Positions 1 through 64,000 of a stretch of 64,000 bases of DNA are shown piece after piece. This stretch comes from a virus (lineage: Duplodnaviria > Caudoviricetes). Each line of letters opens with the position of its first letter. Position 1 is the first letter of the stretch. Both the position numbers and the translations under genes were made by a program. Below the pieces are notes generated by a model, which saw only the letters and a list, made by a program, of their open reading frames with translations, was not told the origin of the DNA and did not search any database. Location of the stretch: the IMG/VR virus record IMGVR_UViG_3300031867_000006, positions 101,770 to 165,769 of that record; one strand, given 5' to 3'.

Positions 1-49
1 CGGCTTGTTTCAATACTTTAGTCGATGGCATATTTATACACCCCCTTTG

Positions 50-475
50 CTATATAAGTGCATGTAACACTGCTATTATAATGATCTGTAATAGATGATA
101 TAGCTGATCCTCTGCAAGGTTTATTGTTTTCATATTAGCTTTAGAGTTGTCTATAGATGCGTGTAAAAATGCATTGAATATTATAGTCAAACACAGTAGG
201 TTAAAATTGAAATTGCTCTTATGCCAGTGATAAATAATAATCGGAATGTGTACGCTAAAACTCCATTCAAACCCATGGCAAATAAGAGCAGCTATATAAT
301 CATACTTATATTTATCAGAATATTCTTTCTGATTCTTCCACCAAGACTTCTGCTTCATTTTAGCAAGAACATCTTGCAAGACATAGTCATCTATTATATG
401 ACAATAAATCATACACAGTATCATAAATAATAGAACGCCGAATTTTAACTGAAACATATTTATATCCTCATGCAT
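50..475 (-). CDS. DUF3307-like membrane protein
   Basis: Hydrophobic segments with HxxDDYVLQ, HASID and DQLYH motifs. Confidence 0.6.
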   Translation of the reverse strand: MHEDINMFQLKFGVLLFMILCMIYCHIIDDYVLQDVLAKMKQKSWWKNQKEYSDKYKYDYIAALICHGFEWSFSVHIPIIIYHWHKSNFNFNLLCLTIIFNAFLHASIDNSKANMKTINLAEDQLYHLLQIIIIAVLHALI

Positions 476-518
476 ATTATGCTAGGCTGACCTATGAAGA
501 TCAGCCCAGTCATAAGTA

Positions 519-2246
519 TTATCCCTCGTTGTCTCTAATATCTGCAGTGTAAATATTATGCATTGGCGTCTGTACAAGATACTGATTGCTGGTAAACATA
601 AGGATCAGAATCTTATTGATTGTCTCCAGAATAGCCACATCTGACTTAATGGAAGACTTAACCTTACCATCGCAATCATTAGTCCTGATATTTAGTGGGC
701 ACTTCTTCTTAATCATAAGATCAATAAGCTTATCAAGCTCATCCTTATCTGTAATATTATACAGAATAGAGATAAGCTCAGTATATGCCTTAAGCAGAAT
801 ATTAATAATATTCACGCAGCTGTTATCAAGATCTTTAGATTCGCTAAGCTCTTTAAGAGCCCGCAGAGCCATGAAGTTAGCTCCGTAACCAACGCCTTCC
901 TTAGCAGCAGATCTACAGTTAAATACAGCATCTTCTACTGAAGCCTTGAGATTATTCCTGTCGGAGATAGTTACTCCGCCGACCATAAAGTCAATCATAT
1001 TACCCTTGAAGCTATTAAGACGACGCTTAGTATTCTGAATCTCATTGGTACCCTCAGCACCATCAATAGCCTTCTGTACTCTGCTTTCAAGCCAGTTTAC
1101 CATAGCTTTATAATCATCAGAATACTCACCATTCTCATCAAACATATTTCCAGGTTTAACGAACTTGGTCTTATAATCATCAGCTGTTACAGCCTCAGCA
1201 GTACCGCAGAAATCAGTAATTGTCTCCATTGTAGGTGCTAAGCCCTTCTCCTGATCCTGTTCCTGGAGATCGAGATTGAGATACTTCTTAATGAATTTGG
1301 CGCCGCACATCTTTGCGATATCATCATACATATAATCCTCTGTAATATCTGATACAATAATAAGAGGAATGTTAGCACCCGGCTGCTTACACAGATTGAT
1401 TACATTATCGAAGTAGCTCTGTGTGTCAGGAGAGATCTGATGGCACATAATGACTGTCGGTACATACTCATACTCGCTTCTGGGATCGACTGCACGGATG
1501 ATATTATCATTGATGATCTTCATTACAAAATTTGTCATCTCAGGCGTATCGATAGCATCTTTAAAGCAGTATACTCTGGCATTGGGCACTGTCTTATTGA
1601 ATGCAGAATCTGCAGCCCCTGTCTCGATAGTCATACCATCATACTCTTTAATGATATTCTGTACTTCTGGAGATTCAAGAACATCAATGAATACATCTAA
1701 ACCGTACTTCTCATATACATTCTTGATAGTCTGTGAGATCTCCACATTGTTATTAGTAGAGATCAGCGCAATATCATAGATATCATCAAGAGTACAATCC
1801 CACTTATAGGAGTAGATCTTATCCTTAATGATTTCGAATGTCTTATTAAAGATATTAACAACATCCGAAGGCGCCCAACTCTTCATAACTTCATTATTGC
1901 AAAGTACATCAAACAGAGTCTTGCAAAGAATAACAGCAGATGTGGTTCCATCGCCGACTTCCTTAACAATATGAAGAGTAAGATCTCTAAGCAGATCCTG
2001 TACAGAACGCTCGATAGGGTTAGCAAATAAAATATTGCTTACTATAGTATGACCGTCCTTTGTATATTCGATAACAATATTAGCCTCATTAGGGTCCATA
2101 TTCTTAACGAACGCTGTTGTAGATCCCTTAGGTCCAAAAGATTTCTTTACTGCATCAGAAATTATAGTGAGAGTTCTCTGCTGAACGTCTCTAACTATCT
2201 CCTCTGGAACAATATTAGAGTAAATTTTAGTCACCATTTGTTTCAT
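519..2246 (-). CDS. Phage GroEL-like chaperonin
   Basis: FGPKG, TKDGHT, VGDGTTS and EDAVFNCRSAAKEGVGYG chaperonin motifs; 575 aa. Confidence 0.92.
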   Translation of the reverse strand: MKQMVTKIYSNIVPEEIVRDVQQRTLTIISDAVKKSFGPKGSTTAFVKNMDPNEANIVIEYTKDGHTIVSNILFANPIERSVQDLLRDLTLHIVKEVGDGTTSAVILCKTLFDVLCNNEVMKSWAPSDVVNIFNKTFEIIKDKIYSYKWDCTLDDIYDIALISTNNNVEISQTIKNVYEKYGLDVFIDVLESPEVQNIIKEYDGMTIETGAADSAFNKTVPNARVYCFKDAIDTPEMTNFVMKIINDNIIRAVDPRSEYEYVPTVIMCHQISPDTQSYFDNVINLCKQPGANIPLIIVSDITEDYMYDDIAKMCGAKFIKKYLNLDLQEQDQEKGLAPTMETITDFCGTAEAVTADDYKTKFVKPGNMFDENGEYSDDYKAMVNWLESRVQKAIDGAEGTNEIQNTKRRLNSFKGNMIDFMVGGVTISDRNNLKASVEDAVFNCRSAAKEGVGYGANFMALRALKELSESKDLDNSCVNIINILLKAYTELISILYNITDKDELDKLIDLMIKKKCPLNIRTNDCDGKVKSSIKSDVAILETINKILILMFTSNQYLVQTPMHNIYTADIRDNEG

Positions 2247-2892
2247 CCTCCTGCGGTGGTATATATTTGATATCAGTATACAGATCCATCATATGAATTA
2301 GGTTTACATCCCCATAGAGTTGTCCTAAGGAGAGATTGACACATGGAAGTCCTGGCTCCATATTATATTGAGCATTGGCTATATAGATATGCTTACCTTC
2401 AATATTATTATATAGAGCTACATAACTGAAATACTTCTCCCAAAAGACCGTATAGTCTTTTAGCTTAACTTCATTTCTTGGTATTGTTATCGTCTTAATT
2501 CTATCGTTTAATTTGGAAATAAACTTAGATTGTAGTTCTGAATCGCATCTGGCTATAATATCTACACTAGATGCATTATTTAGAAATGTAATTAATAAGG
2601 GAAAAGTATCATAAACTTTAGCATAACCCAATAGATCTTCCATTTTGGTCTCTAATATCTCATTATAGAGATCAACTAACCCATTAGGATCTTCATTAGG
2701 TATGAAGACCTCTAATGGATTAATGTGTTGCCTTGATAGAAGCTGTAATTTGACATTGTGTTCATCTTCTTGAGATAGAAACGCTCTGTCTACATAATCA
2801 GAGTTATAGAAATTGTCTCTAAAATACTGAAACATGGCGTAATCTAAATCAACAAGCATATCAAAGTTTGCCAAGATTACATTGTCTTTCAT
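2227..2892 (-). CDS. Hypothetical protein
   Basis: 221-aa ORF overlapping the chaperonin start; no recognised motif. Confidence 0.75.
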   Translation of the reverse strand: MKDNVILANFDMLVDLDYAMFQYFRDNFYNSDYVDRAFLSQEDEHNVKLQLLSRQHINPLEVFIPNEDPNGLVDLYNEILETKMEDLLGYAKVYDTFPLLITFLNNASSVDIIARCDSELQSKFISKLNDRIKTITIPRNEVKLKDYTVFWEKYFSYVALYNNIEGKHIYIANAQYNMEPGLPCVNLSLGQLYGDVNLIHMMDLYTDIKYIPPQEDETNGD

Positions 2893-2894
2893 AT

Positions 2895-3698
2895 TTAGCT
2901 CAATCCCATGGAATTAGCAATATCTGCAAATGTGGAGGTCTCATAATCTTCAGGCACATTATTCATTCCGCCTGATGAATTGCCACCTCCGCCATTGTTG
3001 TTATTAAGGAATGTCCTGCTATTATAACCACCGCCGTTCTGATTATAAGCTCCTGAATTATTAACAACAACTGCACCGATTTTATCAGCAATAGCCTTGA
3101 TCATTCTATACTGACCATCTCTCTTATACATAGAAGCTTCCATTACTGTAGCCGCAAGTGCATAAGATGAAGCCTTCCAGTACTCATCCAGAGTCATAAG
3201 GAATGTATCAAACTCCATATTATCGAACTGCTTGGTAGAGAACTTGCCGTTCTTATAGTCATATGCAGCCTGGTAGAAGTCAGCCTTTGTCTGGTATACA
3301 ATCTCTTCCACATTGCCGCTATTATCAGTTGTAAGGATGCTGAAGCAGGGCGTATCTGATCCAAACTCTGTACCATTTGAAATCTTAAGAAGACCATTCT
3401 TAAGCTCAATACAAACATTCATCATCTTACCACCATCACGCATCTCAACCATAAGATCATGCAGCATCTTAGCCTTTGTATTACTTACATAAACTACGGT
3501 CTGGTGATCGTTATCGAACGTACTTATATCACCATTCTGACCAATCTTCTTAGCGATACTGATCTTCATGAGCTTATTAAAATAGCTCACTGTAAACCTG
3601 GTTGCGTCAACGACGCTATCACCGTGACTGAAGTTAATTGCTGAAAAAGTGTTGTTGCTTGGGCCATTGTCCACATTATTGCGATTTCCGAAACTCAT
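2895..3698 (-). CDS. Putative ssDNA-binding protein
   Basis: Beta-rich N-terminus and Gly/Asn-rich low-complexity tail; function inferred from architecture only. Confidence 0.4.
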   Translation of the reverse strand: MSFGNRNNVDNGPSNNTFSAINFSHGDSVVDATRFTVSYFNKLMKISIAKKIGQNGDISTFDNDHQTVVYVSNTKAKMLHDLMVEMRDGGKMMNVCIELKNGLLKISNGTEFGSDTPCFSILTTDNSGNVEEIVYQTKADFYQAAYDYKNGKFSTKQFDNMEFDTFLMTLDEYWKASSYALAATVMEASMYKRDGQYRMIKAIADKIGAVVVNNSGAYNQNGGGYNSRTFLNNNNGGGGNSSGGMNNVPEDYETSTFADIANSMGLS

Positions 3699-3865
3699 TG
3701 CTAAATCTCCTCTCTTAGATATAAATTTGTTATTCCAGCGATTTATGCGTTTATTCTTGGCGCTGTTACTTAGATGTATATATAATAGTAAAAATATACA
3801 ACATTATAATTCCCCTCTAGACCGAAGCCTAGAGGGTAAAGAAGGGAAACAAAATAAACGACACC

Positions 3866-5014
3866 TTATTCAGGGTAAATCACGTTAATATAAGATGAGT
3901 ACCTATCATGGACCTTCTTATCTTTAGCAGCCTTCTGACGGATTTCATATAACTGCTGAAGAATGTTGTAGATCTCCTGACGTTCAACCTCATCGGTAAC
4001 CTCTGAGAGATAATCTGTAAGTATAGCAACGTCTGTATTAACGGCACGGATAACAAAGAAAAGATCATCTTGAGATTCTGCACATCTTAATCTGAGGTTA
4101 AGCTCATAGATATCATTCTTTACAGAATTGATACCTTTAACTTTAAAGGTATGGATTTTCTTGCTGAATCTATCCTTAACGTTATCAAATACATTAGCCT
4201 CATGAATATCATTAATATTATTCATGAGATCAAGCGCATACCTAATGTCTTTCTTCTCAAGCTCAGAGCCTGTCATAGCGATGGCTTTATTCAATGTATG
4301 TATAGCAGGGATTCTCTTTGTATGGAACTCCTTATTGAGTCTGAGCACCCATGAGAGAGTCAGCAGTCTGTTGTCGACAGTCTTATTGATATATACATTA
4401 TTACGCATAATCTTCTTCATTGCAGACTCTAAGTAAGGTCCATAACCAAGACTAGCAACAAAGCTATCTGCTATAATCTCATCATCCTTAGAGATCTTGG
4501 AGAATACAGAACCAACCTTCATAATGGAGTCTTTCATAGCATAAGCAATGAGCTCCTTATATGATCTTGTAGCATTCAATCCGATAGCATCATCAGTCTG
4601 GCTGAAATAATAATTGACTGCATTGCGAACTTCATCTATAGTATTAAGATCATATACAATATGGCCTATCTCATGAAGCAATATAGCCATAAGCTCCTTC
4701 TCATCAAGAGCAAGCATAGGATCAAACAGCTTACTATCGAACTCAATATAATAACTCTCAACAGGCTTAGTATCCTTATCACCAAGCATCTCAAGAGCCT
4801 CATCCCCCGTAAGGTTAGGGTAAACTCTCATACCGAAAAACATCTTATCTGTATTAAGTGTATAAATAACACCCTTGCAATTTGCAGCCTTAAATATCTT
4901 ATTTATATCATTTGCAAGCCCCTTGAGATCACTAGTGGAATGTCTCTCATCTAAAGCAAACAGTCTCTTCTCTACGGAAGCAAATATTGTAGAACTATTG
5001 TTTATCTTCTGCAT
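3866..5014 (-). CDS. Zincin-like (HExxH) protein, probably virion-associated
   Basis: LLHEIGH...E(IIAD) motif; downstream of late-type motif at 5171-5182. Confidence 0.55.
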   Translation of the reverse strand: MQKINNSSTIFASVEKRLFALDERHSTSDLKGLANDINKIFKAANCKGVIYTLNTDKMFFGMRVYPNLTGDEALEMLGDKDTKPVESYYIEFDSKLFDPMLALDEKELMAILLHEIGHIVYDLNTIDEVRNAVNYYFSQTDDAIGLNATRSYKELIAYAMKDSIMKVGSVFSKISKDDEIIADSFVASLGYGPYLESAMKKIMRNNVYINKTVDNRLLTLSWVLRLNKEFHTKRIPAIHTLNKAIAMTGSELEKKDIRYALDLMNNINDIHEANVFDNVKDRFSKKIHTFKVKGINSVKNDIYELNLRLRCAESQDDLFFVIRAVNTDVAILTDYLSEVTDEVERQEIYNILQQLYEIRQKAAKDKKVHDRYSSYINVIYPE

Positions 5015-5254
5015 TGCTATTATCCTCCTTAGATTCTTTATTAAACTCCTTAGGCGGTAAGTTTACACCCTTCTCTTTATCATAAGTTTTGAATACAGAA
5101 TTCAAATCATTCATTGGATGTAGAACGCCTACTCCAGATATATTCATAGGATACACCTCCATATTTCAATTACTTAGATGTTTTCAACAAAAAATAAAAT
5201 AGAGGTGCCCAAACGGACACCTCATAAATATGAATAACTTATCTCCCCAGATAG

Positions 5255-5527
5255 TTAATCAACTCTGTTAAGCGTAACGAGATAAACTTCCTCATTACCA
5301 CCTTTATTAGCAAAGTATTCTTTAACGCCTTCCAGATAATTGTTTGCAATCTCTTTAGATGCAAACAGCTTTATATACGGAAGATCAATAAAGTTGTCTT
5401 CCTTACATGCTACAATATCACGCACTTCTACCTTAGATGGTATATTATTTAACTTAGTAAATATTGTATTAATATAATAGTTATCTTTACCATCATTAAA
5501 TCCGATGGCATATAATTCAAGCTTCAT
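5255..5527 (-). CDS. Small protein, distant member of the 7.8-11.8 kb paralog family
   Basis: LYAI..NDG..YY and KLFASKEIA pattern. Confidence 0.55.
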   Translation of the reverse strand: MKLELYAIGFNDGKDNYYINTIFTKLNNIPSKVEVRDIVACKEDNFIDLPYIKLFASKEIANNYLEGVKEYFANKGGNEEVYLVTLNRVD

Positions 5528-5529
5528 AA

Positions 5530-6129
5530 TTACCTCCCTACGAGTGCTGTGATGTTGTTAAACAGATCATTTTCGAGAGCCTCTGTATAATTGTCACTTC
5601 CATTCTTAGCCAGAAGCTCAGCGAGCTCTGCTGCTGTACTTGCAATTTCCTTTGCTGTCTTGATTTTCTCTTCAACTGTCATGGTTCTTTCCTCCTTATT
5701 ATTGAAATGATTTGCTACATCTTCATATATATTATTACTATCTTTGAACCTACTCATAAATAAACCTATTGGCGGTCTTTTTGCTTTAATAGCATAATCA
5801 AGAATGCTATTAGGTTCTATCTTGCCTACAACACTTTTACTACCATATCTACCAGTGATCTTCTTAGGTGGGTTATTATCTTTGCTGAAAGAGATTTTAT
5901 ACTCTTTCTCTGTCTCTTCAATATTATAAGAATTAGCCACTTTAATAATAAGCACCTGCCCATTTGAAAATTCTATCTTTGTAGCAAGGTTATTTGCCAT
6001 ACTTTCATTGATAACAACAGGCTGAGTAAATTCTTCATCTATATCAAGATGATTATTAAATTCTTTAAATGTATCACCAGTTTCAGAAGACTGTACTAGA
6101 AATCCAGTTGTAGTCTTTATATCACCCAT
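5530..6129 (-). CDS. Hypothetical protein with a short RNAP-beta-like motif
   Basis: 199-aa ORF containing KITGRYGSKSVVGKI. Confidence 0.6.
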   Translation of the reverse strand: MGDIKTTTGFLVQSSETGDTFKEFNNHLDIDEEFTQPVVINESMANNLATKIEFSNGQVLIIKVANSYNIEETEKEYKISFSKDNNPPKKITGRYGSKSVVGKIEPNSILDYAIKAKRPPIGLFMSRFKDSNNIYEDVANHFNNKEERTMTVEEKIKTAKEIASTAAELAELLAKNGSDNYTEALENDLFNNITALVGR

Positions 6130-6132
6130 AGA

Positions 6133-7071
6133 TCATACCTCCCCTCCAGTACTTATCACAACACCATAACTGGATAACTTGGTTACAAGCTCATCGAGTG
6201 ATATTTTGCCCATATTACGTATTTTGCTAAGCTGTTCTATAGACACATTTTCGAAATCTGCTATCGTTCTATACCCAGCATGCCTAATGCGATTATATGT
6301 CCTTACAGATAAATCTAATTCCTCTATAGGGCATTCTTTTTTATTGCCAATAATAGCATTTGCTTGAGCAATACATTGTTTGAGATCTTTCTCTGATTTC
6401 ATTTTGATGGCATCATCAAATGCATTTTTTAAGAAAGCAATTTTTTCTTTATGATATTCACGATACTCCTCTTGCTTCTGAATATTCTCCTGCTTAGCAC
6501 GATCTATATCAGCAATAACATCAACGCCGTATTTAAGAATATCACTGCATTTAGGGTGTCTTAATTTTCTAAGAACACGCCGTTCTATTTGACGTGGTCT
6601 CTCACGGGTAATATTGTATTTTTCTGCAATCTGTCCGAACGACCAGCCATCTTCAAAATATAATTTTATTATATCTCGCTCCATTTCAGAGAATGTATTA
6701 AGTACATAATCTACAGACTCCTCTATATTTGGCGGAATATTATTATAGTTATACTCACCAAATACTTCACAGAAAAGCTTCTCCTGCCAGCAGTAATCAG
6801 CCCATCTCTGTCTCCAATACTCTCTATATACCCTTAGATCTTTTTCTTTATCAGGAGGCATATCGATAGGCTTATAATCAAATCCCAGTTTCTTTTCGAA
6901 GATAATTCTTCTAAAGAACATACGATCGATATTATACTTATCGCATACTGAAGTCTCTGTAGCTCCAGATTTAATTTCCTCACATGCTGCTATACAGCGT
7001 TTAAACATCTCTATATTCGCATCAAGCAATTCTATTTTGTCTTGCGACTGTGTATATTTTTCTTTTGACAT
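6133..7071 (-). CDS. Sigma-70 region 4 HTH fused to RNAP alpha C-terminal domain
   Basis: FSEMERDIIKLYF...IAEKYNITRERPRQIERRVLRKLRHP (sigma4) and IEELDLSVRTYNRI...LSKIRNMGKISLDEL (alphaCTD). Confidence 0.85.
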   Translation of the reverse strand: MSKEKYTQSQDKIELLDANIEMFKRCIAACEEIKSGATETSVCDKYNIDRMFFRRIIFEKKLGFDYKPIDMPPDKEKDLRVYREYWRQRWADYCWQEKLFCEVFGEYNYNNIPPNIEESVDYVLNTFSEMERDIIKLYFEDGWSFGQIAEKYNITRERPRQIERRVLRKLRHPKCSDILKYGVDVIADIDRAKQENIQKQEEYREYHKEKIAFLKNAFDDAIKMKSEKDLKQCIAQANAIIGNKKECPIEELDLSVRTYNRIRHAGYRTIADFENVSIEQLSKIRNMGKISLDELVTKLSSYGVVISTGGEV

Positions 7072-7079
7072 ATTTCCAC

Positions 7080-7904
7080 CTACACCTCCCCAACGGCAGC
7101 TCTGTATTTATCAGGCATGCCTTTAATAAGACCACACTTATCACATCTGAATTCCTTACATTTGCGATCGATCTCTTCAGGACTATCAAATACTGTAGCT
7201 CCAATGCTAGGACACAAATAAGATTCACCTAAGTGGATGCTTCCATCAGGCATTATAGCTGGTGTACAAAATTTACCAGCCATGCGAAGCTGCAGAATCG
7301 CAATGCCAAGATTACTACTCCTTGTAGCCGATCTTATATTGAAGCACTTTGGAGCCTTACTATTAATTGGTTCAGAATGGTTTTCTTTAGCCCGACCCTG
7401 CAAATACAATGACTCAATATGAGTACATACGGTCACATCTTTCCTTTTAAATATACCCCGATCAAGATTAATCTTTGTGGGATAATATCTATCATCGCTT
7501 GTTACTTGCCACATATACAATGCATTCGGATTATTATTGGAAAGCTCATCCATAAACTTAGTATAAGTCTTTGGATCTTTAGCCATATTGTAACCATTTG
7601 TGGCTATGGTTACGCTAAAGAATGCACCAAGATTCTTATAATGATGCATACATAAATCAAAGAATCTCATTAATTCAAAGAACTCCGGATGCTCAGTCGG
7701 CTCACCGCCAGCCAAAATGATAAACCTATCAGTTGTCATCATGGTGAATTTGATAGCCTCTTTTAAAACATCCTTACTCATATGATCTGTACCCGTGGGT
7801 ATTGAATTATTCATACAATGATTACAACCCATAGAGCACTTGTTAGTTAGATGAATTAACATCTTTAGTTGTCTCCTTTCTATATATCTTTTTAGTAACT
7901 CCAT
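7080..7904 (-). CDS. Radical SAM protein
   Basis: CSMGCNHC (CxxxCxxC), GGEPT, TNG and Cys-rich C-terminus; true start probably at MLIHLT. Confidence 0.9.
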   Translation of the reverse strand: MELLKRYIERRQLKMLIHLTNKCSMGCNHCMNNSIPTGTDHMSKDVLKEAIKFTMMTTDRFIILAGGEPTEHPEFFELMRFFDLCMHHYKNLGAFFSVTIATNGYNMAKDPKTYTKFMDELSNNNPNALYMWQVTSDDRYYPTKINLDRGIFKRKDVTVCTHIESLYLQGRAKENHSEPINSKAPKCFNIRSATRSSNLGIAILQLRMAGKFCTPAIMPDGSIHLGESYLCPSIGATVFDSPEEIDRKCKEFRCDKCGLIKGMPDKYRAAVGEV

Positions 7905-8199
7905 TTTCTATAATAGCTCTAGTTATTATTTCTTCTACCTTAACTACATCCACATTTAGTATATCTTTATTTTGGATATGCTCTCCAACAAGATATATAT
8001 TTTTATGCATAATTTCTTTAGCTGCATTGACTGCTGATTCCATATATTTATAAGTGCCAGCATCATTTTTTGTTTTGGTGAACATAAATCTTGTTGAACC
8101 ATCATCCAATGTAGTGGCTCCAAAATAGTATATAGTATCCTTCCAAAGCCTAGGATTTTTAGAAGCAATATCCATTCTGATTATATATCTATCTGCCAT
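7843..8199 (-). CDS. Paralog-family small protein
   Basis: YIIR..YYFG...DAGTYKYMESAVNAA pattern; GGAGG RBS. Confidence 0.75.
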   Translation of the reverse strand: MADRYIIRMDIASKNPRLWKDTIYYFGATTLDDGSTRFMFTKTKNDAGTYKYMESAVNAAKEIMHKNIYLVGEHIQNKDILNVDVVKVEEIITRAIIENGVTKKIYRKETTKDVNSSN

Positions 8200-8208
8200 A
8201 TTGCCTCC

Positions 8209-8574
8209 TTACAGTGCTTTAATTGGCTTGGTTTTGATTGATGGACCATCTATACCTATATATTCTCCCGCTCTAGGAAACATCTCATCAGACCCATCAG
8301 ATATTCTGGTTACTACAGGCTTCATATCCACACGAACTTTGCGAATCCAGCACTGAGATATTGGGTTAATGAATGATATATTTAAAATATACTTATCATT
8401 ATTTAATAGCATATCTATTATAGGTTTTGCTTTCTCCTTACTATACATAACTTCAGCATCATCCTGACGATGGGTGGTTATTAAGTTTACTCTATGATTG
8501 TCTGTTTTCTTTAATGCACAGAAATATTCTTTATAACCATCCATATGAACGATTTCTATAATATAACCTATCAT
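8209..8574 (-). CDS. Paralog-family small protein
   Basis: GYIIEI..DGYKEYF...DDAEVMYSKEKA. Confidence 0.75.
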   Translation of the reverse strand: MIGYIIEIVHMDGYKEYFCALKKTDNHRVNLITTHRQDDAEVMYSKEKAKPIIDMLLNNDKYILNISFINPISQCWIRKVRVDMKPVVTRISDGSDEMFPRAGEYIGIDGPSIKTKPIKAL

Positions 8575-8921
8575 AATGCTTCCTCGCCATTATTAACCCT
8601 TACATTATAGCTCTGCTGATTGAAGTTGCTTATGATATGATCCACAGAAACCTCAGTAATGGTTCTAGTAATTACAGCGCAAACGATAGCGTTTACTACA
8701 GGAACTAACTCGCCATTATCACCTAAGGTTAATTCAAGATGATCAGCCATTATATTTCTAGCAACCATGTTAGCAATTTCTACATCTTTAAAGACGTAAG
8801 CGTCATTTGGGCTACCAAAAAAGATGGGTTTTACAGCACTACCAAAATACTGCTTAAAATACAGCTCTAACCCATTAGCGAGCTGTACTTTTATAATGCA
8901 ATCTATATCATTCTGATTCAT
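8571..8921 (-). CDS. Paralog-family small protein
   Basis: IIKVQLANGLELYF...NDAYVFKDVEIA. Confidence 0.75.
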   Translation of the reverse strand: MNQNDIDCIIKVQLANGLELYFKQYFGSAVKPIFFGSPNDAYVFKDVEIANMVARNIMADHLELTLGDNGELVPVVNAIVCAVITRTITEVSVDHIISNFNQQSYNVRVNNGEEAL

Positions 8922-9307
8922 TAAGCATTGCCCTCCCTTTCTGAGGCGTGAGGAATATGCTGCGCTTTCACAATTTTTACTTCACGCTTTATTATTTCCA
9001 TAACCTTAACAATTTCATATGATAATTCATCCTGTTTACCATAAAATGATTCGCCACCCAAAGTACAATTCTCATTTTTAATTAATCTGGCGACAATCTC
9101 ATTAGCAAAGTTACGCGCAATTTCTTTAGATTGATATAATGCTGCTACATTAATATTTTTTGATACTGCATGTTTGGTAACATCAAATCTAACTTCCAGC
9201 CCAGCATAATAATATACATTATTATCATAAGTAAAAGTAAACTGTATAGCATATCCAGTATTACAACTACCGGTTGGTGAATTTATTTTGCCTATCTTAT
9301 TAAACAT
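8921..9307 (-). CDS. Paralog-family small protein
   Basis: GYAIQF..YYYAG...AALYQSKEIA. Confidence 0.75.
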   Translation of the reverse strand: MFNKIGKINSPTGSCNTGYAIQFTFTYDNNVYYYAGLEVRFDVTKHAVSKNINVAALYQSKEIARNFANEIVARLIKNENCTLGGESFYGKQDELSYEIVKVMEIIKREVKIVKAQHIPHASEREGNA

Positions 9308-9318
9308 ATTTAATCACC

Positions 9319-9636
9319 TCACTTAATACTACTGAGTTTGTAGGGATTTATGGAAGGGAACAGGCGTCTGTCACCATCATCGATAACCACATTTCTGTCG
9401 GGTTTATACTTACCGACAATTTTAGTATACCCGCCACGCTGCATTAGAACTGTACCATCTTCTTTAATGACAATAGAAGCTCCATTAGGAACCTCTCGAA
9501 TGTCAATGTTCCCATCGGGATATGTAAGCCGTATATGCAACTGCTTCATCATAGACTGTGCTGCAGAGACGTTTGAGTTTATTGCTATAAACTCCTTATT
9601 ACTTATGTATCCCCATTCCATAATTGGCATTTCCAT
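9319..9636 (-). CDS. Hypothetical protein
   Basis: ORF with GGAGG RBS in a tightly packed operon. Confidence 0.7.
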   Translation of the reverse strand: MEMPIMEWGYISNKEFIAINSNVSAAQSMMKQLHIRLTYPDGNIDIREVPNGASIVIKEDGTVLMQRGGYTKIVGKYKPDRNVVIDDGDRRLFPSINPYKLSSIK

Positions 9637-9648
9637 AACTAACCTCCC

Positions 9649-10047
9649 TTATACTCTCTTTCCAGCAGATAATCTATCCCAATGCTTAGCCAAGAAGTTA
9701 AATACCCCAGGCCAATGGAATAATGCTGTCTTAAGCACCAGATTATCACATATAGTGAAGTCTGCGCCTTCTTTACTTAGCATTTGGTATGCTGGAACTT
9801 TATCTAACCGCCACATTTTAACAACCCTTATTTTGGTTGCATAATAGAGCACTCCATCAGGATTCTCTTCGAAGCCTTCAAGTGGTTCTACCTCTAATAT
9901 CCAAGATCCATCATTGATGTATCTGAAGATATCTTTAGCCAAAACAAATGATATTCTGCAACCTTCAAGCGCAGTGATATCACCCACGAAATACTTTTTC
10001 GCCTTCGTGTCAAACTTAGTACTGTCAATGATTTTGAAATATTTCAT
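9649..10047 (-). CDS. Hypothetical protein, possible degenerate ankyrin-like C-terminus
   Basis: AGGAGG RBS; LSKEGADFTICDNLVLKTA is weakly ankyrin-like. Confidence 0.6.
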   Translation of the reverse strand: MKYFKIIDSTKFDTKAKKYFVGDITALEGCRISFVLAKDIFRYINDGSWILEVEPLEGFEENPDGVLYYATKIRVVKMWRLDKVPAYQMLSKEGADFTICDNLVLKTALFHWPGVFNFLAKHWDRLSAGKRV

Positions 10048-10092
10048 TACAAAACCTCCTTATAAATTTTAATTGTTTGTACGTTACATAAT

Positions 10093-10106
10093 TATATTAT
10101 ACAATT
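10093..10106 (-). promoter_or_regulatory. Phage promoter motif class 1, AATTGTATAWTATA (one of about 10 copies)
   Basis: Copies or one-mismatch variants at 10093, 11879, 19566, 22301, 25470, 30109, 40084, 48361, 59674 and 63251, all upstream of minus-strand non-structural genes. Confidence 0.75.
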
Positions 10107-10149
10107 AAAAAAATAAACGAGGCGCCACACATGGACGCCTCTGTATTAT

Positions 10150-10866
10150 TTAGATTAAACTTACCTGTCGAGCTTCTGCTCTTTTTACTTTGGTATCTTT
10201 CAATGCTAAATCAGCTATCTGATATGCTTCGGTAATTGTTTTATAAAGTTCGGCTTTGAATAGATCATACGTGACAGCATATTCATTAGCACCATCAGAT
10301 ATAGTATTATTACAAAAATACCTATCATTTGCAAAATATGCAGTATTACCATCCTTAAGAAGTATTTCAACAACAAATGCTTCAGGTAATGAATTATATA
10401 AATCCTCCATCTGCTCAATTTCAAATGGTTTTATTTTCACCACGGCTATTGCATTTAATGGAGTCTTGGCGCCTTCGGGATCTCTGTATGTGACACATCT
10501 ATCACTAGTATCTATTATATTGTTCATGCATGTAAGTGCAGCATTTCTATATTCATACATTCCGGCTTCAGAAAGTTTATCGGTTAATATAGCGATACTA
10601 GACTGTGAATTCATAAATTTAACATAAGCATGTTTTTTATCTTCTTCGGTAAGATCTTCCACACGTTTTATATCTTTTATATACCCCGACTTTAGCCCCT
10701 CTTTACCAATTATCACATGTACAATATATGTTTCATCAAGAGGTATTCTATTGTCTAATTCATCCATTATTAACCTCCTTTTTTGATGATGTTTTCTTAG
10801 GTTTCTTATAACTAGTATTGCCAGATGGAGTAGTCTCCTTAATGGTTCCAGAACCAACGACATCAT
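10150..10866 (-). CDS. Paralog-family protein with two domain copies
   Basis: Two repeats of the family pattern; true start likely MDELDNR after AGGAGG (~10765). Confidence 0.7.
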   Translation of the reverse strand: MMSLVLEPLRRLLHLAILVIRNLRKHHQKRRLIMDELDNRIPLDETYIVHVIIGKEGLKSGYIKDIKRVEDLTEEDKKHAYVKFMNSQSSIAILTDKLSEAGMYEYRNAALTCMNNIIDTSDRCVTYRDPEGAKTPLNAIAVVKIKPFEIEQMEDLYNSLPEAFVVEILLKDGNTAYFANDRYFCNNTISDGANEYAVTYDLFKAELYKTITEAYQIADLALKDTKVKRAEARQVSLI

Positions 10867-11509
10867 ATTTTATTTCATCAGCTTCTTTAAGCTTAACGAT
10901 ATAAACCGACTCGATATCTTCTGTTGGATCTTGCACTGCTATATTTAAATATTCAGCATCATTTTTTGCAGACTTTAAGGATCTATATACTTCTGCATGA
11001 TTGAGGTCTTCACAACCTTCAAAATTTAACGAGAATCTGTTTTTCTTATCATCTTCATCTTTAGCAACTACTTCAGATACATACAATGTATAACCACTCT
11101 TATATTTAGCCTTAATAACATATAATGAATTATTGGCATAGTCATATGTATCAATAATTTCAGAACCATTTGCAGTCATCTTAATAATGATGAGATTTTT
11201 AACAACATCATTGACAGCTTCATTTCCATCTTCGTGCTTATGCATTGGCTCATCCAGCAATCCATTATCTATGATTCTATTAATCTCATTCTCGGCATAC
11301 TCTATCTTTCTATAAAAGCACCCATCGAGCATTTCTTTAATAATGAAATTCTTATCGTTATAAAACTCAACATAATCTTTCTTATCTTTTACTAATGTAA
11401 CTCCAATCACATAAAAGCAACTATCATTATTTACTTTAAATTCATTTGCCATTTTACTTAACCTCCTCTTCAATGTTGTTAATAGCTTCTTCATCGAGCT
11501 CTTCCGCAA
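10760..11509 (-). CDS. Paralog-family protein with two domain copies
   Basis: FYVIGV...FYRKIEYAE and LYVIKAKYKSGYTLY...AEVYRSLKSAK; true start likely MANEF (~11452). Confidence 0.7.
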   Translation of the reverse strand: MRKSSMKKLLTTLKRRLSKMANEFKVNNDSCFYVIGVTLVKDKKDYVEFYNDKNFIIKEMLDGCFYRKIEYAENEINRIIDNGLLDEPMHKHEDGNEAVNDVVKNLIIIKMTANGSEIIDTYDYANNSLYVIKAKYKSGYTLYVSEVVAKDEDDKKNRFSLNFEGCEDLNHAEVYRSLKSAKNDAEYLNIAVQDPTEDIESVYIVKLKEADEIKYDVVGSGTIKETTPSGNTSYKKPKKTSSKKEVNNG

Positions 11510-11813
11510 TCATTATCAATTCGCAAGGTACTGCTTTTGTGATCTTACCAAACGTAGGATTCCAAGCCTCTCTTTCGATTAAATCTCCACATAATTGTTT
11601 AACGAACCACAATTGACCTTCACCAAATGTTTTTGCAAATATAGGATCTGGCGATATATAAACCACACCGTTTAAAACCTGATCATAATACAGTGGTATA
11701 TCTAGTGTTGGTACTAAATGAAATGTACCATGTTGCTCATAACCGAAATACATAATCTTTCCATTTTCAAATTCCAATTTGATTATATATTTCTTAATTT
11801 CTCCAATATCCAT
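11454..11813 (-). CDS. Paralog-family small protein
   Basis: KYIIKLEFENGKIMYFG. Confidence 0.7.
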   Translation of the reverse strand: MDIGEIKKYIIKLEFENGKIMYFGYEQHGTFHLVPTLDIPLYYDQVLNGVVYISPDPIFAKTFGEGQLWFVKQLCGDLIEREAWNPTFGKITKAVPCELIMIAEELDEEAINNIEEEVK

Positions 11814-11955
11814 ATATACTCCTTTCTAGCGGAATTTGTTTTGAATCCGCTAACCATCTTTTACTACTACGCCATTATTATAATATACAATTAAAAATAA
11901 AAACTAACAACAACCGCAAAAAGATCGCCCTGGCAAATCGCCAGGGCTTACTGCA

Positions 11956-13170
11956 TTAATTATTTTCTTTATCTTTCTTATCGACTATACGGCACATTAC
12001 TTTTCTTTCAGGTATATAATTTATATCATGACCTTCACGAACATGTCTTTCATACGCATTTACTTCATGAGGTATAAACATACATGTATCTTTACTATAG
12101 ACCTTATCCCAATTATCAACGCCTGGTTGTAGTGTATCTTTATCTAAATCATATTTACAACCAGCTTTCCATTGAGAGTAGCCAGGAAGTGATGGTAAGT
12201 CATCTATAAACTTTCTAAGATGAAGCCATTCTGGATCTACAGACACGCCGCCTTCTATACCAACTTCTTCTCCACACCCACCATAATCTTTAAATGCATC
12301 ACAATTTTCATTATAGCATCTACATAATACAGAATTCCATAACCTTGATTCCTTTGGATATTTAGCATATAATCCTGGTTCATCTAATATACCAACTCCA
12401 TATAATGTAGGTACTGAATGGTCTCTAATCATATTATTAACTATGCTGCTATAACTATATTCATATTCGTAACCAGTGTCAAATCTAACTTTAAAGAACT
12501 TACTTCTTCCCTTATTACCAACATATTCTAAAACTTTATAATGAATACCTTGACCATTTACATTCTCATAATCAACAAGCATTCTTTTATCGTGATCTTT
12601 AACATATCCGGATAAAATATTGAATTTTCTAGCAGTATCAAAATTACCGGTTTCTAAAAATTGTATCTTATATAATGGTGGATTTTTACTACCTTCTATA
12701 TATTCTATAACTTTAATTGGACCATCGCATCTACTCATATATTCACATCCAACTATTTCATATGGATCTACATTTTTATGACCATCACAACTAACCAATC
12801 CCTTTTGTATATTTGCTTTAGTTGCAATACCAGTGCCACCATTATCAAAAGTTACTTCATATTTATGCTGACCGTCTTTACCTAAATATCCAGTGACTGT
12901 AAATGGACCAAATACTTTACTTTCTCCTCGATGACCAACAAAGTCCAGCGGATTATTAACTTTATAGGTTATTCTCCCATTTTTAATATTATATTTATCT
13001 TTGCTAATTGGTGTTTGGCTAGGGTCTTCATCAAATAATACCATATAATAATGCTTTTTATCTGGATCTTTTCCTACTACTTTAAACTTACCTGCAGTTA
13101 AACTAACGCCTTCGTAATTTAACATTTCATCATCGTCACTTATTTGTACAATTTTTACTTCATTATTCAT
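11956..13170 (-). CDS. Free-standing homing-endonuclease-like protein with repeated N-terminal modules
   Basis: About four G.F.V..Y.G......Y.V.F.TG modules, then RCYN..C..F.DYGG.G...W..L..F...DLDKD...YSKDTCMF core shared with the intron ORFs. Confidence 0.7.
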   Translation of the reverse strand: MNNEVKIVQISDDDEMLNYEGVSLTAGKFKVVGKDPDKKHYYMVLFDEDPSQTPISKDKYNIKNGRITYKVNNPLDFVGHRGESKVFGPFTVTGYLGKDGQHKYEVTFDNGGTGIATKANIQKGLVSCDGHKNVDPYEIVGCEYMSRCDGPIKVIEYIEGSKNPPLYKIQFLETGNFDTARKFNILSGYVKDHDKRMLVDYENVNGQGIHYKVLEYVGNKGRSKFFKVRFDTGYEYEYSYSSIVNNMIRDHSVPTLYGVGILDEPGLYAKYPKESRLWNSVLCRCYNENCDAFKDYGGCGEEVGIEGGVSVDPEWLHLRKFIDDLPSLPGYSQWKAGCKYDLDKDTLQPGVDNWDKVYSKDTCMFIPHEVNAYERHVREGHDINYIPERKVMCRIVDKKDKENN

Positions 13171-13273
13171 ATTAAATTCCTCCTTAAAAATATTATAAGT
13201 ATTATAAACATGTTACATTATATGTATATTTTTACATTTATATTCATATCTTATAATAAGTAACGAAAATAGA

Positions 13274-13297
13274 CCCCTAGGCTATTACGCCTAGGGG
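13274..13297. terminator. CCCTAGG-family hairpin terminator after the capsid gene
   Basis: CCCCTAGGC-tattac-GCCTAGGGG; related hairpins at 3813, 20530, 20909, 32200, 45292, 49352, 53130 and 61661. Confidence 0.75.
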
Positions 13298-13332
13298 AAT
13301 TATTATAAAAAATAAATATATTATTTTTTATT

Positions 13333-15192
13333 TTAGCCGTTGAACTCTTCCGGAGCAACGTTAGTATTGGTAGTAGCATCAAAACTAGCGTACACTTTCT
13401 GGAGATCGTTGTTCGCATATAAAAGTTCAGAGCCAGGGATGAGCTGTTCGTCAGTCGGTGTAGGAAGGTACTCACGGATTCCTGTAGGATTAGCCACTAA
13501 GATCCGCCCTTGAACCGGCTGATACTCCCAGAATTTGTACCTCTGGAATGCAGTAAGTGCAGGCAATGCAGGATTAGCAGCACTTCTCACCTCATTCGAT
13601 ATATAGAGCATATAATCGTAGCAACGATATACAATCCTATTGCTATTCTTCGGGTTAAGAAGAACGATGATAGAATCGTCACCATACATCTTATCGGAAC
13701 TGATGAAGTTGTATACACGCTTGGTGGAGCTTACTACAGTCTTGCGATAATTGAGCTCGATCGGGCCAACGTTATCGCCTGTCTGATAGCTGAACTCCTG
13801 AGGAATGATCTGCTCGATGATGCCAGGGCGAGCTACAAGGCTGATCTCCATATTAGGATCACGCAATACAGTAAGAAGGCCGCTGATGTAGTTATTCAGG
13901 GTATTCATAAAAGTCTTGCGTAACCACTCAAGGTGATCACTGTAGTATCCATCGCGGGGAGCGAAGTCGATTGTTCTCTTAAGTCTGTTGTTGTCATCCA
14001 GACGAAGGAAGCTCTCGTTAAGCTCGTTATGGATATCGTCATCCTTTACGTTGTCCATGATATCCTTAATGATGCTCATGTACTTAGTAACCTGATTGAT
14101 GCCATACATAGCACCGATATCCTTAACTTCCTCGGGAGTGATAGGTACGGTAATACCATCATTCTCAGGGATCTGCACGAAAGTTGTACGTTCCTGCCAT
14201 TCAACACGGCTGGTCTTAAGCTGGCGAGTAGAAGCGTCATAGCGAGCTGCCATCTTAACAGCCTTGATATTTCCGCCGGAGTTGATCTCGAACATGTTAT
14301 CCTTCTCGGTTGCGTACAGAGAATCATGGAAGTCCTTAGTAGTAGTTGCGGAATCTGCAAGTACCATATCTACGGGCTGCATGATGATTCTGTTGTAATC
14401 ACCGTATCCAGGATTAAACTCAGCTTTCCAGGGCTTCCATACTAATGCCTTACCAGCAGAAGCAGCCTTAGACTCTGTAATTGTACCGTCGTTACCAATT
14501 GTAAGTACATCAGCGCCTGCAGCAACATACTCTTCTACTGCAACTGCACAGATATGTGTAGCAACGGAAAGATTGTGATCTACGCGAGGCACATGGAAAT
14601 ACTCGTTAAGGATATCAACACTATTAACCTCGGGAAGAGCAATAGCTACTTCAACTACAGGGTTAGCAGACTTCCAAGCCTTGAAGATCTGGTTCTGCTG
14701 ATTAGCGATATCGATACGAGTTCCATCGGGAGTTACCATGTAACGAGTTTCCATAGTCTCAGTCCATGAAGGCGCCTCGGCTACGAATCTCGGGATAGCC
14801 TGTGCGAATACACAGTTAAGCATAAGGTACTTATGCATAGGCAGTGAAATACCTACCATAGGATTGTACTGTGCAAGACCTGCAACAGCATTTTCCTGAA
14901 CGGCCTGCATATCGTTAAGGAACAGTGCCTTCATATCCTTAACGTGATCCTCATACTGAGCCTGAGTCATATTGTTCTTATCACCAACGAGGGAATCTTC
15001 TACGAAGAACTCCTGAAGAGCATCCCTATTGGAAGGAATAGAAAGCGTGTGAATGGGATCAAATCCGTAGTTCACATGACTTTCACGCAGCATATTCTGC
15101 TGGGTCTCTAAGAATTTCTTAGCATAACCATACATGGGGTTTTTAGACATATCACCCATGTTACGGGTTTTTCTTTGTCCTACCTGCGGCAT
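13333..15192 (-). CDS. Major capsid protein
   Basis: 619 aa, strong codon bias and RBS, late motif at 15249-15260, downstream of an acidic scaffold-like gene and near the prohead protease; call is contextual. Confidence 0.75.
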   Translation of the reverse strand: MPQVGQRKTRNMGDMSKNPMYGYAKKFLETQQNMLRESHVNYGFDPIHTLSIPSNRDALQEFFVEDSLVGDKNNMTQAQYEDHVKDMKALFLNDMQAVQENAVAGLAQYNPMVGISLPMHKYLMLNCVFAQAIPRFVAEAPSWTETMETRYMVTPDGTRIDIANQQNQIFKAWKSANPVVEVAIALPEVNSVDILNEYFHVPRVDHNLSVATHICAVAVEEYVAAGADVLTIGNDGTITESKAASAGKALVWKPWKAEFNPGYGDYNRIIMQPVDMVLADSATTTKDFHDSLYATEKDNMFEINSGGNIKAVKMAARYDASTRQLKTSRVEWQERTTFVQIPENDGITVPITPEEVKDIGAMYGINQVTKYMSIIKDIMDNVKDDDIHNELNESFLRLDDNNRLKRTIDFAPRDGYYSDHLEWLRKTFMNTLNNYISGLLTVLRDPNMEISLVARPGIIEQIIPQEFSYQTGDNVGPIELNYRKTVVSSTKRVYNFISSDKMYGDDSIIVLLNPKNSNRIVYRCYDYMLYISNEVRSAANPALPALTAFQRYKFWEYQPVQGRILVANPTGIREYLPTPTDEQLIPGSELLYANNDLQKVYASFDATTNTNVAPEEFNG

Positions 15193-15261
15193 GATATATA
15201 CCTCCTTATAAATTTTTTATCATGATTTAGGGGTGGTAACCTAAATATTATTATATTGTTA

Positions 15262-16308
15262 TTACTTTTCATCTTCTTTTTGCTTTGCAGAAGACTGTAT
15301 TAGCGTTTTTAATACCTCACTAATTTGCGATAGATACATGAGATTCATCTCATAATTCTCTTTATTCTGTATATACGTTCTCGTTACATAAGTCTTAGTA
15401 ATGGTATCGTTAAGTATCTCCTTAAAGTTGTCCAGATTCTTACCTAAGAAGTCTAGCGTTGCTATATTCTTAGCAGTCTTATCTATCTTATTAAGATCTT
15501 CAATGATAACACATACTGTATCATACATATCTATATAATTCCTAATAAGTTCTGCGTTCATTATAGCCAACTGAGCTGGTTCTAAATCCTGGAATAAATT
15601 CTTCTCCTGCTCTTTAGGATCTACTTCTCCTTCATCTTCTCCATCCATTCCAAGATCTTCAGTATCATCGTTATTATCAGCATCAGGATCATCATTGGTA
15701 GATCCAGTATCGTCTCCACCATCGCCCTCAGCATCCTCATTACCTTCTTCATCATCTATCCCTTCTGTATAATCTGTTCCTCCTCCGGCGCCATCATCTC
15801 CACCAGCTCCAGCACCATCGTCGGTATTACCTTCAGGAACATCACCATCGTTAGGATCGCCAGCATTATCATCACCAGTATCTCCATCATCGCCTGTATC
15901 ATCTCCTCCATCGTCATCGTCTTCTAAACCTTCTAAATCGTCAGTATAGTCAGTAGCTGTATCATTATCAGACCCTGCATCAGTATTATCAGTGTCTTCT
16001 CCAGCTTCCCCATCTTCACCGGCAGCTTCATCATTATCCTGCCCATTGCCGTCATCCCCATCAGTATTAGCGTTGTCAGTAGTGTTATCATCTACATTAC
16101 CGCCATCATTAGACTCTGCATTGGTACTAACAGTGCCATCACTATCTCCCCCACCTGCAGTATCGCCTCCATTATTTTCTTCTTCTGTATCATCATCTAC
16201 TCCTGCGGTGTAGTCGTTCTCGTCTTCATCTTCACGAGTATCTACACCATTTATTTCTAATTCTTGTAAAATTTCTAAATCGTTCATAGAGGAACTTCCT
16301 CCTTTCAA
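15262..16308 (-). CDS. Highly acidic scaffold-like protein
   Basis: About 230 aa of D/E/G/T low complexity plus helical C-terminus, directly upstream of the capsid gene. Confidence 0.55.
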   Translation of the reverse strand: MKGGSSSMNDLEILQELEINGVDTREDEDENDYTAGVDDDTEEENNGGDTAGGGDSDGTVSTNAESNDGGNVDDNTTDNANTDGDDGNGQDNDEAAGEDGEAGEDTDNTDAGSDNDTATDYTDDLEGLEDDDDGGDDTGDDGDTGDDNAGDPNDGDVPEGNTDDGAGAGGDDGAGGGTDYTEGIDDEEGNEDAEGDGGDDTGSTNDDPDADNNDDTEDLGMDGEDEGEVDPKEQEKNLFQDLEPAQLAIMNAELIRNYIDMYDTVCVIIEDLNKIDKTAKNIATLDFLGKNLDNFKEILNDTITKTYVTRTYIQNKENYEMNLMYLSQISEVLKTLIQSSAKQKEDEK

Positions 16309-16316
16309 TATGTTAA

Positions 16317-18824
16317 TTAATCACCATCTCTTAAGGACTTAGGCGTCGCCGTAGAGTCAGGAACATTCTGGTTATGCTCTACGTTCATTTTATATTTGAT
16401 TCTCTGCTGTTGCCTCTCGAGATTTCTCTGGATCTTTTCATATTCACGAACCTTCTTAAGATCGTTATTATTCTCAGCCCGCTGGATATATCTCTCGCAC
16501 ATCTTCAATTCGATCTCTATATCATCAAGAACTAATTGACGTTCTTTATTCTGCATCTTCTTCATGCAAGCAAATGTGCCAATTGCTCCTATAACAGCGA
16601 TGGCCGGATTTATAGCCCAAGCAACGCCTACAGTCAATGCAAGCTTAATACATTTAGATGCTGAAGGAATAATGCTTCCTTTGATGACTGCTTCCCGATT
16701 ACCGTTCTGTAATGAAGTCTCGATGCTCTTAGATATAGAGTTTACTGAAGCATCTATATTGCTGGATAATCTCTTCTCTTTATCGGATAAGTTCATAGCG
16801 TCTCTCTTAAGATTCTTCATAGCAAGCTTCAGAGAATTGGTAAATTCCATCTCATTAATATATCCATCATTCTTAATCTTAGCAGCCTCATTGATGAATT
16901 TAAGATAACAAATAATACTCTTCATAGAAGACGCTGTATTATATACGTTAGTTGATTCCATCTTAGCAATATTACTGTTAAGAGTCTCAATACGCATATA
17001 GTCTTTGTAGCTCTTCTCTCTGATAGCCCTGAGATTATATCTTTCGGAAATAAGTGCTTCTTTAAACGCATTCTTTTCCATAATCACAGGCACTGTGATT
17101 ACAAAATCGCCTAAAGCATCAATATCGTCATTACTCATCTTGAATATATTATTCTTAATAATGCCATCGAGATTATCCTCAACAGTCTGATCTGTTATAG
17201 AAGACATAAGCTGCTCAATAAGAACTATTGAAGCCAAATTAGCTCTGGTCTGCTCATCGAAATCGGTATCCCAATCATCATCACCCCAGTCGTCATCATC
17301 AAGATCAAAGTCATCATCATAATCGTAGTCCATTCTTTCATCATTCTCCTCATCGGTGAAATTGGAATATGAATAATCTTTAATCTTTTCCAGATCTTTT
17401 TTAAGAGCATCGAGATACTTATTGTAACGATCCTTTGTATCTTCATCTTTAGCGTTCTTTAGCTTATCGTTAACAGCGGCGATCTCATTCTTATACGCCT
17501 CGATCATCTTATCGCACTGCTTACGTGTCAGATGAAGCTTCACAGTCTGGTCAGCTATAAGAGTGACAATACCAACAACCGGATGTATAGCAAATCCGCC
17601 AACTACGAAGACGCCTCTAATAATACTAAGCATATTCGGTAGCTCATATACTATCTGATATGGAGATTGTGCGAAGAATTTGTTGATGAATTGCTTGAGC
17701 TTATCTACTGTAGTGTCATCCTTATTCTTCAGACAATTCTCTCTAAATTCAGCAACCATCTGCTTAACCTTATCGTCACGTTTCTCTTCCGGAGTACGAT
17801 TATCCTTCTTTTTGAATTTACTCTTGATATCTTTTAAGAAGTGCTTATCGCCTTCAGAGACAGCTAAGAGACTAGCATCATCTGCTGTGAGATCAAGATC
17901 ATCCTTACTGATGGTATCTGCTGATAAGAATATATTATCCCACATACCATACTCAAATAATACAGACTTCTTAGCAACTTTATCTATAGATTCCTTAATG
18001 GATTCATCATAATCACCAGAAAAAATAAAATAGTCTGTTACACACTCGACTATAGTTTCAGATGGAATCTTAATAAAGTGCTTATTGAATACATAATAAG
18101 CTGTCTCTAATGCTGTATTATATTTTACATCAAATGATGTATCCAGAGTATCAATACATCTAGCTATCTGATATATAGCCGGTTTGATATCCTGCTCAAG
18201 AACACCATAAACCATACTATCAAGATTAAAGACTTTCGACAGCTTACCATAATTAGACAGTATTCTATCACACTGTGCCGCATTTCTAGCATGCTCCAGA
18301 AGTGTACTCATTACTGATTCTAATGCGGCTTCATTCTGCTGATTATCATCACTTTTAACAATACCATCCTTAGTAACATCCGTCTTAGGCAGCGCACCCT
18401 TAAGACTGTTCTGAAGGTTATTCAGACTACCAAATATAGCATTAGTTACATCATCATGCTTATTATTGATCTTGGTAAGGATCTTTGACTTAAGATGGCT
18501 ATTTCTATAATTGATAGAATTCATAAGCTGTTTAGCATCACGAACTTTATCAACGTTCTCATTAAGAATATTACCATAATAAGTAATCTTGCTAGCTGTA
18601 GCGTTAGGATCGCTAGCATATTCGATGAAAACATCAAGAGCCTTCTCGAAGGCTCTATTAGTATCTTCATTAAGCCTCGTCCAATTACCAATTGTGGAGG
18701 CTACATTATTCTCTGTTAGAACGCCTGCTTCATTATATGCAGACCTCTTGCATTTCTGAAAGGTGTTTTCAAATCGGCTACAAACCGATTTTTCACGTTT
18801 GTTTATATCTTTAATCGATAACAT
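16317..18824 (-). CDS. Large putative head protein
   Basis: 835 aa, two hydrophobic-hairpin plus coiled-coil repeats, head gene cluster. Confidence 0.55.
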   Translation of the reverse strand: MLSIKDINKREKSVCSRFENTFQKCKRSAYNEAGVLTENNVASTIGNWTRLNEDTNRAFEKALDVFIEYASDPNATASKITYYGNILNENVDKVRDAKQLMNSINYRNSHLKSKILTKINNKHDDVTNAIFGSLNNLQNSLKGALPKTDVTKDGIVKSDDNQQNEAALESVMSTLLEHARNAAQCDRILSNYGKLSKVFNLDSMVYGVLEQDIKPAIYQIARCIDTLDTSFDVKYNTALETAYYVFNKHFIKIPSETIVECVTDYFIFSGDYDESIKESIDKVAKKSVLFEYGMWDNIFLSADTISKDDLDLTADDASLLAVSEGDKHFLKDIKSKFKKKDNRTPEEKRDDKVKQMVAEFRENCLKNKDDTTVDKLKQFINKFFAQSPYQIVYELPNMLSIIRGVFVVGGFAIHPVVGIVTLIADQTVKLHLTRKQCDKMIEAYKNEIAAVNDKLKNAKDEDTKDRYNKYLDALKKDLEKIKDYSYSNFTDEENDERMDYDYDDDFDLDDDDWGDDDWDTDFDEQTRANLASIVLIEQLMSSITDQTVEDNLDGIIKNNIFKMSNDDIDALGDFVITVPVIMEKNAFKEALISERYNLRAIREKSYKDYMRIETLNSNIAKMESTNVYNTASSMKSIICYLKFINEAAKIKNDGYINEMEFTNSLKLAMKNLKRDAMNLSDKEKRLSSNIDASVNSISKSIETSLQNGNREAVIKGSIIPSASKCIKLALTVGVAWAINPAIAVIGAIGTFACMKKMQNKERQLVLDDIEIELKMCERYIQRAENNNDLKKVREYEKIQRNLERQQQRIKYKMNVEHNQNVPDSTATPKSLRDGD

Positions 18825-18999
18825 CTTAAACCTCCCATATAAATAAACTTATTACTATAAAGTTCACTAATTTAAGCAAAAAAGAATACCGCGGTGGCCT
18901 TCCACGGTATTCTTTGCTATATATCAAACAGAAGGAGTCGTAACAAATCGGTAACGGTGTAACAAATCCGTATGGAGATTTCTCCCTCTGTTGATACCA

Positions 19000-19512
19000 C
19001 TACTTACGATCGGGATGCTTTTCCATATAATTCTTAATATGGATTAATTCAGCACTAGCCCAATCATCATTCTCAAGCTCCTCTTCTGTATAGAGATGCT
19101 TAAGAATCTCAATAGCCTTGGCGGGATGCTCGAACTTAAGGTCTGACCATTCACACCAACCAAGACGATAACCACCTTTAGATGCACGATAATAGTCATT
19201 ATAAACCATATCATCAACTACATCAGCAGGCACTTCTGGATGGTTTTTCTTAATCCACTTTTCGAGCTCATCTGATGGTACGCCATTACACTTAATTGGA
19301 TCATCATAAATACGATTACAATAATCGCACTTAGCGCCCGAACAAGTACCGCAGTCGTCATCCATTTCGAATGGCGACATATAATGATCATGACCAGTCA
19401 AATGCGAAGGAATATACTCCTTCCAGCGATCCCAATGATCTACATTTTCGAAAAGCGGGTAAAGATCAATAGTTTTAATATCCATAATGATATCTCCTTT
19501 CTTTGTATGCAT
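19000..19512 (-). CDS. Hypothetical protein with a Cys cluster
   Basis: CGTCSGAKCDYC; class-1 motif upstream at 19566. Confidence 0.65.
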   Translation of the reverse strand: MHTKKGDIIMDIKTIDLYPLFENVDHWDRWKEYIPSHLTGHDHYMSPFEMDDDCGTCSGAKCDYCNRIYDDPIKCNGVPSDELEKWIKKNHPEVPADVVDDMVYNDYYRASKGGYRLGWCEWSDLKFEHPAKAIEILKHLYTEEELENDDWASAELIHIKNYMEKHPDRK

Positions 19513-19609
19513 TAGGACTCTTTATTAGCACTACGCTAAACCTAATATCCATATCATTACATTATTATATTATACAATTAAAATAACCCAAATTAACACA
19601 TAGCCTTAA

Positions 19610-19621
19610 AACATTAATATA
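19610..19621 (+). promoter_or_regulatory. Phage promoter motif class 2 (late type), (A/G)ACA-N6-TA (one of more than 10 copies)
   Basis: Upstream of protease (19610), capsid (15249-60 minus), terminase (40119), 48405, sheath (50218), portal (56603-14 minus), 34991-35002 minus and 5171-82 minus; matches the AR9 late consensus AACA-N6-TA as I recall it. Confidence 0.65.
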
Positions 19622-19667
19622 ATTGATTACGAACTAAATTAGTATAAATAGATATGGAGGTTTAATC

Positions 19668-20507
19668 ATGAATGGAAATAGAGCAATTGCATCTATCATC
19701 CTTGAAGGCGCTTCTACCGTCGAGGATGTTATTCTTACTAAAGATAAGAAATCCAACAGAGTAATTGGAGAAGGAACTCTCCAGGATATGGATAAAGAAA
19801 ATAGAAATGGTCGTATATATGCAGAAGCCGATCTTAAACCTGAGATTAATGGAGCTCGTATGAAAGAGCTTATTAAGCATGGTTATATGCTTGGTGAAGC
19901 CGGTCATCCTCTTTCAGATGATCTTATTAGGCAGCAGACTATTGATCCTAAACTCACTGCAGTTCGTTACCTCAAAGTTTGGACTGAAGGTAAGCTCGTT
20001 AGAGGTCAGTTCATGGGAACTAATAATAATTATGGTGAGACATTCGATCAGGATATGAGAGATGGATATAATCCTTCCTTCTCACTTAGAGCTCTTGGTT
20101 CTATAGAAAACGTTGGCGGAAAGGCTTACGTTAAAGGTATCAAGATTATCACATGGGATTGGGTTGTCTATCCTTCGCACGTCACCGCATATCAAGATAA
20201 ACTAATAAGTGAGAGTGCGGTAAGAAATAAAGAGCAGATTAATGAAAATCAGATTATTGTTCCTGAGAACGATCCTGGTACAATTATCTCTATCACAGGT
20301 CATGATGTAAACACAGCATTAGATAAACTGCAGAAAGAGTCTGCAAATGTTACAACAATTATTAATACATTCGATGGTATTTATGACCGCATCGATCTTG
20401 TAAATGAGCACACTCTTAAGATGACTTCAAAATTCGGTGAAACTATTACAGTTAATCTTGAGAATCATGTTGGAAATGTTATCCGCGATTACTGTTTCAA
20501 GTTCTAA
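19668..20507 (+). CDS. Prohead protease (T4 gp21-like)
   Basis: NRNGRIY, GEAGHP, SFSLRALGS and TWDWVVYPSH motifs. Confidence 0.9.
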   Translation: MNGNRAIASIILEGASTVEDVILTKDKKSNRVIGEGTLQDMDKENRNGRIYAEADLKPEINGARMKELIKHGYMLGEAGHPLSDDLIRQQTIDPKLTAVRYLKVWTEGKLVRGQFMGTNNNYGETFDQDMRDGYNPSFSLRALGSIENVGGKAYVKGIKIITWDWVVYPSHVTAYQDKLISESAVRNKEQINENQIIVPENDPGTIISITGHDVNTALDKLQKESANVTTIINTFDGIYDRIDLVNEHTLKMTSKFGETITVNLENHVGNVIRDYCFKF

Positions 20508-20649
20508 TATACTTCATTTTCACCTCGCGCCCTCTAGGCTTAGGTCTAGAGGGTATTTTTATACAATATACTAAACAAAAAAATAAGCGGCGCTTGTTAC
20601 ACCGCTTATTATAGGTAGTCGAACTTTGAATTTTTTGGTTTAAACATGT

Positions 20650-20796
20650 TTATGCTTTGTAAGTATAGAAATTAATACCAGGAAATTTAGTTATTTCAAC
20701 AGTAACTTTCTCTGGCAATTTTCTTTTGCTAATTAACGCATCTAGCTCTAATCTAGCGCGTATATCAGCAGGAAGATTTTTGGTCTCGACTACCAT
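20650..20796 (-). CDS. 48-aa protein (not in ORF track)
   Basis: AGGAGGTG RBS; MVVETKNLPADIRARLELDALISKRKLP... Confidence 0.55.
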   Translation of the reverse strand: MVVETKNLPADIRARLELDALISKRKLPEKVTVEITKFPGINFYTYKA

Positions 20797-20937
20797 ACTT
20801 TTCACCTCCTCTGATGTAGTGATATTAATATAGAATAAAAATAGCCACTATATTGCTACATCAGAGATATAATATATAAGTGAAATACAGAACTTTAACA
20901 AAAAATAATCCCTAGGCTATTACGCCTAGGGAGTTTA

Positions 20938-21105
20938 TTATTCATCTAATAATTCGACTACGTCTAATCCAGGTGATAAATTAATTCCTTCTTTATCATT
21001 AAATTCAAATATTTTATCCAAGAAATAGTTTATCCCTTCAACATATTCTTCTTTTACTTCAATAATAGTTTCCCGACCATCTATAACAACTCTGTACTTT
21101 CTCAT
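20938..21105 (-). CDS. 55-aa protein (not in ORF track)
   Basis: GGAGG RBS, ATGA overlap with the upstream ORF, ends at a hairpin. Confidence 0.6.
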   Translation of the reverse strand: MRKYRVVIDGRETIIEVKEEYVEGINYFLDKIFEFNDKEGINLSPGLDVVELLDE

Positions 21106-21269
21106 TTCCTATCCTCCACTATTCTACACATTGTTTTTCTCTGGTTCTTATCTTCTGGTATATGGATCTCTAAATCTATCTTTCCATCTCGTGTTTTATT
21201 GAAATCTATTGTAGTATTAGAGATTCTGTCAATAGTATTAATTACTTTCTTGAGTGTATCATTCTGCAT
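21102..21269 (-). CDS. 55-aa protein ending ...KNQRKTMCRIVEDRK (not in ORF track)
   Basis: Manual translation; tandem paralog of 21259-21432. Confidence 0.7.
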   Translation of the reverse strand: MQNDTLKKVINTIDRISNTTIDFNKTRDGKIDLEIHIPEDKNQRKTMCRIVEDRK

Positions 21270-21432
21270 CTTTATTGTCTCCTATGATATGACACATTGT
21301 TTTTCTCTGGTTCTTACCTTCAGGAATATGAACTACATCTATCCTGCCATCTTCTCTTTTTCTAAAATCTACGGTATTTCCAATAACTTTATCTATAAAT
21401 TCTGTTGCTTGCTCGAATATATTCTTATCCAT
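21259..21432 (-). CDS. 57-aa protein ending ...KNQRKTMCHIIGDNKDAE (not in ORF track)
   Basis: Manual translation; AAGGAG RBS; paralog of 21102-21269. Confidence 0.7.
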   Translation of the reverse strand: MDKNIFEQATEFIDKVIGNTVDFRKREDGRIDVVHIPEGKNQRKTMCHIIGDNKDAE

Positions 21433-22273
21433 TTATATTCTCCTTTCCTCCTACAATACACATTCTGTTTCTTGCTGCCTTTATTATAACGCCTACATAA
21501 TAGACATTATTTTTCTCATCATAATCATTTCTACATTCTAAATCGAAATATATATGGTTTAGTATTATATTTCTCTTCCACTCTATGAATTCTTCTACAT
21601 CTTGTTTTGCTATGCAAGAATTAGCCATTAATACCATAATTTTATTCTTAGTATTATCAGCATTCATATCTACTAATACAATCTTCTTAGTTGGATCTTG
21701 GCAAGCCTCCATCATATTGTGTTCTAAAGCCTTAATATGATCTTCAGATAAGAAGAATGATAGATTCAAGAATACCACTTCCATATAAGTCATTCTACGA
21801 TAGAATAAGCCTACATCATAACGCTGCATTGTATATGGATATTCCACACTTACATACTCAGACATATCTACACCAAATAGATTATGAATCTCATTAATAT
21901 GATTCGCTATGAATATATTCGTATGTACTTCCACAGGCGCTTCTATAGAGAACTGATATTCTGGATATTGCTTAGTATTATATCGCTCTATGATATACTG
22001 ATCTACATGATGTAATTCATGTAGTACTGTCATGACTATATATTGCTTATAAATATTATAGTCTGTTGGACAATATCTAAATCCAGCCATTGGAAATATG
22101 TAAACTATCCCGGGTGCTATACAGCATCCAGCTTCATTAGTTATATAATTACCCCTCCAATCTATTATAAGTTTAGCCTTGATTATATTATTAATCTTAC
22201 CATTATAATAATTAAATATATTTTTTATTAGCATTTCAATTTCATTCTGTTTTTCTATAATATCAAATTGCAT
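21425..22273 (-). CDS. HExxH metallopeptidase-like protein
   Basis: VLHELHH...E motif; class-1 promoter motif upstream. Confidence 0.6.
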   Translation of the reverse strand: MQFDIIEKQNEIEMLIKNIFNYYNGKINNIIKAKLIIDWRGNYITNEAGCCIAPGIVYIFPMAGFRYCPTDYNIYKQYIVMTVLHELHHVDQYIIERYNTKQYPEYQFSIEAPVEVHTNIFIANHINEIHNLFGVDMSEYVSVEYPYTMQRYDVGLFYRRMTYMEVVFLNLSFFLSEDHIKALEHNMMEACQDPTKKIVLVDMNADNTKNKIMVLMANSCIAKQDVEEFIEWKRNIILNHIYFDLECRNDYDEKNNVYYVGVIIKAARNRMCIVGGKENING

Positions 22274-22362
22274 TTATATTATCCTCCTCTCTTACAGCTT
22301 TATAATATACAATTATAAGACATTTTATTAATGAAGCTTAATTAACCCTTGGAGGTGATTAT

Positions 22363-23115
22363 ATGTATAAAGATGTAAACACGCCGGCGAATAGAATGAC
22401 TCTATTGCTGAATCGAATAGAACGTAAATTGGGAACAATTACACTAGATCTTCCCGATAAGATTGGTAAGAATTACTGGCCTACGATAATTAAAGAAGAG
22501 AGCATCCCTACATTTAGTAGGTATTTCCCTTATGCTATAACTATCATAGTCGATAGATCATGTAAGAAAGACGAATTCTATTTTATCGATAAGGATGTTC
22601 CTGCTGGAGCTACCATCCTAGGTGTACAAGACGTAAACTGGGATATTTATAGAGCAAACTCTGGTTATGATAGGTTCGCATTCTTGCAGAATTATGGACC
22701 CGATCAGATAGCACTCACTCAGGCTGCTGCGGATTACACTAGCTTATTTAACTTAGGTATATTCCCAATATTTTTACCGCCCAATAAGATTAGGTTGGAA
22801 ACAACTAACGGTAATATCTATAATAAGGCTTTCAATTTCCCTCTTAGGATATTTATCGAACATCCTGACAACTTGATGACCATTGCGCCTACAAAGATGG
22901 AGACATTTGAGCAGCTCTGTATGTGTGATGTTGCTATATTCCTCTATCATCAGCTTAAATACTACGATGAGGTTGACTCCTCATTCATAACCACATCATT
23001 AAAGCTTGATGTTCTGCAGGAGTATGCGAATAAACGACCTGAAATAATTGAGCGGTTAGAAAACGCTTATGTATCACAGGCTAATGATGACCAACCATCT
23101 ATGATTTGTCTATAA
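22363..23115 (+). CDS. Hypothetical protein, probably late/virion
   Basis: GGAGGT RBS; GACA-N6-TA upstream. Confidence 0.65.
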   Translation: MYKDVNTPANRMTLLLNRIERKLGTITLDLPDKIGKNYWPTIIKEESIPTFSRYFPYAITIIVDRSCKKDEFYFIDKDVPAGATILGVQDVNWDIYRANSGYDRFAFLQNYGPDQIALTQAAADYTSLFNLGIFPIFLPPNKIRLETTNGNIYNKAFNFPLRIFIEHPDNLMTIAPTKMETFEQLCMCDVAIFLYHQLKYYDEVDSSFITTSLKLDVLQEYANKRPEIIERLENAYVSQANDDQPSMICL

Positions 23116-23145
23116 ATAAACTTATGCGGAGTAGGCTCAATTGGC

Positions 23146-23901
23146 CTACTCCACAATTCTGCACATTACTTTCTTTTTTCTTTCTTCAGCTCCTGTAGAT
23201 GATAAGAATCCTTCTTTAAAATATAATTTATTGGGACTATTTCTCTGTTGTCTTTCATGCTCTATATTGCCGTTTATATTCTGATAATTATATGGCACAT
23301 AATGACTACCGATATAATTAAGCATAGTCATCGCAGACAAACTCATGTTAAAATTCCTTATAAAATATAAGAACCCTAAGAATTTTTCGACTGGAACCAT
23401 AAAACTCATAACTTCACTATTTACATAGAAAATCACTCCAATTCGCTCGTATCCATCGCGGTCAGTGAATACAGTCGGTTCCATTGAAATATACCCATAT
23501 CTGAAATTCACTCTTTCTGAGTACTGCCTAACGGGTATGATTATATGGCCATCTTTTTTCGCAAACACATCTTGATCGCCAGTAAACCACTTCTCTACAA
23601 TATCCAGCTTATGCAAAAAGAAATACATATCATCTTGATATATCCTTAATTGATATCTTAATCCAGAACTATCTCTTTCAGAAGATTCTATCATTAAATA
23701 ATATACATACCTTCTATTAATCGTTATAGCAAATCCATTCTTATTATTATATCCATATTCAGAAACATAATTTCTAATACGATCATCTGTATCTTTAACG
23801 TTTAATTCAACGCAAAATTTCATATGCCATTTTGTAGTAAAATAATATACATCATCTTGAATCTTATTATAATCATTATGATTTATCTTTCGACTCATCA
23901 T
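23146..23901 (-). CDS. Hypothetical protein with C-terminal KVMCRIVE motif
   Basis: 251-aa ORF with GGAGG RBS. Confidence 0.75.
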   Translation of the reverse strand: MMSRKINHNDYNKIQDDVYYFTTKWHMKFCVELNVKDTDDRIRNYVSEYGYNNKNGFAITINRRYVYYLMIESSERDSSGLRYQLRIYQDDMYFFLHKLDIVEKWFTGDQDVFAKKDGHIIIPVRQYSERVNFRYGYISMEPTVFTDRDGYERIGVIFYVNSEVMSFMVPVEKFLGFLYFIRNFNMSLSAMTMLNYIGSHYVPYNYQNINGNIEHERQQRNSPNKLYFKEGFLSSTGAEERKKKVMCRIVE

Positions 23902-24044
23902 TCGTCCTCCATAATAAACTCCATTTACTCTAAAGTTTATTACTTAATAAAAAATAAAAATAATACCGGATTAATTGAGCCCTCACTAAGAGGGCCCTAA
24001 TCCGGTTGAGTAATAACCAACAAATATTTGACTGGGCTTACGTA

Positions 24045-25412
24045 TTATTTACGCTTACCCTTTCCTTTGTTTTTCTTTGACTGTGTCTTCTGCTGCTTTG
24101 CCGGTGTAACTGTTTCTTCCTTAGATGCTTCTGCTTTACAGTCATCGCAGTCACATCCATCATGATGTTCCACCGGTTTGCCGAATCTTCCAACCTGCAT
24201 TCTATAACTCGGTCTACCATCCGGCATCGATATAGAAGTCGGGTCCATCAGAACTAAGATATCATCCTTATCCTTAGATGCAACCTTAAATGCAAGGCTA
24301 TAGTTAGGATCTCCGCCCTGCTCTACAGACGGCATTGGAATCTCGATGAACTGCGGATTGTTGGGCCTGCACGTTGAATGCAGCTCTCTCATCTTTTCCT
24401 TAATGAAAGGACTCTGATGAGCCATATGCCATAAGTTCTTCAGATTATCTCTGTTGAACTCATGTGTTCCGGGAATGAACTTATAGTTCTTCTCAAGTTC
24501 CCTTGTGATGTCCTTTAGATCTGAATTATTCAGATCGATCTTACCATGAACCACATTATTCTGCGCTATATTCGCAGCATTCTGCATAGCCTGAGCTGGC
24601 GTTGTAGGCGTAAGAGTCGGACCCTGCGGAGCCATCTGTTGTGGTGTTACAATCGTTGCTTGATGCTGTTGATTAACAAACCTACTAGCATCAAATCCTA
24701 CAGGTGCAGGATTAGGCTCTGCAACTACCTGCTGACCAGGCTGCTGGAACTGCTTACGAAATTCCTCACTGTCTTCAGATCCCTTGATATCAGACTTAAT
24801 ATCTTTTACAATCTGATCTACAGTCTTAGCCGCTGCAGTTGTAGCTGCTGCCTGAATAGCTTCAGCTTTTTCGCTATCAGTCAACACCTTATCCTTAGAG
24901 TCGCCATCCTTGGCTTTATCTTTTCCGTCCTTGGATTCCTCTTTGGATTTAGCTTCCTTGCTATCTTTATCAGCATCCTTGCCTTTAGCTTTGGCATCGG
25001 CTTCGTTAAGCTTCTGCTGTTTCGCCTTCTTTTCTTCCTCTGACACTGCCTTGCGATCGATCTCGATATCTTTAATAATATCTTTAACGATATCGGTAAA
25101 GTTATCGATTTCAGCTACCTTGAGCATATTGAATAAACCGGCGAACGCTTCATAGTCTCCATGCTTATTTGCCATCGCCAGCTCGACATACTCCTTACCC
25201 ATTCCGATGTCGAATTTGCCGTCATCATCATATATTCCTTCGATGATATCTTTAGCCATCTGCTCATCGTCGGAATCAATAAAGAACTGCATAGGTGAGC
25301 AAACACACGCAGATTCAAGAATCGCATTCCTTGCGAGCTCTTTACTATCAGATGAAAAGGTTACGTCCTTCGAAAAGGCATGTCCGTTCTTGATTACTAA
25401 TTGCTTTGCCAT
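24045..25412 (-). CDS. Hypothetical protein with charged and Q/P-rich low-complexity segments
   Basis: 455 aa, AAGGAGG RBS, class-1 motif at 25470, HHDGCDCDDC near the C-terminus. Confidence 0.75.
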   Translation of the reverse strand: MAKQLVIKNGHAFSKDVTFSSDSKELARNAILESACVCSPMQFFIDSDDEQMAKDIIEGIYDDDGKFDIGMGKEYVELAMANKHGDYEAFAGLFNMLKVAEIDNFTDIVKDIIKDIEIDRKAVSEEEKKAKQQKLNEADAKAKGKDADKDSKEAKSKEESKDGKDKAKDGDSKDKVLTDSEKAEAIQAAATTAAAKTVDQIVKDIKSDIKGSEDSEEFRKQFQQPGQQVVAEPNPAPVGFDASRFVNQQHQATIVTPQQMAPQGPTLTPTTPAQAMQNAANIAQNNVVHGKIDLNNSDLKDITRELEKNYKFIPGTHEFNRDNLKNLWHMAHQSPFIKEKMRELHSTCRPNNPQFIEIPMPSVEQGGDPNYSLAFKVASKDKDDILVLMDPTSISMPDGRPSYRMQVGRFGKPVEHHDGCDCDDCKAEASKEETVTPAKQQKTQSKKNKGKGKRK

Positions 25413-25504
25413 ATTTATATCCTCCTTATCAATTGTAATCTATTTAACCATCTGGCTACTACTCAGATATATATTATACAATTGAAAATTTGGATAATAC
25501 ATAT

Positions 25505-27034
25505 TTATTCTTTATAGACTCTCATACACATAACCTTCTTCTCTTTGTATTTCTTTTTAACCTTAAGGAACTGCTCTTCTATCTCTACATCAGATAGAGG
25601 TACATCCTTACAGGTTTTAGCATACTGTGAGAATACTGGTTTCTTAACCTTATAGTACTTCTTAGTAAAGTAGAATCCATTATCTACAATATCTATATAG
25701 AATGTATTATCGGCACGGCAACGACCAAGTGTCTGTCTGGCCAATACAGATGATCTAAATGGCTCAGCTAAGTTTATAGTACATTTAAGATCCGCTATAT
25801 CTTGGGCTGCACCACATGACTTAGTAGTGGATAAGATAATCTTTTTATATAGATTATACTCCTTATCTTCTTTATCAACTATAGATGTATATACACCCAC
25901 ATGGCGTTCTAAGAATGGGAAGTTCTCTACTATATATTCGTATGTTTTCATTACACCTTCATTCATGCCTATATAGACAAGAATCTTACCATCCATATTC
26001 ATCATCATATCTACTAATATGCAGACTATCTTATAATACACTTCTTTAGAAGTTATATATTTCACATATGCATTTCTATTGAATCCATATGCATTTGAGC
26101 AAGCCTGTATATCCAATGGTGTAGGATGAGAATTAAAATGCATAGCTATATAGTTTACATGAGGATCTGAATTAGGATCAAATAGAGATATAGAAGGTAC
26201 ATTCTTGAAATACAACTGATATATTGCATTCTCCTCATCATGAGATCTCTGTGGAGTTGCTGTAAGATAGAGCGTCTTTCTAGTATTAGAATGCATGTCT
26301 ATTCTGCTCATATTATCGAAGTATAAATGAGCCTCATCATATACTTTGAGCCCACATTGTAAATGAGCGAACAACTCATCTATTCTTTCCCATCCATGTT
26401 TATCACCGTATGACTTTATAGTCGAATGTGATACTAAGAACACCTGGTAATCTAATGGATCTCCACATAGTATTCTATCTACAGATACACTACCAGATAT
26501 CATATAAACATCTTTATCTAATAAAGGAGTGTATTCAAATATCTTCTCCCTCCACTGCTCTAGCCAGTTTATAGCACTGGTTATGATAATCATTCTAGAT
26601 CCTGTATAACACATCGCTGCTACAGTTAGAAATGTCTTGCCGGAACCTGTAGTCGTATTAACGCAAAGCTGACTCTTAGACTTGGTATATTGGTATTTGC
26701 CTTCACCGATAATGAATTTAAGAATCTCACTCTGTCTATCATCTCTAGTTAAATACTTAATTGGAATCTGGTCAGTATTCACATATGGATCAGGCTTTTT
26801 ATCTACCATAGGCGTCACGTTAAACATTCTCTCAAGATATGATATATCTATACCTCTAGGCAAAAAGAGCTTTCTCTTCTCTATATCATATTCAATAACC
26901 TTAACGTCGGTAGTATGTCGCATAGGATCATATATAGAAAACGTATATTCTAAGCTAGGACAATCACCTAAATCATAATCATTAACTTCTATCCTAGTAT
27001 GCTTTAAAACAATTTTAGGCTTAATCTTTTCCAT
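25505..27034 (-). CDS. Superfamily 2 (UvsW-like) helicase
   Basis: TTGSGKT, DEAH, TAT and QTLGRCR motifs. Confidence 0.9.
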   Translation of the reverse strand: MEKIKPKIVLKHTRIEVNDYDLGDCPSLEYTFSIYDPMRHTTDVKVIEYDIEKRKLFLPRGIDISYLERMFNVTPMVDKKPDPYVNTDQIPIKYLTRDDRQSEILKFIIGEGKYQYTKSKSQLCVNTTTGSGKTFLTVAAMCYTGSRMIIITSAINWLEQWREKIFEYTPLLDKDVYMISGSVSVDRILCGDPLDYQVFLVSHSTIKSYGDKHGWERIDELFAHLQCGLKVYDEAHLYFDNMSRIDMHSNTRKTLYLTATPQRSHDEENAIYQLYFKNVPSISLFDPNSDPHVNYIAMHFNSHPTPLDIQACSNAYGFNRNAYVKYITSKEVYYKIVCILVDMMMNMDGKILVYIGMNEGVMKTYEYIVENFPFLERHVGVYTSIVDKEDKEYNLYKKIILSTTKSCGAAQDIADLKCTINLAEPFRSSVLARQTLGRCRADNTFYIDIVDNGFYFTKKYYKVKKPVFSQYAKTCKDVPLSDVEIEEQFLKVKKKYKEKKVMCMRVYKE

Positions 27035-27149
27035 TATTTTATCTCCTCCAACGGATAACGTATTACTATAAAGTTCAATACATTATATTTTCTTATTAAA
27101 CCGATAGCGTTCGATAAGAAAAAATGATGCGGGGTTGCCCCCCGCTTCA

Positions 27150-27866
27150 TTAATAAGAAAGACTCGCCGCGTTTTGTATATAATCTGCATATCCGTCATA
27201 TGTTTCAGTCTTCCTAAAGAAGTTTACGTCTGATTTAAATTGCTTTGCGTTGAAATTTGTTTCTACTCCATATACCCCTTCAATCTTAAATCCTTTATTA
27301 TTGTCATTATGAGCTTCTGTAAATAATCTTAAACATTCACCTACCTTTCTTGTTATTTTATGCACGTCACTGGGTGTTTTGATCCAGTTTTCACAATTTA
27401 CAAATTCATCTTCTGTTAACAGTTGCATCTCGTTTAATTCCTCCAAAAACGTTTTAAATCTTAATTTTATCACATTACACATATTATATTCTACCGACTT
27501 TAATAATTCTTCACACGCTTGTTTATTTCCATAAAGCTCACAATTATATAATTCTATCTCTATAGGCATATATCCGGGCTTATACCAATCATGAAATTGA
27601 GAATATAAATTCTTAGTCAGTTGTCTCAATCTATCAGTGAATAATATTCTATCCTCTACAGTTGGTACTGGCAAAGACTTTATATAATATTCAATCATTT
27701 CTTTTATATCTGGTGTCATAGCTTCTTCGTCGTATGTAACGACATCTATACTTGTGCTTACTATACTGACTGCACTATAATGATAATTATAGTTTATTAT
27801 ATCTATGAGTGTCATTAAAGTATTCAAATTCAATTTAATCACCTCCAAAGGAAACCGGTAGAGCAA
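27150..27866 (-). CDS. Hypothetical protein
   Basis: 238-aa ORF; start uncertain (GGAGGTG RBS near 27845). Confidence 0.6.
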   Translation of the reverse strand: MLYRFPLEVIKLNLNTLMTLIDIINYNYHYSAVSIVSTSIDVVTYDEEAMTPDIKEMIEYYIKSLPVPTVEDRILFTDRLRQLTKNLYSQFHDWYKPGYMPIEIELYNCELYGNKQACEELLKSVEYNMCNVIKLRFKTFLEELNEMQLLTEDEFVNCENWIKTPSDVHKITRKVGECLRLFTEAHNDNNKGFKIEGVYGVETNFNAKQFKSDVNFFRKTETYDGYADYIQNAASLSY

Positions 27867-27887
27867 ATTGCCCTACCGGGATAATAT

Positions 27888-30086
27888 TTATTCTTTTGTT
27901 TTGTCAACAATTCTACACATTACAACTTTGGTATCTCTGTCTTGAATGCCAGTGTTGGAATGGTCGATATACATGTTGTCTTCCATATATATCTGGGGCT
28001 GCTCCATGAAGAACAGATCAAAGAAGCTAGGCTTATTCTTAGCGAATGTAAGAGGATTATACATCACTCTGTTAAGATCCTTATACAGCAAGGATATAAT
28101 TACGCTCTGGTTATTAGCTAATGATCTATTCAATGTCAGTAACTTGTACTGTACTCCAGGATCAGCCCAATTAGGCTTATCAAGCATATTATCTGCAGCA
28201 ACAATCTGGTTAGCTAAGATAACCTCAAGATGTACAGAATCAATATTCAAGTTACCATCTATTACAAGATCTACAAGCCTCTGCATAGCCTCATCAATAT
28301 CCATAGACTCGGTTACGTCTGCTTTATTAATAAGATGCATGATATCCATCATAGCCTTGGAGAGCTCATTATTGTTAATCTTAATATAGAACAGCACGTC
28401 TTCTGCAATACTGCTCAGCGGAATGTTTACCAATCCATCATCATTTGTAGCTCTGCGTCTGATTCTATCATTAAGATAGCTTGTTATATAGAGATTATCA
28501 TCAGATTCAGACTTGAAAAGGATTTCCTGACCATCAGGAGTACGAATATAGAACTTAGTAATGTACTCATTATAGATGGTTGTTTCAGCATCCTCATCAC
28601 TCTTAACGGAATCCTCCTCCTCGCTAACAAGACATACATCATCTGGATTAATAAGCATTACATACTTGCCTAAGTTAGGAACGTCCTCCAGATTAGATGA
28701 TAATGATATAGCGTTGGCTTCAATATCGAAATACTGTTCGAACTCTTCATTCCAGACTATCTCGACAATCTTAGTCTCCAATAGATGTTTTGCTGAAAGA
28801 AGTCGCTGGGTTAGCATAGCCGACAGGAGTTCCGCAGCAATCTTACCAACGTTGATATCATTATTGATATAATAAAGATCTCCATAGCACTTGGAACAGA
28901 TACCTCTATTGTTAGACATACTATTGCATGTCATAGGCGAATATAAATATATCGTCTTACCGAGTAATGTGATATCATACTCATTAACAACATGATCCAT
29001 GCCATTAGGGTTGAATCTATAATATCTGTTCTTAATCATAGACAGATGCTTCTTACTCTTGATGGTAAACTTAATTGGTCTACGAGTATTGCATATATAA
29101 TTAGGGTTCGGATTTAATATAGTATCCGTATTATTCAACCCCATAATTCTAGCCATATCACCGGAATCACCGACATACTCTTTCGACATAACCTGTGCAG
29201 TACGAGCTGTAGATGACTCTATAAATAGAGCTATAGGGCTATTAACACCACCATTACTGAATGACTGTCTAATTACATATGGAAATACTGTATCATAAAT
29301 AGACTTAGTACCAATGTTTACTCGGGCTTCTTTAAACTGACGTTCATTAATAGCCTCAGACGCTTTGAATGAGTTCGTTAAGCCATGTTCATAACCGATA
29401 AGCTTCTTAGAATTCTTGATATAATTGATTACTTGCGATGCAGTGTTCTGACCCTCATCTTTTACATTATTAAACTGCACGTCTTCATAGGTTCTATTAA
29501 GCAATGCAGCATACTCAGGATACTGCTGCATAAGAGCAATATCATCCTCATTGTTTATAGTATTAGCAAGGTAATAAGCAAAGTCCTCTACCATACTATA
29601 ATTCCAAGTACCATCCTCAATAACCTCATTAAGCACGTACTTACCGAATCTCTTTTTCTTATCAGTATCTAAGATATACTTATCTATGAAGTCCTTAATA
29701 TTACCCCTTTTAAGCTCCATATTCCAGAATATATGCTTAGGCCTGATCTGTTCATTTACTTTGAGTAACATAGACCACATAAAGAGATTAAACCAGTAGT
29801 CTATAATGCTTAGGTTACACCATTTACCATCTCCCCAATCGATACGATACTTAGTAGTCTCAATATACTCAGTATTAATACCATCCTTGAGAATTGCGGA
29901 TATAGCCTGAATGTGATCATCAATATTATGGCTATTAATATCCTTCGCAGGATTAATGGTGAAGCTTGTTAAGTTTCTTATAGCTTCTTCATACACATAA
30001 TAATTACGATAGTTCTGTAGGGGCTCTTCCTCTACAATGTTAAACATTTCTGTAGTTACCATAATTCTTAGTCTCCTCAAATACAA
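27888..30086 (-). CDS. Phage multisubunit RNA polymerase beta' subunit, C-terminal half
   Basis: YSPMTC....GICSKCYG zinc site, NVGKIAAELLSAMLTQRLLSAKH (trigger-loop region), SVHLEVI. Confidence 0.85.
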   Translation of the reverse strand: MYLRRLRIMVTTEMFNIVEEEPLQNYRNYYVYEEAIRNLTSFTINPAKDINSHNIDDHIQAISAILKDGINTEYIETTKYRIDWGDGKWCNLSIIDYWFNLFMWSMLLKVNEQIRPKHIFWNMELKRGNIKDFIDKYILDTDKKKRFGKYVLNEVIEDGTWNYSMVEDFAYYLANTINNEDDIALMQQYPEYAALLNRTYEDVQFNNVKDEGQNTASQVINYIKNSKKLIGYEHGLTNSFKASEAINERQFKEARVNIGTKSIYDTVFPYVIRQSFSNGGVNSPIALFIESSTARTAQVMSKEYVGDSGDMARIMGLNNTDTILNPNPNYICNTRRPIKFTIKSKKHLSMIKNRYYRFNPNGMDHVVNEYDITLLGKTIYLYSPMTCNSMSNNRGICSKCYGDLYYINNDINVGKIAAELLSAMLTQRLLSAKHLLETKIVEIVWNEEFEQYFDIEANAISLSSNLEDVPNLGKYVMLINPDDVCLVSEEEDSVKSDEDAETTIYNEYITKFYIRTPDGQEILFKSESDDNLYITSYLNDRIRRRATNDDGLVNIPLSSIAEDVLFYIKINNNELSKAMMDIMHLINKADVTESMDIDEAMQRLVDLVIDGNLNIDSVHLEVILANQIVAADNMLDKPNWADPGVQYKLLTLNRSLANNQSVIISLLYKDLNRVMYNPLTFAKNKPSFFDLFFMEQPQIYMEDNMYIDHSNTGIQDRDTKVVMCRIVDKTKE

Positions 30087-30255
30087 TTATTCCTTTATTT
30101 ATTACTTCTATAATATACAATTTAAATTGATATTATACTTTATTGTTTAAGCTTATGTAAAAATCGAAAATTTACCCCAGTGAGCATAAGCCCACTGGGG
30201 TAGGTAGCAAAAAATATGCCATATGATGGACTATTCTCCTGTGCGAAACGGAGAA

Positions 30256-30346
30256 CCAGTCTGGACTGGAGTCGAACCAGCAACTATAACAATCTTTTCT
30301 GCACGCCGAAAATGATTGTTCGCTTTCCCAATTAAGCTACAGACTG
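30256..30346 (-). tRNA. tRNA-like element with elongated anticodon arm; identity not assignable
   Basis: Acceptor CAGTCTG/CAGACTG, D arm GCTT/AAGC, T arm GCTGG-TTCGACT-CCAGT; anticodon arm has 12 bp and an 8-nt loop; no encoded CCA. Confidence 0.6.
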
Positions 30347-30359
30347 ATAAAATATATAG

Positions 30360-31016
30360 CAGTGCGATAAATGAATATATCTTTGAGGAGATCTTCATTT
30401 GTTATAGATGTTGTTTTGGGTCTACAAACTTTAGCTAGAAGTAGTAGTATGTGTGGAGCTTCACCGCTATATATTTCATGGGGGTAATCATTTGTTATAA
30501 AAGGGGAAACATAACAAAATCTTATTTTATTTAAACCGAGCTCCACTGTCGGATAAATATCTCCGCCTTTCTTTCTGCCGTACGTCGCAGGTTCCTGTTC
30601 GATAACAACTCTTGTCAAGAAAAGCTTAGACCCAGAATTGTCCAGTTTCATTAGATTTAAGCATGAATTGATCAGATCCACACCCTAATGACCGAGCCGA
30701 CACTATAGATAGGCTCAAATATATACGCAGCCAGCCAGTTAATGCTTTAGCGGAAATACCCGCAATTGATAGTTAGGCCGTCCGCAAACTGTTATTATGG
30801 CTATGAACCATTGGGGAAGACAACAAGCCCACTAGACTTTATCTAGAATAACAGTAATACTGCAATGGGTTATAAAGCACTTTTCTTAATGGCAGCAAGA
30901 ATAGCAATTTTTATTGCAGTATTTTATATATGAAAGCAGAATATGGTGATCTTGGTTTGCAGCAATGAAAACCTAAAACAATTATATTTCCAAAAGAGGT
31001 AGTATATATTCCGCCT
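30360..31016 (-). ncRNA. Candidate large structured ncRNA
   Basis: About 650 nt without a credible ORF, several nested inverted repeats, GACA-N6-TA motif at 31016-31027, adjacent tRNA-like element, terminator at 30173-30202. Confidence 0.5.
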
Positions 31017-31212
31017 ACATACATGTCATGCTTGTGGTAAAAATTTACTTTAAGCATAATTATGCCCCCCTTAAAATGTTAAACTTTATAACGCTCTCAA
31101 CAATCTATTAAATAAAGAATGGTCTATTAGGGGCAAGATGTTGAAAATTGGCAAGTTCTTCATCTCCCTAGTAGTGCTATAGAAAGGAGGACTTTATTTC
31201 AGTAACACGTTA

Positions 31213-32187
31213 ATGCCGTTTAAACACAAAGGAGGCATAATTATGCCGAAAGGTTACACCAAGCACTTGAATGGTTGCGGAGCAGTCGTTCCAGGTGCTA
31301 TCTTAAAAACAAATAAATCAGGAGATTTTAAAGTACTCCGTCAATGTGCGGAGCATGAAAAAACTTGGACCAATGGTCGTCCAGGTTATGAAATCGAGTT
31401 CTTAAATGTCAACGTATTAGGTGGTCATACCAGGATGATTGTTGATAAAGATAGAGCTTCTAGGGGATATATAAAAGATCCTTATCAGGCTACGGTTTAT
31501 GGAGTAGCATGTCCTGGAAGAGCAGTTACTAAGATCAATGGTAAGCATACTAGAGAATACTCAGTTTGGAGTGGCATGATATCTAGATGCTATAATACTG
31601 GAGATCCTAAGTTTTCATCATGTGGTTATCGCGGTGTAACAGTATGCCGTCGTTGGTTATGTTTTGAATTCTTCTGTCAGGATCTTCCAAATATACCAGG
31701 TTATGAAGAATGGTACAATGCTGATGTACTTACATATGATTTCGATAAGGATATGCTTCAGCAACATCTACCTCCTCATCAGAGAGTTTATTCTCCTGAA
31801 ACATGCATGTTCTTAACACAGCATGAAAATAGAAGTATAAAGAAGTATTCTGGTGATGATAAGATTAAGCCTCATACAAATGATGAGATTAGACCTTATG
31901 ATGCTGATAGATATTTATACCCTTATCCAGATGGATCATTCTATGAGGGTTACTACTATAAATGTAGCGTAACCTATCTTGGAGAAACTGTACCGTTAGG
32001 AACATTTACTAGCCTTGAAGCTGCACATATAGTTCATAATAACTACGTGAGAATTAAAGGTTTACCTAATGTACCGTATACCATTAATTCTAATATGACA
32101 CTTGCTGAAGCAGTAGCTTGTAGAACTCCTGAAAGTAGAGCTAAAGATCTAAAACAAATGTGTCATATAGTAAATAAAAACAACTGA
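31213..32187 (+). CDS. Free-standing homing-endonuclease-like protein
   Basis: WSGMISRCYN....GYRGVTVCRRWLCFEFF.QD...DFDKD...YSPETCMF; AP2-like C-terminal segment (LGTFTSLEAAH). Confidence 0.75.
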   Translation: MPFKHKGGIIMPKGYTKHLNGCGAVVPGAILKTNKSGDFKVLRQCAEHEKTWTNGRPGYEIEFLNVNVLGGHTRMIVDKDRASRGYIKDPYQATVYGVACPGRAVTKINGKHTREYSVWSGMISRCYNTGDPKFSSCGYRGVTVCRRWLCFEFFCQDLPNIPGYEEWYNADVLTYDFDKDMLQQHLPPHQRVYSPETCMFLTQHENRSIKKYSGDDKIKPHTNDEIRPYDADRYLYPYPDGSFYEGYYYKCSVTYLGETVPLGTFTSLEAAHIVHNNYVRIKGLPNVPYTINSNMTLAEAVACRTPESRAKDLKQMCHIVNKNN

Positions 32188-32289
32188 ATATAGAAAAATA
32201 CCCTCTAGGATTAATTTCCTAGAGGGTTATCTTATCAATTATACTCACTCAATAATTTATGAGTGTTATATTTAAGGGAGGCCTTTTGC

Positions 32290-33405
32290 CTATGGCCACT
32301 CCCCCAGTGGTGTACCCAGTGCCATGGCGGTGTTTGTTTCGAGGTCTGTTGAGAAGAAGGCGGTACCTGCGAGGCCAATTGTTTCCTCGAAGATGTCTTC
32401 TGCGATGTCCTGGTAGAGGGTATTGATTGCGCCATAGTAGTCTGCGAGGTTGTCTGCGAAGTATGATACTACCTCACGCTGGAATACGATGTATGTAAGA
32501 ACGTCTCCGAACATGTTTTCTACAGAACGGATGAATGATACTGCGCCGTTTCCTTCGAATGCTGCGTTGAGATCAACTGCGGGCTCGATGGTTTCACCGT
32601 TTGCAGGTACTACGCTGATGTTAAGCGTTACGTTGCCGAACTTCTTTGCTGTAGGCATGATTGCTGACAGTGCTGCTGCCTTCTTTTCATTTTCAACAAG
32701 GAGTTTAAGCTCGGGCTCTTCATTATTGAAAAGTACCTTTACTTCTGCATCCTTTGCGAAGAATGCTGCTACTTCCTTATAGAAGTTGCACCAAGGAGAA
32801 GACATACGAAGCTGCTTCTGTGCAGATCTTGTAGCCTCTTCAGATACTCCACCCTTAAGGAGATCAGCAACGCTGGGTGTTGCGCCCATGTCATTTAATG
32901 TAACCAGAGTTACCTTCTTATCACATGCCTGGGGGTCTGCGATTACAGGTGTAATCTCGCATGCAAAGATGAAGTCAGTACCACGTACAATCTGTGTGCC
33001 GAGTAAAGCGATGGGCTTAACAACTGATCCTACGAAGCCGCCGAATGTCTGATCGAAAAGCTGCTGTGCTGTCTTATTGATAGATCCTTCTTTCTCGACA
33101 TTGATAACTACTCCGCCGAGGCCTGCACCAGATTCAAGAACTCTTTCGATATTTACAACAATGGGATCATCCATAGATCCTGCCTTTTCATTGAAGATTA
33201 CCAGAACAATGTTCTTTGTATCTTTGCCGGTGATAACTGTCTGCTCTGCAAGTACTGCATGGTTTGTTCCGTTTACAAGCTGTGATCCGAGATAAGCAAT
33301 GGGTTCATATGTAGTACCAAAGTTCTCATTAAGCTTGCCGAATGCAGTCGCAATTTTCTGGGGCATTCCATCTGTGTTGACATTGATTTCCCAATTTCCA
33401 ACCAT
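32290..33405 (-). CDS. Protein with two tandem cystatin-like repeats plus a C-terminal domain
   Basis: PIAYLGSQLVNGTNH and PIALLGTQIVRGTDF (QxVxG); visibly more GC-rich than its neighbours. Confidence 0.5.
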   Translation of the reverse strand: MVGNWEINVNTDGMPQKIATAFGKLNENFGTTYEPIAYLGSQLVNGTNHAVLAEQTVITGKDTKNIVLVIFNEKAGSMDDPIVVNIERVLESGAGLGGVVINVEKEGSINKTAQQLFDQTFGGFVGSVVKPIALLGTQIVRGTDFIFACEITPVIADPQACDKKVTLVTLNDMGATPSVADLLKGGVSEEATRSAQKQLRMSSPWCNFYKEVAAFFAKDAEVKVLFNNEEPELKLLVENEKKAAALSAIMPTAKKFGNVTLNISVVPANGETIEPAVDLNAAFEGNGAVSFIRSVENMFGDVLTYIVFQREVVSYFADNLADYYGAINTLYQDIAEDIFEETIGLAGTAFFSTDLETNTAMALGTPLGEWP

Positions 33406-33464
33406 ATTTTTTATCCTCCTATATATAATATATATATTTTAAGGGCTGGTTATTTACCCTTAAT

Positions 33465-34286
33465 CTACTTAATTAAGCTTTTAAGCTTTTCGTAAGATTT
33501 CTGTCCGTAGATACCATCTACTTTAAGTCCATACTTGCTCTGGAATTTTTCCAGTGCTGCTTTAGTCTTTGCTCCGAAAGCACCATCCTTATTCAAATTT
33601 GTATTTACAATCTTGTTAAGACAAGTTTGAAGTTTTACAACTGAGTCTCCAGATGACCCAGTGCGTAATGTAGGCTTGGGAACACTACTTGAAGCCGTTG
33701 CGGTAGTCTTTTTAGCTGTAGAAGTAGCACCGTACTTCTTACCACCATATAAAGGCGCGCCATAACCATCGATTCTACTATTAGTCAATGCGTAAGACTT
33801 CTTACATACAGCGCCTCCGTTAGGAATAACCTGGCTACCTGCAGAAGTATTACCTTCAACAGTATATACAACACCGTTAGCAACCTTATATACTAAGCCT
33901 GTATGGCAAATCCTTGTACCATTAGTAAAGAAAATCTGCCATCCGGGTTTAGGTGTGCAAGTACCTCTCTTATGATATGCATTCTTATTCTTATAGAGTT
34001 GTGCACAAGCTACTGTGTAATCATCGAAATTGCCACCGAGCAAACCCTTAGCATTGGATACTCCATAAGCCTTCTGAAAGCACCAACAAACGAAAGCCGC
34101 GCACCAAGCCGCTCCTACATCCATAACCTGGGGATATATAGCATGCATGTCACGACCATACTTAGTCCAATTATTTCTACCAGCATTGGCAGTTTTACTG
34201 TCAAGATTGCTGTTACTTTTCTTTTCCAAATAACCCACTTCGTTCAGGGCTATGTTTATTACTCTCTGGGGATCATATGTAGCCAT
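33465..34286 (-). CDS. Endolysin: CHAP-type catalytic domain plus peptidoglycan-binding domain
   Basis: AWCAAFVCWCF, HTGLV, VEGNT; C-terminal LRTGSSG..V..LQ..L...DG.FG..T..A...FQ...GL.VDGIYG. Confidence 0.9.
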   Translation of the reverse strand: MATYDPQRVINIALNEVGYLEKKSNSNLDSKTANAGRNNWTKYGRDMHAIYPQVMDVGAAWCAAFVCWCFQKAYGVSNAKGLLGGNFDDYTVACAQLYKNKNAYHKRGTCTPKPGWQIFFTNGTRICHTGLVYKVANGVVYTVEGNTSAGSQVIPNGGAVCKKSYALTNSRIDGYGAPLYGGKKYGATSTAKKTTATASSSVPKPTLRTGSSGDSVVKLQTCLNKIVNTNLNKDGAFGAKTKAALEKFQSKYGLKVDGIYGQKSYEKLKSLIK

Positions 34287-34436
34287 AGAACTAACACTCC
34301 CTTCCCTTTATATTTTGATTTAAAATAGATGGCGGGCAAGATACCCGCCATGTGCCTTAGTAAAAAACATTCGCTTATAATGCAAAAACAATACTTACAC
34401 TCTGCATTATATAATTGTTATGCCTTGTGTAAAATT

Positions 34437-34934
34437 TTAAAATTTAATAACCGGCAATGCAGGCATACTCTTCATAGCCTTGATATGCTTCGTCTGAGAA
34501 CGCTTTGCGATCATAAGACCCTGCTTACCATAACGAGCAAAGATAGCGTTTCTGAGCTTTCTCTCATTTACACGGTTAAGAGCGAGCTTCTTAAACAGAG
34601 GATCTCTCTTCTCCTTAGCGATGAGAAGTGCTGCCAGATTAGCACGACGATGAAGATCATCATTCTTACCGAGACGTACGTATGTACGCTTGCTCATCTT
34701 CCTAGACTCAACAAGGGCCTGAACCTCTGCAGACTCCATGAAGTTCTTAAGAGCTTCGTCTCCACGTTCAAAGTATGTTACGCTCTCAAGAGCAGACTGC
34801 TGCATGAGATTCTCAACATCGTTAGCAAGACTCTCTACACCTTCAGGTGTATCGGGATCTTTATTAATAACCTGATCAAGCTCGTCATTTACTTCAGCTC
34901 CAGCAATGGTAGCCTCATCAAAATTAAACAGCAT
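34437..34934 (-). CDS. Putative internal head protein
   Basis: Acidic N-terminus with xxE(S/A) sites, basic C-terminus, late motif upstream. Confidence 0.55.
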   Translation of the reverse strand: MLFNFDEATIAGAEVNDELDQVINKDPDTPEGVESLANDVENLMQQSALESVTYFERGDEALKNFMESAEVQALVESRKMSKRTYVRLGKNDDLHRRANLAALLIAKEKRDPLFKKLALNRVNERKLRNAIFARYGKQGLMIAKRSQTKHIKAMKSMPALPVIKF

Positions 34935-35022
34935 GATATATTACCTCCTTATAATAATTATTTTGTAAAGTTATGCGCTTGAGTTCACATTAATATGATG
35001 TTTAAAATTAATATTAATATAT

Positions 35023-35415
35023 ATGGAGGTGTTATTTATGCTGACATATGAGCCTAATAAGGACTTTGAAAGTAGTCCTGATTTCGTAATGCGAATGTAT
35101 TATGAAATATACAAACAGTTTACTTTCGTGGAAGAACCAGACGAGCGTGAATATAAGAAAGATGGTAAAATAGAGCATGGTTATGGAAGACCAGATATAT
35201 ATGCTGGAGTTGTATTCTCATTTGAGGGTCATAAATACAAACTTCTCAGAGACCTTGGTTACTGGACTTACAACGAAGAAGATAAGGCTAATAAAACGCT
35301 TACTCATATCGGCGAGGTCGAAAATATAGATACTAACACCAAGCATATTGCTAATATAGATACACTATATTTTAAGCTTCTTACTATAGATGAACCAGGG
35401 AGGCAATTCAAATGA
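35023..35415 (+). CDS. Hypothetical protein
   Basis: ORF with GGAGGT RBS (start likely MLTYE). Confidence 0.65.
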   Translation: MEVLFMLTYEPNKDFESSPDFVMRMYYEIYKQFTFVEEPDEREYKKDGKIEHGYGRPDIYAGVVFSFEGHKYKLLRDLGYWTYNEEDKANKTLTHIGEVENIDTNTKHIANIDTLYFKLLTIDEPGRQFK

Positions 35416-35551
35416 GTGAAATATCAAGACAGATGATCGCTGAATACAAAGCGAAGTATTCCGATAGGTTACTATCTGGTAGAGAAGTCAAATTGACCAA
35501 AAAGACCACTTTATCAGAAAAAATAATAAATTTTCTTAGGAGGATAATAAA

Positions 35552-36172
35552 ATGAGTTACAATGAGCAGGACCTTATTAATGAAATGCTGAACAATGCTG
35601 CTTATGATGCAGATGCTGTTCAGTCTATTGCACAGCAGATCGCGCCTATATATAATGAGGCTGGCAGAGAGATGCCTAAAGATGATGAAGGTGTATACTT
35701 CGGTTGGGCGTCTGGTAAGGCCCTCACCATGTTTGCGCCTCTTTATCGTAAGATGGGTGAGCGTGAGGACAAGATTGAGTATACTGAGAGTATGATGAGA
35801 TTTCTCAGCGTATTTAACGATACACAGCTTGAGGTCATCAATCAGAATGTGGTTGGCGGAGAAGTACCTTTCGAGTTTCTCGATCAGTATATAATGGCTT
35901 CAATTCCTTATGGTAAGCTTAATTGGATATTCAAGCTTATTGAGTCGGGCCATCAGATATACGTAGAAGAGAACTTTGATAAGCTTATAGCTCTTGAGGT
36001 TGATCAGATTGCGGAAATTTTTGCAGCTTTCGATGAAGGTTTCGATCCTAATGAGATTTATATTCTTACTGAGCTCCCCACAGCAGAAAAAATGGGTCTA
36101 ATCCGCCATTGCTTAGCTTTCCATCTTGAATTTGAGTACAATACTGGCTCTGGAGAATTAACAATATATTAA
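35552..36172 (+). CDS. Hypothetical acidic protein
   Basis: AGGAGG RBS, 206 aa. Confidence 0.7.
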   Translation: MSYNEQDLINEMLNNAAYDADAVQSIAQQIAPIYNEAGREMPKDDEGVYFGWASGKALTMFAPLYRKMGEREDKIEYTESMMRFLSVFNDTQLEVINQNVVGGEVPFEFLDQYIMASIPYGKLNWIFKLIESGHQIYVEENFDKLIALEVDQIAEIFAAFDEGFDPNEIYILTELPTAEKMGLIRHCLAFHLEFEYNTGSGELTIY

Positions 36173-36287
36173 TAAACAGATTTTCTTCAAAGGCAAGTGT
36201 TGTTCTTTGCTTATTTAAGTACAACAAAAAAGAATAACGCAGAGCGAACACCATAGGCGCAATGGCCTATGGTGAACGTTTTGCATT

Positions 36288-39200
36288 CTACAAAGAAACT
36301 ATATTACTATAATTTACATTATCTGCATCTAACCTGTTTAGCCCAATCGAGGCTAACGGGAAGTTCTTCAGTGAATCAGATATGATTTCGTTTACATTAA
36401 CGAATGGAAGAACCCAGTCTGGAACTGCAACATCAGGTGGTAATCCTATTACGTTAAGCTTCTTACCAAGAACTGGATGATTTAATAATCTTACTAATTT
36501 CTCATAATCCTCAGGATAATCATCCTTAATCCTTGTTACATTCCGCTTATTAATATCAAGCTTTATCTTAATGATGGAATTGCGCTCATCCATATTAATT
36601 GCTGGCATATTAGGATGTCTCATCTCATTATAGATTACACAAGCTACTGCACCATTTATAGCCAATGGATTCTCATAACTATTCATTGCAGCCACATTAT
36701 CTGGCTTATAATATTTGGTCTCCTTATTCATAATAGAATTATGGATCTTATTTTCCATCATGACCAGCTTCTTCATTATTCCTATCTGATCAATATTATC
36801 TGCAGTCATAATATCTTCATACAGAATCTTCTTAAACTCATCCTTAATATCTTGAGGCAGTGTTGATTTATCTATCGGTAATCCTGCAATCGCAAGACCC
36901 TGATCTTTAGGTACTATATTTCCCTCTTGTAAGTTCTGAAAGTCCGCATAGTTTCTACGGTTATCTGTCAATAGAACTCGCTGAAAGAGGAATTCGTTCT
37001 TCATCACCATTCTACACTTAGTACCTTCAACATAACTACCTGTGAGTTTAGTATATTCTGCAAGATAATCGACTACAAGATCACTACATACATACGCTAT
37101 TATATTAATTATAGCATATCTAAGGTTCTCTTGTGGAATAAGAGTGCAAGGCTCAATATATTTACGAGTCTCTATAGTTTCATCAGTATAGAAATTATAG
37201 TCATATCTAGGCTCTTCTATATGACACATCACCCTCTTATCCTTATCACCATACTTATCCACATCAAATACATGCACCATGCTACGCTTTTCTCTCTTTA
37301 TAGGTATATCAAGATTATACACCTTATTGAGAAGATATCTATACCACGCATCAAATGATATTATACAGCTGTCCGTATCAGTTATAGCTACAATATCGCG
37401 TTGCATATATTCTATTCTATCCAACTTATCTATATAGAAATGCGGATAATATACGTACTCCTTAATTAGATCACTAAGCAATCCAAGATCTTCCTTAATA
37501 CTATCCGGCGGACTATTAGGATCTAAGAATAGATTATGATCAACTTTCCAAGATCCATCATCTTTTCTAGTACACTTAGGAGTTCCACCTAAGGAGCTAA
37601 GTATTTTAATAAGAAGATCTGTTATAATCTTATTATCGCAGAATTCATATAGATTATTCTTATAATATAATCTATTGATATCCTCCTGCGGTAATGCTCT
37701 GATATATTCCCATACTAACCACATCTCATTCTCTGTAGGAATCCATATGGAAATATCTGCTGTTATCATAAGCTGATAGAAACATTCATCATATCCTATA
37801 GGTCTATCTAATATATCGCTATCGATACAATTTCTTGTTTCATGCTGAGTTACATTATCAATGAATGTAATTACCTCATTAAGACTGTTGAACTTTACAT
37901 TATTAGCTAGTAATGATTCAAACAAAGTCATACTGCAAGATATATATGATCTGCCTTGGCGGGTAACCGCCTCTGCTACATATAAGTTATAAAACATGCT
38001 TGTTGGAGCACCTAAACCACTTGTCTTCACGCAGGTCGCTAATCTGCGCAGTTCTCTTATGAACTTCTCTAGTCTTTCTCTAGATGATGAGACTATATCA
38101 TTACCTAAACATAGGCACGTTATATTTCGATTTAAGAGATTCTCACTCACTCGCTTGAGCCCTACTCCTATAGCTGAATTTCACAGCCCTTCCGGGGATA
38201 GTCGTTGAACTTAACATTATTTTTAATCTACAATTTTGCACATAGTTTTATTAGTTATCATATATTTACAGAATTCTTCCGGTGGCATATATGGAACATG
38301 ATTTGTTAATCTAATTAAATCATATGCATGATAATAATCAAACCAATAATTAAAAGCATTGGCTGCTGCTATCTCATCAGAAAATCTTAATTGTCTTTTC
38401 ATACCAGCAACAGATATATTCATAACAAAATTATCACCAACTTTGATAACTCCAAAATATTTATTCTCGATAGTAGAATTTTGCTTTCGTTCTATAGCAC
38501 TCAAATTTCTATTATCTCTTATAGATAAAAACATGCATGTATTTCTTGAATATACTCTTTGATTCTTTGGTAGTTTCTTTGGAAATATCTGCGGCAATGT
38601 CTTGTCACTAACTTCTCCTCTTTTAGCCAAATATTGTCTAATGAAATATTCATATCCAGTATTTAGAAAATGAACTTTCACATATTTTTGACCACCCTTC
38701 ATATAATATTCTCCAGTTATAATATATGGACCGTATTTAGACTCATATACTTCTCCATTCATTTTTTAACACCTCCTTTCTAAAATATTTTATTGTAGAT
38801 TAAATTTATATTATATAAGCTGCTGATTGTACATTAAAATCTTTTAGAACCATATAGGCTTTTATTTCATCATTATCGATATCTATCATATTGTTTCTGT
38901 CTTTCGACTCCATATTAGGCATGATAGCTTTAGCACTTTCCAGCAATTAATAACGTATTAGACACAATCTTTCGATTATGAATGGACGAATATTAGCTCT
39001 TTATATTACTTTATATCGCTTTGTTTCTCATCCGTATACCGCGTTCGCATTTATTTTCTCTAATAGTTGAAGTAGGTTATATCTTGCAAACATTTCCGAA
39101 CCCTTAGGATATTTAAACATGGTTTTCTTATATTCAGCTCGCTTGTCTAAGAATTGCATAATCATTCTAGATAGAGGATTATCACATTCGGCGTGTTTCT

Positions 39201-39462
39201 TAAATAGAACTCCAGATGATGTAATTATAGGCTCCTTGCTTTCAATATATTTAAGTACATCAAGCACAGTTCCATCTACCCTCTGTTTAGTATAGTTATT
39301 ATCTATAGATGCTTTACCATTCTTAAGAGTGTTCCTAACAGTATAATCTATAGCTTCATCTAACTCACTTATGTTGAGAGCTGGGAATGAATGTCGCAAT
39401 CCATTAATCATGACCTGCTTATATTCATTTATAACTTTCAGGTCAGGCATATAGTTTTCCAA
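36288..39462 (-). CDS. Family B DNA polymerase, C-terminal subunit; spliced exons 39462-39030 and 38017-36288 (~720 aa)
   Basis: Splicing joins KINANAVYG to CLGAPTS...VTRQGR (motif B); TDTDS (motif C) is in exon 2; exon total of 2163 nt is in frame. Confidence 0.88.
38018..39029 (-). mobile_element. Group I intron in the DNA polymerase gene
   Basis: Exon ends in U, intron ends in G; AATTGCTGGAAA, AATCAGCAG, GTTCAACGACTA and GATATAGTCT core elements. Confidence 0.88.
38223..38762 (-). CDS. Intron-encoded homing-endonuclease-like ORF, apparently lacking the nuclease core
   Basis: N-terminal module, RVYSRNTCMF and AP2-like tail present; central RCY..G..W..DKD block missing. Confidence 0.6.
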   Translation of the reverse strand: MNGEVYESKYGPYIITGEYYMKGGQKYVKVHFLNTGYEYFIRQYLAKRGEVSDKTLPQIFPKKLPKNQRVYSRNTCMFLSIRDNRNLSAIERKQNSTIENKYFGVIKVGDNFVMNISVAGMKRQLRFSDEIAAANAFNYWFDYYHAYDLIRLTNHVPYMPPEEFCKYMITNKTMCKIVD

Positions 39463-39465
39463 TTA

Positions 39466-39567
39466 TTAATCACCTTCCATTCCATCATCAAATTCTTCTT
39501 CGGTATCGTCATCTTCAATACCATAATCTTCTTCCTCATCGGGAAGGTTTTCTAATAGATTATCCAT
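39466..39567 (-). CDS. 33-aa hyperacidic peptide (not in ORF track)
   Basis: GAGGTG RBS; MDNLLENLPDEEEDYGIEDDDTEEEFDDGMEGD. Confidence 0.55.
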   Translation of the reverse strand: MDNLLENLPDEEEDYGIEDDDTEEEFDDGMEGD

Positions 39568-39576
39568 TTAATCACC

Positions 39577-39774
39577 TCACTTTCTAATACTAAATTCCAT
39601 TGGTATACCATTAGCTACTTCTTCATTAGTGAGTTTAATCTGACCTTCCAATTGAGATGGTAATATCGTAATTCTGGTACATATACCGAGTTCTTTTCTT
39701 TCTAACTCATTACCATTTCTATCTGTCTGTACATAAGTAATTGGTTTACCAATACAATCATATATACCGGCCAT
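39577..39774 (-). CDS. Hypothetical protein
   Basis: GGAGG RBS; in operon with the polymerase gene. Confidence 0.65.
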   Translation of the reverse strand: MAGIYDCIGKPITYVQTDRNGNELERKELGICTRITILPSQLEGQIKLTNEEVANGIPMEFSIRK

Positions 39775-39777
39775 AAT

Positions 39778-40026
39778 CTACCTCCCTGCAATTATTTCTG
39801 TTGCTTTATCAATCATTTTCTTGTCATTATCCTCCTTCTTTGTAAATAGACTATAATCATTTGTAGGCATACAAATAACGGATGATATTTCTTTTTCCTT
39901 AAATAGTCTTGTTTTGTTGCCATTCTTGGATATGAAATATATATCGCCATTCATACACCTAATATTCTTAACGTTTTTAATATCTATATCTAACCCATTG
40001 GTTAGAGTAATATTCACATCAAGCAT
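39778..40026 (-). CDS. Hypothetical protein
   Basis: AAGGAGG RBS; class-1 motif at 40084. Confidence 0.65.
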   Translation of the reverse strand: MLDVNITLTNGLDIDIKNVKNIRCMNGDIYFISKNGNKTRLFKEKEISSVICMPTNDYSLFTKKEDNDKKMIDKATEIIAGR

Positions 40027-40157
40027 ATTATAATTACCTCCTTAAGTATTGATTACTTTAAAGTCCTAAGTAATCTACAAGTTTATAATATACAACTTCA
40101 TCTAAGTTTACCCGTTTAGACATAAATATAAATCTATATATTAAGGAGGTATAGCTT

Positions 40158-43100
40158 ATGTATGCTCAGCAAATGCCTGGTTACATGGCACAAATGCAGA
40201 TGCAAAACGGAGCTGCTTTCGGGCAGAGACCTATGATACCGGCGAGAGCTCCGACACCTATAAAGACTATATACTCTCAGAAAACTACTAAGAATAAATC
40301 ATTCTTAGAGATGCATTATTTTCTAAAGAGTATTGGAATAAAGAATAATGAATTTATGCTAGCTCTTATCGATCCTGACTTAGATGGGATCGATCCATAT
40401 GATCCGAATCTAAATGGAATATATAAGCAGAAGGTCCTCAGAGAAGTGATGACCAATTATTGGTACTTCTTGAGGGAAGTTGTGCGTCTTCCGAGTGCGG
40501 GTGCTGCTCCAATGAGATATAAACTAGATAGATCTAATCTAGCTTATAACTTCTGTGCATCACTTAATCTTAATATATTCCTAGAAGCGCCAAGGCTAAC
40601 TATTAACCCTATTATTGAAGTGATTCAGTAATAGAATTTCTTTTAATTGCTGGGAAAGGCTAAAGTCTAAATTCCTATAATGGTGACGAAAGTCAGAAAC
40701 AATTTTAGAATAGTTTAATGGTGAAATACAAGCCTTATTTAAGGTCCTAAAAACTAATAAATGTCTAATCAGCAGCTAAATTATTTTTTACCGAGCTGTC
40801 TACAATAACGTAATAGGAGGTATTACGTTATGATTAATATAGATTTTAATAAGATTTATCATACAAAATCATATGGAGATTTCAAAATAATAGAAAATCT
40901 TGGATATATTAATGGAGACAGCAGATTGTGGGTTAAGATTAAATTTTTAACTACAGGTTATGAACGAATTATTAGACAAGATCATCTATATAGACCAAAT
41001 CTTGATATACAAGACCCATATTATCCAAGAATATTTGGATGTGCTTGTATGGGAGAAGGAGTTGGTGCTAGAGATGAATATAAACCAGACTATGATAGAT
41101 GGCTGAAAATGGTATCTAGATGTAGAAATGAAGAAGATAAAGATTATCCTAGATATGGATTGATTGGCGTTGATGTTGATGAAGAATGGTTGACATTTGC
41201 TAATTATTATCATGATATAAAGGAATTGCCTGGGTACAGATTTAAACAAGCATATCCACAAAAATTCCAATTGGATAAAGATTATCTACAATATGATGTA
41301 CCACCAGAAGAAAAGATCTACTCTAAAGATACTTGTATATGGGCGGAAAAGTCTATTAATTCTAAAATGACAAAAACAAATACACATGAAATACCAGAAA
41401 TAGATTATGTTGATCGTCAGGGCAATCCAAAACGTATGACAATGTGTAAAATAATTTAGTTCAACGACTATCCATTTGACCAGGCGTATAAATATGGTCT
41501 ACAGGAGTAGGGCTCAAGCGAGCGGGTGAGATCCCCTTAAATCGAAATGAAGAACCCTCTTAATAAGAGGTGAAGATATAGTCTCGACATCCAGAGAAAT
41601 ACTGGAGATGTATTTAATACATGCATGAAGTAGCGACTCATGTTAAGATAACGAGGTTGGGAAGACTATTGGTGCGGCAATAAGATACCTCTATTGCTAT
41701 AACTTTGCGTCTTCCAACAGTAAAATGGCATTTCTCCATAAAAATATGGAAGGTTCTACAGATAACTTGGAATCTCTTAAGCAAATAAGAGATTTATTGC
41801 CAGATTACTTACAATTTAAAGAAAAGGTTGGTATTGATGGTAAAGTAGATCGCGGTAGGAATAATACTAGAGATATACAGAATCCTTATAACAATAATAG
41901 CATAAAGACATTTGCTTCAGCAACAAATAAAACAAGAGCTGCATCTCTGCTTCGTGGTAAAACCCTTGTAATGATCTGGTTCGATGAGTATGCATTCATA
42001 CCATTTAATGATACAATATATATCAATTCGGCACCAGCATATAAGACAGCGAGGGATATCGCAAAGCAGAATAATGCATCGTACGGCATCTTAATCACTA
42101 CAACGCCTAAACAAACCTGGGCATTCACAATCGAAAGATTGTGTCTAATTTCTCGGAATTGCTGGAAAGTGCTAAAACTTCTATGCCTTAATGGAGTTGA
42201 AAGACGGAAACAAGTTAGAAGATTAATCAATGGTGAAATAAAAGCTTATTCAAATTTAGCCAGCTTGAATAGGTCCTATAGATTAAATAGTAATGTGCTA
42301 TCAGCAACTTAATTATATTAAGTTCAACGACTATCCTTATATAGGAGTAGGGCTAATAAGCTCGAAGTAGAGAACACCTAAGTCTAGATATAGATATGGT
42401 GATGATATAGTCTAATCCGCTAATAAATATCGGTAACCCGACGGTAATTACAATCCTAATTTATGGGGTTTATGGCTCAACCAGAGGCACAGGTCGCGTA
42501 TGCTGAAAAAGAGGCTGCGACTAAATTCTCTGAGTCTTGGTATGATAAATCATATCAGGAGATTATGAGTATCATAAATGTAAATAAGCATTCCGACTTT
42601 GTATATATAAAATTTACTTATCAGCAGCTTGGTAAGTCTGAGCAATGGTTTGATGAAGTATGTAAGCTTTTGCATAATAAATGGCCTGACATTCGAAGAG
42701 AGATTCTTCTTGAGTGGGCTAACGGTGTAGAGAATTCTCCTTTCGATCCTGATGATTTAGAGACTATTTCCGGTCTTTTGAAGCAACCTATAAGCGAAGT
42801 GTATTTGCTTGGTAAATATAGGTTCGAAACTTATATGCAAGCAGATACTAGAACGTATCCGGCAATTATAGGTGTCGACGTTGCTGCTGGTTATAAGAAA
42901 GACAGTTCCTGTATTACAGTTATTGATTCATTGAGTACTAAAGTATTAGGCTGTCTAAATTGCAATTATATTTCGACTGTAGATCTAGCAAGATGTGTCG
43001 AATTCATTGTAAAGAATTGGATGCCCACAGCGATAGTAGCTGTTGAGCGCAATGGTGAGCGTACCCAATGCGTACGTTGAGACGTATTGGTTATCAACAC

Positions 43101-44921
43101 AGTTAGTAGAGTAATCTGCTAATTCTCCCGTGTTAAAACTGCGACTAATCGGTCAAGAGCCTTACAGCTAAATTATATTTAGTAGCGAAAGCAGAAACAA
43201 GTGTAAGGATGGTAGTATGGTTAAATCCTATAGCTACTATTAACAAGCCGACGTGCAGTTACGAATTTAATATACTAACTTCTAATTAATACCATTTATT
43301 ACGTTAATAAAAATGCATTAATTAGGAGGTTGCACATGTTCAAACAAATAAAAAATTATGGTGGAGGAACTTATTATATTAATGAATCTGGAATAGTAAT
43401 GAATAAAAACGGCCATGTAATGAGAAGCGCAAAAAGTGATAATGGGTATTTAAGAACTTCATTAGAAGATCCAATTACCCATAAACGTAAAAACCTTTCT
43501 ATACATAGATTGGTTGCTGAAACTTTTATTCCTAATCCAGATAATTTGCCAGTTGTTATGCATAAAGATAATGATTCATTAAATAATCATGTATCTAACC
43601 TTAAATGGGGTACTGTTAGTGAAAATACTAAACAGGCATATGAAGACGGTAGAGCAGTTTCTCCAAATAAAGGCGTACATCGCACAAATAAATACCAAGT
43701 ATATAATGAAGAACTTAATGATTATATTACTTGTGATTGCAGAACAGATGTTGCTGAATTAATCCAATATGCTGAGATAAGTCTTAAAAATATGGTAGGT
43801 AATGATAGAGAAATAGCTCTTGGACCATACAAAGGTTATAAAATTAGGCGTAAAAAAGAAATGTGCAAAATAAAAACTAAAAAGAAAAAGTATATTAAAA
43901 CGTTTAACGACTATCCTTTAGCGAAGGAGTAAAACCGCAAGTTAATGGCGGAAGAAAAATACGGCTCCTCTTACTATAATAAGAGGATGGACATATAGTC
44001 TGATCATATCCTGTAATGGGAATGTGTGGAAGTGACCACAGTATATAGAGTTGCGTCTATATATAAACAAAAAATGTTGGCGCGCCAGTGGTGGCTATGC
44101 TTAATAAGATGGGTCTTAAACGTAATATGTATTATGAGATTAAGGACAAAGTCTTAGAAGAACGCCAAGACGGGGTTAGAGCTTACAAACAAAAAGTAAG
44201 AGTAAAAGAATTTGGTATTCACAGTACGGCTGCCATTCGTAAGATCTTAATAGATATACTTATAGATAGAGTAGAGCATCATAAAGATAAGATTATATCA
44301 CCTATAATATATAATGAGCTTCTTGGTATGGAGATCAAAAAGGGTGGTAAAGTAGAGCATTCTGATAATACCCACGACGATCAGATCTTTAGTATGCTCA
44401 TGGCATTGTATGTATGGTATGAAGGCGTAAACTTAGCAGAACGTTATGGTATACGCAAGACTACCATTAAGACAGATGAAGACATTGATGAAGAACTTAA
44501 TATCTATGATAGCAATACTGTAGAGATAGTCGAGCATTTCAATGTAGAGACTCCTCTTAATGAAGAGATTCAGAGAGATATAGATGCTCTTATGAAAGCT
44601 CATGGTATTACATTAGATGAGTTCTTAGAGAAGAGACATAAAGAAGAGCAGGCTCAATATAGAGCTTTACTCAATACACCGCTTGGGCAAGAAGCATATC
44701 GCCAGCAATATAATATTCCTAAAGATATTCCTATAGAGAAATTTGTTGGTGATGCTAGCGAAACAGCCATACCAGATTCTGTATTTACATCATTCTATGA
44801 TTCTGATAAGATCTTTGGTGCATCAGATGATGAATATGGTGAAATAGATATGGGACCTAGAGCTGTGCCTGCTGGTGAAGCAATGAATAATCCTACATAT
44901 AGAAGCAGGTTTAATTTTTAA
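40158..44921 (+). CDS. terL: Terminase large subunit; four exons 40158-40596, 41654-42108, 42466-43056 and 44076-44921 (~776 aa)
   Basis: Splicing restores Walker A APRQVGKT, ITTTP|GFM and VERNG|VGAP; Walker B WFDEYAF, nuclease IGVDVA and THDD; exon total of 2331 nt is in frame; last junction +/-1 nt. Confidence 0.9.
40597..41653 (+). mobile_element. Group I intron 1 of terL, with endonuclease ORF
   Basis: AATTGCTGGGAA, AATCAGCAG, GTTCAACGACTA, GATATAGTCT; terminal G. Confidence 0.88.
40830..41459 (+). CDS. Intron-encoded homing endonuclease
   Basis: WLKMVSRC....DYPRYGLIGVDV..EWLTFANY..D...QLDKD...YSKDTCIW. Confidence 0.8.
   Translation: MINIDFNKIYHTKSYGDFKIIENLGYINGDSRLWVKIKFLTTGYERIIRQDHLYRPNLDIQDPYYPRIFGCACMGEGVGARDEYKPDYDRWLKMVSRCRNEEDKDYPRYGLIGVDVDEEWLTFANYYHDIKELPGYRFKQAYPQKFQLDKDYLQYDVPPEEKIYSKDTCIWAEKSINSKMTKTNTHEIPEIDYVDRQGNPKRMTMCKII
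42109..42465 (+). mobile_element. Group I intron 2 of terL, ORF-less (357 nt)
   Basis: P1 GCCT/GGGC with U-G pair; AATTGCTGGAAA, TATCAGCAAC, GTTCAACGACTA, GATATAGTCT; ends ...TTATG. Confidence 0.88.
43057..44075 (+). mobile_element. Group I intron 3 of terL, with HNH ORF (ends +/-1 nt)
   Basis: TTTAACGACTA and CATATAGTCT P7 elements; interrupts VERNG|VG. Confidence 0.8.
43330..43932 (+). CDS. NUMOD4/HNH homing endonuclease (I-HmuI-like)
   Basis: IHRLVAETFIPNPDNLPVVMHKDNDSLNNHVSNLKWGTVSEN. Confidence 0.9.
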   Translation: MHMFKQIKNYGGGTYYINESGIVMNKNGHVMRSAKSDNGYLRTSLEDPITHKRKNLSIHRLVAETFIPNPDNLPVVMHKDNDSLNNHVSNLKWGTVSENTKQAYEDGRAVSPNKGVHRTNKYQVYNEELNDYITCDCRTDVAELIQYAEISLKNMVGNDREIALGPYKGYKIRRKKEMCKIKTKKKKYIKTFNDYPLAKE

Positions 44922-45010
44922 ACACTATGTAACAAAAAAAATAATGAGTTGGGCATGGCAGCTCATTATTGGGTGTATAAATTCACCTCCTTTCTATAAA
45001 AATATGAATG

Positions 45011-45205
45011 TTATTTACGGGTTACATATGAGTATTTTATCGAATAGAAATTACCAAACAACTTCTTCGATTTAAATACAAATTCCGGATCAGTATAAGG
45101 TTTGATACGACCCTTAGATATTAACGACATTGTGGCTGTCGTTTTTATCATATCAAATGAATTTGATTTGCTCATATTATCACCTCCCTTCGATTGGGTT
45201 ACCAC
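45011..45205 (-). CDS. Small basic protein
   Basis: GGAGGTG RBS before MSKSNSF; class-1-like motif at ~45257. Confidence 0.5.
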   Translation of the reverse strand: MVTQSKGGDNMSKSNSFDMIKTTATMSLISKGRIKPYTDPEFVFKSKKLFGNFYSIKYSYVTRK

Positions 45206-45386
45206 CCCTAAACCAAAGAGAAATGATTGATATAATCCATGCCATTATATCATATCTATATTATACGATTATATTTTAGAACTTTGACAATTCCCTAGGC
45301 ATTTTAGCCTAGGGAGTTCTTTCTGTACAATATTATTAGTTTACAGACAATTAATTAAAATCTATATTCTAAGGAGGGTACTTATA

Positions 45387-46190
45387 ATGGAAAATCAAGA
45401 GTTATATTCCATTTCAAACGAATACGATATGGCAGAAATTATTCGCCATTTCGATTCTAATATGATCATTGATATTATTAATGATAAGCTTAATAATATC
45501 AATTATGCTGTTTCTTTGCCAGAACCTAATATAATATCTGCATTTGAAGCTCAGTTCAAAGTAATGGAAGAACAGTATGCTGGTGATGCACAGAATATTA
45601 GAAATATCAGAGAGAGTATATACAGGATTATTATCGATCTGCTTTGTAATAGGTTCAATCTACAGTTTAATACTGTAGACGATACTATCGATCTCTATAT
45701 GGCAGCGTACTATATTTATGACTTCTTAGTATGCAACAGGAATAATATTACTACCAACTTCTTCACAGCGTTCATCATCAACAATAAGGATAGTCTCTAT
45801 CAGGCTATTAGCTATGAGAATGGTACATCAAAGTCTAGAGACATTACATCTAATTACGGCAAGCTTATGTATTCCGATAAGACATATGTATATCTGGCCG
45901 CAAACATGGTTAAAGTATTGAAGCATATTTCAACTCTGGATATTACATTGCTAAATATCTTCCAGAGTACATATAGTGATGTAATGCTGGTTCAGCAGCT
46001 TGATAATACATTTGCTGATAAAGGCAATTTCTTTAGGGATCATTATTGCTCTATTATTAATAATCCCGATGTGCTTCCGGTAGTGGTAACTAATATTAAG
46101 CTCCAGCTTCAGCAGAACGTTGGTAATATATCACCACAGAATATTTCTTCCATTATTGATATGGTGCAACCTAAGGAGGAATCTAAATAA
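45387..46190 (+). CDS. Hypothetical protein (late)
   Basis: AAGGAGG RBS; GACA-N6-TA upstream. Confidence 0.75.
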   Translation: MENQELYSISNEYDMAEIIRHFDSNMIIDIINDKLNNINYAVSLPEPNIISAFEAQFKVMEEQYAGDAQNIRNIRESIYRIIIDLLCNRFNLQFNTVDDTIDLYMAAYYIYDFLVCNRNNITTNFFTAFIINNKDSLYQAISYENGTSKSRDITSNYGKLMYSDKTYVYLAANMVKVLKHISTLDITLLNIFQSTYSDVMLVQQLDNTFADKGNFFRDHYCSIINNPDVLPVVVTNIKLQLQQNVGNISPQNISSIIDMVQPKEESK

Positions 46191-46478
46191 ATGAGAAGAA
46201 ATGATATTATGCTTATTATTGTAAGCACTATTTTAATCATTAAAAGTACTATTGGCATTTATAATACTATGCATCAGCCTAAGAAGCTTAGCGATGATGA
46301 AATATATCAAAACGCATGTGAATATCTCAATGATAGGGATTATGTAAATGGGATTAAAACATTGTGTACTATGAGTGATGATAGCTATAGAGATGATTAT
46401 ATCTCTGAAGTGCTTTATGTAGTCGGAGCAGAAGCCGTCGATGAATATAAGCTTGAGAAAGGAGAAGAAATTGATTAA
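46191..46478 (+). CDS. Small protein with N-terminal TM/signal segment
   Basis: IMLIIVSTILIIKSTIGI. Confidence 0.6.
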   Translation: MRRNDIMLIIVSTILIIKSTIGIYNTMHQPKKLSDDEIYQNACEYLNDRDYVNGIKTLCTMSDDSYRDDYISEVLYVVGAEAVDEYKLEKGEEID

Positions 46479-46917
46479 ATCATTGAAATTTAGTTCCATC
46501 TTCAACCCTGATGATGGGTATTACTATATGAGGTGGTTTGAGGATATTAAATACAAGAAGTCTTATCTTGTGGATATTCTTCTTAAGAAAAACTATCTTA
46601 ATATAGCGGAACAGACCATTCCGTTTATGTGCGATCTTAGTGAAGAAAAATTTACTGATTTGAGCAAGTTTACTAAAATCGGCAGAGTTATTGATATAGA
46701 TATCGGTGAAAATAATGCTGCTGTTGAGATTGACGATAAGTATAAGGATTTTGTAGAGCAGTATGATGATGCGTTATTTGGATTTATACTGAATGGAGAA
46801 ATCTCTGAAAATCCAGATACTGACGGTAAGCGTATATTAAGTATATCGGATATTACAGGCTTCCAGTTTTGTTATGAAGATATGAAAACATTCGAGGAGA
46901 TGAAAAATGGAGAATAA
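46441..46917 (+). CDS. Hypothetical protein
   Basis: ORF in operon; start uncertain. Confidence 0.6.
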   Translation: MNISLRKEKKLIKSLKFSSIFNPDDGYYYMRWFEDIKYKKSYLVDILLKKNYLNIAEQTIPFMCDLSEEKFTDLSKFTKIGRVIDIDIGENNAAVEIDDKYKDFVEQYDDALFGFILNGEISENPDTDGKRILSISDITGFQFCYEDMKTFEEMKNGE

Positions 46918-47932
46918 AGAACTTACAAAAGAAGAGAAGAGCAAAATATACAATAAGCTCGAAGAGAATAATAATGATGCAGAGAAGCTGGCTAAAGCTA
47001 AAGAAGCTGCAGAGAATATAGAAGAGACGGAGCTCGCAGAAATGGAGATTCCTGAAGAAGTAGAGATTGCTGAATCTTCACATGATACTCTTAAGAAGAC
47101 CCTTGAAGAGCAGGGAGATTTAAGCGATGAGCAGGCTGAGACTCTCATTGAGATAATTATGGAGTATCGCAAGACTAAGACTCTGCCTACAAATGTGATG
47201 GAGTTATTACCAGTTGGTATGAAGTCGACTGTACTGAGTATGACTGGAACAAAGCTTAATAGTGGTAGGAAAATTACCCGTACAGAAGCTCTTTGCTTTG
47301 TACTGGATAGCTTCATTAATGATGCTGATATGAATCAGCTCATTGTAGATTACGAAGAGGAGATGAACAGAGCTTACATTGAGTCTAATGAAGAGCTTAA
47401 TGGATTCATCAATGATAAGTATGAAGAGCTCTTCGGCTCTGTAGATGAGATCCGCAAAGAGAATCCTGCTAAAGCAGATAGAATTGCTACTGTTAAGTCT
47501 GCATATGCTGAAGCTAAGCAGTTCTCTGGAGTCTATAAGTATATCGATGAGTTGGCCTCATTCAAGAAGCTTAAGAAGGAAGCTCAGTTCCGTTATAAGA
47601 ATAGGCTGTCATACTTCAACGTTAAGGTTAACCAGTCAGAGCTTAAGATTCCCAATATCGAGCTGTTCGTTATGGTTATCGCTAATAAGTTCGAAGACAT
47701 TGACGCTGAGACTATCAAGCTCTTCGTACTGTCAGTAATCGACTCTACAGCAAACTTGCCTATGGATCTTGAAGACAATCTCTACAATATGGCTTATGTA
47801 TATAAGCTTATTGATCAGGTTGTTGATTATGGTTATGCAGCGCCTGGATCACTTGAGGAAGATCCTGACTATGATACTATCTTTGGTAGCATCGATAAGT
47901 GCCTTAAGCTTATTCAGACAAAAAATAAATAA
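46907..47932 (+). CDS. Hypothetical acidic helical protein
   Basis: 341 aa, GAGGAG RBS, followed by a terminator hairpin. Confidence 0.75.
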   Translation: MENKELTKEEKSKIYNKLEENNNDAEKLAKAKEAAENIEETELAEMEIPEEVEIAESSHDTLKKTLEEQGDLSDEQAETLIEIIMEYRKTKTLPTNVMELLPVGMKSTVLSMTGTKLNSGRKITRTEALCFVLDSFINDADMNQLIVDYEEEMNRAYIESNEELNGFINDKYEELFGSVDEIRKENPAKADRIATVKSAYAEAKQFSGVYKYIDELASFKKLKKEAQFRYKNRLSYFNVKVNQSELKIPNIELFVMVIANKFEDIDAETIKLFVLSVIDSTANLPMDLEDNLYNMAYVYKLIDQVVDYGYAAPGSLEEDPDYDTIFGSIDKCLKLIQTKNK

Positions 47933-47990
47933 TAAGATTAAAAATAAAGGAGGTCCTAAATTGGACCTCCGATATTTTTTGCTTTGTAAA

Positions 47991-48272
47991 TTACTGCTGC
48001 TTCTTAGATTCTGCTTCGACTCTAGCCTCATCTACTTTTGCATCAAATGCAGACTTGAGACTTGCAGTTACGCAATTAAACAGGGACTGAATCTCTTCCG
48101 GATCGACCTCAATTGAATCTATCTGATAATTAATATCAAAATCAAGACCATTAAGTTCTACCACATTATTGTTGTTCCTGTCTGATCCTTCTCTAGAATC
48201 AACTCTCTTGGTGTTCTCGCTGAAGCTTGCTACGTTAAGACTAAGTTCAAAATTAATTCCAGTAATCTTCAT
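47991..48272 (-). CDS. Hypothetical protein
   Basis: RBS and class-1 motif at 48361. Confidence 0.65.
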   Translation of the reverse strand: MKITGINFELSLNVASFSENTKRVDSREGSDRNNNNVVELNGLDFDINYQIDSIEVDPEEIQSLFNCVTASLKSAFDAKVDEARVEAESKKQQ

Positions 48273-48460
48273 AATAAATACCTTCCTTTCTTTATATATA
48301 GATTAAGCACTCTTTTAATATCCACTATGGATAACTTAATCCTTGTACTTATTACACTATTATATTATGCAATTGAAATTTAGAACTTTAACACATAAGG
48401 CTCAAACATTAATATAATTAAGAGATTAATCCCTATACTTACTTAAGGAGGTATAAATAT

Positions 48461-49342
48461 ATGAACGCTCCCTACCTGGCACAACGTGCCTTCTGTTATG
48501 GTCAGACATTCTTTGATCCTGAAGTACCATATTATAATAGCGGAAATAAATATCATCGTAAGCCAGCTCCAAGACAGTTCCCGGACCATAGAAGATTCGA
48601 GGATGGCTCAGAATACATTGAGGACACATCCGGTAGTGAATCTGGTGAAATGATTAGATTCGGCGGTGAGATTCCTACAATTCTTAATATGGAATCTTAT
48701 ATTAAGAAGTCTATTGTTCTTACATTCTATGGAATGAAAGAAGAGGACGATAAGACTATTGAGCTTGAGTTAGATAAGAGATATGCTATAACCTATATAA
48801 CAGAATATGGCGTTAAGGTTGCTGATGGTTATCTTAGATATATAAGCTCATCTATTCCTGATGATTGTGTTAAATATGCTGGCAATTATAGCTCAGAAGC
48901 TATGGCTGCTTTTATCGGGATGGACTGCAGTTCTAAGGGTGTATCAGATAAGCGTAAGATTTATCTTAATACTATTAGGGCTGTAGAAGCTCTCGGAGAT
49001 GATGAGGATTATACACCACCTGCAGTAGCTGGAACTATATCAGATCTGCTTAAGATGATTCTCGATAGAGTTAATTATCTTGATAGATGTGAATGCAAAC
49101 CTGTGGTAGATTCTATCATGTCTACCGTAGGTGAGATCAAGGCTCTTCAGGAATATATGCATGAGCATGATGAGTTCAGTGTAGATCTTGATGTCAATGG
49201 CGATGGTGTTATCTCATTGGAAGAGTTGGGTATCGATGAGAATGGTAATCCAATTCCCGATATGGGCGATGATGACCCGCCTATTACACCGCCTAGCGGA
49301 AATACAGATCCAGATGAAGATCCAGTTATAGATATAGGTTAA
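48461..49342 (+). CDS. Late protein with EF-hand-like loop and acidic Pro-rich tail
   Basis: DVNGDGVISLEE matches the EF-hand loop consensus. Confidence 0.65.
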   Translation: MNAPYLAQRAFCYGQTFFDPEVPYYNSGNKYHRKPAPRQFPDHRRFEDGSEYIEDTSGSESGEMIRFGGEIPTILNMESYIKKSIVLTFYGMKEEDDKTIELELDKRYAITYITEYGVKVADGYLRYISSSIPDDCVKYAGNYSSEAMAAFIGMDCSSKGVSDKRKIYLNTIRAVEALGDDEDYTPPAVAGTISDLLKMILDRVNYLDRCECKPVVDSIMSTVGEIKALQEYMHEHDEFSVDLDVNGDGVISLEELGIDENGNPIPDMGDDDPPITPPSGNTDPDEDPVIDIG

Positions 49343-49429
49343 GAGATAAATCCCCCTAGGCTACTATGCCTAGAGGGTTCTTTTTGTAACTGGATGACAT
49401 TTGATTAAATCTATTAAGGAGGTTACAAT

Positions 49430-50215
49430 ATGGCTACTTACTATAAGATAGATAATGATAAAACTATATTTACCGGAGATGGTGAATTGATATACTTCGT
49501 GCCGGAGAAATACTTTGAGCTTAAAGTAGCTCAGATATATGGTCAGTATGTAGAACTTATAGGCATATTTGATTACGGCTTATTCGATGCTAAAGGCAAG
49601 AAGCTTAAAATTGGTAGATTTAATTTACCAACTAAGTTTAAGTGTATGCCTAAGGAGATTCGTAAGGAGAAAAACTTTAAACTCGAAGGTACTAAAGAAG
49701 CAAAGGATTATAGACTACTATGCTTCTACAAAGGTGATGAGTTAATCTCATCTAATCATGTTCCTAAAGATGTGTCTAATGTAGAGATGTTTGTAAATCT
49801 GCTGTTTGGTGCTAATCTACCAGACAATATACCATATGATGATTTATATAAGTATATGCTGAATAATGCAGATGCTAATGGGTTCAACTATAATGCACCG
49901 CCTCAGCTTATTGGATTGCTTATATCAGAATTATGTAGGGACGCAAGAGATCTCTCCAAAGAGTTCAGATATACAGACATGAAGGATATGACTGCATATA
50001 AAATGATACCAATAGCCAGAGTGCCTAAATATGCTAGTCCATATCAGGCTATTACATCAGAGAATGCTGATGAGGCAGTAGCATTTGCTATGACGGCTAA
50101 GAATAATATACCTTCACCATTAGAGCATATAATGATGGAAGATACTGTTATGTATAACCCGGATGATTTCTTCTCGGAAGAGTATGTACCTTTCTCGGAA
50201 ACCCAGCAGTTTTGA
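49430..50215 (+). CDS. Hypothetical late protein
   Basis: AAGGAGG RBS; GACA-N6-TA upstream. Confidence 0.75.
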   Translation: MATYYKIDNDKTIFTGDGELIYFVPEKYFELKVAQIYGQYVELIGIFDYGLFDAKGKKLKIGRFNLPTKFKCMPKEIRKEKNFKLEGTKEAKDYRLLCFYKGDELISSNHVPKDVSNVEMFVNLLFGANLPDNIPYDDLYKYMLNNADANGFNYNAPPQLIGLLISELCRDARDLSKEFRYTDMKDMTAYKMIPIARVPKYASPYQAITSENADEAVAFAMTAKNNIPSPLEHIMMEDTVMYNPDDFFSEEYVPFSETQQF

Positions 50216-50293
50216 ATAACATATTAGTAAGCTTACCGGCTTTTATTTATTATAATAAATAAAAACTAAAAAAATAAGGAGGTAATTTCGAAG

Positions 50294-52156
50294 ATGAAAG
50301 GTTATCCTAAATTTAAAGCCGAGATAATTGATCAAAGCCAGATTCAGGAAATCGAAACTTCTACCCTCGCGAGTGGTAACATCACTGTGATTGCTCAACC
50401 TTATACATCTGACAAAGGAACCGAAGACTGGGAAGTAATGACCGAGTTTGATGGTTTTACAGATCTTAAAGGCGCAATTAGTTTCAATCGCCATGGACAG
50501 GCTCAGCTTACCGTTGCTGAGATTCTTCGTAATGGCGGTATCGTCCTCGGGAAGCGCATGGTGTCGGATGACGCAACCCTGGCAAACGTTACTATTCGTG
50601 CTCGTGTGGTGACAGTTGGAACAACCTCTTATCTGTATCTCTATTCAATGAGTAATGGATCAGCTAAAGACTTTGGCGAAGCTAAGGACTATGGATATGC
50701 TGGTTTTGACTTTGAGAATCCTGTATTGGAAGATGGTACAGTTGATGTTCCTTTGTTCACTGTAACTCCTATGGGTAGGGGTGTAAGCAACATCTGGTTC
50801 AGAGTTGTTCCCGGCTATAATACAAATCGTATGCGTACTTCGTATATCAATTATACGTTTGAAGTTTATGATACAGATACTCTCCTTGAGTCAATCGTAT
50901 TTACGATGAATCCGAATGTTATCGTAAATGGTACTTCACAGGCTATGAACCCTAAGGTTAAGTATAACTCTAAGCAGGTTCAGGTTAATATGTACGATGA
51001 TGGTGTAAGCGCACTTGTTAGTGCTCTTGCTGCTACGGTTACACTTGAAGATGAAGCCCTTACAGCAGATGAGCTGTTAAATTATGACTTCATCAATGGA
51101 TATAATCTGAAGGGCTCAGTAAGACTTGGCGGTCTTATGACAGCGTTAGATTCTAATGCTGCTGGTACCGATGAGTGGTCTGCTAACAAGCCTTCTGATA
51201 TTACTGACGCTGTTGTTGATCTTCAGAATGTTGCTGGTATTTCATTACCTAATGGTACTTATGGTGCTATGGGTACAAGACCTGTAAACAACGCTGAGGA
51301 GTATGAGAAGATGCTTCTTGCTACATTTGGAGCAAATACAGCTTCTCGCAATTATAGTCCTAGAATTTATGATCTTGATAAGTACAAGATCGATGCAATC
51401 TTTGACGCTAATTGGCCTGTATCTGTAAAGAGGCAGGTTGTTAATGTAGCTGACTTCCGTGGTGATCTGATGTTCTTCACAGATCTTGGAATGGAGTACA
51501 GCGACATTGACTCTATTTGTGATGCTTCGTACAATATTCCTAAGTCAAGGAATGTTGCTATCTATCACAACTTCTGCAACGTTTATGATCCTTACAGCAA
51601 GCGTGAGATCACAGTTACACTGCCTTATCTGCTTGCAATCAAGATGGTTGCACATCTTAACCGTGGCGTGGCTAGGCCTTTTGCAGGTATCGCTAATGAG
51701 ATTACTTTCGATGATATTATCATTGATGGAACACTCAATTGCGAGCCGTTTATCGTTCCCGGTAGAGATGAGAAGCAGATGCTTGTTGATTGTAACATAA
51801 ACTACATTAGCTACTATAATGAAGTGCCTGTCATGGATACTATGTATACCAATAATGACGAGCATTCTCAGCTTAGCTATGTAAGTAACGTTATGAACGT
51901 ACAGCAGATCATTAAGAGACTTCGTAGCGAATGTCCTGCAATGAGATATACATTCACCGATGGTGAAGATCTGGATAAGTACATCGAGGATATTAATACT
52001 ATTCTCGAAGAGTACAAATCCCAGTTCAATTCTATCACATGCCAGTACATGTATGATGAGTCATACGAGCTGCAGAAGATTTTCTATGCGACACTCGTAG
52101 TTAAGTTCAGGGAGTTCTTCGATGAGGAGTACTTCAAGATCACAGCAATTAACTAG
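50294..52156 (+). CDS. Tail sheath protein
   Basis: 620 aa; C-terminal sheath-like region (PFAGIAN...NINYISY...SYVSNVMNVQQIIK); precedes a tube-sized gene. Confidence 0.75.
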   Translation: MKGYPKFKAEIIDQSQIQEIETSTLASGNITVIAQPYTSDKGTEDWEVMTEFDGFTDLKGAISFNRHGQAQLTVAEILRNGGIVLGKRMVSDDATLANVTIRARVVTVGTTSYLYLYSMSNGSAKDFGEAKDYGYAGFDFENPVLEDGTVDVPLFTVTPMGRGVSNIWFRVVPGYNTNRMRTSYINYTFEVYDTDTLLESIVFTMNPNVIVNGTSQAMNPKVKYNSKQVQVNMYDDGVSALVSALAATVTLEDEALTADELLNYDFINGYNLKGSVRLGGLMTALDSNAAGTDEWSANKPSDITDAVVDLQNVAGISLPNGTYGAMGTRPVNNAEEYEKMLLATFGANTASRNYSPRIYDLDKYKIDAIFDANWPVSVKRQVVNVADFRGDLMFFTDLGMEYSDIDSICDASYNIPKSRNVAIYHNFCNVYDPYSKREITVTLPYLLAIKMVAHLNRGVARPFAGIANEITFDDIIIDGTLNCEPFIVPGRDEKQMLVDCNINYISYYNEVPVMDTMYTNNDEHSQLSYVSNVMNVQQIIKRLRSECPAMRYTFTDGEDLDKYIEDINTILEEYKSQFNSITCQYMYDESYELQKIFYATLVVKFREFFDEEYFKITAIN

Positions 52157-52173
52157 GAAAGGAGGGAACGATA

Positions 52174-53100
52174 ATGGCTGCATCTGATTACAAAATCAAG
52201 AATCCTGGAAAAAATCAGCTTGTTACTGATATTTTCGGCGGCACTAAAAAGTTTAAAGACGTTAGCACATATCGTCTTATGCGTGGCGTTCCTGACTTTG
52301 GTTCTCTCGTACAGTTTAATCCTTACGAGACAGGTTATGCTGCGTTCATCATCTGCCAGCTTCCCAAGTTTATTCAGAAGTTAGCTGAAAAGACTAGTGG
52401 GGACAATAGCTACAGATCACTTATCCAGAACTGGGCTCATATTATCGAGTATGAATTCAAGTCATTTGATGGTCTTGAAGACATCTCTACTGAGACTATT
52501 CAGCTCGGCGACGACCTTAATAGCATCAATGTTATTAATAAGGTTAATATGCAGTCCGCATCTGACTTTACACTTACTTATGATGAGAAGTCTGGTTCTC
52601 CTCTGACTAAGTTTGCTAAGCTTTATCTGTTTGGTATTAAAGATCCTCGTACACAGGTTAAGACATATCATGGTCTTATCTACGATGGAGTTATGGAGCC
52701 TGGATTTGAAAATGAAGTATTCACTTTCTTATTTATGACTACCGATAATACCATGCGCAAGATTGAGTCTGCATATCTCATTATCGCAGCTCAGCTCATG
52801 CAGGCTGATACCAGTATCTACAACTACACCAAGGGTGATATTGGTAAGAGGGAGATTTCTGTAAGGTTTAACGGCTATCCGATTCAGTCTAGTAAGATTG
52901 ATTTGGCCGCTCAGGAGATGCTTGATTATCTGCTTAGCGCAGACGCAGGCGCTCGTCAAATCATCGTTAATTCGCTTAACTATGATTACACGGGTCAGGA
53001 GCTTATTGGTAAAACTACTAATAGCTACGGTGGATCTTCTAAGTATGCTAAGGCTGTTAATACCAAGCCTTATAAGACAGATTCCACATTGCAGTACTAA
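52174..53100 (+). CDS. Tail tube protein
   Basis: Follows the sheath gene; beta-rich with FTLTYDEKSG...GIKDPRT. Confidence 0.65.
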   Translation: MAASDYKIKNPGKNQLVTDIFGGTKKFKDVSTYRLMRGVPDFGSLVQFNPYETGYAAFIICQLPKFIQKLAEKTSGDNSYRSLIQNWAHIIEYEFKSFDGLEDISTETIQLGDDLNSINVINKVNMQSASDFTLTYDEKSGSPLTKFAKLYLFGIKDPRTQVKTYHGLIYDGVMEPGFENEVFTFLFMTTDNTMRKIESAYLIIAAQLMQADTSIYNYTKGDIGKREISVRFNGYPIQSSKIDLAAQEMLDYLLSADAGARQIIVNSLNYDYTGQELIGKTTNSYGGSSKYAKAVNTKPYKTDSTLQY

Positions 53101-53167
53101 TATTTTGTACAAGTTGTGTGCTTTGACGGCTCCTAGGGAGAAATCCCTAGGAGTTCATTTTGTCTAA

Positions 53168-54092
53168 TACGCCGATAATAAATCCATCATCAGAATCCAA
53201 GTCTAGATCAATACCATATGATCTAAATAAACCAAGGCTTGCTCTATATTGTTCAGGTAATATTTGTACACAAGTCCATCTATGATCCCATCCAATACCT
53301 CCTCTTGTACTGCTTCTAAACCACCAATGACACATCGCCGACATTAATATTAGGAAATGATTGAGCAGTAGCCCATTCGATATAATGACTTTGATAGCCA
53401 TAATGTATACAAAAACAACCTAGAGCTCTATTATCAATTCTATCTTGCGAATTAGCAGATCTATTCCACCAAGCCATCGCCGTAATTTATATTACCACCT
53501 CTATTAGCAGCCCATTCCCAATGAGGACCAATTATTGTATTAGCAGAATCAACATATGTAGCACCAAATGATATAATTTGATCGTCATATCCATTATTAT
53601 GCGTTACAGCATTCCTATACCAAAAACTCATCGCCGACATATCTTATACCATCAACACCATTCTCATGATGATGTGCAAATTGAACATTGGTTAAACCAC
53701 TAGTGAAGCATTCAACAAAAGCCATTAATGCATAATTATAACCTATATTATGATCATTATTTGGACCGGATCTGAGCCACCAGCCCATCGCCGATGCCAT
53801 CTTTCCATAAACTATGACCAGAAGTACCATCAGCATTCCAATAAGATTCCCCATTAGGATTTATCCACCCACAAAATTGTACTTTTATATTAAATTTATC
53901 ATTATTACAAGCAGATCTACAATAATATCCACACATCGCCGATATTATTTTTATAATCAAAAAAGGTATATCCAGTATTAGCATAACTAACATCACCCGT
54001 TCTTTGTATGTCTCCAAAACATGTAAATTTTTCTTGTTCATAATCATTAGTAGGATTAGATGATCCTGATCTTAACCACACCCTCATCGCCG
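53168..54092 (-). repeat. Cassette array 1: six CGGCG(ATG)-delimited coding cassettes
   Basis: CATCGCCG on + at 53333, 53475, 53629, 53786, 53934 and 54085, terminal TACGCCG at 53168; unit lengths 151, 148, 157, 154, 142, 166. Confidence 0.92.
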
Positions 54093-54100
54093 AAAAGTTA

Positions 54101-54126
54101 CCCAGAGTGCACAATGGCACTCTGGG
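54101..54126 (-). terminator. Hairpin terminator between the portal gene and array 1
   Basis: CCCAGAGTGC-acaatg-GCACTCTGGG. Confidence 0.75.
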
Positions 54127-54157
54127 AATGATAAAGTAAGGTATATGAAAAAAGCAT

Positions 54158-56560
54158 TTAGCCTTCGGCTTCACCCATATTCTCAGGATTTGAGATATAG
54201 TCTTTAATAGATTCTTGTTTAGCTTTGTTGTAAAGTTTCTCAAGTACATCTTTACGGACATATGAACCTAAACAATACATCTTATAATCCTTAAGGAACT
54301 TTGCTTTAACTCCTTCATCAGGTTCATCAGCAAGCCAGATATTAGCAACATTCTCGCAATAATCATTAGTGTTTACAATAAGCTGATTGGTATTGGTTAC
54401 ATTAATGAATAGAGGCGGAGGTAGCTGCATAACAATTCTCTCAATAGAGTTGAACTCTACATCATACAGCTTAGTTAAGAAAGGATTAAACATGTATTCT
54501 GTATCAGCCTGCAGATCGTATATCATCCTAAGGAACTTGCTGTTGGACATAGTTAATTGCATAGCATAATCAGGAGATTGTCTAGATACAATTATTTCCA
54601 AAGGCACACCTGTAGGATTGATAGCTGATTCTTCTAATAGACTAAGAAGTTCTGTTTTAATCTCTACCTGCTGACCTTGCATGATTTCAAACTCTACTGG
54701 AGATTGTCCGTCCGGTCCTCTTGGAATGATATAATCATTGAATCTACCAGTAATATTAAGTATTGAGTTAATATTCTCAACCTGGCGAATATTGAAGTTT
54801 GACTTCTTAATTTCGCTTATGGTCTTAAGCAATGTCTTACTAATATTAGTATCAACACTCTGCCTTACATAGTAAACTCTCTTATCGTTACCTCTAGTCA
54901 TTACAGCGAGGCAATTCGTTATATAGATAGCCACCCAAAGCTTTGCAGGAATAAGACTAAGCTCAAGAGCAGACCTTCCGCGACCAGTCTTCTCATCAAG
55001 ATCAAGATAGAGATGAGTAATGTCCTCCGGGGGAATATAGCTAACTCTGATTGTTTTATGCTGCTCAAGCCCATGAAGAAAATCATCATTATATTTAAGA
55101 ATATAATAAATCTCCTTCTTAAGGTCCTGGTTAGCATTGATAAATGAAGCATCAATCTTATCAGCAAGATTAGATGCTATTGATCTAAGCAACTGCTCCT
55201 GGCGAGTCCATAAATCAGCATCCTTCTGTCCCGGTGACATAATACCATTAACAGAGTTAACTAAACCAGTAGTGGTGTAAGTCTCATCCCATAAATAATC
55301 AGATTCATCATAATCAAAATAATAATAACCAAGACAAACCTTATTCTCCAATATTATAGGACGTACTCGTTCTCGGTCTAATTTACGTACTATACACCCA
55401 TTGATCTCTTTTATGCGTTTAGATTGAATATGGTGATTACTGGTACGCTCAGCGTTCCCATCGATGTCGTCTGGAAGCTCTAAATCATCGTCAATCGTAT
55501 GATCAAAATTATGATGTGTAGGCAATTTAGTATGTTTAGGCTCCATATCGAATGTATTCTTAGATAATTCTACGCCTGAACCAGCTATAGTACTATCATA
55601 TTCATAAATAGCCTGTTCATGCATTAGAGTATTCTCATACATAAACTGCTCGGTAAGAGATGTACCAGCAACTTTGCTATAAGCATCAGTAATACTCTTT
55701 TCTTCAGATACTATAGAAGATATAATACCATTCTCGAGCTCTACATTAAGATCACCAAATTCTATATTTGCTTTGCTGAGCTTATTAATATCGTCCTCTG
55801 AAGCAATAGTTTCTATACCGCTAGCAGACTCCATAATTACAGGCGAATTCTTATTGGTTCTAGAGATCTTAAGACTTCCCATATTGGCTTTATTATCCAT
55901 CAATCTCTGGATAGCCTTGGTATATGGTACATTGTAAATAAAGACCTCACCATATTTAAGGATCTCCTTAAACCATTTCTTAATATCTTTGCTTAATCCA
56001 TATTTAGTCTTAAGCGTTTCAATATTGCGATCAAACTGAGCCTTATTTTCATCTGATATACCGATTACAGACTCAAAGTTTAAGAAGTCCTTAGAGAACG
56101 AATCTGCAGATAATACATTATCCACGATTGTTTCAAGAGCCTCATCTAGCTTAGTCATGTATTTAAGGACTTGGTCAATCTCATCATCATACATCTTTAT
56201 CCATCTATTATCAAGATATGTAGATGTAAGATTATTCATAAATTCAGAATCTGAGAATATACTCTCAAATTCTCTATTTATAGCCTCATCGCCATTTTTA
56301 CTTAATAAGATCCTCTCATATAACTTGCTAATGTTAGGCTCACCAATAGAATCTTTGCTATTGCTTATAATAGCATTAATTGAATTGGTTATATCAGTCC
56401 TTATATGCTGAAGCTGCTGCTTATTCTCAGGACTAGTAAAATAAGTAGATCTATATAATCTATCAAGGGTATTTTGGGATCTTGCAGCAATCCGCTGGTT
56501 CCTAGGCAAACTCTTAGTTTGCTCATTATCTAACCCTTGATCCTTATCATTATCTGGCAT
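54158..56560 (-). CDS. Portal protein (T4 gp20-like)
   Basis: MTRGNDKRVYYV...DYIIPRGPDG..PVEFEIMQG resembles gp20 ITRAPERRIFYI...DYWLPRRDG; late motif upstream. Confidence 0.8.
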   Translation of the reverse strand: MPDNDKDQGLDNEQTKSLPRNQRIAARSQNTLDRLYRSTYFTSPENKQQLQHIRTDITNSINAIISNSKDSIGEPNISKLYERILLSKNGDEAINREFESIFSDSEFMNNLTSTYLDNRWIKMYDDEIDQVLKYMTKLDEALETIVDNVLSADSFSKDFLNFESVIGISDENKAQFDRNIETLKTKYGLSKDIKKWFKEILKYGEVFIYNVPYTKAIQRLMDNKANMGSLKISRTNKNSPVIMESASGIETIASEDDINKLSKANIEFGDLNVELENGIISSIVSEEKSITDAYSKVAGTSLTEQFMYENTLMHEQAIYEYDSTIAGSGVELSKNTFDMEPKHTKLPTHHNFDHTIDDDLELPDDIDGNAERTSNHHIQSKRIKEINGCIVRKLDRERVRPIILENKVCLGYYYFDYDESDYLWDETYTTTGLVNSVNGIMSPGQKDADLWTRQEQLLRSIASNLADKIDASFINANQDLKKEIYYILKYNDDFLHGLEQHKTIRVSYIPPEDITHLYLDLDEKTGRGRSALELSLIPAKLWVAIYITNCLAVMTRGNDKRVYYVRQSVDTNISKTLLKTISEIKKSNFNIRQVENINSILNITGRFNDYIIPRGPDGQSPVEFEIMQGQQVEIKTELLSLLEESAINPTGVPLEIIVSRQSPDYAMQLTMSNSKFLRMIYDLQADTEYMFNPFLTKLYDVEFNSIERIVMQLPPPLFINVTNTNQLIVNTNDYCENVANIWLADEPDEGVKAKFLKDYKMYCLGSYVRKDVLEKLYNKAKQESIKDYISNPENMGEAEG

Positions 56561-56628
56561 AATGGGATACTCCTTTCATTGAGATATTAATACGCAAGGT
56601 ATTAATCAAATGTTTTCAGAAGGAATAA

Positions 56629-56979
56629 TTACTCCATTGTATATGCAGCAAAATAGCTGGAAAGATCCTTATTATGCTCATTTATAATCTTCTTAGCAAC
56701 ATCTTTAGGTACTTCTTTCATAACTTTGAACTGGTCATCATTAAAGTGCCATATTCTCATATTTGCTGGTGTATCAAGATGTGAGCCTAAAAAGCTAAAC
56801 TGCTGTACATATATAAATTCACTTAGATCCTCATCCTTACCAAAGCTAGGGTTCTTACATTTAAATACGTAAGCACCGCTGGGCAATTCATAAACTTTAT
56901 TTACTTTCATATATCCTCCATTTCCGCTAGCTTGCATACCATTCATATTGTTTGCAATGAGTGTTTTCATTAGATGCAT
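56629..56979 (-). CDS. Hypothetical protein
   Basis: True start likely MKVNKVY after GGAGG (~56910). Confidence 0.6.
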   Translation of the reverse strand: MHLMKTLIANNMNGMQASGNGGYMKVNKVYELPSGAYVFKCKNPSFGKDEDLSEFIYVQQFSFLGSHLDTPANMRIWHFNDDQFKVMKEVPKDVAKKIINEHNKDLSSYFAAYTME

Positions 56980-57048
56980 ATGTATTGGAGCCGAATATTT
57001 ATATATAAATAGGGTTACAAAAAATAATAGCGGAAGTATAAACCTCCG

Positions 57049-57684
57049 CTATAATTTAAGATATGATATATAAATATATACGTTAAGCTTTTTCTTTATT
57101 CTAAATCTAACCTGATATGTAGGCCCATTATTATCTATTACAGATATAAATAGCTTATCAGTCTTATTTAAAGCGAATAGATTATAGAATAGGGTCATAA
57201 AATAACGACCTCTATGGACGTAATACATTGGCCCGCTACTCTTGCGCAATCCATAAAGATCCTTAAGCTCTTCAGTAACGTCTTCTTCTTTGAGATCCCA
57301 TTCTGATTCTACTCTATTATCTATTGCAGCCAGCTCATTTAATCTACCTAATATAAAATTGGTAATAGTATTATTTTTTCTGACTGTACAGATATTGTCT
57401 TTGGCTACAGACTTTAGAGTATTCTCATATCTAGATTCATCAATCTCAAATTCAGACTCTATACTAAGCTTGCTAATGAAAGAGCTCAGCTCTCTTGTAC
57501 CAAAGATTAATCCCACACCTAACGGTATTCCGCTTAGTCTATCAGGATTAATCTTAACTCTACAAGAATAAACCTTATAGTTATCCAATCCGATTACGTT
57601 ATTATTAATAAACATGAAGCTTTGGTTCTTAATATATTTCCCAGCCTCATTAATAACAACCAGATCGCTTAATGTTAAGACCAT
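57049..57684 (-). CDS. Hypothetical protein coupled to the DNA polymerase N-terminal subunit
   Basis: Overlaps the polymerase stop; GGAGGTG RBS. Confidence 0.7.
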   Translation of the reverse strand: MVLTLSDLVVINEAGKYIKNQSFMFINNNVIGLDNYKVYSCRVKINPDRLSGIPLGVGLIFGTRELSSFISKLSIESEFEIDESRYENTLKSVAKDNICTVRKNNTITNFILGRLNELAAIDNRVESEWDLKEEDVTEELKDLYGLRKSSGPMYYVHRGRYFMTLFYNLFALNKTDKLFISVIDNNGPTYQVRFRIKKKLNVYIYISYLKL

Positions 57685-59597
57685 GACATCACCTCCGTGG
57701 AAGGCATCTTGTCGACTTTAACACACATATTTCTCTTCTTAGTATTATCTACTATATGGCACATTGTTCTTTTCTGCTTATTATTAATATTAATACACAT
57801 AATCTTCTTACCATTACGATTAGAATAATACAATCCCTTCATAGGATTTTTAATCTTCGTAAAGTAGTCTATTATGCTATTATACATCTCCTCATATGTC
57901 GGTAAATTAAGATATCTATTACAGAAATCCAATCTATTATGAGATACGAGATCCTCAATAAACCATACAGATCTATTGAAATATGGATTATTAAATCTAT
58001 CTTCTTTACTATCCAACTTGTTAGGCAGCAATATCTTACCCAATTGGGTTGCCGGCGACATATTTGATTCATCGATGATATTTGGATACAACGCGCGATA
58101 ATCGAAGTCATCTAAATTATCCAAAATGTTAATAGGTCTGCCGTTCAGCTTACGCTTTGGCTTGGCTGAGACAAAAATTGGGTTCGCTACGTAGGCGCCG
58201 GCGAACCCAACTTTTCCATTGTTCTTATTTATATTATTGCCCATCACATAGCCTTGCGGTTGCATTTCCCAAAAGTCTTTAATTCCACGATTAACAAGAT
58301 ACGTTGTCTGTCTATGAACTTTAGCGAATCTTGTGTTAGTAGCTAATGCTTTACTAAATAAGAAGCTAAGATCTCCAACCTTCTTATCTATACATAACTG
58401 CACGATAGTATCACAAACATTATAAAATGCAAACGTTTTATATGATAATCTTGGTAATTTAGCAATATCATCAGTTATATGACTATAATCAAGCTTTCTA
58501 ACACCAGCCACCACATCGCCTATAAAATCTAATTTGAATGATGTAATTCCACCCTTCTTTTGACCTTTCCTGCGTGACGCAAATAATATAAGCTGATCTA
58601 TATACACAGTATATGAACTAACCTGTCCATAATCTCCACGTTCTTCAAACTTCTGTGCTCTTTTGTCAATATAATACCAACATTCTTGAGTGCGGAAGTC
58701 TGGATGACAGATTATTTCACATGGATCGTAACCTAAGATTTTAATACGTTCTATTAGGTATGGAAGGTCGAATGCGATATTCCATGCTACTGCAAATTCA
58801 GGTTTAATAGTATTAATAACTTTAAATAGATCTGTTATTAATTTAATCTCATCTTCATATAGCATTATAGAATATTCATATTGATCTAAACCATATTCTA
58901 ATTCCTTCTTCCATCCACCGACATTTTCTCTAACAAATGCTTTCAATTCATCTGTTATTCCAGGTGTCTCTATAAATGGATGTATCTGGAAATTATCCTC
59001 ATCATCTAATAGAAGTACATATACTTTTTTATTCTTAGTATCTATTAGAGTTACTGCGTTGACTGGACATTCTCCAGGTTCCGGGAATGTACCTCGCATA
59101 TTAACGATATCAGCCTCGATATCGAAGAAGACTACATCTGGTTCATATGGTTCATTTCTATATAATCTATCGAACTCCATTCTATAATAATCTTCTATAT
59201 GCATATCTGCATTAAATATGGTTGGTATTGTAAAGAGTTTATCATTCTCTTTATAATTACCACTCTTTAGATTATCAAAGAAGAAGTTTAGATTATCTGT
59301 TTTAGCAGCTATATCCTTCTTTAAGTCTCTATATTTACACTCCACAGGATGAACTTTCTCTTTCTCTATACATAACTGTGGAGTCGGCACTCTAACATTC
59401 GCATTAGCCATATAATAAGTATAATTCGGTGAGACTATATGCTGAACTTTCTTTTGCCCAGTATCCAAATCTTTAAATACTATATCTATAGAATCATTAG
59501 TCCAACCGCCCTCACCATCTCTCTGGCTTTTATGATAAATTGCGTTTATTATTGTTATATTTGCTCCAGGTTCATAACCTTTAATTCTGAAAGGCAT
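57675..59597 (-). CDS. Family B DNA polymerase, N-terminal subunit (3'-5' exonuclease plus motif A)
   Basis: FDIEAD (ExoI), WNIAFDLPYL (ExoII), YNVCD (ExoIII), DFDYRALYP (motif A). Confidence 0.9.
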   Translation of the reverse strand: MPFRIKGYEPGANITIINAIYHKSQRDGEGGWTNDSIDIVFKDLDTGQKKVQHIVSPNYTYYMANANVRVPTPQLCIEKEKVHPVECKYRDLKKDIAAKTDNLNFFFDNLKSGNYKENDKLFTIPTIFNADMHIEDYYRMEFDRLYRNEPYEPDVVFFDIEADIVNMRGTFPEPGECPVNAVTLIDTKNKKVYVLLLDDEDNFQIHPFIETPGITDELKAFVRENVGGWKKELEYGLDQYEYSIMLYEDEIKLITDLFKVINTIKPEFAVAWNIAFDLPYLIERIKILGYDPCEIICHPDFRTQECWYYIDKRAQKFEERGDYGQVSSYTVYIDQLILFASRRKGQKKGGITSFKLDFIGDVVAGVRKLDYSHITDDIAKLPRLSYKTFAFYNVCDTIVQLCIDKKVGDLSFLFSKALATNTRFAKVHRQTTYLVNRGIKDFWEMQPQGYVMGNNINKNNGKVGFAGAYVANPIFVSAKPKRKLNGRPINILDNLDDFDYRALYPNIIDESNMSPATQLGKILLPNKLDSKEDRFNNPYFNRSVWFIEDLVSHNRLDFCNRYLNLPTYEEMYNSIIDYFTKIKNPMKGLYYSNRNGKKIMCININNKQKRTMCHIVDNTKKRNMCVKVDKMPSTEVMSWS

Positions 59598-59701
59598 ATT
59601 AGTTAATCACCTCCATTTATGTATGCTGACAAATAAATTTGATATTTTATTAATATCATGTATTCATCAATTTTATAATATACAATTATACAGCTTATTA
59701 T

Positions 59702-60611
59702 TACGCCGGAATAATGCATTATACCATTGCTAGGACCAGAATAACTAGGGTTGCCAGAAATACCAGACATAAAACAGAAGTTTGACCAATTATAACCTGG
59801 TTTAACAGCTGATCTGTTCCACCAATAATCCATCGCCGTATAATTGATCATTAGGCCAATACGCAATACGCTCAGCAGGTTGAGCATTTGGTTCACATGA
59901 TACAAATGAGGAATTATATCTATATACATTAAAAGGGCTTGATAGATATTGAGCGCTCATGTCGCCACTTAGTGTCCACCAAGTCATCGCCGCCAGTAGT
60001 ATTAGTACTAGCACTATTACCAGGATGATCAGTATTAGTTGGATTTAAAGAATGCCAATTTTGTAAATTCTGCCATTGCATAGAATGTGATTGTATTGCA
60101 GTTCTAGTCCAACACCACATCGCCGTAATTTAATGGTTGATCAGAATAATCAGTTGTCCAATATGAATTAAAAGCAGTACCATACCAAAGAACATCACCA
60201 TTTTTATCAACAACAACTGCAGCCCTAAGATGCAAATTAGCCCTAGTATCTTGGCTATTCATTGATCTTGACCACCAAATCATCGCCGAATTTAGTATAA
60301 TCATAATATTTATTCATATACATATTAAGAGCATTACCATTGGTCTCGATTAATAATCCAACATCAGTTATTTTCCAACCACTAGATGCTTGAGCACTAG
60401 ATAAATTTTTTGGAATACTTCTTAACCACCAATACATCGCCGATATCAAATGTATATCCAGCATCACCAGCCCAAAGACCATAAACATTAATTCCATTTA
60501 TCTGTCTAATATTACAATATACAACAAAAGCGCCAGTTTTCTTATTCAGATCACCAGTTGTTTCCGCATTTACATATACGGCTGTTCTTAACCACCAATA
60601 ATCCATCGCCG
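59702..60611 (-). repeat. Cassette array 2: six CGGCG(ATG)-delimited coding cassettes
   Basis: CATCGCCG on + at 59831, 59985, 60118, 60281, 60435 and 60604, terminal TACGCCG at 59702; unit lengths 169, 154, 163, 133, 154, 130. Confidence 0.92.
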
Positions 60612-60662
60612 AATCTAATAAAGCCGTAATAATTAAACAAATAAATAATCTTATTTGCCAGG

Positions 60663-61652
60663 ATGCAAATTAATTTATTTATTAAGGAGGATAATATAAT
60701 GGCTAAGAAGACCACAGATGTTGGATTCAACATCAAGCATTTTGTTAAGGGTTCTGAAGAAGAGAAAGATATGCATGTTCATGATTCCGGAGAGGTTAAA
60801 GCGTTGCCAGCGACCACTGGTAATAACAAGATTCAGGTCTCCGGCAATAAGAAAAATTCTACCAAGGCTTCTTCTAACACACCGATTCCTGTACAGACAT
60901 CCATGTCTTACATCCAGGAAAACATTCCGTATGCTAATGCATATATTGATACCAATCAGCAGCTCGATGCGGCTATTCAGCAGTTGGATATGCTCGGCGC
61001 TGAAGTTATGGGTCAGCTTCAGACTGTTCGTGAGAATAAGACTCTAAGAAATAAGTATAATATCATTAACGATATGACTATGAATGCTACCTCAGTAATC
61101 AATGCTAAGATTGCTGCTATTAGAGAGAAGAATAAGACCATTAATGATGTTAACCATCTCGAGCTTAGCAGAATGAAAGAACTCAAATTCAAAGGCGATG
61201 AGGCTGATGATAATGCAAAGATTGCTCAGATGTATGATGCGTTTATTAATACGCCTGTCGGCGGAGGAATTCAGGCTTTCGGTGCTCCTACTCCTATGGA
61301 AATGGCTATTCCTGGAACAAATACTGGTTTAAATCATGTTGCCATTGGTGGAAGTCAGGAGAATTGGGAAGCTGGTTTAAACCCTTCTCAAAATAGAATG
61401 CTCTATGAAGCTAAGGGTCTTATAGATACAGTAGTATTCTACGATTCTGCTACCGGTAATCGTTGGTTTGAAGTTGTAGATAAGCAGACCGGTCAGCCCA
61501 TGCAGGGTATAGAGAAACCTAGCAATGCTAATATCTATGATTTAGATATTAATATTAGAGGTGGATTCGCTAAGGATTCCAATAGAAACATTTCTTATCC
61601 TCTGGTTGTTATTAATGGGCAGCCTGCGGATGCTATTATTACGCAGTATTAA
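60663..61652 (+). CDS. Hypothetical protein
   Basis: True start likely MAKKTT (~60699) after AAGGAGG; coiled-coil middle region. Confidence 0.75.
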   Translation: MQINLFIKEDNIMAKKTTDVGFNIKHFVKGSEEEKDMHVHDSGEVKALPATTGNNKIQVSGNKKNSTKASSNTPIPVQTSMSYIQENIPYANAYIDTNQQLDAAIQQLDMLGAEVMGQLQTVRENKTLRNKYNIINDMTMNATSVINAKIAAIREKNKTINDVNHLELSRMKELKFKGDEADDNAKIAQMYDAFINTPVGGGIQAFGAPTPMEMAIPGTNTGLNHVAIGGSQENWEAGLNPSQNRMLYEAKGLIDTVVFYDSATGNRWFEVVDKQTGQPMQGIEKPSNANIYDLDINIRGGFAKDSNRNISYPLVVINGQPADAIITQY

Positions 61653-61688
61653 AAAATAATTCCCTAGGCACTAAGCCTAGGGAGTTTA

Positions 61689-62015
61689 TTATTCTTTTTC
61701 AGCTATTTTCTCAAGTGTCTCAGCAAGCTTAGCAGCATCTGGATCTTCAACATATTCTATATCTGCGCCATCCCAGTCACCTTCAACGTCCTCATATTCA
61801 CCATCTGTAGATATCTCTACAAACTCTTCATTGAATACATTGAGAGATTCTACTTCATCATAATTAAAAGATTCCGAGCAAACCTTCTCGCCTCTAATGT
61901 ATGATATCTCAAGCTCAGGCTTTTCATTCTCATCATTAAGCCCAACCAGATCAAAAGTAATTATATCTTCTACAACTCTATCAGGCTTACCCTTTCTAGA
62001 TATAAGTAAAGTCAT
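61689..62015 (-). CDS. Small acidic protein
   Basis: AGGAGG RBS; D/E rich. Confidence 0.7.
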   Translation of the reverse strand: MTLLISRKGKPDRVVEDIITFDLVGLNDENEKPELEISYIRGEKVCSESFNYDEVESLNVFNEEFVEISTDGEYEDVEGDWDGADIEYVEDPDAAKLAETLEKIAEKE

Positions 62016-62086
62016 TTATTATCCTCCTAAAACAAAAAATAATCTAGGGGCCATGCCAGACCCCCAGATTACTATGTATACTAACA

Positions 62087-63097
62087 TCACACACTCTTCT
62101 TGCTATTATAGATACACTTGAAGACAGCTTCAAGAATATCTGTAGTAAGCAGAGCCCCGGCAGCCTGCGGATGGCCACCGCCTCCATAAAGAGGTGCGAT
62201 GCTTGCACCTAAATCGAGATCGAGTCTCTGAGATCTGAACTCAAGTTTCTTATATACAGTATTAACCGCAATAATATAATCAATCTCAGGTTTCTCAGTC
62301 AGAATACGATCACATACAATCGAAGTCGCACGATTAGAGAAACACATACCCACATGATAGCCAGATACTTCATCCTCAAAGTCCATGAATGTTCTCATAG
62401 CATCTTCGTAAGCACGATTCTCTGCTTCTTCATTCTCTTCAATAAACTGCTGATGCTTAGCAGTAAATGAAGTGAAATCAGAATCTTTAGCAATGTATTC
62501 ACTGCTCATCTCTTCGATGAACTCCAGCCTATCCATTCTGGTAAAGATCATCTGGAGCTTTCTGGCTGTACCACCAAGCGGATTAGTCTTCCACTCCCAG
62601 ATATCATACATACGTACCAGATCGACAAACTTCTCAAGACTCTCATTATGCTCGAATCCTTCAGCCTGCTTCTTAGCCCATTCAGGAATCGCATAAGCAA
62701 TACCTTCAGCAAAGAAGTTTCTGCAATTGAAATAATCAAATACAAGAGATGTGCCAGAAGTCTTTCTACCATCCGGATATTCCGTATAGGCCTTAGACCA
62801 GGTATAACCATTTAATCGTATAACCGCACTATTATGATGGTCTAACATTACAAGATCGATATTATTAGCAGCCAGCCAATGCTCGATCTTCTCAGCAGTC
62901 TCATCATCCGGCGAAATATCAGAGATAATTACTTTATCTTCTTCGTGCCAGCGATCACTCTGCATAAACTCATTAAGTTCCTTGTTTACATTATCGTAGT
63001 CGCAGAATACAACACTTAAGTCAGTCCCTAAGTAAGCTCTTGCTACAATAGCACAGCCCAACCCATCAAGGTCAGTGTGTGTAAATAAATGGATCAT
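62087..63097 (-). CDS. DHH/DHHA1 phosphoesterase
   Basis: HTDLDG, SD, LDHH and GGGGHPQAAG motifs. Confidence 0.92.
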   Translation of the reverse strand: MIHLFTHTDLDGLGCAIVARAYLGTDLSVVFCDYDNVNKELNEFMQSDRWHEEDKVIISDISPDDETAEKIEHWLAANNIDLVMLDHHNSAVIRLNGYTWSKAYTEYPDGRKTSGTSLVFDYFNCRNFFAEGIAYAIPEWAKKQAEGFEHNESLEKFVDLVRMYDIWEWKTNPLGGTARKLQMIFTRMDRLEFIEEMSSEYIAKDSDFTSFTAKHQQFIEENEEAENRAYEDAMRTFMDFEDEVSGYHVGMCFSNRATSIVCDRILTEKPEIDYIIAVNTVYKKLEFRSQRLDLDLGASIAPLYGGGGHPQAAGALLTTDILEAVFKCIYNSKKSV

Positions 63098-63269
63098 TCT
63101 TTTTCCTCCTCTACATAGTCCAAATATTCCTGTTCAGTTGCAAATAAGATGTATCTTCCATCAACATACCCCATATATCCGGAATCTACAACGTAACCCT
63201 TTATATTCATATTTAACCTACTTTAAATATATTCCAACTGGTTACACAAATATATTATACAATTGAAAT

Positions 63270-63617
63270 TTACTTTTTATCAGAATCCTCTTCTTTTGCC
63301 CTGAATTTGGCTAAGTATTTAGAATATATATCTATATTCATCCCAATGTCATACAGATTGCATTTATGTAACAGCTCTTCCATACTATATGCAGAAAACG
63401 CATCAACTATATGGATTTTACTACAAGTCTTAAGCTCCAAATTATCATTATAAGCATTATCATAATACTCAAGCTTGCTCTTGAATGCTATCTTATGATT
63501 AATAATAAGCTCCGGCGAGTCATACTCTGTATGAAGAATCACTACTGCTATATATTTACACCCTTCATCTATAGCAGACTTTATAACGTGTTTCAATTGG
63601 GATTTTACAGATATCAT
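63270..63617 (-). CDS. Hypothetical protein
   Basis: AGGAGG RBS, 115 aa. Confidence 0.7.
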   Translation of the reverse strand: MISVKSQLKHVIKSAIDEGCKYIAVVILHTEYDSPELIINHKIAFKSKLEYYDNAYNDNLELKTCSKIHIVDAFSAYSMEELLHKCNLYDIGMNIDIYSKYLAKFRAKEEDSDKK

Positions 63618-63660
63618 TTTATATAACCTCCTAGAATTATTTATTTATTACTAATATGTC

Positions 63661-64000
63661 TTACGGATGGAGATTCTCTCTTATTATATTCAGATCAATT
63701 ATAGGAATATCATATTTCTCAGCGACAAAATACTCAACCGTGCAGCCTCTAGATTGTTTCCAATCGGGATGGAATATAATAAAGTCGGCAAGACACAGAA
63801 GATTAAGTGCATTGGCAAGATACCAAACATCAGAGGTCCCCTCAGGTTTATCACATGCAGCAGCATCCTTAGTAGTAAGGAATTTTACAATGCAGTTCGT
63901 AAATAGATCTGAAGCAAAGTTCTTGATATGCTCGTAATCATCATTGATATCTTCATATCTCAACCCAGTCATAGGCTGAGATACAAATATCTTAATGGTC
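63661..64000 (-). CDS. DUF4406-like protein, 5' end outside the window
   Basis: Frame open to the window edge: IKIFVSQPMTGL...WKQSRGCTVEY..A. Confidence 0.7.
   Translation of the reverse strand, partial: TIKIFVSQPMTGLRYEDINDDYEHIKNFASDLFTNCIVKFLTTKDAAACDKPEGTSDVWYLANALNLLCLADFIIFHPDWKQSRGCTVEYFVAEKYDIPIIDLNIIRENLHP

Follow-up and report, generated by a model that had tools for sequence, protein, structure and literature searches.

Genes carrying a recurrent C-terminal peptide

The stretch of DNA analysed here (the window; 64,000 nt) belongs to a 165,769 bp record of an uncultured gut jumbo phage (59% complete, with 40% of the gene set outside view). Within this window a short peptide, which we call the tag ([KR]-x-M-C-[RHK]-I-V-[DE]), is found 5-29 residues ahead of the stop in 14 ORFs, amounting to 16 copies near C-termini, plus one internal copy in the C-part of the polymerase; all 15 peptides listed in the original prediction were recovered at the ORFs to which they had been assigned. 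The minus-strand carriers include an HNH endonuclease (ORF 11956-13170, phrog_2081; MCRIV at 11983..11997, 13 residues ahead of the stop; context INYIPERKVMCRIVDKK), two paralogous micro-ORFs of 55 and 57 aa (21102-21269, with terminal MCRIV at 21117..21131, and 21259-21432, with terminal MCHII at 21283..21297), a 282-aa ORF with a HELHH motif (21425-22273; MCIVG at 21449..21463) and a 251-aa ORF (23146-23901; MCRIV at 23152..23166), the latter two without a family match. They are followed by an SF2 (ResIII/DEAD) helicase (25505-27034; terminal variant VMCMRVY at 25517..25531), by the C-terminal piece of RNAP beta' (27888-30062; MCRIV at 27906..27920), which is homologous to the AR9 subunit annotated as non-virion RNAP (g154), and by a weakly HNH-like 179-aa ORF situated between polymerase exons (38223-38762; MCKIV at 38229..38243). 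On the plus strand, the tag terminates an HNH endonuclease (31213-32187; MCHIV at 32158..32172), abuts the stop of another one that sits among terminase pieces (40830-41459; MCKII at 41442..41456), and persists in degenerate form (MCKIK at 43861..43875, 23 residues ahead of the stop) in an HNH_3 endonuclease (43330-43932). Rfam group I intron matches, which remained sub-threshold (25 bits vs a cut-off of 50), hint weakly at the 'intron ORF' label previously given to some of these genes. The family B DNA polymerase (PolB) carries the tag in both of its parts: the tail of the N-subunit (ORF 57675-59597, minus strand) holds MCINI, MCHIV and MCVKV in tandem (57714..57800, 12-residue spacing, Met codons at 57800, 57764 and 57728, minus strand), and the C-part (ORF 36288-38150, PF20286, minus strand) contains the internal copy as a hairpin (KRVMCHIEE, 37215..37229, ~45 residues past motif C).

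Outside the window, four further carriers are present in the record (genome positions 3116-, 26170+, 60586- and 97592-, the last with the variant MVRIVK). RNase H, encoded as a separate 221-aa protein (genome 1285-1950), is probably a carrier as well, as its tail reads TMCSYVI and that of its counterpart in the relative G001 reads NVCRYVI. The tag is present on every HNH homing endonuclease, and these fall into two unrelated HNH families. No copy was found in the ORFs identified as capsid, protease, sheath, chaperonin, endolysin, terminase pieces or virion structural proteins, just as had been predicted. On the other hand, the tag does not mark DNA-acting proteins without exception: the fused RNAP beta subunit (1449 aa, virion-type), the primase, the reverse transcriptase, RtcB and the dUTPase are all devoid of it.

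The inventory of the 197 called ORFs (50,699 residues; expectations derived from 300 rounds of per-protein shuffling) revealed the C-terminal enrichment that a motif scan had been proposed to look for: within the final 45 residues of the proteins there are 16 matches to the core M[CV]x[IVR][IVKEG] (0.45 expected, and at most 3 in any of the shuffles), whereas the protein interiors hold two (2.2 expected), one of which is the conserved polymerase hairpin. As the codons vary among the copies (TGT/TGC, CGT/AGA, ATA/ATT/ATC, GTN), the selected unit is the peptide, and a DNA motif is excluded. Ahead of the tag, which is frequently duplicated in tandem, lies a variable linker, and behind it come 0 to 24 residues that likewise vary; given this variability and the internal copy, the free carboxyl end has no role in how the tag is read.

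Conservation and in-step switching among relatives

In over 100 uncultured relatives the orthologues retain the tail. In RNAP beta' (120 homologues, 53-62% identity) it forms a conserved island beyond a poorly conserved linker (family consensus I-x-D-P-E-K-G-I-E-M-[V/C/I]-K-I-V-D-K), and it is likewise kept by the helicase (as VMCMRVY or VVCNRVF), the intron HNH, the HNH-like gene 5, a 50-aa protein and the post-primase gene; in one relative a DnaB-like helicase and a second RNAP piece are also tagged. Three tandem copies characterize the PolB N-subunit tail in 8 of the 9 relatives read (two or three in the ninth, L012), and two copies are present in some RNAP and HNH tails, which suggests avidity. 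The cysteine is dispensable, as Val, Ile, Ala or Tyr takes its place in relatives, and a Cys-centred chemistry or the proposed test by Cys mutant would therefore be off target. The consensus [KR]-x-M-[CVI]-[KR]-I-V-[DE] has neither Gln nor an aromatic pair and matches neither the known clamp-binding consensus motifs (Qxx[LIM]xx[FY][FY], QL[SD]LF) nor the T4 gp45-binding peptides. In our preferred reading the tag is a short linear docking motif, probably the second strand of a small beta-hairpin.

Within a genome all tags follow a single 'dialect' (shared by the homing endonucleases of both HNH families), and between genomes the carriers switch sequence in step. In G001 (98% complete) the dialect of this phage, x-M-C-[RK]-I-V, gives way to [LV]-A-[IC]-K-[RV]-V, and in a scan of the tails the M-C pattern was found in 16 tails here and in none of G001, and the A-I pattern in 9 tails of G001 (0.53 expected) and in none here. 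GC content is 36% in this phage and 29% in G001. The internal hairpin of the PolB C-part, which is conserved in orthologues, switches together with the tails (MC here, in L010 and in L011; AI in G001; VA in L012). This genome-wide switching, which extends to the internal polymerase copy, favours one shared reader. In AR9 (the nearest cultured relative examined, a Bacillus phage) the orthologues are present and lack the tails. The part of the earlier proposal that saw in the tag a linear signal for docking on a hub is thus in line with its conservation, its tandem arrangement and its in-step switching, while the alternative of nuclear entry found no support.

A clamp-fold gene linked to the polymerase and the reading of the tags

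A concrete candidate for this hub lies next to the triple-tagged polymerase subunit: a previously unannotated gene (57049..57684, minus strand, 211 aa) starts with an ATG that falls within the PolB N-subunit gene, 10 nt before its end, is preceded by a GGAGGTG ribosome-binding site, and overlaps the PolB-N stop with its start in every relative seen (in AR9 a DnaQ-like gene occupies its position). The AF2 model of its product (pLDDT 95.9, pTM 0.90) has a sliding-clamp fold: the top PDB matches by Foldseek are all sliding clamps (prob 1.0), and VIA-align superposes 182-195 residues on 9-1-1, PCNA, T4 gp45, HSV UL42 and the beta clamp (Z 9.0-10.4; UL42 9.0-9.2), the gp45-peptide structures 1B77 and 6DRT being among the fold matches. 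Among its viral fold neighbours are PCNA/gp45 clusters and, from phages Noxifer and RP12, proteins that carry a ribonuclease H annotation and that we read as being of the Rhc type (see below). At the sequence level the protein is undetected by the clamp Pfam models, and its family shows no detectable homology to the Rhc of phiKZ (gp155; hhalign probability 0.1%), the likeness being confined to the fold. With 29% identity to its G001 counterpart (vs 57-62% for polymerase, helicase and RNAP) it ranks near the bottom in conservation among the genes shared within the replication module, and this rapid divergence is compatible with a reader that drifts along with its tags. The clamp loader domain PF13177 is absent from this record and from G001, and G001 has no equivalent of the sole good AAA+ gene found here; without a conserved loader, a closed loaded ring is doubtful.

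A shared near-terminal motif on several DNA-acting proteins, as expected of clamp-binding peptides, is thus accompanied by a predicted sliding-clamp-fold protein. Our preferred, still tentative reading, to which we give somewhat less than even chances, is that the tags are docking motifs with a single reader, most likely the product of 57049-57684; the suggestion of a clamp as hub has thereby gained a candidate, whose binding of the tag we infer. The tags, placed on flexible linkers at the C-termini of proteins working on replicating phage DNA, would plug into a peptide pocket of the clamp-fold protein, in the manner of PIP boxes and of the T4 C-terminal peptides, and this protein would act as a processivity and recruitment platform on phage DNA similar to PCNA, gp45 or UL42. 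The tethering of RNAP might then couple late transcription to replication in T4 fashion, and the homing endonucleases may use the resident dialect for delivery to replicating phage DNA.

The evidence for a single shared reader counts equally for a docking tag read by something else (a phage SSB-like or DNA-coating protein, a product of the unseen 40% of the gene set, or the host beta clamp, SSB or ClpX), which we consider possible, albeit doubtful. The record is 59% complete, and many other clade-specific proteins of unassigned function diverge as fast as the clamp-fold protein and could be the reader; DnaB-like helicases and homing endonucleases, furthermore, stand outside the classical clamp clients. 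Dialect shifts could also track host shifts (GC 36% here vs 29% in G001), and the clamp motif of B. subtilis MutL (QEMIVP) and the SspB tail (LRVVK) bear a vague likeness to the tag. However, the uniformity of the tags within a genome lies far above that of known bacterial-clamp-binding motifs, and no alternative candidate is prominent: gene 1, beside RNase H, encodes a low-complexity plus helical protein, and the gene between RNAP and helicase, as well as the neighbouring genes, are without matches. A different reader would, moreover, turn the linkage of the clamp-fold gene to the triple-tagged polymerase subunit into a coincidence.

It is unlikely, in our view, that the tail is instead an address signal for import or partition into a compartment or condensate containing phage DNA. 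Since selfish homing endonucleases of two unrelated families all use the resident dialect, the tag may be needed merely to reach phage DNA; the absence of the tag from the virion-type fused RNAP beta subunit points the same way, as does a conserved RNase H neighbour whose N-terminus (~110 residues, Q/N/Y/G-rich, low-complexity) is of the condensate-forming type. The internal copy within a folded polymerase is, on the other hand, hard to square with an import signal, and the entry into a chimallin-type nucleus that had been envisaged is left without support by the lack of any PF25677 match (E<=1) in this record, in the 98%-complete G001 and in G002. AR9-type phages, moreover, are described as standing outside the nucleus-forming family (PMC13282480), and the abstract of a work on chimallivirus import names import factors and interactions between subunits and no linear signal (10.64898/2026.09.21.753271).

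We regard as very unlikely a third arrangement, in which the tails zipper by beta-strands, among themselves or onto the polymerase hairpin, and glue the proteins together without a dedicated reader. It would account for the tails and the covarying internal hairpin of the PolB C-part being the same element, for the commonness of tandem copies and for the resemblance of the micro-ORF products to tiny beta-sheets terminating in a tag; yet homotypic strand pairing seldom yields such sharp, position-specific conservation, all carriers would stick to all others, and to our knowledge tail zippering of this kind has no precedent. That the tail (with its hydrophobic core, basic flanks and near-terminal position) is a degron for timed removal, or a handle for the GroEL-like chaperonin that the phage encodes (519-2246), is highly improbable, given that the tag, with as many as 24 variable residues behind it, is not read from the free carboxyl end, that the AR9 orthologues are tail-less, that a 50-aa protein and small endonucleases would be improbable chaperonin clients and that a triple tandem on an essential polymerase subunit would be odd for a degron.

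Returning to the clamp-fold protein as reader, we advance as a speculative extension, which we deem rather unlikely as a whole, that the tag is a lineage-private 'password', in which the fast-evolving platform and its client tails, about 20 in number, evolve jointly as a code that homing endonucleases must copy to be active in a given phage. Were this so, the divergence of dialects would fence off the replication and transcription machinery and the selfish nucleases between co-infecting relatives, and the clamp would link the multisubunit RNAP encoded by the phage to replication as well.

Comparison with known systems

The Rhc protein of chimalliviruses is a fusion of RNase H with a clamp-derived domain; this domain contacts the split polymerase over a large surface and recovers non-virion RNAP subunits in pull-downs, no shared peptide tag being described (PMC13648698; 10.64898/2026.09.30.755723). 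The present phage resembles this system in having a family B polymerase split into N and C subunits, a clamp-derived accessory protein and an association with RNase H and non-virion RNAP, and differs from it in encoding RNase H (221 aa) and the clamp fold (211 aa) as separate genes and in having no identified chimallin. The herpesvirus proteins UL42/UL44 provide a parallel for a loader-independent clamp-fold protein that grips a C-terminal peptide of its polymerase, although they have one client and no family of tagged proteins.

The T4 sliding clamp gp45 is bound by C-terminal peptides of gp43, gp33 and gp55. As in T4, we observe one phage clamp-fold protein (~210-230 residues) and short C-terminal peptides on polymerase and transcription proteins, and late transcription would be linked to replication; unlike in T4, the search turned up no clamp loader, and the would-be clients comprise helicases of two types, RNase H (probably), many homing endonucleases and subunits of the multisubunit RNAP that the phage itself encodes; the tag is also unrelated in sequence to the T4 peptides. 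The polymerase, furthermore, bears three tandem tags plus an internal one, and the dialects are genome-specific. Typical clients of PCNA and of the bacterial beta clamp are RNase H, nucleases, helicases and polymerases, and the PIP box and QL[SD]LF systems share with the proposed one the principle of a one-pocket hub that serves many DNA enzymes through a short near-terminal peptide. Their motifs, however, vary within a genome and are stable between lineages, whereas the tags described here take one form per genome and change from lineage to lineage.

Carriers and conservation of the tag

The original prediction held that DNA-acting proteins of this phage share a (K/R)-x-M-C-x-I-V tag at or near their C-termini; every peptide it listed was found at its ORF, and four further carriers were identified in this record beyond the window. 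The tag is enriched at C-termini: the core M[CV]x[IVR][IVKEG] was matched 16 times within the last 45 residues of the 197 called ORFs (mean 0.45 and maximum 3 in 300 per-protein shuffles) and twice in the protein interiors (2.2 expected). The tag is real (a chance origin is ruled out by the shuffles, both in this genome and in the near-complete relative G001), and its Met precedes the stop by 5 to 29 residues. As the copies differ in their Cys, Arg, Ile and Val codons, conservation lies in the peptide rather than in a nucleotide signal; a DNA-level motif (promoter, terminator or mobile element end) is out, since synonymous positions are free to vary between copies. The readings of M|C as an intein or split intein, and of the tag as CaaX-like, fail on the lack of conservation of the Cys, after which only 4-12 residues follow.

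The tagged proteins of this record include five HNH endonucleases (two unrelated PHROG families), an HNH-like protein (phrog_12252), the SF2 helicase, the RNAP beta' C-terminal piece (homologous to a subunit annotated as non-virion RNAP in the record of Bacillus phage AR9), the N-subunit of the family B polymerase (PolB; three copies), three proteins of 50-57 residues and a 129-aa protein encoded after the primase gene; three tagged proteins match no family. In G001 the tag is further carried by a DnaB-like helicase and, in two copies, by a second RNAP beta piece, and the RNase H has a tag-like tail in both genomes (TMCSYVI here, NVCRYVI in G001). No tag was found on the primase, the 1449-aa fused RNAP beta subunit, the reverse transcriptase, RtcB or the dUTPase, nor, as had been predicted, on the ORFs identified as structural proteins, lysis proteins or chaperonin. 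One tagged protein (282 aa, 21425-22273) contains a HELHH motif (HExxH, zincin-like) without any family match, and its G001 orthologue is tagless. Two G001 ORFs (loci L021/L024; 134189 and 195085) start with the tag (M-IVIKRVKKDE.. and MKESQLAIKRID..); they may be either N-terminal tags or tails of upstream endonuclease/exon frames that continue into these ORFs.

Across 120 RNAP-piece homologues, the folded domain closes with ...PSFFDLFFxEQPQxYM, after which conservation falls in a linker, recovers at I-x-D-P-E-K-G-I-E-M-[V/C/I]-K-I-V-D-K and drops again in a Lys/Glu-rich end. The emphasis originally placed on the Cys was misplaced, since Val (40 of 120) and Ile (21) are common at that position alongside Cys (37). 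The helicase, the intron HNH and other orthologues keep their tails in four loci of relatives (L002, L010-L012). Selection acts on the tag at the peptide level, and the tag extends across the clade.

Genome-specific forms of the tag

The record, a jumbo phage fragment in view of its estimated completeness of 59% (CheckV), is a single IMG/VR virus sequence (165,769 bp, GC 36%, the window being its last 64 kb). Encoded in the window are the RNAP beta' C-terminal piece, the SF2 helicase, a GroEL-like chaperonin, a split PolB (N-part PF03104; C-part PF20286, 'divergent PolB'), capsid, protease, sheath, endolysin and many HNH endonucleases. A single tRNA (30257-30345, minus strand; Rfam, 29.2 bits, just at threshold) separates the RNAP piece from the HNH gene that comes next. 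The nearest named phages (Bacillus AR9/PBS1/BpSp and Staphylococcus S6-like) share less than 30% protein identity, and AR9 g154-g156 have the same gene order as the window (RNAP beta'-C, hypothetical, helicase). Close relatives (53-62% identity) are abundant in metagenomes, pig gut included, on contigs of 200-300 kb; G001 itself comprises 265,692 bp (98% complete, GC 29%). A dUTPase is encoded outside the window (L003:4939-5472; phrog_135, E 2e-35), and, as phages with uracil DNA have no such enzyme according to Iyer et al. (PMC7824862), this AR9/PBS1-related phage probably does not use uracil DNA.

The most telling result is that tags within a genome have a common dialect. Tails in G001 follow the pattern [LV]-A-[IC]-K-[RV]-V (e.g. 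LAIKRV), and the Met of this genome is replaced there by Ala or Val in five orthologous pairs (helicase, RNAP piece, gene 5, a 50-aa protein and the post-primase protein). Tails matching the M-C pattern number 16 here, with no match anywhere in G001, and those matching the A-I pattern number 9 in G001 (0.53 expected), with none here. An M-Y form was observed in some of the RNAP tails and also in the polymerase tail at a further locus (L032), which may come from different genomes. The same dialect rule is followed by an internal element of the PolB C-part, approximately 45 residues after motif C (KRVMCHIEE here, KRVMCEIVE in L010, REMCEIVE in L011, KRKAIEIVE in G001 and RTVAEVVE in L012). Some twenty unrelated tails thus change in concert, as expected if a single reader recognises them all, and we consider one shared reader to be quite probable.

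Separately, GTTCAACGACTATCC (TTTAACGACTATCC in one copy) comes after three endonuclease ORFs (38190-38222, 41457-41480 and 43915-43935), the third copy overlapping the ORF end. Both the polymerase C-part and the terminase are fragmented here, and Rfam group I intron matches (41323-41605 and 42098-42433) are sub-threshold (25 bits; cut-off 50); the sequences by these copies may be divergent introns.

A clamp-fold protein as candidate reader

An unannotated gene (211 aa; 57049-57684, minus strand) begins with an ATG 10 nt inside the end of the PolB N-subunit gene (57675-59597), preceded by a GGAGGTG site, and its family comprises 99 representatives at 50% clustering. The AF2 model (86-sequence alignment; pLDDT 95.9, pTM 0.90) shows beta-alpha-beta-beta-beta repeats as in a clamp, and its leading PDB matches are all sliding clamps. 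With VIA-align it scores Z 9.0-10.4 (182-195 of the 211 residues) against 9-1-1, PCNA, T4 gp45, HSV UL42 and beta clamp. Its neighbours in viral and Atlas searches are clusters of PCNA, gp45 and beta clamp, together with proteins of phages Noxifer and RP12 annotated as ribonuclease H, which we read as being of the Rhc type (the RNase H-clamp polymerase subunit of chimalliviruses). At the sequence level, no homology was detected to phiKZ gp155 or AR9 g131, tblastn against 50,697 cultured phage records gave no match, and neither did the clamp Pfam models PF09116, PF00712, PF02916 and PF00705. In the literature searched, the tag and this gene are both undescribed. On either side of the polymerase-clamp region (53168-54092 and 59702-60611) are arrays of short units that contain no stops and end in ..YGD[GDE]L[VL]..; tails of this kind in the ORF list include NYGDGLVE, GDGLVAQ, NYGDVVLD and FGDDLVV.

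The links between tag and clamp-fold protein are circumstantial. Polymerase-clamp loci of relatives were sought with a degenerate DNA pattern, and in every relative read the clamp-fold gene comes after that of the PolB N-subunit, its start overlapping the latter's stop. The PolB N-subunit tail bears tandem tags 10-14 residues apart (three here and in 8 of 9 distinct relatives, two or three in L012). Between this genome and G001 the clamp-fold protein is 29% identical, as compared to 57-62% for polymerase, helicase and RNAP. The tag-like tail of the RNase H is a further link, given the fusion of that enzyme to the clamp domain in chimalliviruses. Moreover, the client list of the tag resembles the interactome of PCNA or T4 gp45. 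We name the clamp-fold protein as our best single guess for the reader, a tentative one that falls somewhat short of even odds. Against it, the tag fits no known clamp-binding consensus, further fast-evolving proteins without assigned function are present, and the gene set seen represents approximately 60% of this genome. Nor did a conserved loader turn up in this record and G001 (PF13177 gave no match, and the one AAA+ gene detected here with PF00004 is not conserved in G001). A single co-folding of the clamp-fold protein with the RNAP tail scored 0.01, but with the partner's own fold uncertain, so that it weighs on neither side.

Other candidate hubs gave no match in sequence searches against the PDB. 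Gene 1, next to the RNase H, was rejected as a clamp (a low-complexity and helical protein without PDB or Atlas match). The SH3-fold protein that sits next to phiKZ-type polymerases (Iyer et al., PMC7824862) has no homologue here or in G001 (phmmer with phiKZ gp047-051). The DNA compartment invoked originally found no positive support, chimallin (PF25677) being without a match in three records (this one, G001 and a further one, G002).

Directly downstream of the RNase H, outside the window, a conserved 332-aa protein (L003:223-1221, i.e. genome 223-1221, minus strand; 25 homologues; no family, PDB or Atlas match) has an N-terminus of approximately 110 residues rich in Q/N/Y/G/P and of low complexity, then a helical domain, and could be a condensate-forming scaffold. 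Several proteins, also outside the window (L004:13852-17357 and L003:2301-3044), have acidic-aromatic C-terminal tips (..EDFFNF, ..IFDMVDFA, ..FFGELFY, ..NSILF, ..GLQFF), which may represent another class of shared tail; three of them match virion/internal-head families, and a 247-aa tipped protein next to the RNase H could be SSB-like.

Relation to known clamp systems

Jumbo phages with their own multisubunit RNAPs had been regarded as devoid of a sliding clamp (Iyer et al. 2021, PMC7824862). Should the clamp-fold protein read the tag, this uncultured gut clade would have a full clamp interactome in such phages, with the split polymerase, two helicases, the RNase H, homologues of the AR9 non-virion RNAP and homing endonucleases as clients. 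It would then become testable how a phage equipped with its own RNAP couples late transcription to replication, and whether selfish endonucleases need an address of the host phage in order to home. The genome-wide dialect switching offers a clear-cut natural example of co-evolution between a hub and many ligands and, whatever the mechanism, the tag can serve in practice to pick out replication/transcription proteins among the many unannotated genes of these phages. AR9 was discarded as an experimental proxy, as its RNAP beta'-C, helicase and PolB-N (g154, g156 and g132) are tail-less and the gene after PolB-N (g131, equivalent in position to the clamp-fold gene) is DnaQ-like, not clamp-like. 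A parallel lies in the nucleus-forming branch, where a clamp-derived domain fused to RNase H was first found in late 2026: two preprints of that year describe a split polymerase with Rhc in chimalliviruses, and Rhc pulls down non-virion RNAP subunits (PMC13648698; 10.64898/2026.09.30.755723). Whereas chimallivirus Rhc unites both domains in one chain, the RNase H (221 aa) and the clamp fold (211 aa) are separate proteins here.

Follow-up and report, generated by a model that had tools for sequence, protein, structure and literature searches.

What are the repeated units that lie between two virion structural genes of this rumen jumbo phage, which encodes an RNA polymerase, and how did they come to be there? 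We examined them in the window, a 64,000-nt stretch of DNA covering positions 101,770 to 165,769 of the viral record IMGVR_UViG_3300031867_000006, and in the rest of that record. The record (165,769 bp) is referred to here as the 165-kb contig, and its positions are given as genome positions. The original prediction was that the units, which form array 1, are transcriptionally insulated and increased in number by repeated insertion at a CGGCG core, much as integrons or CRISPR arrays acquire theirs. The features that bear on this question are collected in Table 1.

Table 1. Positions of the arrays, their cassettes, and the related features discussed in the text
Feature	Position	Strand	Details
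Intrinsic terminator hairpin, upstream virion structural gene ("portal," 54158-56560)	window 54101-54126	-	10-bp perfect stem, tail TAACTTTT; terminator scan and inverted repeat I3
Array 1 cassette 1	window 53942-54092	-	151 nt; peptide MRVWLRSG...NNIG
Array 1 cassette 2	window 53794-53941	-	148 nt; peptide MCGYYCRS...DGIG
Array 1 cassette 3	window 53637-53793	-	157 nt; peptide MGWWLRSG...RYVG
Array 1 cassette 4	window 53483-53636	-	154 nt; peptide MSFWYRNA...INYG
Array 1 cassette 5	window 53341-53482	-	142 nt; peptide MAWWNRSA...INVG
Array 1 cassette 6	window 53175-53340	-	166 nt; peptide MCHWWFRS...FIIG
Array 1 closing core	window 53170-53174	-	CGGCG, then T (read G-V); CGGCGT also ends arrays 2, 3, and 4 and the E cassette
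Terminator hairpin of the tube-like virion structural gene (52174-53100, convergent)	window 53128-53155	+	12 pairs, tail CATTTTGT; terminator scan and perfect inverted repeat I6
Array 2	window 59704-60611	-	6 cassettes of 169, 154, 163, 133, 154, and 130 nt; closing CGGCGT
Array 3	genome 92393-94079	+	11 units; one broken (unit 7), two with an ATA start
Array 4	contig Ga0326511_10000159 (54,149 bp)		10 units, all 3n+1; leading unit degenerate and preceded by a hairpin
Solo cassettes (two)	genome about 71371-71535 and 74186-74346	+	flank an 847-residue gene; junctions slightly different (GGCGATG ... CGGCGC)
Gene E	genome 13693-14628	-	311-codon open frame with one cassette
E cassette	genome 13868-13720	-	148 nt (3n+1)
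DGR locus	genome 25333-28000 (L333 13333-16000)		complete; outside the window
DGR variable region (VR)	genome 25333-25459		at the end of gene T
DGR template repeat (TR)	genome 26304-26430		127 nt (3n+1)
DGR reverse transcriptase	genome 26984-27685		PF00078, E value 1.5e-11; at least 127 kb from array 1
70- to 93-nt element, intergenic copies	window 56932-57012 (-); genome 77922-78014 (+); L332 15823-15915		98 to 100% identical
70 nt of the same element within E	genome 13907-13976	-	38 nt upstream of the cassette, sense orientation
tRNA-like gene	window 30257-30345	-	Rfam tRNA, 29.2 bits (gathering score, 29)

Array 1 consists of six units, each with CGGCGATG at its head (cores at 54092, 53941, 53793, 53636, 53482, and 53340). 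The first core lies 8 nt past one terminator hairpin, and the closing core ends at 53170, 14 nt short of the convergent hairpin (about 15 had been predicted). These two terminators are the only elements in the region that form strong inverted repeats, and sigma-70-like promoter matches occurred at chance level only. The insulated position was confirmed for array 1, with a terminator behind it and a convergent one ahead, and the same arrangement was found just before and just after arrays 3 and 4. PHROGs describes the product of the portal gene only as "virion structural protein, head and packaging" and that of the tube-like gene likewise as "virion structural protein." The gene that precedes the tube-like gene encodes the tail sheath. 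Many terminator hairpins of this phage have a palindromic CCTAGG core in common (window positions 53128 to 53155 and 61658 to 61686; genome positions 92205 to 92230 and 94095 to 94120).

Removing all of the units on paper collapsed array 1 to TTTT-CGGCG-TATT and array 2 to GATT-CGGCG-TAAT, exactly as the original prediction had it. From this collapse, an empty array 1 state would be expected to read bare TTTTCGGCGTATT between the tube and portal-like genes. Searches for relatives by means of the portal-like protein found none in the viral or genome contig collections, and blastn against a phage collection gave no match; neither an empty nor a partly filled array 1 was seen. The TTCGGCGTA proposed as common to the collapsed sites holds for arrays 1 and 2. 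However, it does not extend to arrays 3 and 4 or to the cassette in gene E (see below), whose closing junctions have only CGGCGT in common with those of arrays 1 and 2. Within the window, CGGCGATG occurs 13 times, compared with 0.43 copies expected by chance, and arrays 1 and 2 account for six copies each, all on the minus strand. The 13th copy (positions 1949 to 1956) falls by coincidence inside the VGDGTT (VGDGTTSAV) motif of a GroEL-like chaperonin gene (window positions 519 to 2246, minus strand).

Array 1 is one of several. The 165-kb contig contains three arrays and two solo cassettes, and array 4 is on a second, 54-kb contig. Array 2 lies upstream of the DNA polymerase gene, in an intergenic region whose other side is the start of a divergent gene. 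The leading unit of array 3 is degenerate, as is that of array 4. Throughout, the cassettes are arranged head to tail and abut directly at an invariant word, CGGCGAT(G). This word reads CGGCGAT(G/A) at 33 of 33 junctions, synonymous positions included, in a genome with a GC content of 36%. Unit length is also constrained. All six units of array 1, 22 of the 23 on the 165-kb contig, and all 10 of array 4 are 3n+1 nucleotides long.

The units have the properties of coding sequence. Those of array 1 are open from an ATG to the next core and have (Y)G-D at the end, and the unit consensus is M-x-W-W-x-R-S ... Y-G. Over 1,161 codons, the cassette frame has five stops, compared with 73 and 179 in the other two frames. 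The five are taken to belong to one broken unit, unit 7 of array 3, which has three in the printed frame. Outside the junction word, there is little conservation. When 37 units were compared, the interiors of every pair except one were similar only at near-background level, and units of the same array were no more alike than units from different arrays. Because the word is invariant even at synonymous sites while the unit interiors have diverged, this pattern points to a putative DNA-level function of the word.

One cassette is inside a gene, and this is what gives the units an identity. The cassette in gene E lies between CGGCGATG and CGGCGTT (...GGSAM-NWWLLS...NNG-VSPFCAI), and the C-terminal 56 residues of E correspond to one unit. 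Its left core is read xCG-GCG-ATG and its right core xxC-GGC-Gxx. Because these cores are one frame position apart, a cassette must be 3n+1 nucleotides long to keep the tail of E (VSPFCAI) in frame, and the arrays follow the same 3n+1 grammar as the E cassette. E scored 22.1 to 23.7 bits against Pfam PF19789 (DUF6273), for which the cutoff is 23.5 bits, whereas a sister gene, T, scored 31.1 bits. All seven E homologues in the database (7/7) carry PF19789. Pfam searches with single cassettes gave no match, and an AlphaFold2 model of E, made from a nine-sequence alignment, had a pLDDT of 45, which is too poor for a fold test. DUF6273 has been described as a C-type-lectin-like domain with a DGR variable region at its C terminus, in likely receptor-binding proteins (PMC10743442; bioRxiv 10.1101/2024.10.15.618418). 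Judged by these comparisons, the array units are homologous to the variable segment of approximately 50 residues at the C terminus of a DUF6273 (C-type-lectin-like) protein.

The same segment is the target of a DGR in this phage. The DGR is complete. Gene T encodes its 915-residue target, a protein with Ig repeats that terminates in DUF6273, and alongside are an Avd-like ORF, the template repeat, and the reverse transcriptase gene. Between the template repeat and the variable region, 17 of 18 mismatches are at template adenines. In an alignment of E, T, and their homologues, the cassette and the DGR variable region cover the same segment, and the left core of the cassette maps no more than 2 nt from the 5' edge of the T variable region. 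Because the cassette matches the C-terminal DUF6273 segment that the DGR varies, the units would be alternative versions of a binding-site segment rather than foreign inserts. This departs from the original prediction, in which the units were acquired inserts; they appear instead to be paralogous coding cassettes of the DUF6273 variable segment. Asparagine is abundant in several of these sequences, making up 23% of solo cassette B, 24% of the E cassette, and 36% of the DGR template repeat.

Might the units be templates for the DGR reverse transcriptase? The template repeat itself has cassette grammar: its length is 3n+1, TCGCG flanks it on the left, and CGGCG follows immediately at the 3' end. 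However, the array units have no nucleotide similarity to the template repeat or variable region, and the differences between units are not adenine-specific. A second version of this idea is that an array encodes a polyprotein, read by serial +1 frameshifts at GGC-GAT-G and perhaps aided by a tRNA-like RNA. A shift of exactly +1 is what all of the junctions would need, and the tRNA-like gene has UUUUCGGCGU in an enlarged anticodon loop. However, that loop has the same sense as the core and is not its complement, so it cannot decode the core. For this reason, quadruplet decoding by the tRNA-like RNA was rejected. Also, the arrays have no start signal, and the homologues show that a unit is a C-terminal end, not a repeat module. 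Taken in either version, this explanation is extremely unlikely. As for the tRNA-like gene itself, it was missed by ARAGORN, and its anticodon loop has about 16 extra nucleotides, which make up an extended stem capped by the loop GGCGUGCA, in which UUUUCGGCGU has the sense of the collapsed array 1 site. This match to the core may be due to chance, with CGGCGT occurring about 14 times on that strand.

The open frames of the units might also mean that each unit forms a small gene of its own, with a product of about 55 residues whose translation begins at the unit ATG and is coupled to the preceding, overlapping ORF. Consistent with this, each ORF extends from the unit ATG for 3 to 18 codons into the next unit before it stops, and the resulting tails, G-D-x-L-V-x, mimic a terminal beta-strand. 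However, the stop arises automatically from T-AGA (Arg) in the other frame. A 5-mer Shine-Dalgarno sequence precedes 0 of 32 unit ATGs, whereas one was found at 65 of 92 long ORFs (71%) and at 3% of random sites. Two units begin with ATA rather than ATG, and the frame is broken in one unit. No start signals accompany the first unit of each array, which is behind a terminator. Furthermore, the segment is only part of a lectin-like fold and is unlikely to fold by itself. Therefore, we regard the small-gene explanation as very improbable. The cassette in E has a GGAGG 7 nt upstream of its ATG, and given this sequence a stand-alone peptide may be translated from it.

At the head of its open frame, gene E has no in-frame start codon. 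The ATG found there is next to a run of GGGG and out of frame by one base (genome positions 14600 to 14640, minus strand; L239 about 2240 to 2280). The first in-frame ATG is codon 64, and it has no Shine-Dalgarno sequence. The out-of-frame ATG could reflect a frameshift, phase variation, or a dead gene. E itself may be silent or dependent on a frameshift, with the working acceptor elsewhere in the unassembled part of a genome that is about 59% complete.

If units and gene are versions of one another, then cassettes might move between them. Among the 37 units, the only similar pair was the E cassette and unit 9 of array 4. These are identical at 153 of 153 nucleotides (100%), and the identity stops exactly at both CGGCG cores. 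Because it ends there, CGGCG is, as far as these breakpoints tell, a real recombination joint. This upholds the part of the original prediction that placed recombination at the core, as distinct from its view of the units as acquired foreign DNA. A search for shorter E fragments returned only P0019, which is the E cassette in its array context and comes from contig Ga0326511_10000159. Searches of the viral contig collection with the interior of the E cassette and with P0034 found nothing.

No movement of an array 1 unit was observed. At the nucleotide level, the 54-kb and 165-kb contigs have no genes in common. Both nevertheless follow the array grammar, carry a 93-nt element (98% identical between them), and encode proteins with C-terminal M-C-R-I-V tags. 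Either the 54-kb contig is the remainder of this phage's genome, or it comes from a close relative that co-occurs with the phage. The element is present, over 70 to 93 nt, at three intergenic sites, and 70 nt of it are also found within the coding region of E, where they encode conserved DUF6273 residues. A terminator follows one of its intergenic copies, which could be a small RNA. An AT-rich word that precedes the 70-nt element is not recurrent. The tags, which resemble K/R-x-M-C-(R/H)-I-V, are at the C termini of several unrelated proteins (window positions 57678 to 59597, minus strand, and ORFs of L332), including proteins of the 54-kb contig, and three repeats of the tag are at the end of a polymerase piece.

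We also aligned Logan contigs from four bovine-gut and related runs to the E/DGR locus. Contigs of the source run are interrupted at the borders of the duplicated E cassette, as expected if both cassette contexts coexist in the sample. In run X3, which represents a relative with roughly 90 to 99% identity, one contig continues from the E body through CGGCGATG into a different cassette (MVWRQRSA...). In a second X3 contig, position 1715 is joined to position 1864, so that 148 nt are skipped; five letters are shared at the joint, the depth is low (2), and the short side measures 23 nt. This core-to-core joint suggests that the cassette in E was either absent or replaced.

A joint of this kind might be read as the empty site of an insertion system, which returns us to the explanation that was originally put forward: insulated arrays that grew by repeated unit insertion at the CGGCG core, with CGGCGT as the empty site and acquisition into the arrays as the process at work. 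CGGCGT does close all of the arrays as well as the E cassette, and the X3 contig possibly represents a real empty site. The last unit of array 2 retains a tail, GVIISCII, that resembles the E tail GVSPFCAI, as if it were a seed copy. Also, units within an array are no closer to each other than to those of other arrays, so simple tandem duplication is not evident. However, the expected machinery was not found. Searches of the 165-kb contig for tyrosine recombinases (PF00589, E value of ≤1), serine recombinases (PF00239), and Cas1 found none, in a genome that is about 59% complete, and the contig has no integrase or resolvase. The units contain no attC-like inverted repeats. The sole recent copy is at position 9 of 10 in array 4, not at the array end, and therefore does not fit simple polar addition there. 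Finally, units that are paralogues of one protein segment are not what such a mode of acquisition would collect. Growth by insertion is compatible with the library proposed below, but as the explanation of array 1 we consider it unlikely, and the comparison with integrons and CRISPR arrays fails on the features that define those systems, as searched for in the 165 kb.

It could also be argued that the arrays are debris with no present function: fossil copies of gene ends that illegitimate recombination left behind at a microhomology. One unit has a broken frame, the leading units of arrays 3 and 4 have decayed, and E looks truncated at its 5' end. Set against this are the open frame retained in 32 of 33 units, the 8-nt word that is invariant even synonymously when the interiors have diverged to background, and the existence of a perfect recent copy. 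Decay on its own is therefore a very unlikely explanation.

The explanation that we favor, and consider probable although far from certain, is that array 1 belongs to a silent library whose 35 or more coding cassettes recombine at the core. The library would include arrays 1 to 3 and the two solo cassettes on the 165-kb contig and array 4 on the 54-kb contig. Each cassette would encode an alternative version of the approximately 50-residue, variable, ligand-binding C-terminal segment of a DUF6273/C-type-lectin-like protein. Cassettes would be copied from the arrays into an E-type acceptor, changing what the phage binds. Crossover might use the GC-rich core and the adjacent TGGTGG as short homology, or the core might be the site of a putative nuclease. 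The terminator-flanked positions would keep the store untranscribed, and the terminators around arrays 1, 3, and 4, together with units that have no ribosome-binding site, fit such silence. The basis of this proposal is fourfold: homology of the units to the variable segment, a frame that is kept without translation signals, an exact copy of a whole cassette, and a different cassette in a related strain. Against the mechanism, 5 to 8 bases are very short for ordinary homologous recombination, and no recombinase or nuclease could be linked to the core. A more elaborate possibility, which we think unlikely, is a two-tier repertoire for one binding fold. The DGR would make new tips in one gene, an integrase-free and CGGCG-specific machinery would cut and paste or copy whole tips between the silent arrays and an acceptor gene, and the arrays would be a growing, heritable memory of useful tips, in line with the acquisition that was originally predicted.

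Silent-cassette gene conversion is known in bacteria from Neisseria pilE/pilS, Borrelia vlsE/vls, and the Treponema tprK donor sites. As those systems are generally understood, they and the phage have in common many promoterless, frame-kept variant cassettes in arrays and one gene with a cassette in frame. In each, cassettes are copied between store and gene so that part of a surface-binding protein varies, although for the phage this exchange is read from sequence alone. Two hallmarks of such systems were found here: a store that has no expression signals and yet is in frame, and a cassette shared by store and gene with breakpoints at the cores. There are differences as well. The phage appears to exchange whole cassettes rather than mosaic segments, and its joint is an invariant word of 5 to 8 nt at which the units abut, whereas the bacterial systems use tens of bases of flanking homology. 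The phage is also a virus, with at least four scattered array loci.

Other systems resemble the arrays in part. Integrons also have head-to-tail, promoterless coding cassettes at a short conserved core, and a precise "empty" junction is conceivable in both. However, no IntI-type recombinase was found in the 165-kb contig, the units have no attC hairpins (none recurs per unit), and the cassettes are fragments of one protein that would be used by in-frame fusion, not whole unrelated genes. CRISPR arrays have direct repeats of 23 to 47 nt, noncoding spacers, and Cas1, whereas the repeat here is 8 nt, the "spacers" are open reading frames, and no Cas1 was found in the 165 kb. Invertible tail-fiber segments and shufflons (Mu Gin, P1 Cin, p15B Min, and R64 Rci) likewise provide alternative C-terminal ends of binding proteins by DNA rearrangement at short sites, but no invertase or Rci-type recombinase was found here, and arrays 1 and 2 and E are co-oriented. 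Since the distance between cassettes and gene can reach about 150 kb, and most cassettes are in direct orientation, exchange would have to proceed by copying and not by inversion. In T-even phages, glycine-rich motifs and His boxes delimit the hypervariable segments of gp38 and gp37 and act as recombination joints, with exchange between coinfecting phages. The phage examined here is similar in having short conserved motifs as joints, but it differs in keeping a private, intragenomic store of dozens of segments. DGRs that act on DUF6273 or C-type-lectin targets (BPP-1 Mtd; gut-phage tentaclins, PMC10743442) diversify the same variable segment of the same fold. Unlike their products, the array units vary in length and are alike only in the junction word, and the diversity is stored rather than generated by mutagenic reverse transcription.

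We also looked for such arrays elsewhere. Exact-pattern scans of IMG/VR for the junction grammar found only GC-rich chance matches or unrelated in-frame repeats of 18 or 45 nt and no further array. A word-index search with a profile of the units returned only their own or nearly their own units. However, when the profile was run against 1.84 billion proteins, it matched small unit-like ORFs that are absent from the 165-kb contig, P0019 among them, and such ORFs proved to be present in other datasets. One of the proteins found in another dataset, P0023, is a homologue of array 2 unit 1 with a tail that implies a different neighboring unit. The profile also matched P0009, P0025, and P0026, which are very large proteins with the repeat TSPDGITWT.RTAAEAN.W.SVTYGNGLFVAV (54 copies in one protein of 6,424 residues). 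The likeness of the units to these repeats (W..R...YGxGLxV) is probably superficial. Full-text literature searches found no description of such a silent-cassette system in a virus.

The known routes by which phages vary their receptor-binding proteins are point mutation, hypermutation by DGRs, the inversion of segments, and recombination with other phages. If the silent library proposed here is real, then a private store of silent cassettes, exchanged at a five-letter joint, would be a further route to the switching of host range or ligand. Its logic would be that of bacterial antigenic variation, yet in a virus, and beside a DGR that acts on the same fold. It would account for the intergenic "junk" arrays of jumbo phages, in which alternative specificities could then be read, and would provide a natural scaffold-plus-cassette design for the engineering of binding proteins.

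Follow-up and report, generated by a model that had tools for sequence, protein, structure and literature searches.

A probable library of unexpressed variable-region cassettes for a lectin-fold fibre tip in a large gut phage

The window, the whole 64,000-nucleotide (nt) stretch of phage DNA that was analysed, is part of a 165,769-base record that CheckV rates as 59% complete, and it carries two arrays of short coding units placed head to tail on the minus strand. Array 2 (59702–60611) occupies the divergent spacer between an AR9-like DNA polymerase gene (57675–59597, minus strand) and a gene for a 317-amino-acid protein (60699–61652, plus strand). Array 1 (53168–54092) has as neighbours a tail-tube gene (52174–53100, plus strand) and an 800-amino-acid gene in the portal position (54158–56560, minus strand). 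Each array comprises six units bounded by CGGCGATG and is closed by CGGCGTA, which reads TACGCCG on the plus strand (at 53168 in array 1 and 59702 in array 2). CGGCGATG occurs 13 times in the window, always on the minus strand, against an expectation of 0.43 from dinucleotide shuffles and a maximum of 2 in 100 shuffles. Twelve of these copies make up the two arrays, and the remaining one (1949) lies within a chaperonin gene. The boundary pentamer CGGCG, hereafter the core, consists of G and C only and is set in DNA of 36% G+C.

Array 2 opens with its first core and ATG (60604–60611, minus strand) and contains seven cores in all. Its six minus-strand cassettes, measured from the ATG through the next core, are cassette 1 (60438–60606, 169 nt, MDYWWLRTAVY...FDIG), cassette 2 (60284–60437, 154 nt, MYWWLRSIPKN...), cassette 3 (60121–60283, 163 nt, MIWWSRSMNSQD...), cassette 4 (59988–60120, 133 nt, MWCWTRTAIQ...), cassette 5 (59834–59987, 154 nt, MTWWTLSGDM...) and cassette 6 (59704–59833, 130 nt, MDYWWNRSAVK...), and the terminal core CGGCGTA lies at 59702–59708 (minus strand). 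These lengths equal the core-to-core distances; the corresponding distances in array 1 are 151, 148, 157, 154, 142 and 166 nt. All 12 units have a length of 3n+1, and so they differ from one another by whole codons and each lies +1 out of frame with the preceding unit. The likeness of the two arrays in boundary rule, count of six and terminal CGGCGTA, as well as the whole-codon length differences, had been noted in the original prediction and were confirmed by our re-count. A third array of 11–12 units and one or two lone units lie elsewhere in the record. In array 3, two units have ATA as their first codon and one, 138 nt long with 2 stops, is broken; the other 23 of the record's 24 units are intact.

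Between the cores, the units share almost no DNA sequence. A repeat search confined the repeated sequence to 19–30 nt around each core and found no inverted repeat there. Interior identity among the 24 units has a median of 0.51, compared with 0.49 for shuffled sequence, with a highest pairwise value of 0.64. Comparison of all pairs returned no duplicate units, no pair differing only at adenines and none more alike than shuffled sequence, bearing out the earlier observation that the arrays share patches and no unit; the patches are WWNRSA, in unit 5 of array 1 and unit 6 of array 2, and RS(A/M)NSQD, in unit 5 of array 1 and unit 3 of array 2. At the protein level the units have a common scaffold, comprised of a WW-x-RS strand, an F-x-x-V strand, a Gly turn and a Y-G end, around which the loops are unrelated. 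The coding frame is free of stops in all 12 units of arrays 1 and 2, whereas the other five frames contain 30 to 95 stops; the joint probability of 12 stop-free coding frames under shuffling is about 1e-21.5. An orthologue of array 2 cassette 1, found on an 898-nt ENA contig elsewhere with a different next neighbour, is 78% identical (47/60) and its frame is likewise open. Its 13 non-identical aligned positions, which include a one-residue gap, fall mostly in loop stretches and spare the scaffold positions; it starts MYWW rather than MDYWW. These observations support the earlier proposals that selection keeps the frame of each unit open and that the diversity includes insertions and deletions beyond DGR adenine mutagenesis.

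An explanation of the unit length comes from an open frame of 309 codons that lies outside the window in the same record and encodes a putative fibre tip. It contains one cassette (148 nt, again 3n+1) with both cores present: GEGGSA leads into MNWWLLS at the 5′ core, and NNYNNG leads into VSPFCAI and the stop codon at the 3′ core. The cassette starts at the Met of A-M-x-W-W-x-R-S and ends with the Gly preceding V-S-P-F-C, with CGGCG on both sides. Within this tip frame, codon phase 2 applies to the 5′ core (nCG GCG) and phase 3 to the 3′ core (nnC GGC G), and every cassette that fits must therefore be 3n+1 nt long; a series of such cassettes joined head to tail through common cores gives the appearance of successive +1 frameshifts. 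The T that follows the terminal core of array 2 agrees with the G-V codons (GGC GTT) past the cassette in the tip frame. The tip frame has no ATG, GTG or TTG in its first 60 codons and begins in the middle of an Ig repeat; this sole in-frame copy found may itself be a silent, truncated tip. A start-bearing acceptor gene with CGGCG cores was not found in the record, 59% complete as it is.

Our tip model shows that the cassette belongs to a much larger domain. The tip frame matches DUF6273 (PF19789) with 22.2 bits and an E value of 1.5e-4, just below the gathering cut-off of 23.5, and PF19789 is carried by all seven of its database homologues. DUF6273 has been described as a C-lectin-like domain with a C-terminal variable region (VR) in gut-phage DGR targets (10.1101/2024.10.15.618418; PMC10743442). 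A PDB sequence search with the tip protein gave no match. The predicted model (pLDDT 90.9) resembles the DUF6273-type domain of 9qa6 (residues 32–282; Z 15.9, r.m.s.d. 2.4, 173 aligned), followed by the Lcl C-terminal domain (Z 7.5), the DGR variable protein TvpA (2y3c; Z 7.1, r.m.s.d. 4.4, 140 aligned) and dozens of C-type lectin domains (Z 5–6). These fold relationships were brought out by VIA-align; Foldseek returned 9qa6 alone, with an E value of 8.5e-3. Each unit corresponds to only the last ~50 residues, or last fifth, of this ~250-residue domain, and would encode an alternative C-terminal ligand-binding β-hairpin with its loops. An alignment of the 12 cassettes placed no array 1 or array 2 cassette in a long protein at E values up to 10, a blank that is weak evidence.

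The arrays themselves have the hallmarks of silent DNA. A Shine–Dalgarno motif precedes the ATG in none of the 12 units, compared with 22 of 27 real genes in this phage, which has strong AGGAGG sites. Sigma-70-like promoter matches are no commoner than in shuffled sequence (46 versus 43.4). Array 1 lies between two terminator-like hairpins, one of the upstream gene (54101–54126, minus strand) that ends 8 nt before the first core and one of the converging tail-tube gene (53128–53155, plus strand) just beyond the terminal core. As in silent cassettes, the units are partial coding copies that apparently have no promoter, start or ribosome-binding site of their own. These features weigh against the earlier suggestion that the arrays are families of overlapping micro-proteins. 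On that view each of the 12 units would start at its own ATG and yield a peptide of 53–76 residues whose tail runs out of frame into the beginning of the following unit. The units of arrays 1 and 2 do all begin with ATG and open ORFs of 53–76 codons, and gene callers predict such ORFs in public data. However, besides the missing Shine–Dalgarno motifs, the tails beyond the cores vary in both length and sequence, two array 3 units have ATA in place of ATG, and Pfam searches with each of the 12 units alone gave no match. In the in-frame copy the Met lies within the domain, and the family consensus at the slot is GSA-x-x-WW-x-RSP. We regard twelve micro-genes as highly improbable.

The same low standing applies to a second earlier suggestion, a +1-frameshifted polyprotein, which would be made from each array by a context-specific +1 frameshift or four-base decoding at every CGGCGATG, with the stop supplied by the terminal CGGCGTAA in array 2 or CGGCGTATTAG in array 1. 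The 3n+1 length of all 12 units is what such recoding would demand, both arrays stop 0–1 codons past the last core in the +1 frame, and a tRNA-like gene (30257–30345) has an 8-nt apical loop containing GGCG. That loop, GGCGTGCA, however, carries GGCG in the same sense and not its complement; the gene is the only tRNA-like one (Rfam 29.2 bits), and three relatives have no counterpart (best E value 0.0135 over 19 nt). A general four-base code for GGCG meets two further in-frame GGCG and then stops; in array 2 the stops come in units 1 and 5 because of further in-frame GGCG inside those units. No Shine–Dalgarno motif precedes the first ATG of either array, a terminator-like hairpin precedes array 1, and two array 3 units have ATA. 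Since a unit supplies no more than the final fifth of a lectin-fold domain, the product would be six such ends in a row without the rest of the fold. The in-frame copy accounts for both the 3n+1 rule and the terminal T without recoding, and a frameshifted protein thus seems very unlikely to us. Judged from the DNA, the best reading is that the array units would be unexpressed spare copies, and neither tiny genes nor a frameshifted protein.

The phage also encodes a DGR whose target clarifies the position of the cassette. Over its C-terminal part this target, a protein with Big_3 repeats and DUF6273 (25.3 bits) that is likewise encoded outside the window in the same record, is 56% identical (156/278) to the tip frame, and in the alignment the beginning of the cassette coincides exactly with the start of the VR (GSA followed by MNWW in the tip and by NYSW in the DGR target). 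Going by this alignment, the cassette slot is the position that the phage's own DGR, as predicted, rewrites in the paralogous fibre. The record encodes an RT and a template repeat (TR), 17 of the 18 differences between TR and VR lie at template adenines, and CGGCG directly follows the end of the TR–VR homology.

The cassettes might for these reasons be retroelement products, either former VRs of the DGR or segments that the phage RT writes into the slot from array transcripts, a reading that we nonetheless consider improbable. Identity of the 24 cassettes to the TR is 0.38–0.49, compared with a median of 0.44 and a maximum of 0.50 for shuffled sequence; none of the 24 is more TR-like than shuffled sequence, and mismatches are not enriched at template adenines. 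The cassettes are mutually unrelated and differ in length by up to 16 codons. The spacer RNA by which cDNA synthesis is primed in the established DGR mechanism (PMC6182149) is also absent from the arrays. The cassettes resemble DGR systems, such as that of Bordetella phage BPP-1 Mtd and the gut-phage DUF6273 DGRs, in fold, in presumed purpose and in having the diversified segment on the C-terminal face of a C-type-lectin fold (the slot aligns with the VR, and the model matches TvpA and C-type lectin domains). Unlike DGR variable regions, they have neither a template repeat nor an adenine signature, and no TR-paired VR differing only at template adenines was seen among them; their variation is discrete, includes changes of length and exists as genomic copies instead of being created afresh. 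The phage itself has a working-looking DGR on the tip paralogue.

Comparison with close relatives suggests that the cassettes turn over as units. The cassette of the tip frame recurs, with all 49 residues identical, in a 60-amino-acid ORF on a different JGI contig of 54,149 nt. There it is preceded by DTA and followed by DELVD, which is an out-of-frame reading of the core plus ATGAATTGGTGG, and the duplicate therefore sits in an array context. The 54-kb contig might be a further piece of the same phage, which would still give two contexts for the cassette but no independent genome. Contigs from the sequencing runs X3 and X4 (two studies), representing relatives from other gut samples, cross the array boundaries. 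An X4 contig of 1,378 nt matches the flanks of array 1 at 97% identity (10 mismatches in 376) on one side and 96% (23 in 556) on the other and keeps cassette 6, but has 446 unlike nt in place of cassettes 1–5 (742 nt); the replacement breaks at most 4 nt from cores, and the new core-to-core distance of 456 nt is 0 modulo 3, as expected of three cassettes. An X4 contig also matches 59187–59700, up to the terminal core of array 2, and is unlike beyond it. An X3 contig matches from 61404 down to 60604, the first core of array 2, and continues with 228 unlike nt. On the strength of these comparisons, related phages apparently exchange cassettes whole and would hold a stock of alternative host-recognition surfaces; the evidence for transfer is comparative, with no transfer event seen directly.

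More distant relatives (47–75% protein identity) keep the gene order and have about 120–180 nt at both sites, with no cassettes; the array 2 site is about 180 nt. The 317-amino-acid neighbour protein identified 8 loci in viral contigs and 14 in metagenome contigs, 47–58% identical, and none has cassettes at the site. The cassette profile gave 0, 0 and 1 weak match (E value 9.8e-4 over 21 positions) in three relatives of 240–260 kb. The tip protein finds 79 loci in viral contigs, all distant DUF6273 proteins of at most 41% identity, and a 30-nt piece of the tip cassette finds none. Scanning the viral contigs with CGGCGATGNNNTGGTGG, with three successive cores and with core + WW + core returned unrelated repeats only (collagen-like 18-nt periods) and chance matches in GC-rich phages. 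A two-cassette pattern picked out 36 stretches in genome contigs, none under 45% G+C, and two Clostridia-labelled loci that were examined are chance matches.

Two side observations from the sequencing runs concern the array interiors. Their cover is little or none in the runs X2, X4 and X6, in which the flanks are covered, and this was given no evidential weight. Joints in X2 (52971 to 54339 and 59568 to 60903) skip both arrays; they come from an ~85%-like relative, have short sides and were set aside.

Variation of array content among relatives is also what turnover alone would produce, and the arrays could in principle be an archive of past variable-region replacements, pushed out of the slot, stacked at the cores and never used as donors again. 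The broken unit of array 3, the lack of a start in the sole in-frame copy and the failure to find a recombinase would fit such leftovers. Against this, unused DNA of 36% G+C would collect stops quickly, whereas 23 of 24 units are intact and the chance of 12 stop-free units in arrays 1 and 2 is as low as given above; the 78% orthologue is still open with its scaffold positions kept, and an identical cassette is present in two contexts. We judge a pure archive unlikely, though less so than the readings discussed above.

Silent donor cassettes for a surface protein are known from the Borrelia vlsE/vls and Neisseria pilE/pilS layouts. For tprK of Treponema pallidum, gene conversion from 53 silent donor cassettes is described (PMC10063172). 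The phage arrays resemble all three systems in having many segments, devoid of promoter and start, that encode the variable part of a single surface-binding protein, laid out head to tail with open frames and short-repeat bounds, and in donors that far outnumber the single slot. They differ in that the carrier is a virus and the target a fibre tip with a C-type-lectin fold, and in that the core is only 5 nt long and read in two frames. The cassettes also lack the homology to each other that marks such silent cassettes, given interior identities near the shuffled level. With unrelated interiors, only whole-cassette exchange at the cores is possible, and not segmental conversion.

Integrons offer a second parallel, in which promoter-less units stand head to tail on a short core and content varies in close relatives with breaks at cores. 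The phage units are, in contrast, parts of a domain rather than whole genes, and the arrays occupy three or more sites. No integron integrase was detected (PF00589, 0 matches in the 165,769-base record, which is a fragment), and the boundaries showed neither an attC-like folded inverted repeat nor a consistent hairpin: folded as single-stranded DNA, 3 of 14 reach z below −2, with dissimilar structures. In the Mu G/Gin and P1 C/Cin systems and the shufflon of plasmid R64, alternative C-terminal ends of adhesins or fibres are joined to a constant part by short-site recombination. The phage likewise keeps alternative C-terminal ends in its genome, but at least 24 of them rather than 2–7, and because all cassettes are in direct orientation, inversion cannot use them; no invertase of the Resolvase family was found in the 166-kb record.

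Taken together, arrays 1, 2 and 3 and the lone units are probably a library of unexpressed whole cassettes that encode alternative variable regions of a DUF6273, C-type-lectin-fold tip. A whole cassette would be copied or moved between an array and the tip gene, with the 5′ crossover in about 25 nt comprising the core, the ATG and the WW-RS codons, and the 3′ crossover in about 10 nt comprising the Y/F-G codons and the core. Because the interiors have no shared homology, the agent of such exchange that we favour is a nuclease or recombinase directed to the core and acting with templated repair, the HNH genes being candidate nucleases. The outcome would be discrete, pre-tested binding surfaces beside DGR point mutagenesis. 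Searches of the 166-kb record, which is a fragment, detected no member of the tyrosine recombinase, serine recombinase or RecA families. The larger proposition, to which we give slightly less than an even chance, is that this virus carries at least two dozen unrelated, ready-made binding surfaces that are installed singly by core-directed exchange, beside a DGR, by an enzyme of no recognized recombinase family.

If so, the phage would combine two tiers of diversity, stored discrete specificities and point hypermutation, in a logic closer to mating-type switching or V-gene replacement than to described phage systems. That a core of 5 nt is read in two frames raises a well-defined question for enzymology, and primers placed exactly at the cores would allow the slot to be amplified and sequenced from rumen samples, which makes the proposal directly testable. 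For annotation, a run of overlapping ORFs of 50–70 codons, each starting at the same 8-mer, can consist of silent pieces of a domain instead of genes or recoding sites. The full-text literature that we searched, with subscription journals outside its scope, contains no description of arrays of silent cassettes serving a phage receptor-binding protein. Three routes by which phages vary receptor binding are known: DGR hypermutation, invertible segments and module exchange between genomes. An in-genome library of whole variable-region cassettes would, if confirmed, be a fourth way, resembling bacterial antigenic variation in principle, and it could explain how a large gut phage tracks shifting host surface structures without having to depend on random mutation.

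Within the window there are 13 copies of the 8-mer CGGCGATG, all on the minus strand, against an expectation of 0.43 and a maximum of 2 in 100 dinucleotide-preserving shuffles. One copy lies inside a chaperonin gene; the other 12 form two clusters, 53333–54092 and 59831–60611, belonging to array 1 (53168–54092, minus strand) and array 2 (59702–60611, minus strand). As the original prediction held, both arrays follow one grammar of CGGCGATG boundaries, six units (cassettes, the segments between two CGGCG cores) and a closing CGGCGTA, and the sequence patches it named are present in the units. Each of the 12 units, in its own frame, reads M-x-(x)-W-W-x-R-S ... x-G. The predicted length steps of whole codons are borne out by the core-to-core distances (151, 148, 157, 154, 142 and 166 in array 1; 169, 154, 163, 133, 154 and 130 in array 2), all 12 of which equal 1 modulo 3, so that successive units are displaced by +1 each. 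The coding frame is free of stops in 12/12 units, compared with 30–95 stops in the other five frames, and the joint shuffle probability of approximately 1e-21.5 agrees with the earlier view that the frame is kept open in every unit. Repetition is confined to 19–30 nt around each core; among 24 units from the whole genome, interiors resemble shuffled sequence (median identity 0.51 versus 0.49) and the best pair reaches 0.64, in line with the earlier remark that no unit of array 2 duplicates one in array 1. Immediately upstream of the first core of array 2, AATTATTACGGCT (60612–60641, minus strand) resembles the N-Y-Y-G end of an additional cassette with a decayed core, and it pairs with AGCCGTA within cassette 1 of that array (hairpin z −2.66).

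The final 64 kb of one 165,769-base virus record (59% complete by CheckV) make up the window. A scan of that whole record for CGGCG reveals a third, plus-strand array (92.4–94.1 kb of the record) with 11 core-bounded units, two of which start with ATA and one of which is broken (138 nt, 2 stops). At 13.7–14.6 kb, an open frame, hereafter the tip frame, encloses a single unit, which follows ...KTQGEGGSA, runs from MNWWLLSCNTKNN to GNNYNNG and leads into VSPFCAI and a stop. In this frame, nCG-GCG at the 5′ core encodes Ser-Ala and nnC-GGC-Gtt at the 3′ core encodes x-Gly-Val. Because the cores stand in phase 2 and phase 3, respectively, the segment between them is necessarily 3n+1 long, and a head-to-tail series of such segments with shared cores shows an apparent +1 shift at every step. 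The base T after the final core of all three arrays (CGGCGTA, CGGCGTA and CGGCGTT) fits the Val codon of the tip frame. The tip frame accounts for the 3n+1 rule without recoding. The +1-frameshifted polyprotein considered in the original prediction is thus not needed to explain the rule, and a uniform four-base reading of every GGCG across array 2 fails, as extra in-frame GGCG in units 1 and 5 shift the frame into stops. At 30257–30345 (minus strand) lies a tRNA-like gene that scores 29.2 bits against Rfam tRNA; ARAGORN reports it as Phe with a 16-nt intron, and does so only when introns are allowed. Its fold is a cloverleaf in which the anticodon arm is extended and carries an 8-nt apical loop, GGCGTGCA. 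Loop and stem together spell TTTTCGGCGT, the cassette core plus terminal T, in the same sense as the core and not complementary to it, which argues against four-base decoding; the gene has no counterpart in three relatives.

The tip frame matches DUF6273 with an E-value of 1.5e-4 (22.2 bits, slightly below the cut-off of 23.5), and PF19789 is carried by 7/7 of its homologues from a word search. In two papers, DUF6273 is presented as a C-lectin-like domain of gut-phage receptor-binding proteins that has the variable region of a diversity-generating retroelement (DGR) at its C-terminal end (10.1101/2024.10.15.618418; PMC10743442). An exhaustive search gives 847 relatives, and the family consensus ends ...GSA-x-x-WW-x-RSP...G-L-A-P-F-G-C-I. 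The AlphaFold model of the tip protein (65 sequences as input; mean pLDDT 90.9, pTM 0.89) aligns in VIA-align with 9qa6, a T. ramosa IgA peptidase, over the N-terminal domain of that protein (Z 15.9, rmsd 2.4, 173 aligned). It also aligns with the C-terminal domain of Legionella Lcl (Z 7.5), with TvpA, a DGR variable protein from Treponema (2y3c; Z 7.1), and with dozens of C-type lectin domains, these at Z 5–6. Approximately 70 nt of the constant region, directly before the cassette slot, have two further copies at 98.6–98.8% identity (sites at window 56929–57000 and genome 13905–13976 and 77921–78002). CCTATTTATATATAAATATTCG precedes both further copies, where small ORFs begin with the repeat read in another frame (MHLMKTLIANNMNGMQ); one of these ORFs (116 aa, 56629–56979) is absent from relatives.

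The phage has a DGR of its own, with a template repeat (TR) at genome 26304–26430, a variable region (VR) at 25333–25459 and an RVT_1 reverse transcriptase downstream; of the 18 differences between TR and VR, 17 fall on template adenines. The protein targeted by this DGR has 915 aa and combines Big_3 repeats with a DUF6273 match (25.3 bits). The tip frame aligns with its residues 629–883 at 56% identity (156/278), and the alignment enters the cassette exactly at the VR start (GSA-MNWW versus GSA-NYSW), making the cassette the counterpart of the DGR variable region. Derivation of the cassettes from this TR by the DGR is ruled out: all 24 have identities to TR of 0.38–0.49, as in shuffled sequence (median 0.44, maximum 0.50), with no enrichment of mismatches at adenines, which upholds the earlier suggestion that their diversity goes beyond DGR adenine mutagenesis. 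Outside the window, a CGGCG (GTTCTGTGTCGGCGCTATG, genome 26409–26435) directly follows TR where TR–VR homology stops, and may be a coincidence or a connection between core and retroelement.

A Shine–Dalgarno motif accompanies none of the 12 unit ATGs, compared with 22 of 27 window genes (mostly AGGAGG). The missing ribosome-binding sites, together with ATA starts and variable tails, disfavour overlapping micro-proteins, one per unit, the other alternative of the original prediction; a pure graveyard of old cassettes is disfavoured by the intact unit frames. Array 1 lies between two hairpins: the terminator-like one of the upstream gene (54126–54101) stands 8 nt before its start, and that of the converging tail-tube gene (53128–53155) marks its end; array 2 interrupts a divergent spacer. 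The virus is a jumbo phage, and its DNA polymerase shares 32% identity with the Bacillus phage AR9 enzyme. Relatives with 47–75% protein identity keep the gene order (620-aa gene, tail tube, portal-position gene, 211-aa gene, polymerase, 317-aa gene) with only approximately 120–180 nt and no cassettes at the two sites, so arrays 1 and 2 are lineage-specific insertions in intergenic spacers. Elsewhere in the window, a divergent family-B DNA polymerase and the terminase large subunit are both in pieces (36288–38150, 39028–39462, 41725–42312 and 43330–43932), with an HNH endonuclease gene close by. Repeats of approximately 130–260 nt between the pieces (~38063–38223, 38821–38984, 40642–40774, 41448–41611 and 42122–42417), with further copies within a split gene for an RNA-polymerase subunit immediately upstream of array 3, look like introns or homing elements. 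The window also encodes a GroEL-type chaperonin (519–2246), a protein with sigma-70 region 4 and an RNA polymerase alpha C-terminal domain (6133–7071) and a radical-SAM enzyme (7080–7904).

Cassettes recur in other contexts. An exhaustive protein search found a 60-aa ORF on a separate 54,149-nt contig (P0018; VLTDTA-MNWWLLS...NNYNNG-DELVD) that carries the tip-frame cassette with 49/49 residues identical. Its flanks are array-like, with ..TA before the cassette and, after it, DELVD, an out-of-frame reading of the core plus ATGAATTGGTGG; one identical cassette thus appears in two contexts, the tip frame and array-type flanks. A second ORF (P0159, 898-nt contig) is 78% identical to cassette 1 of array 2 (47/60 aligned positions). 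It has no stop, begins MYWW where that cassette has MDYWW, and its 13 non-identical positions, including a one-residue gap (DAG versus PNEN), lie mainly in loop stretches; its tail, ELVV, implies that the next cassette there begins MNWW, not MYWW as in unit 2 of array 2.

Contigs of public gut-metagenome runs were aligned to window 52000–62000; two runs from two studies (X3 and X4), neither likely to be the source run, differ at the arrays. A 1,378-nt X4 contig agrees with the window at 52966–53341 (10 mismatches), a stretch that covers array 1's cassette 6 with its core, and again at 54084–54639 (23 mismatches). Between the two it has 446 unlike letters, so that cassettes 1–5 (742 nt) are replaced. 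The breaks lie at most 4 nt from cores, and the new core-to-core distance, 456 (0 modulo 3), fits three 3n+1 cassettes. A second X4 contig matches 59187–59700 and, from array 2's terminal core onward, continues as 178 unlike nt; an X3 contig matches from 61404 down to 60604 and departs at that array's first core into 228 unlike nt.

Several findings count against reading the arrays as a cassette library. The tip-frame copy starts inside the last Ig repeat, and its first 60 codons lack ATG, GTG and TTG (genome ~14440–14680; locus L001, 3441–3680, minus strand). Ahead of a GGGG run stands an ATG that is out of frame by one base; if the length there changed by a single base, the frame would gain a start. 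The missing start could reflect a misassembly, phase switching or decay, and the copy may be a truncated, silent tip. No start-bearing acceptor gene was found within the 59% of the genome in the record, and no array-1 or array-2 cassette inside long database proteins. None of the families Phage_integrase, Resolvase and RecA has a member in the record, and cassette boundaries share no common hairpin (z below −2 at 3/14).

A full-text literature search found no description of such a cassette library in a phage. Bacterial donor-cassette variation (tprK, vls, pilS) is nearest in logic, but mutual cassette homology is a defining feature there and the phage cassettes lack it. DGRs are nearest in protein target, whereas the cassettes have neither TR nor adenine signature; integrons are nearest in array layout, but attC fold and integrase are absent from the part of the genome in the record. 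As cassette interiors share no sequence, exchange must involve whole cassettes via short conserved edges, and we infer, and favour, one of two routes: a break directed to the core and mended by templated repair, or site-specific recombination by an enzyme outside the recognised recombinase families. The arrays would then be a silent store of whole variable-region cassettes, exchanged into the fibre-tip gene.
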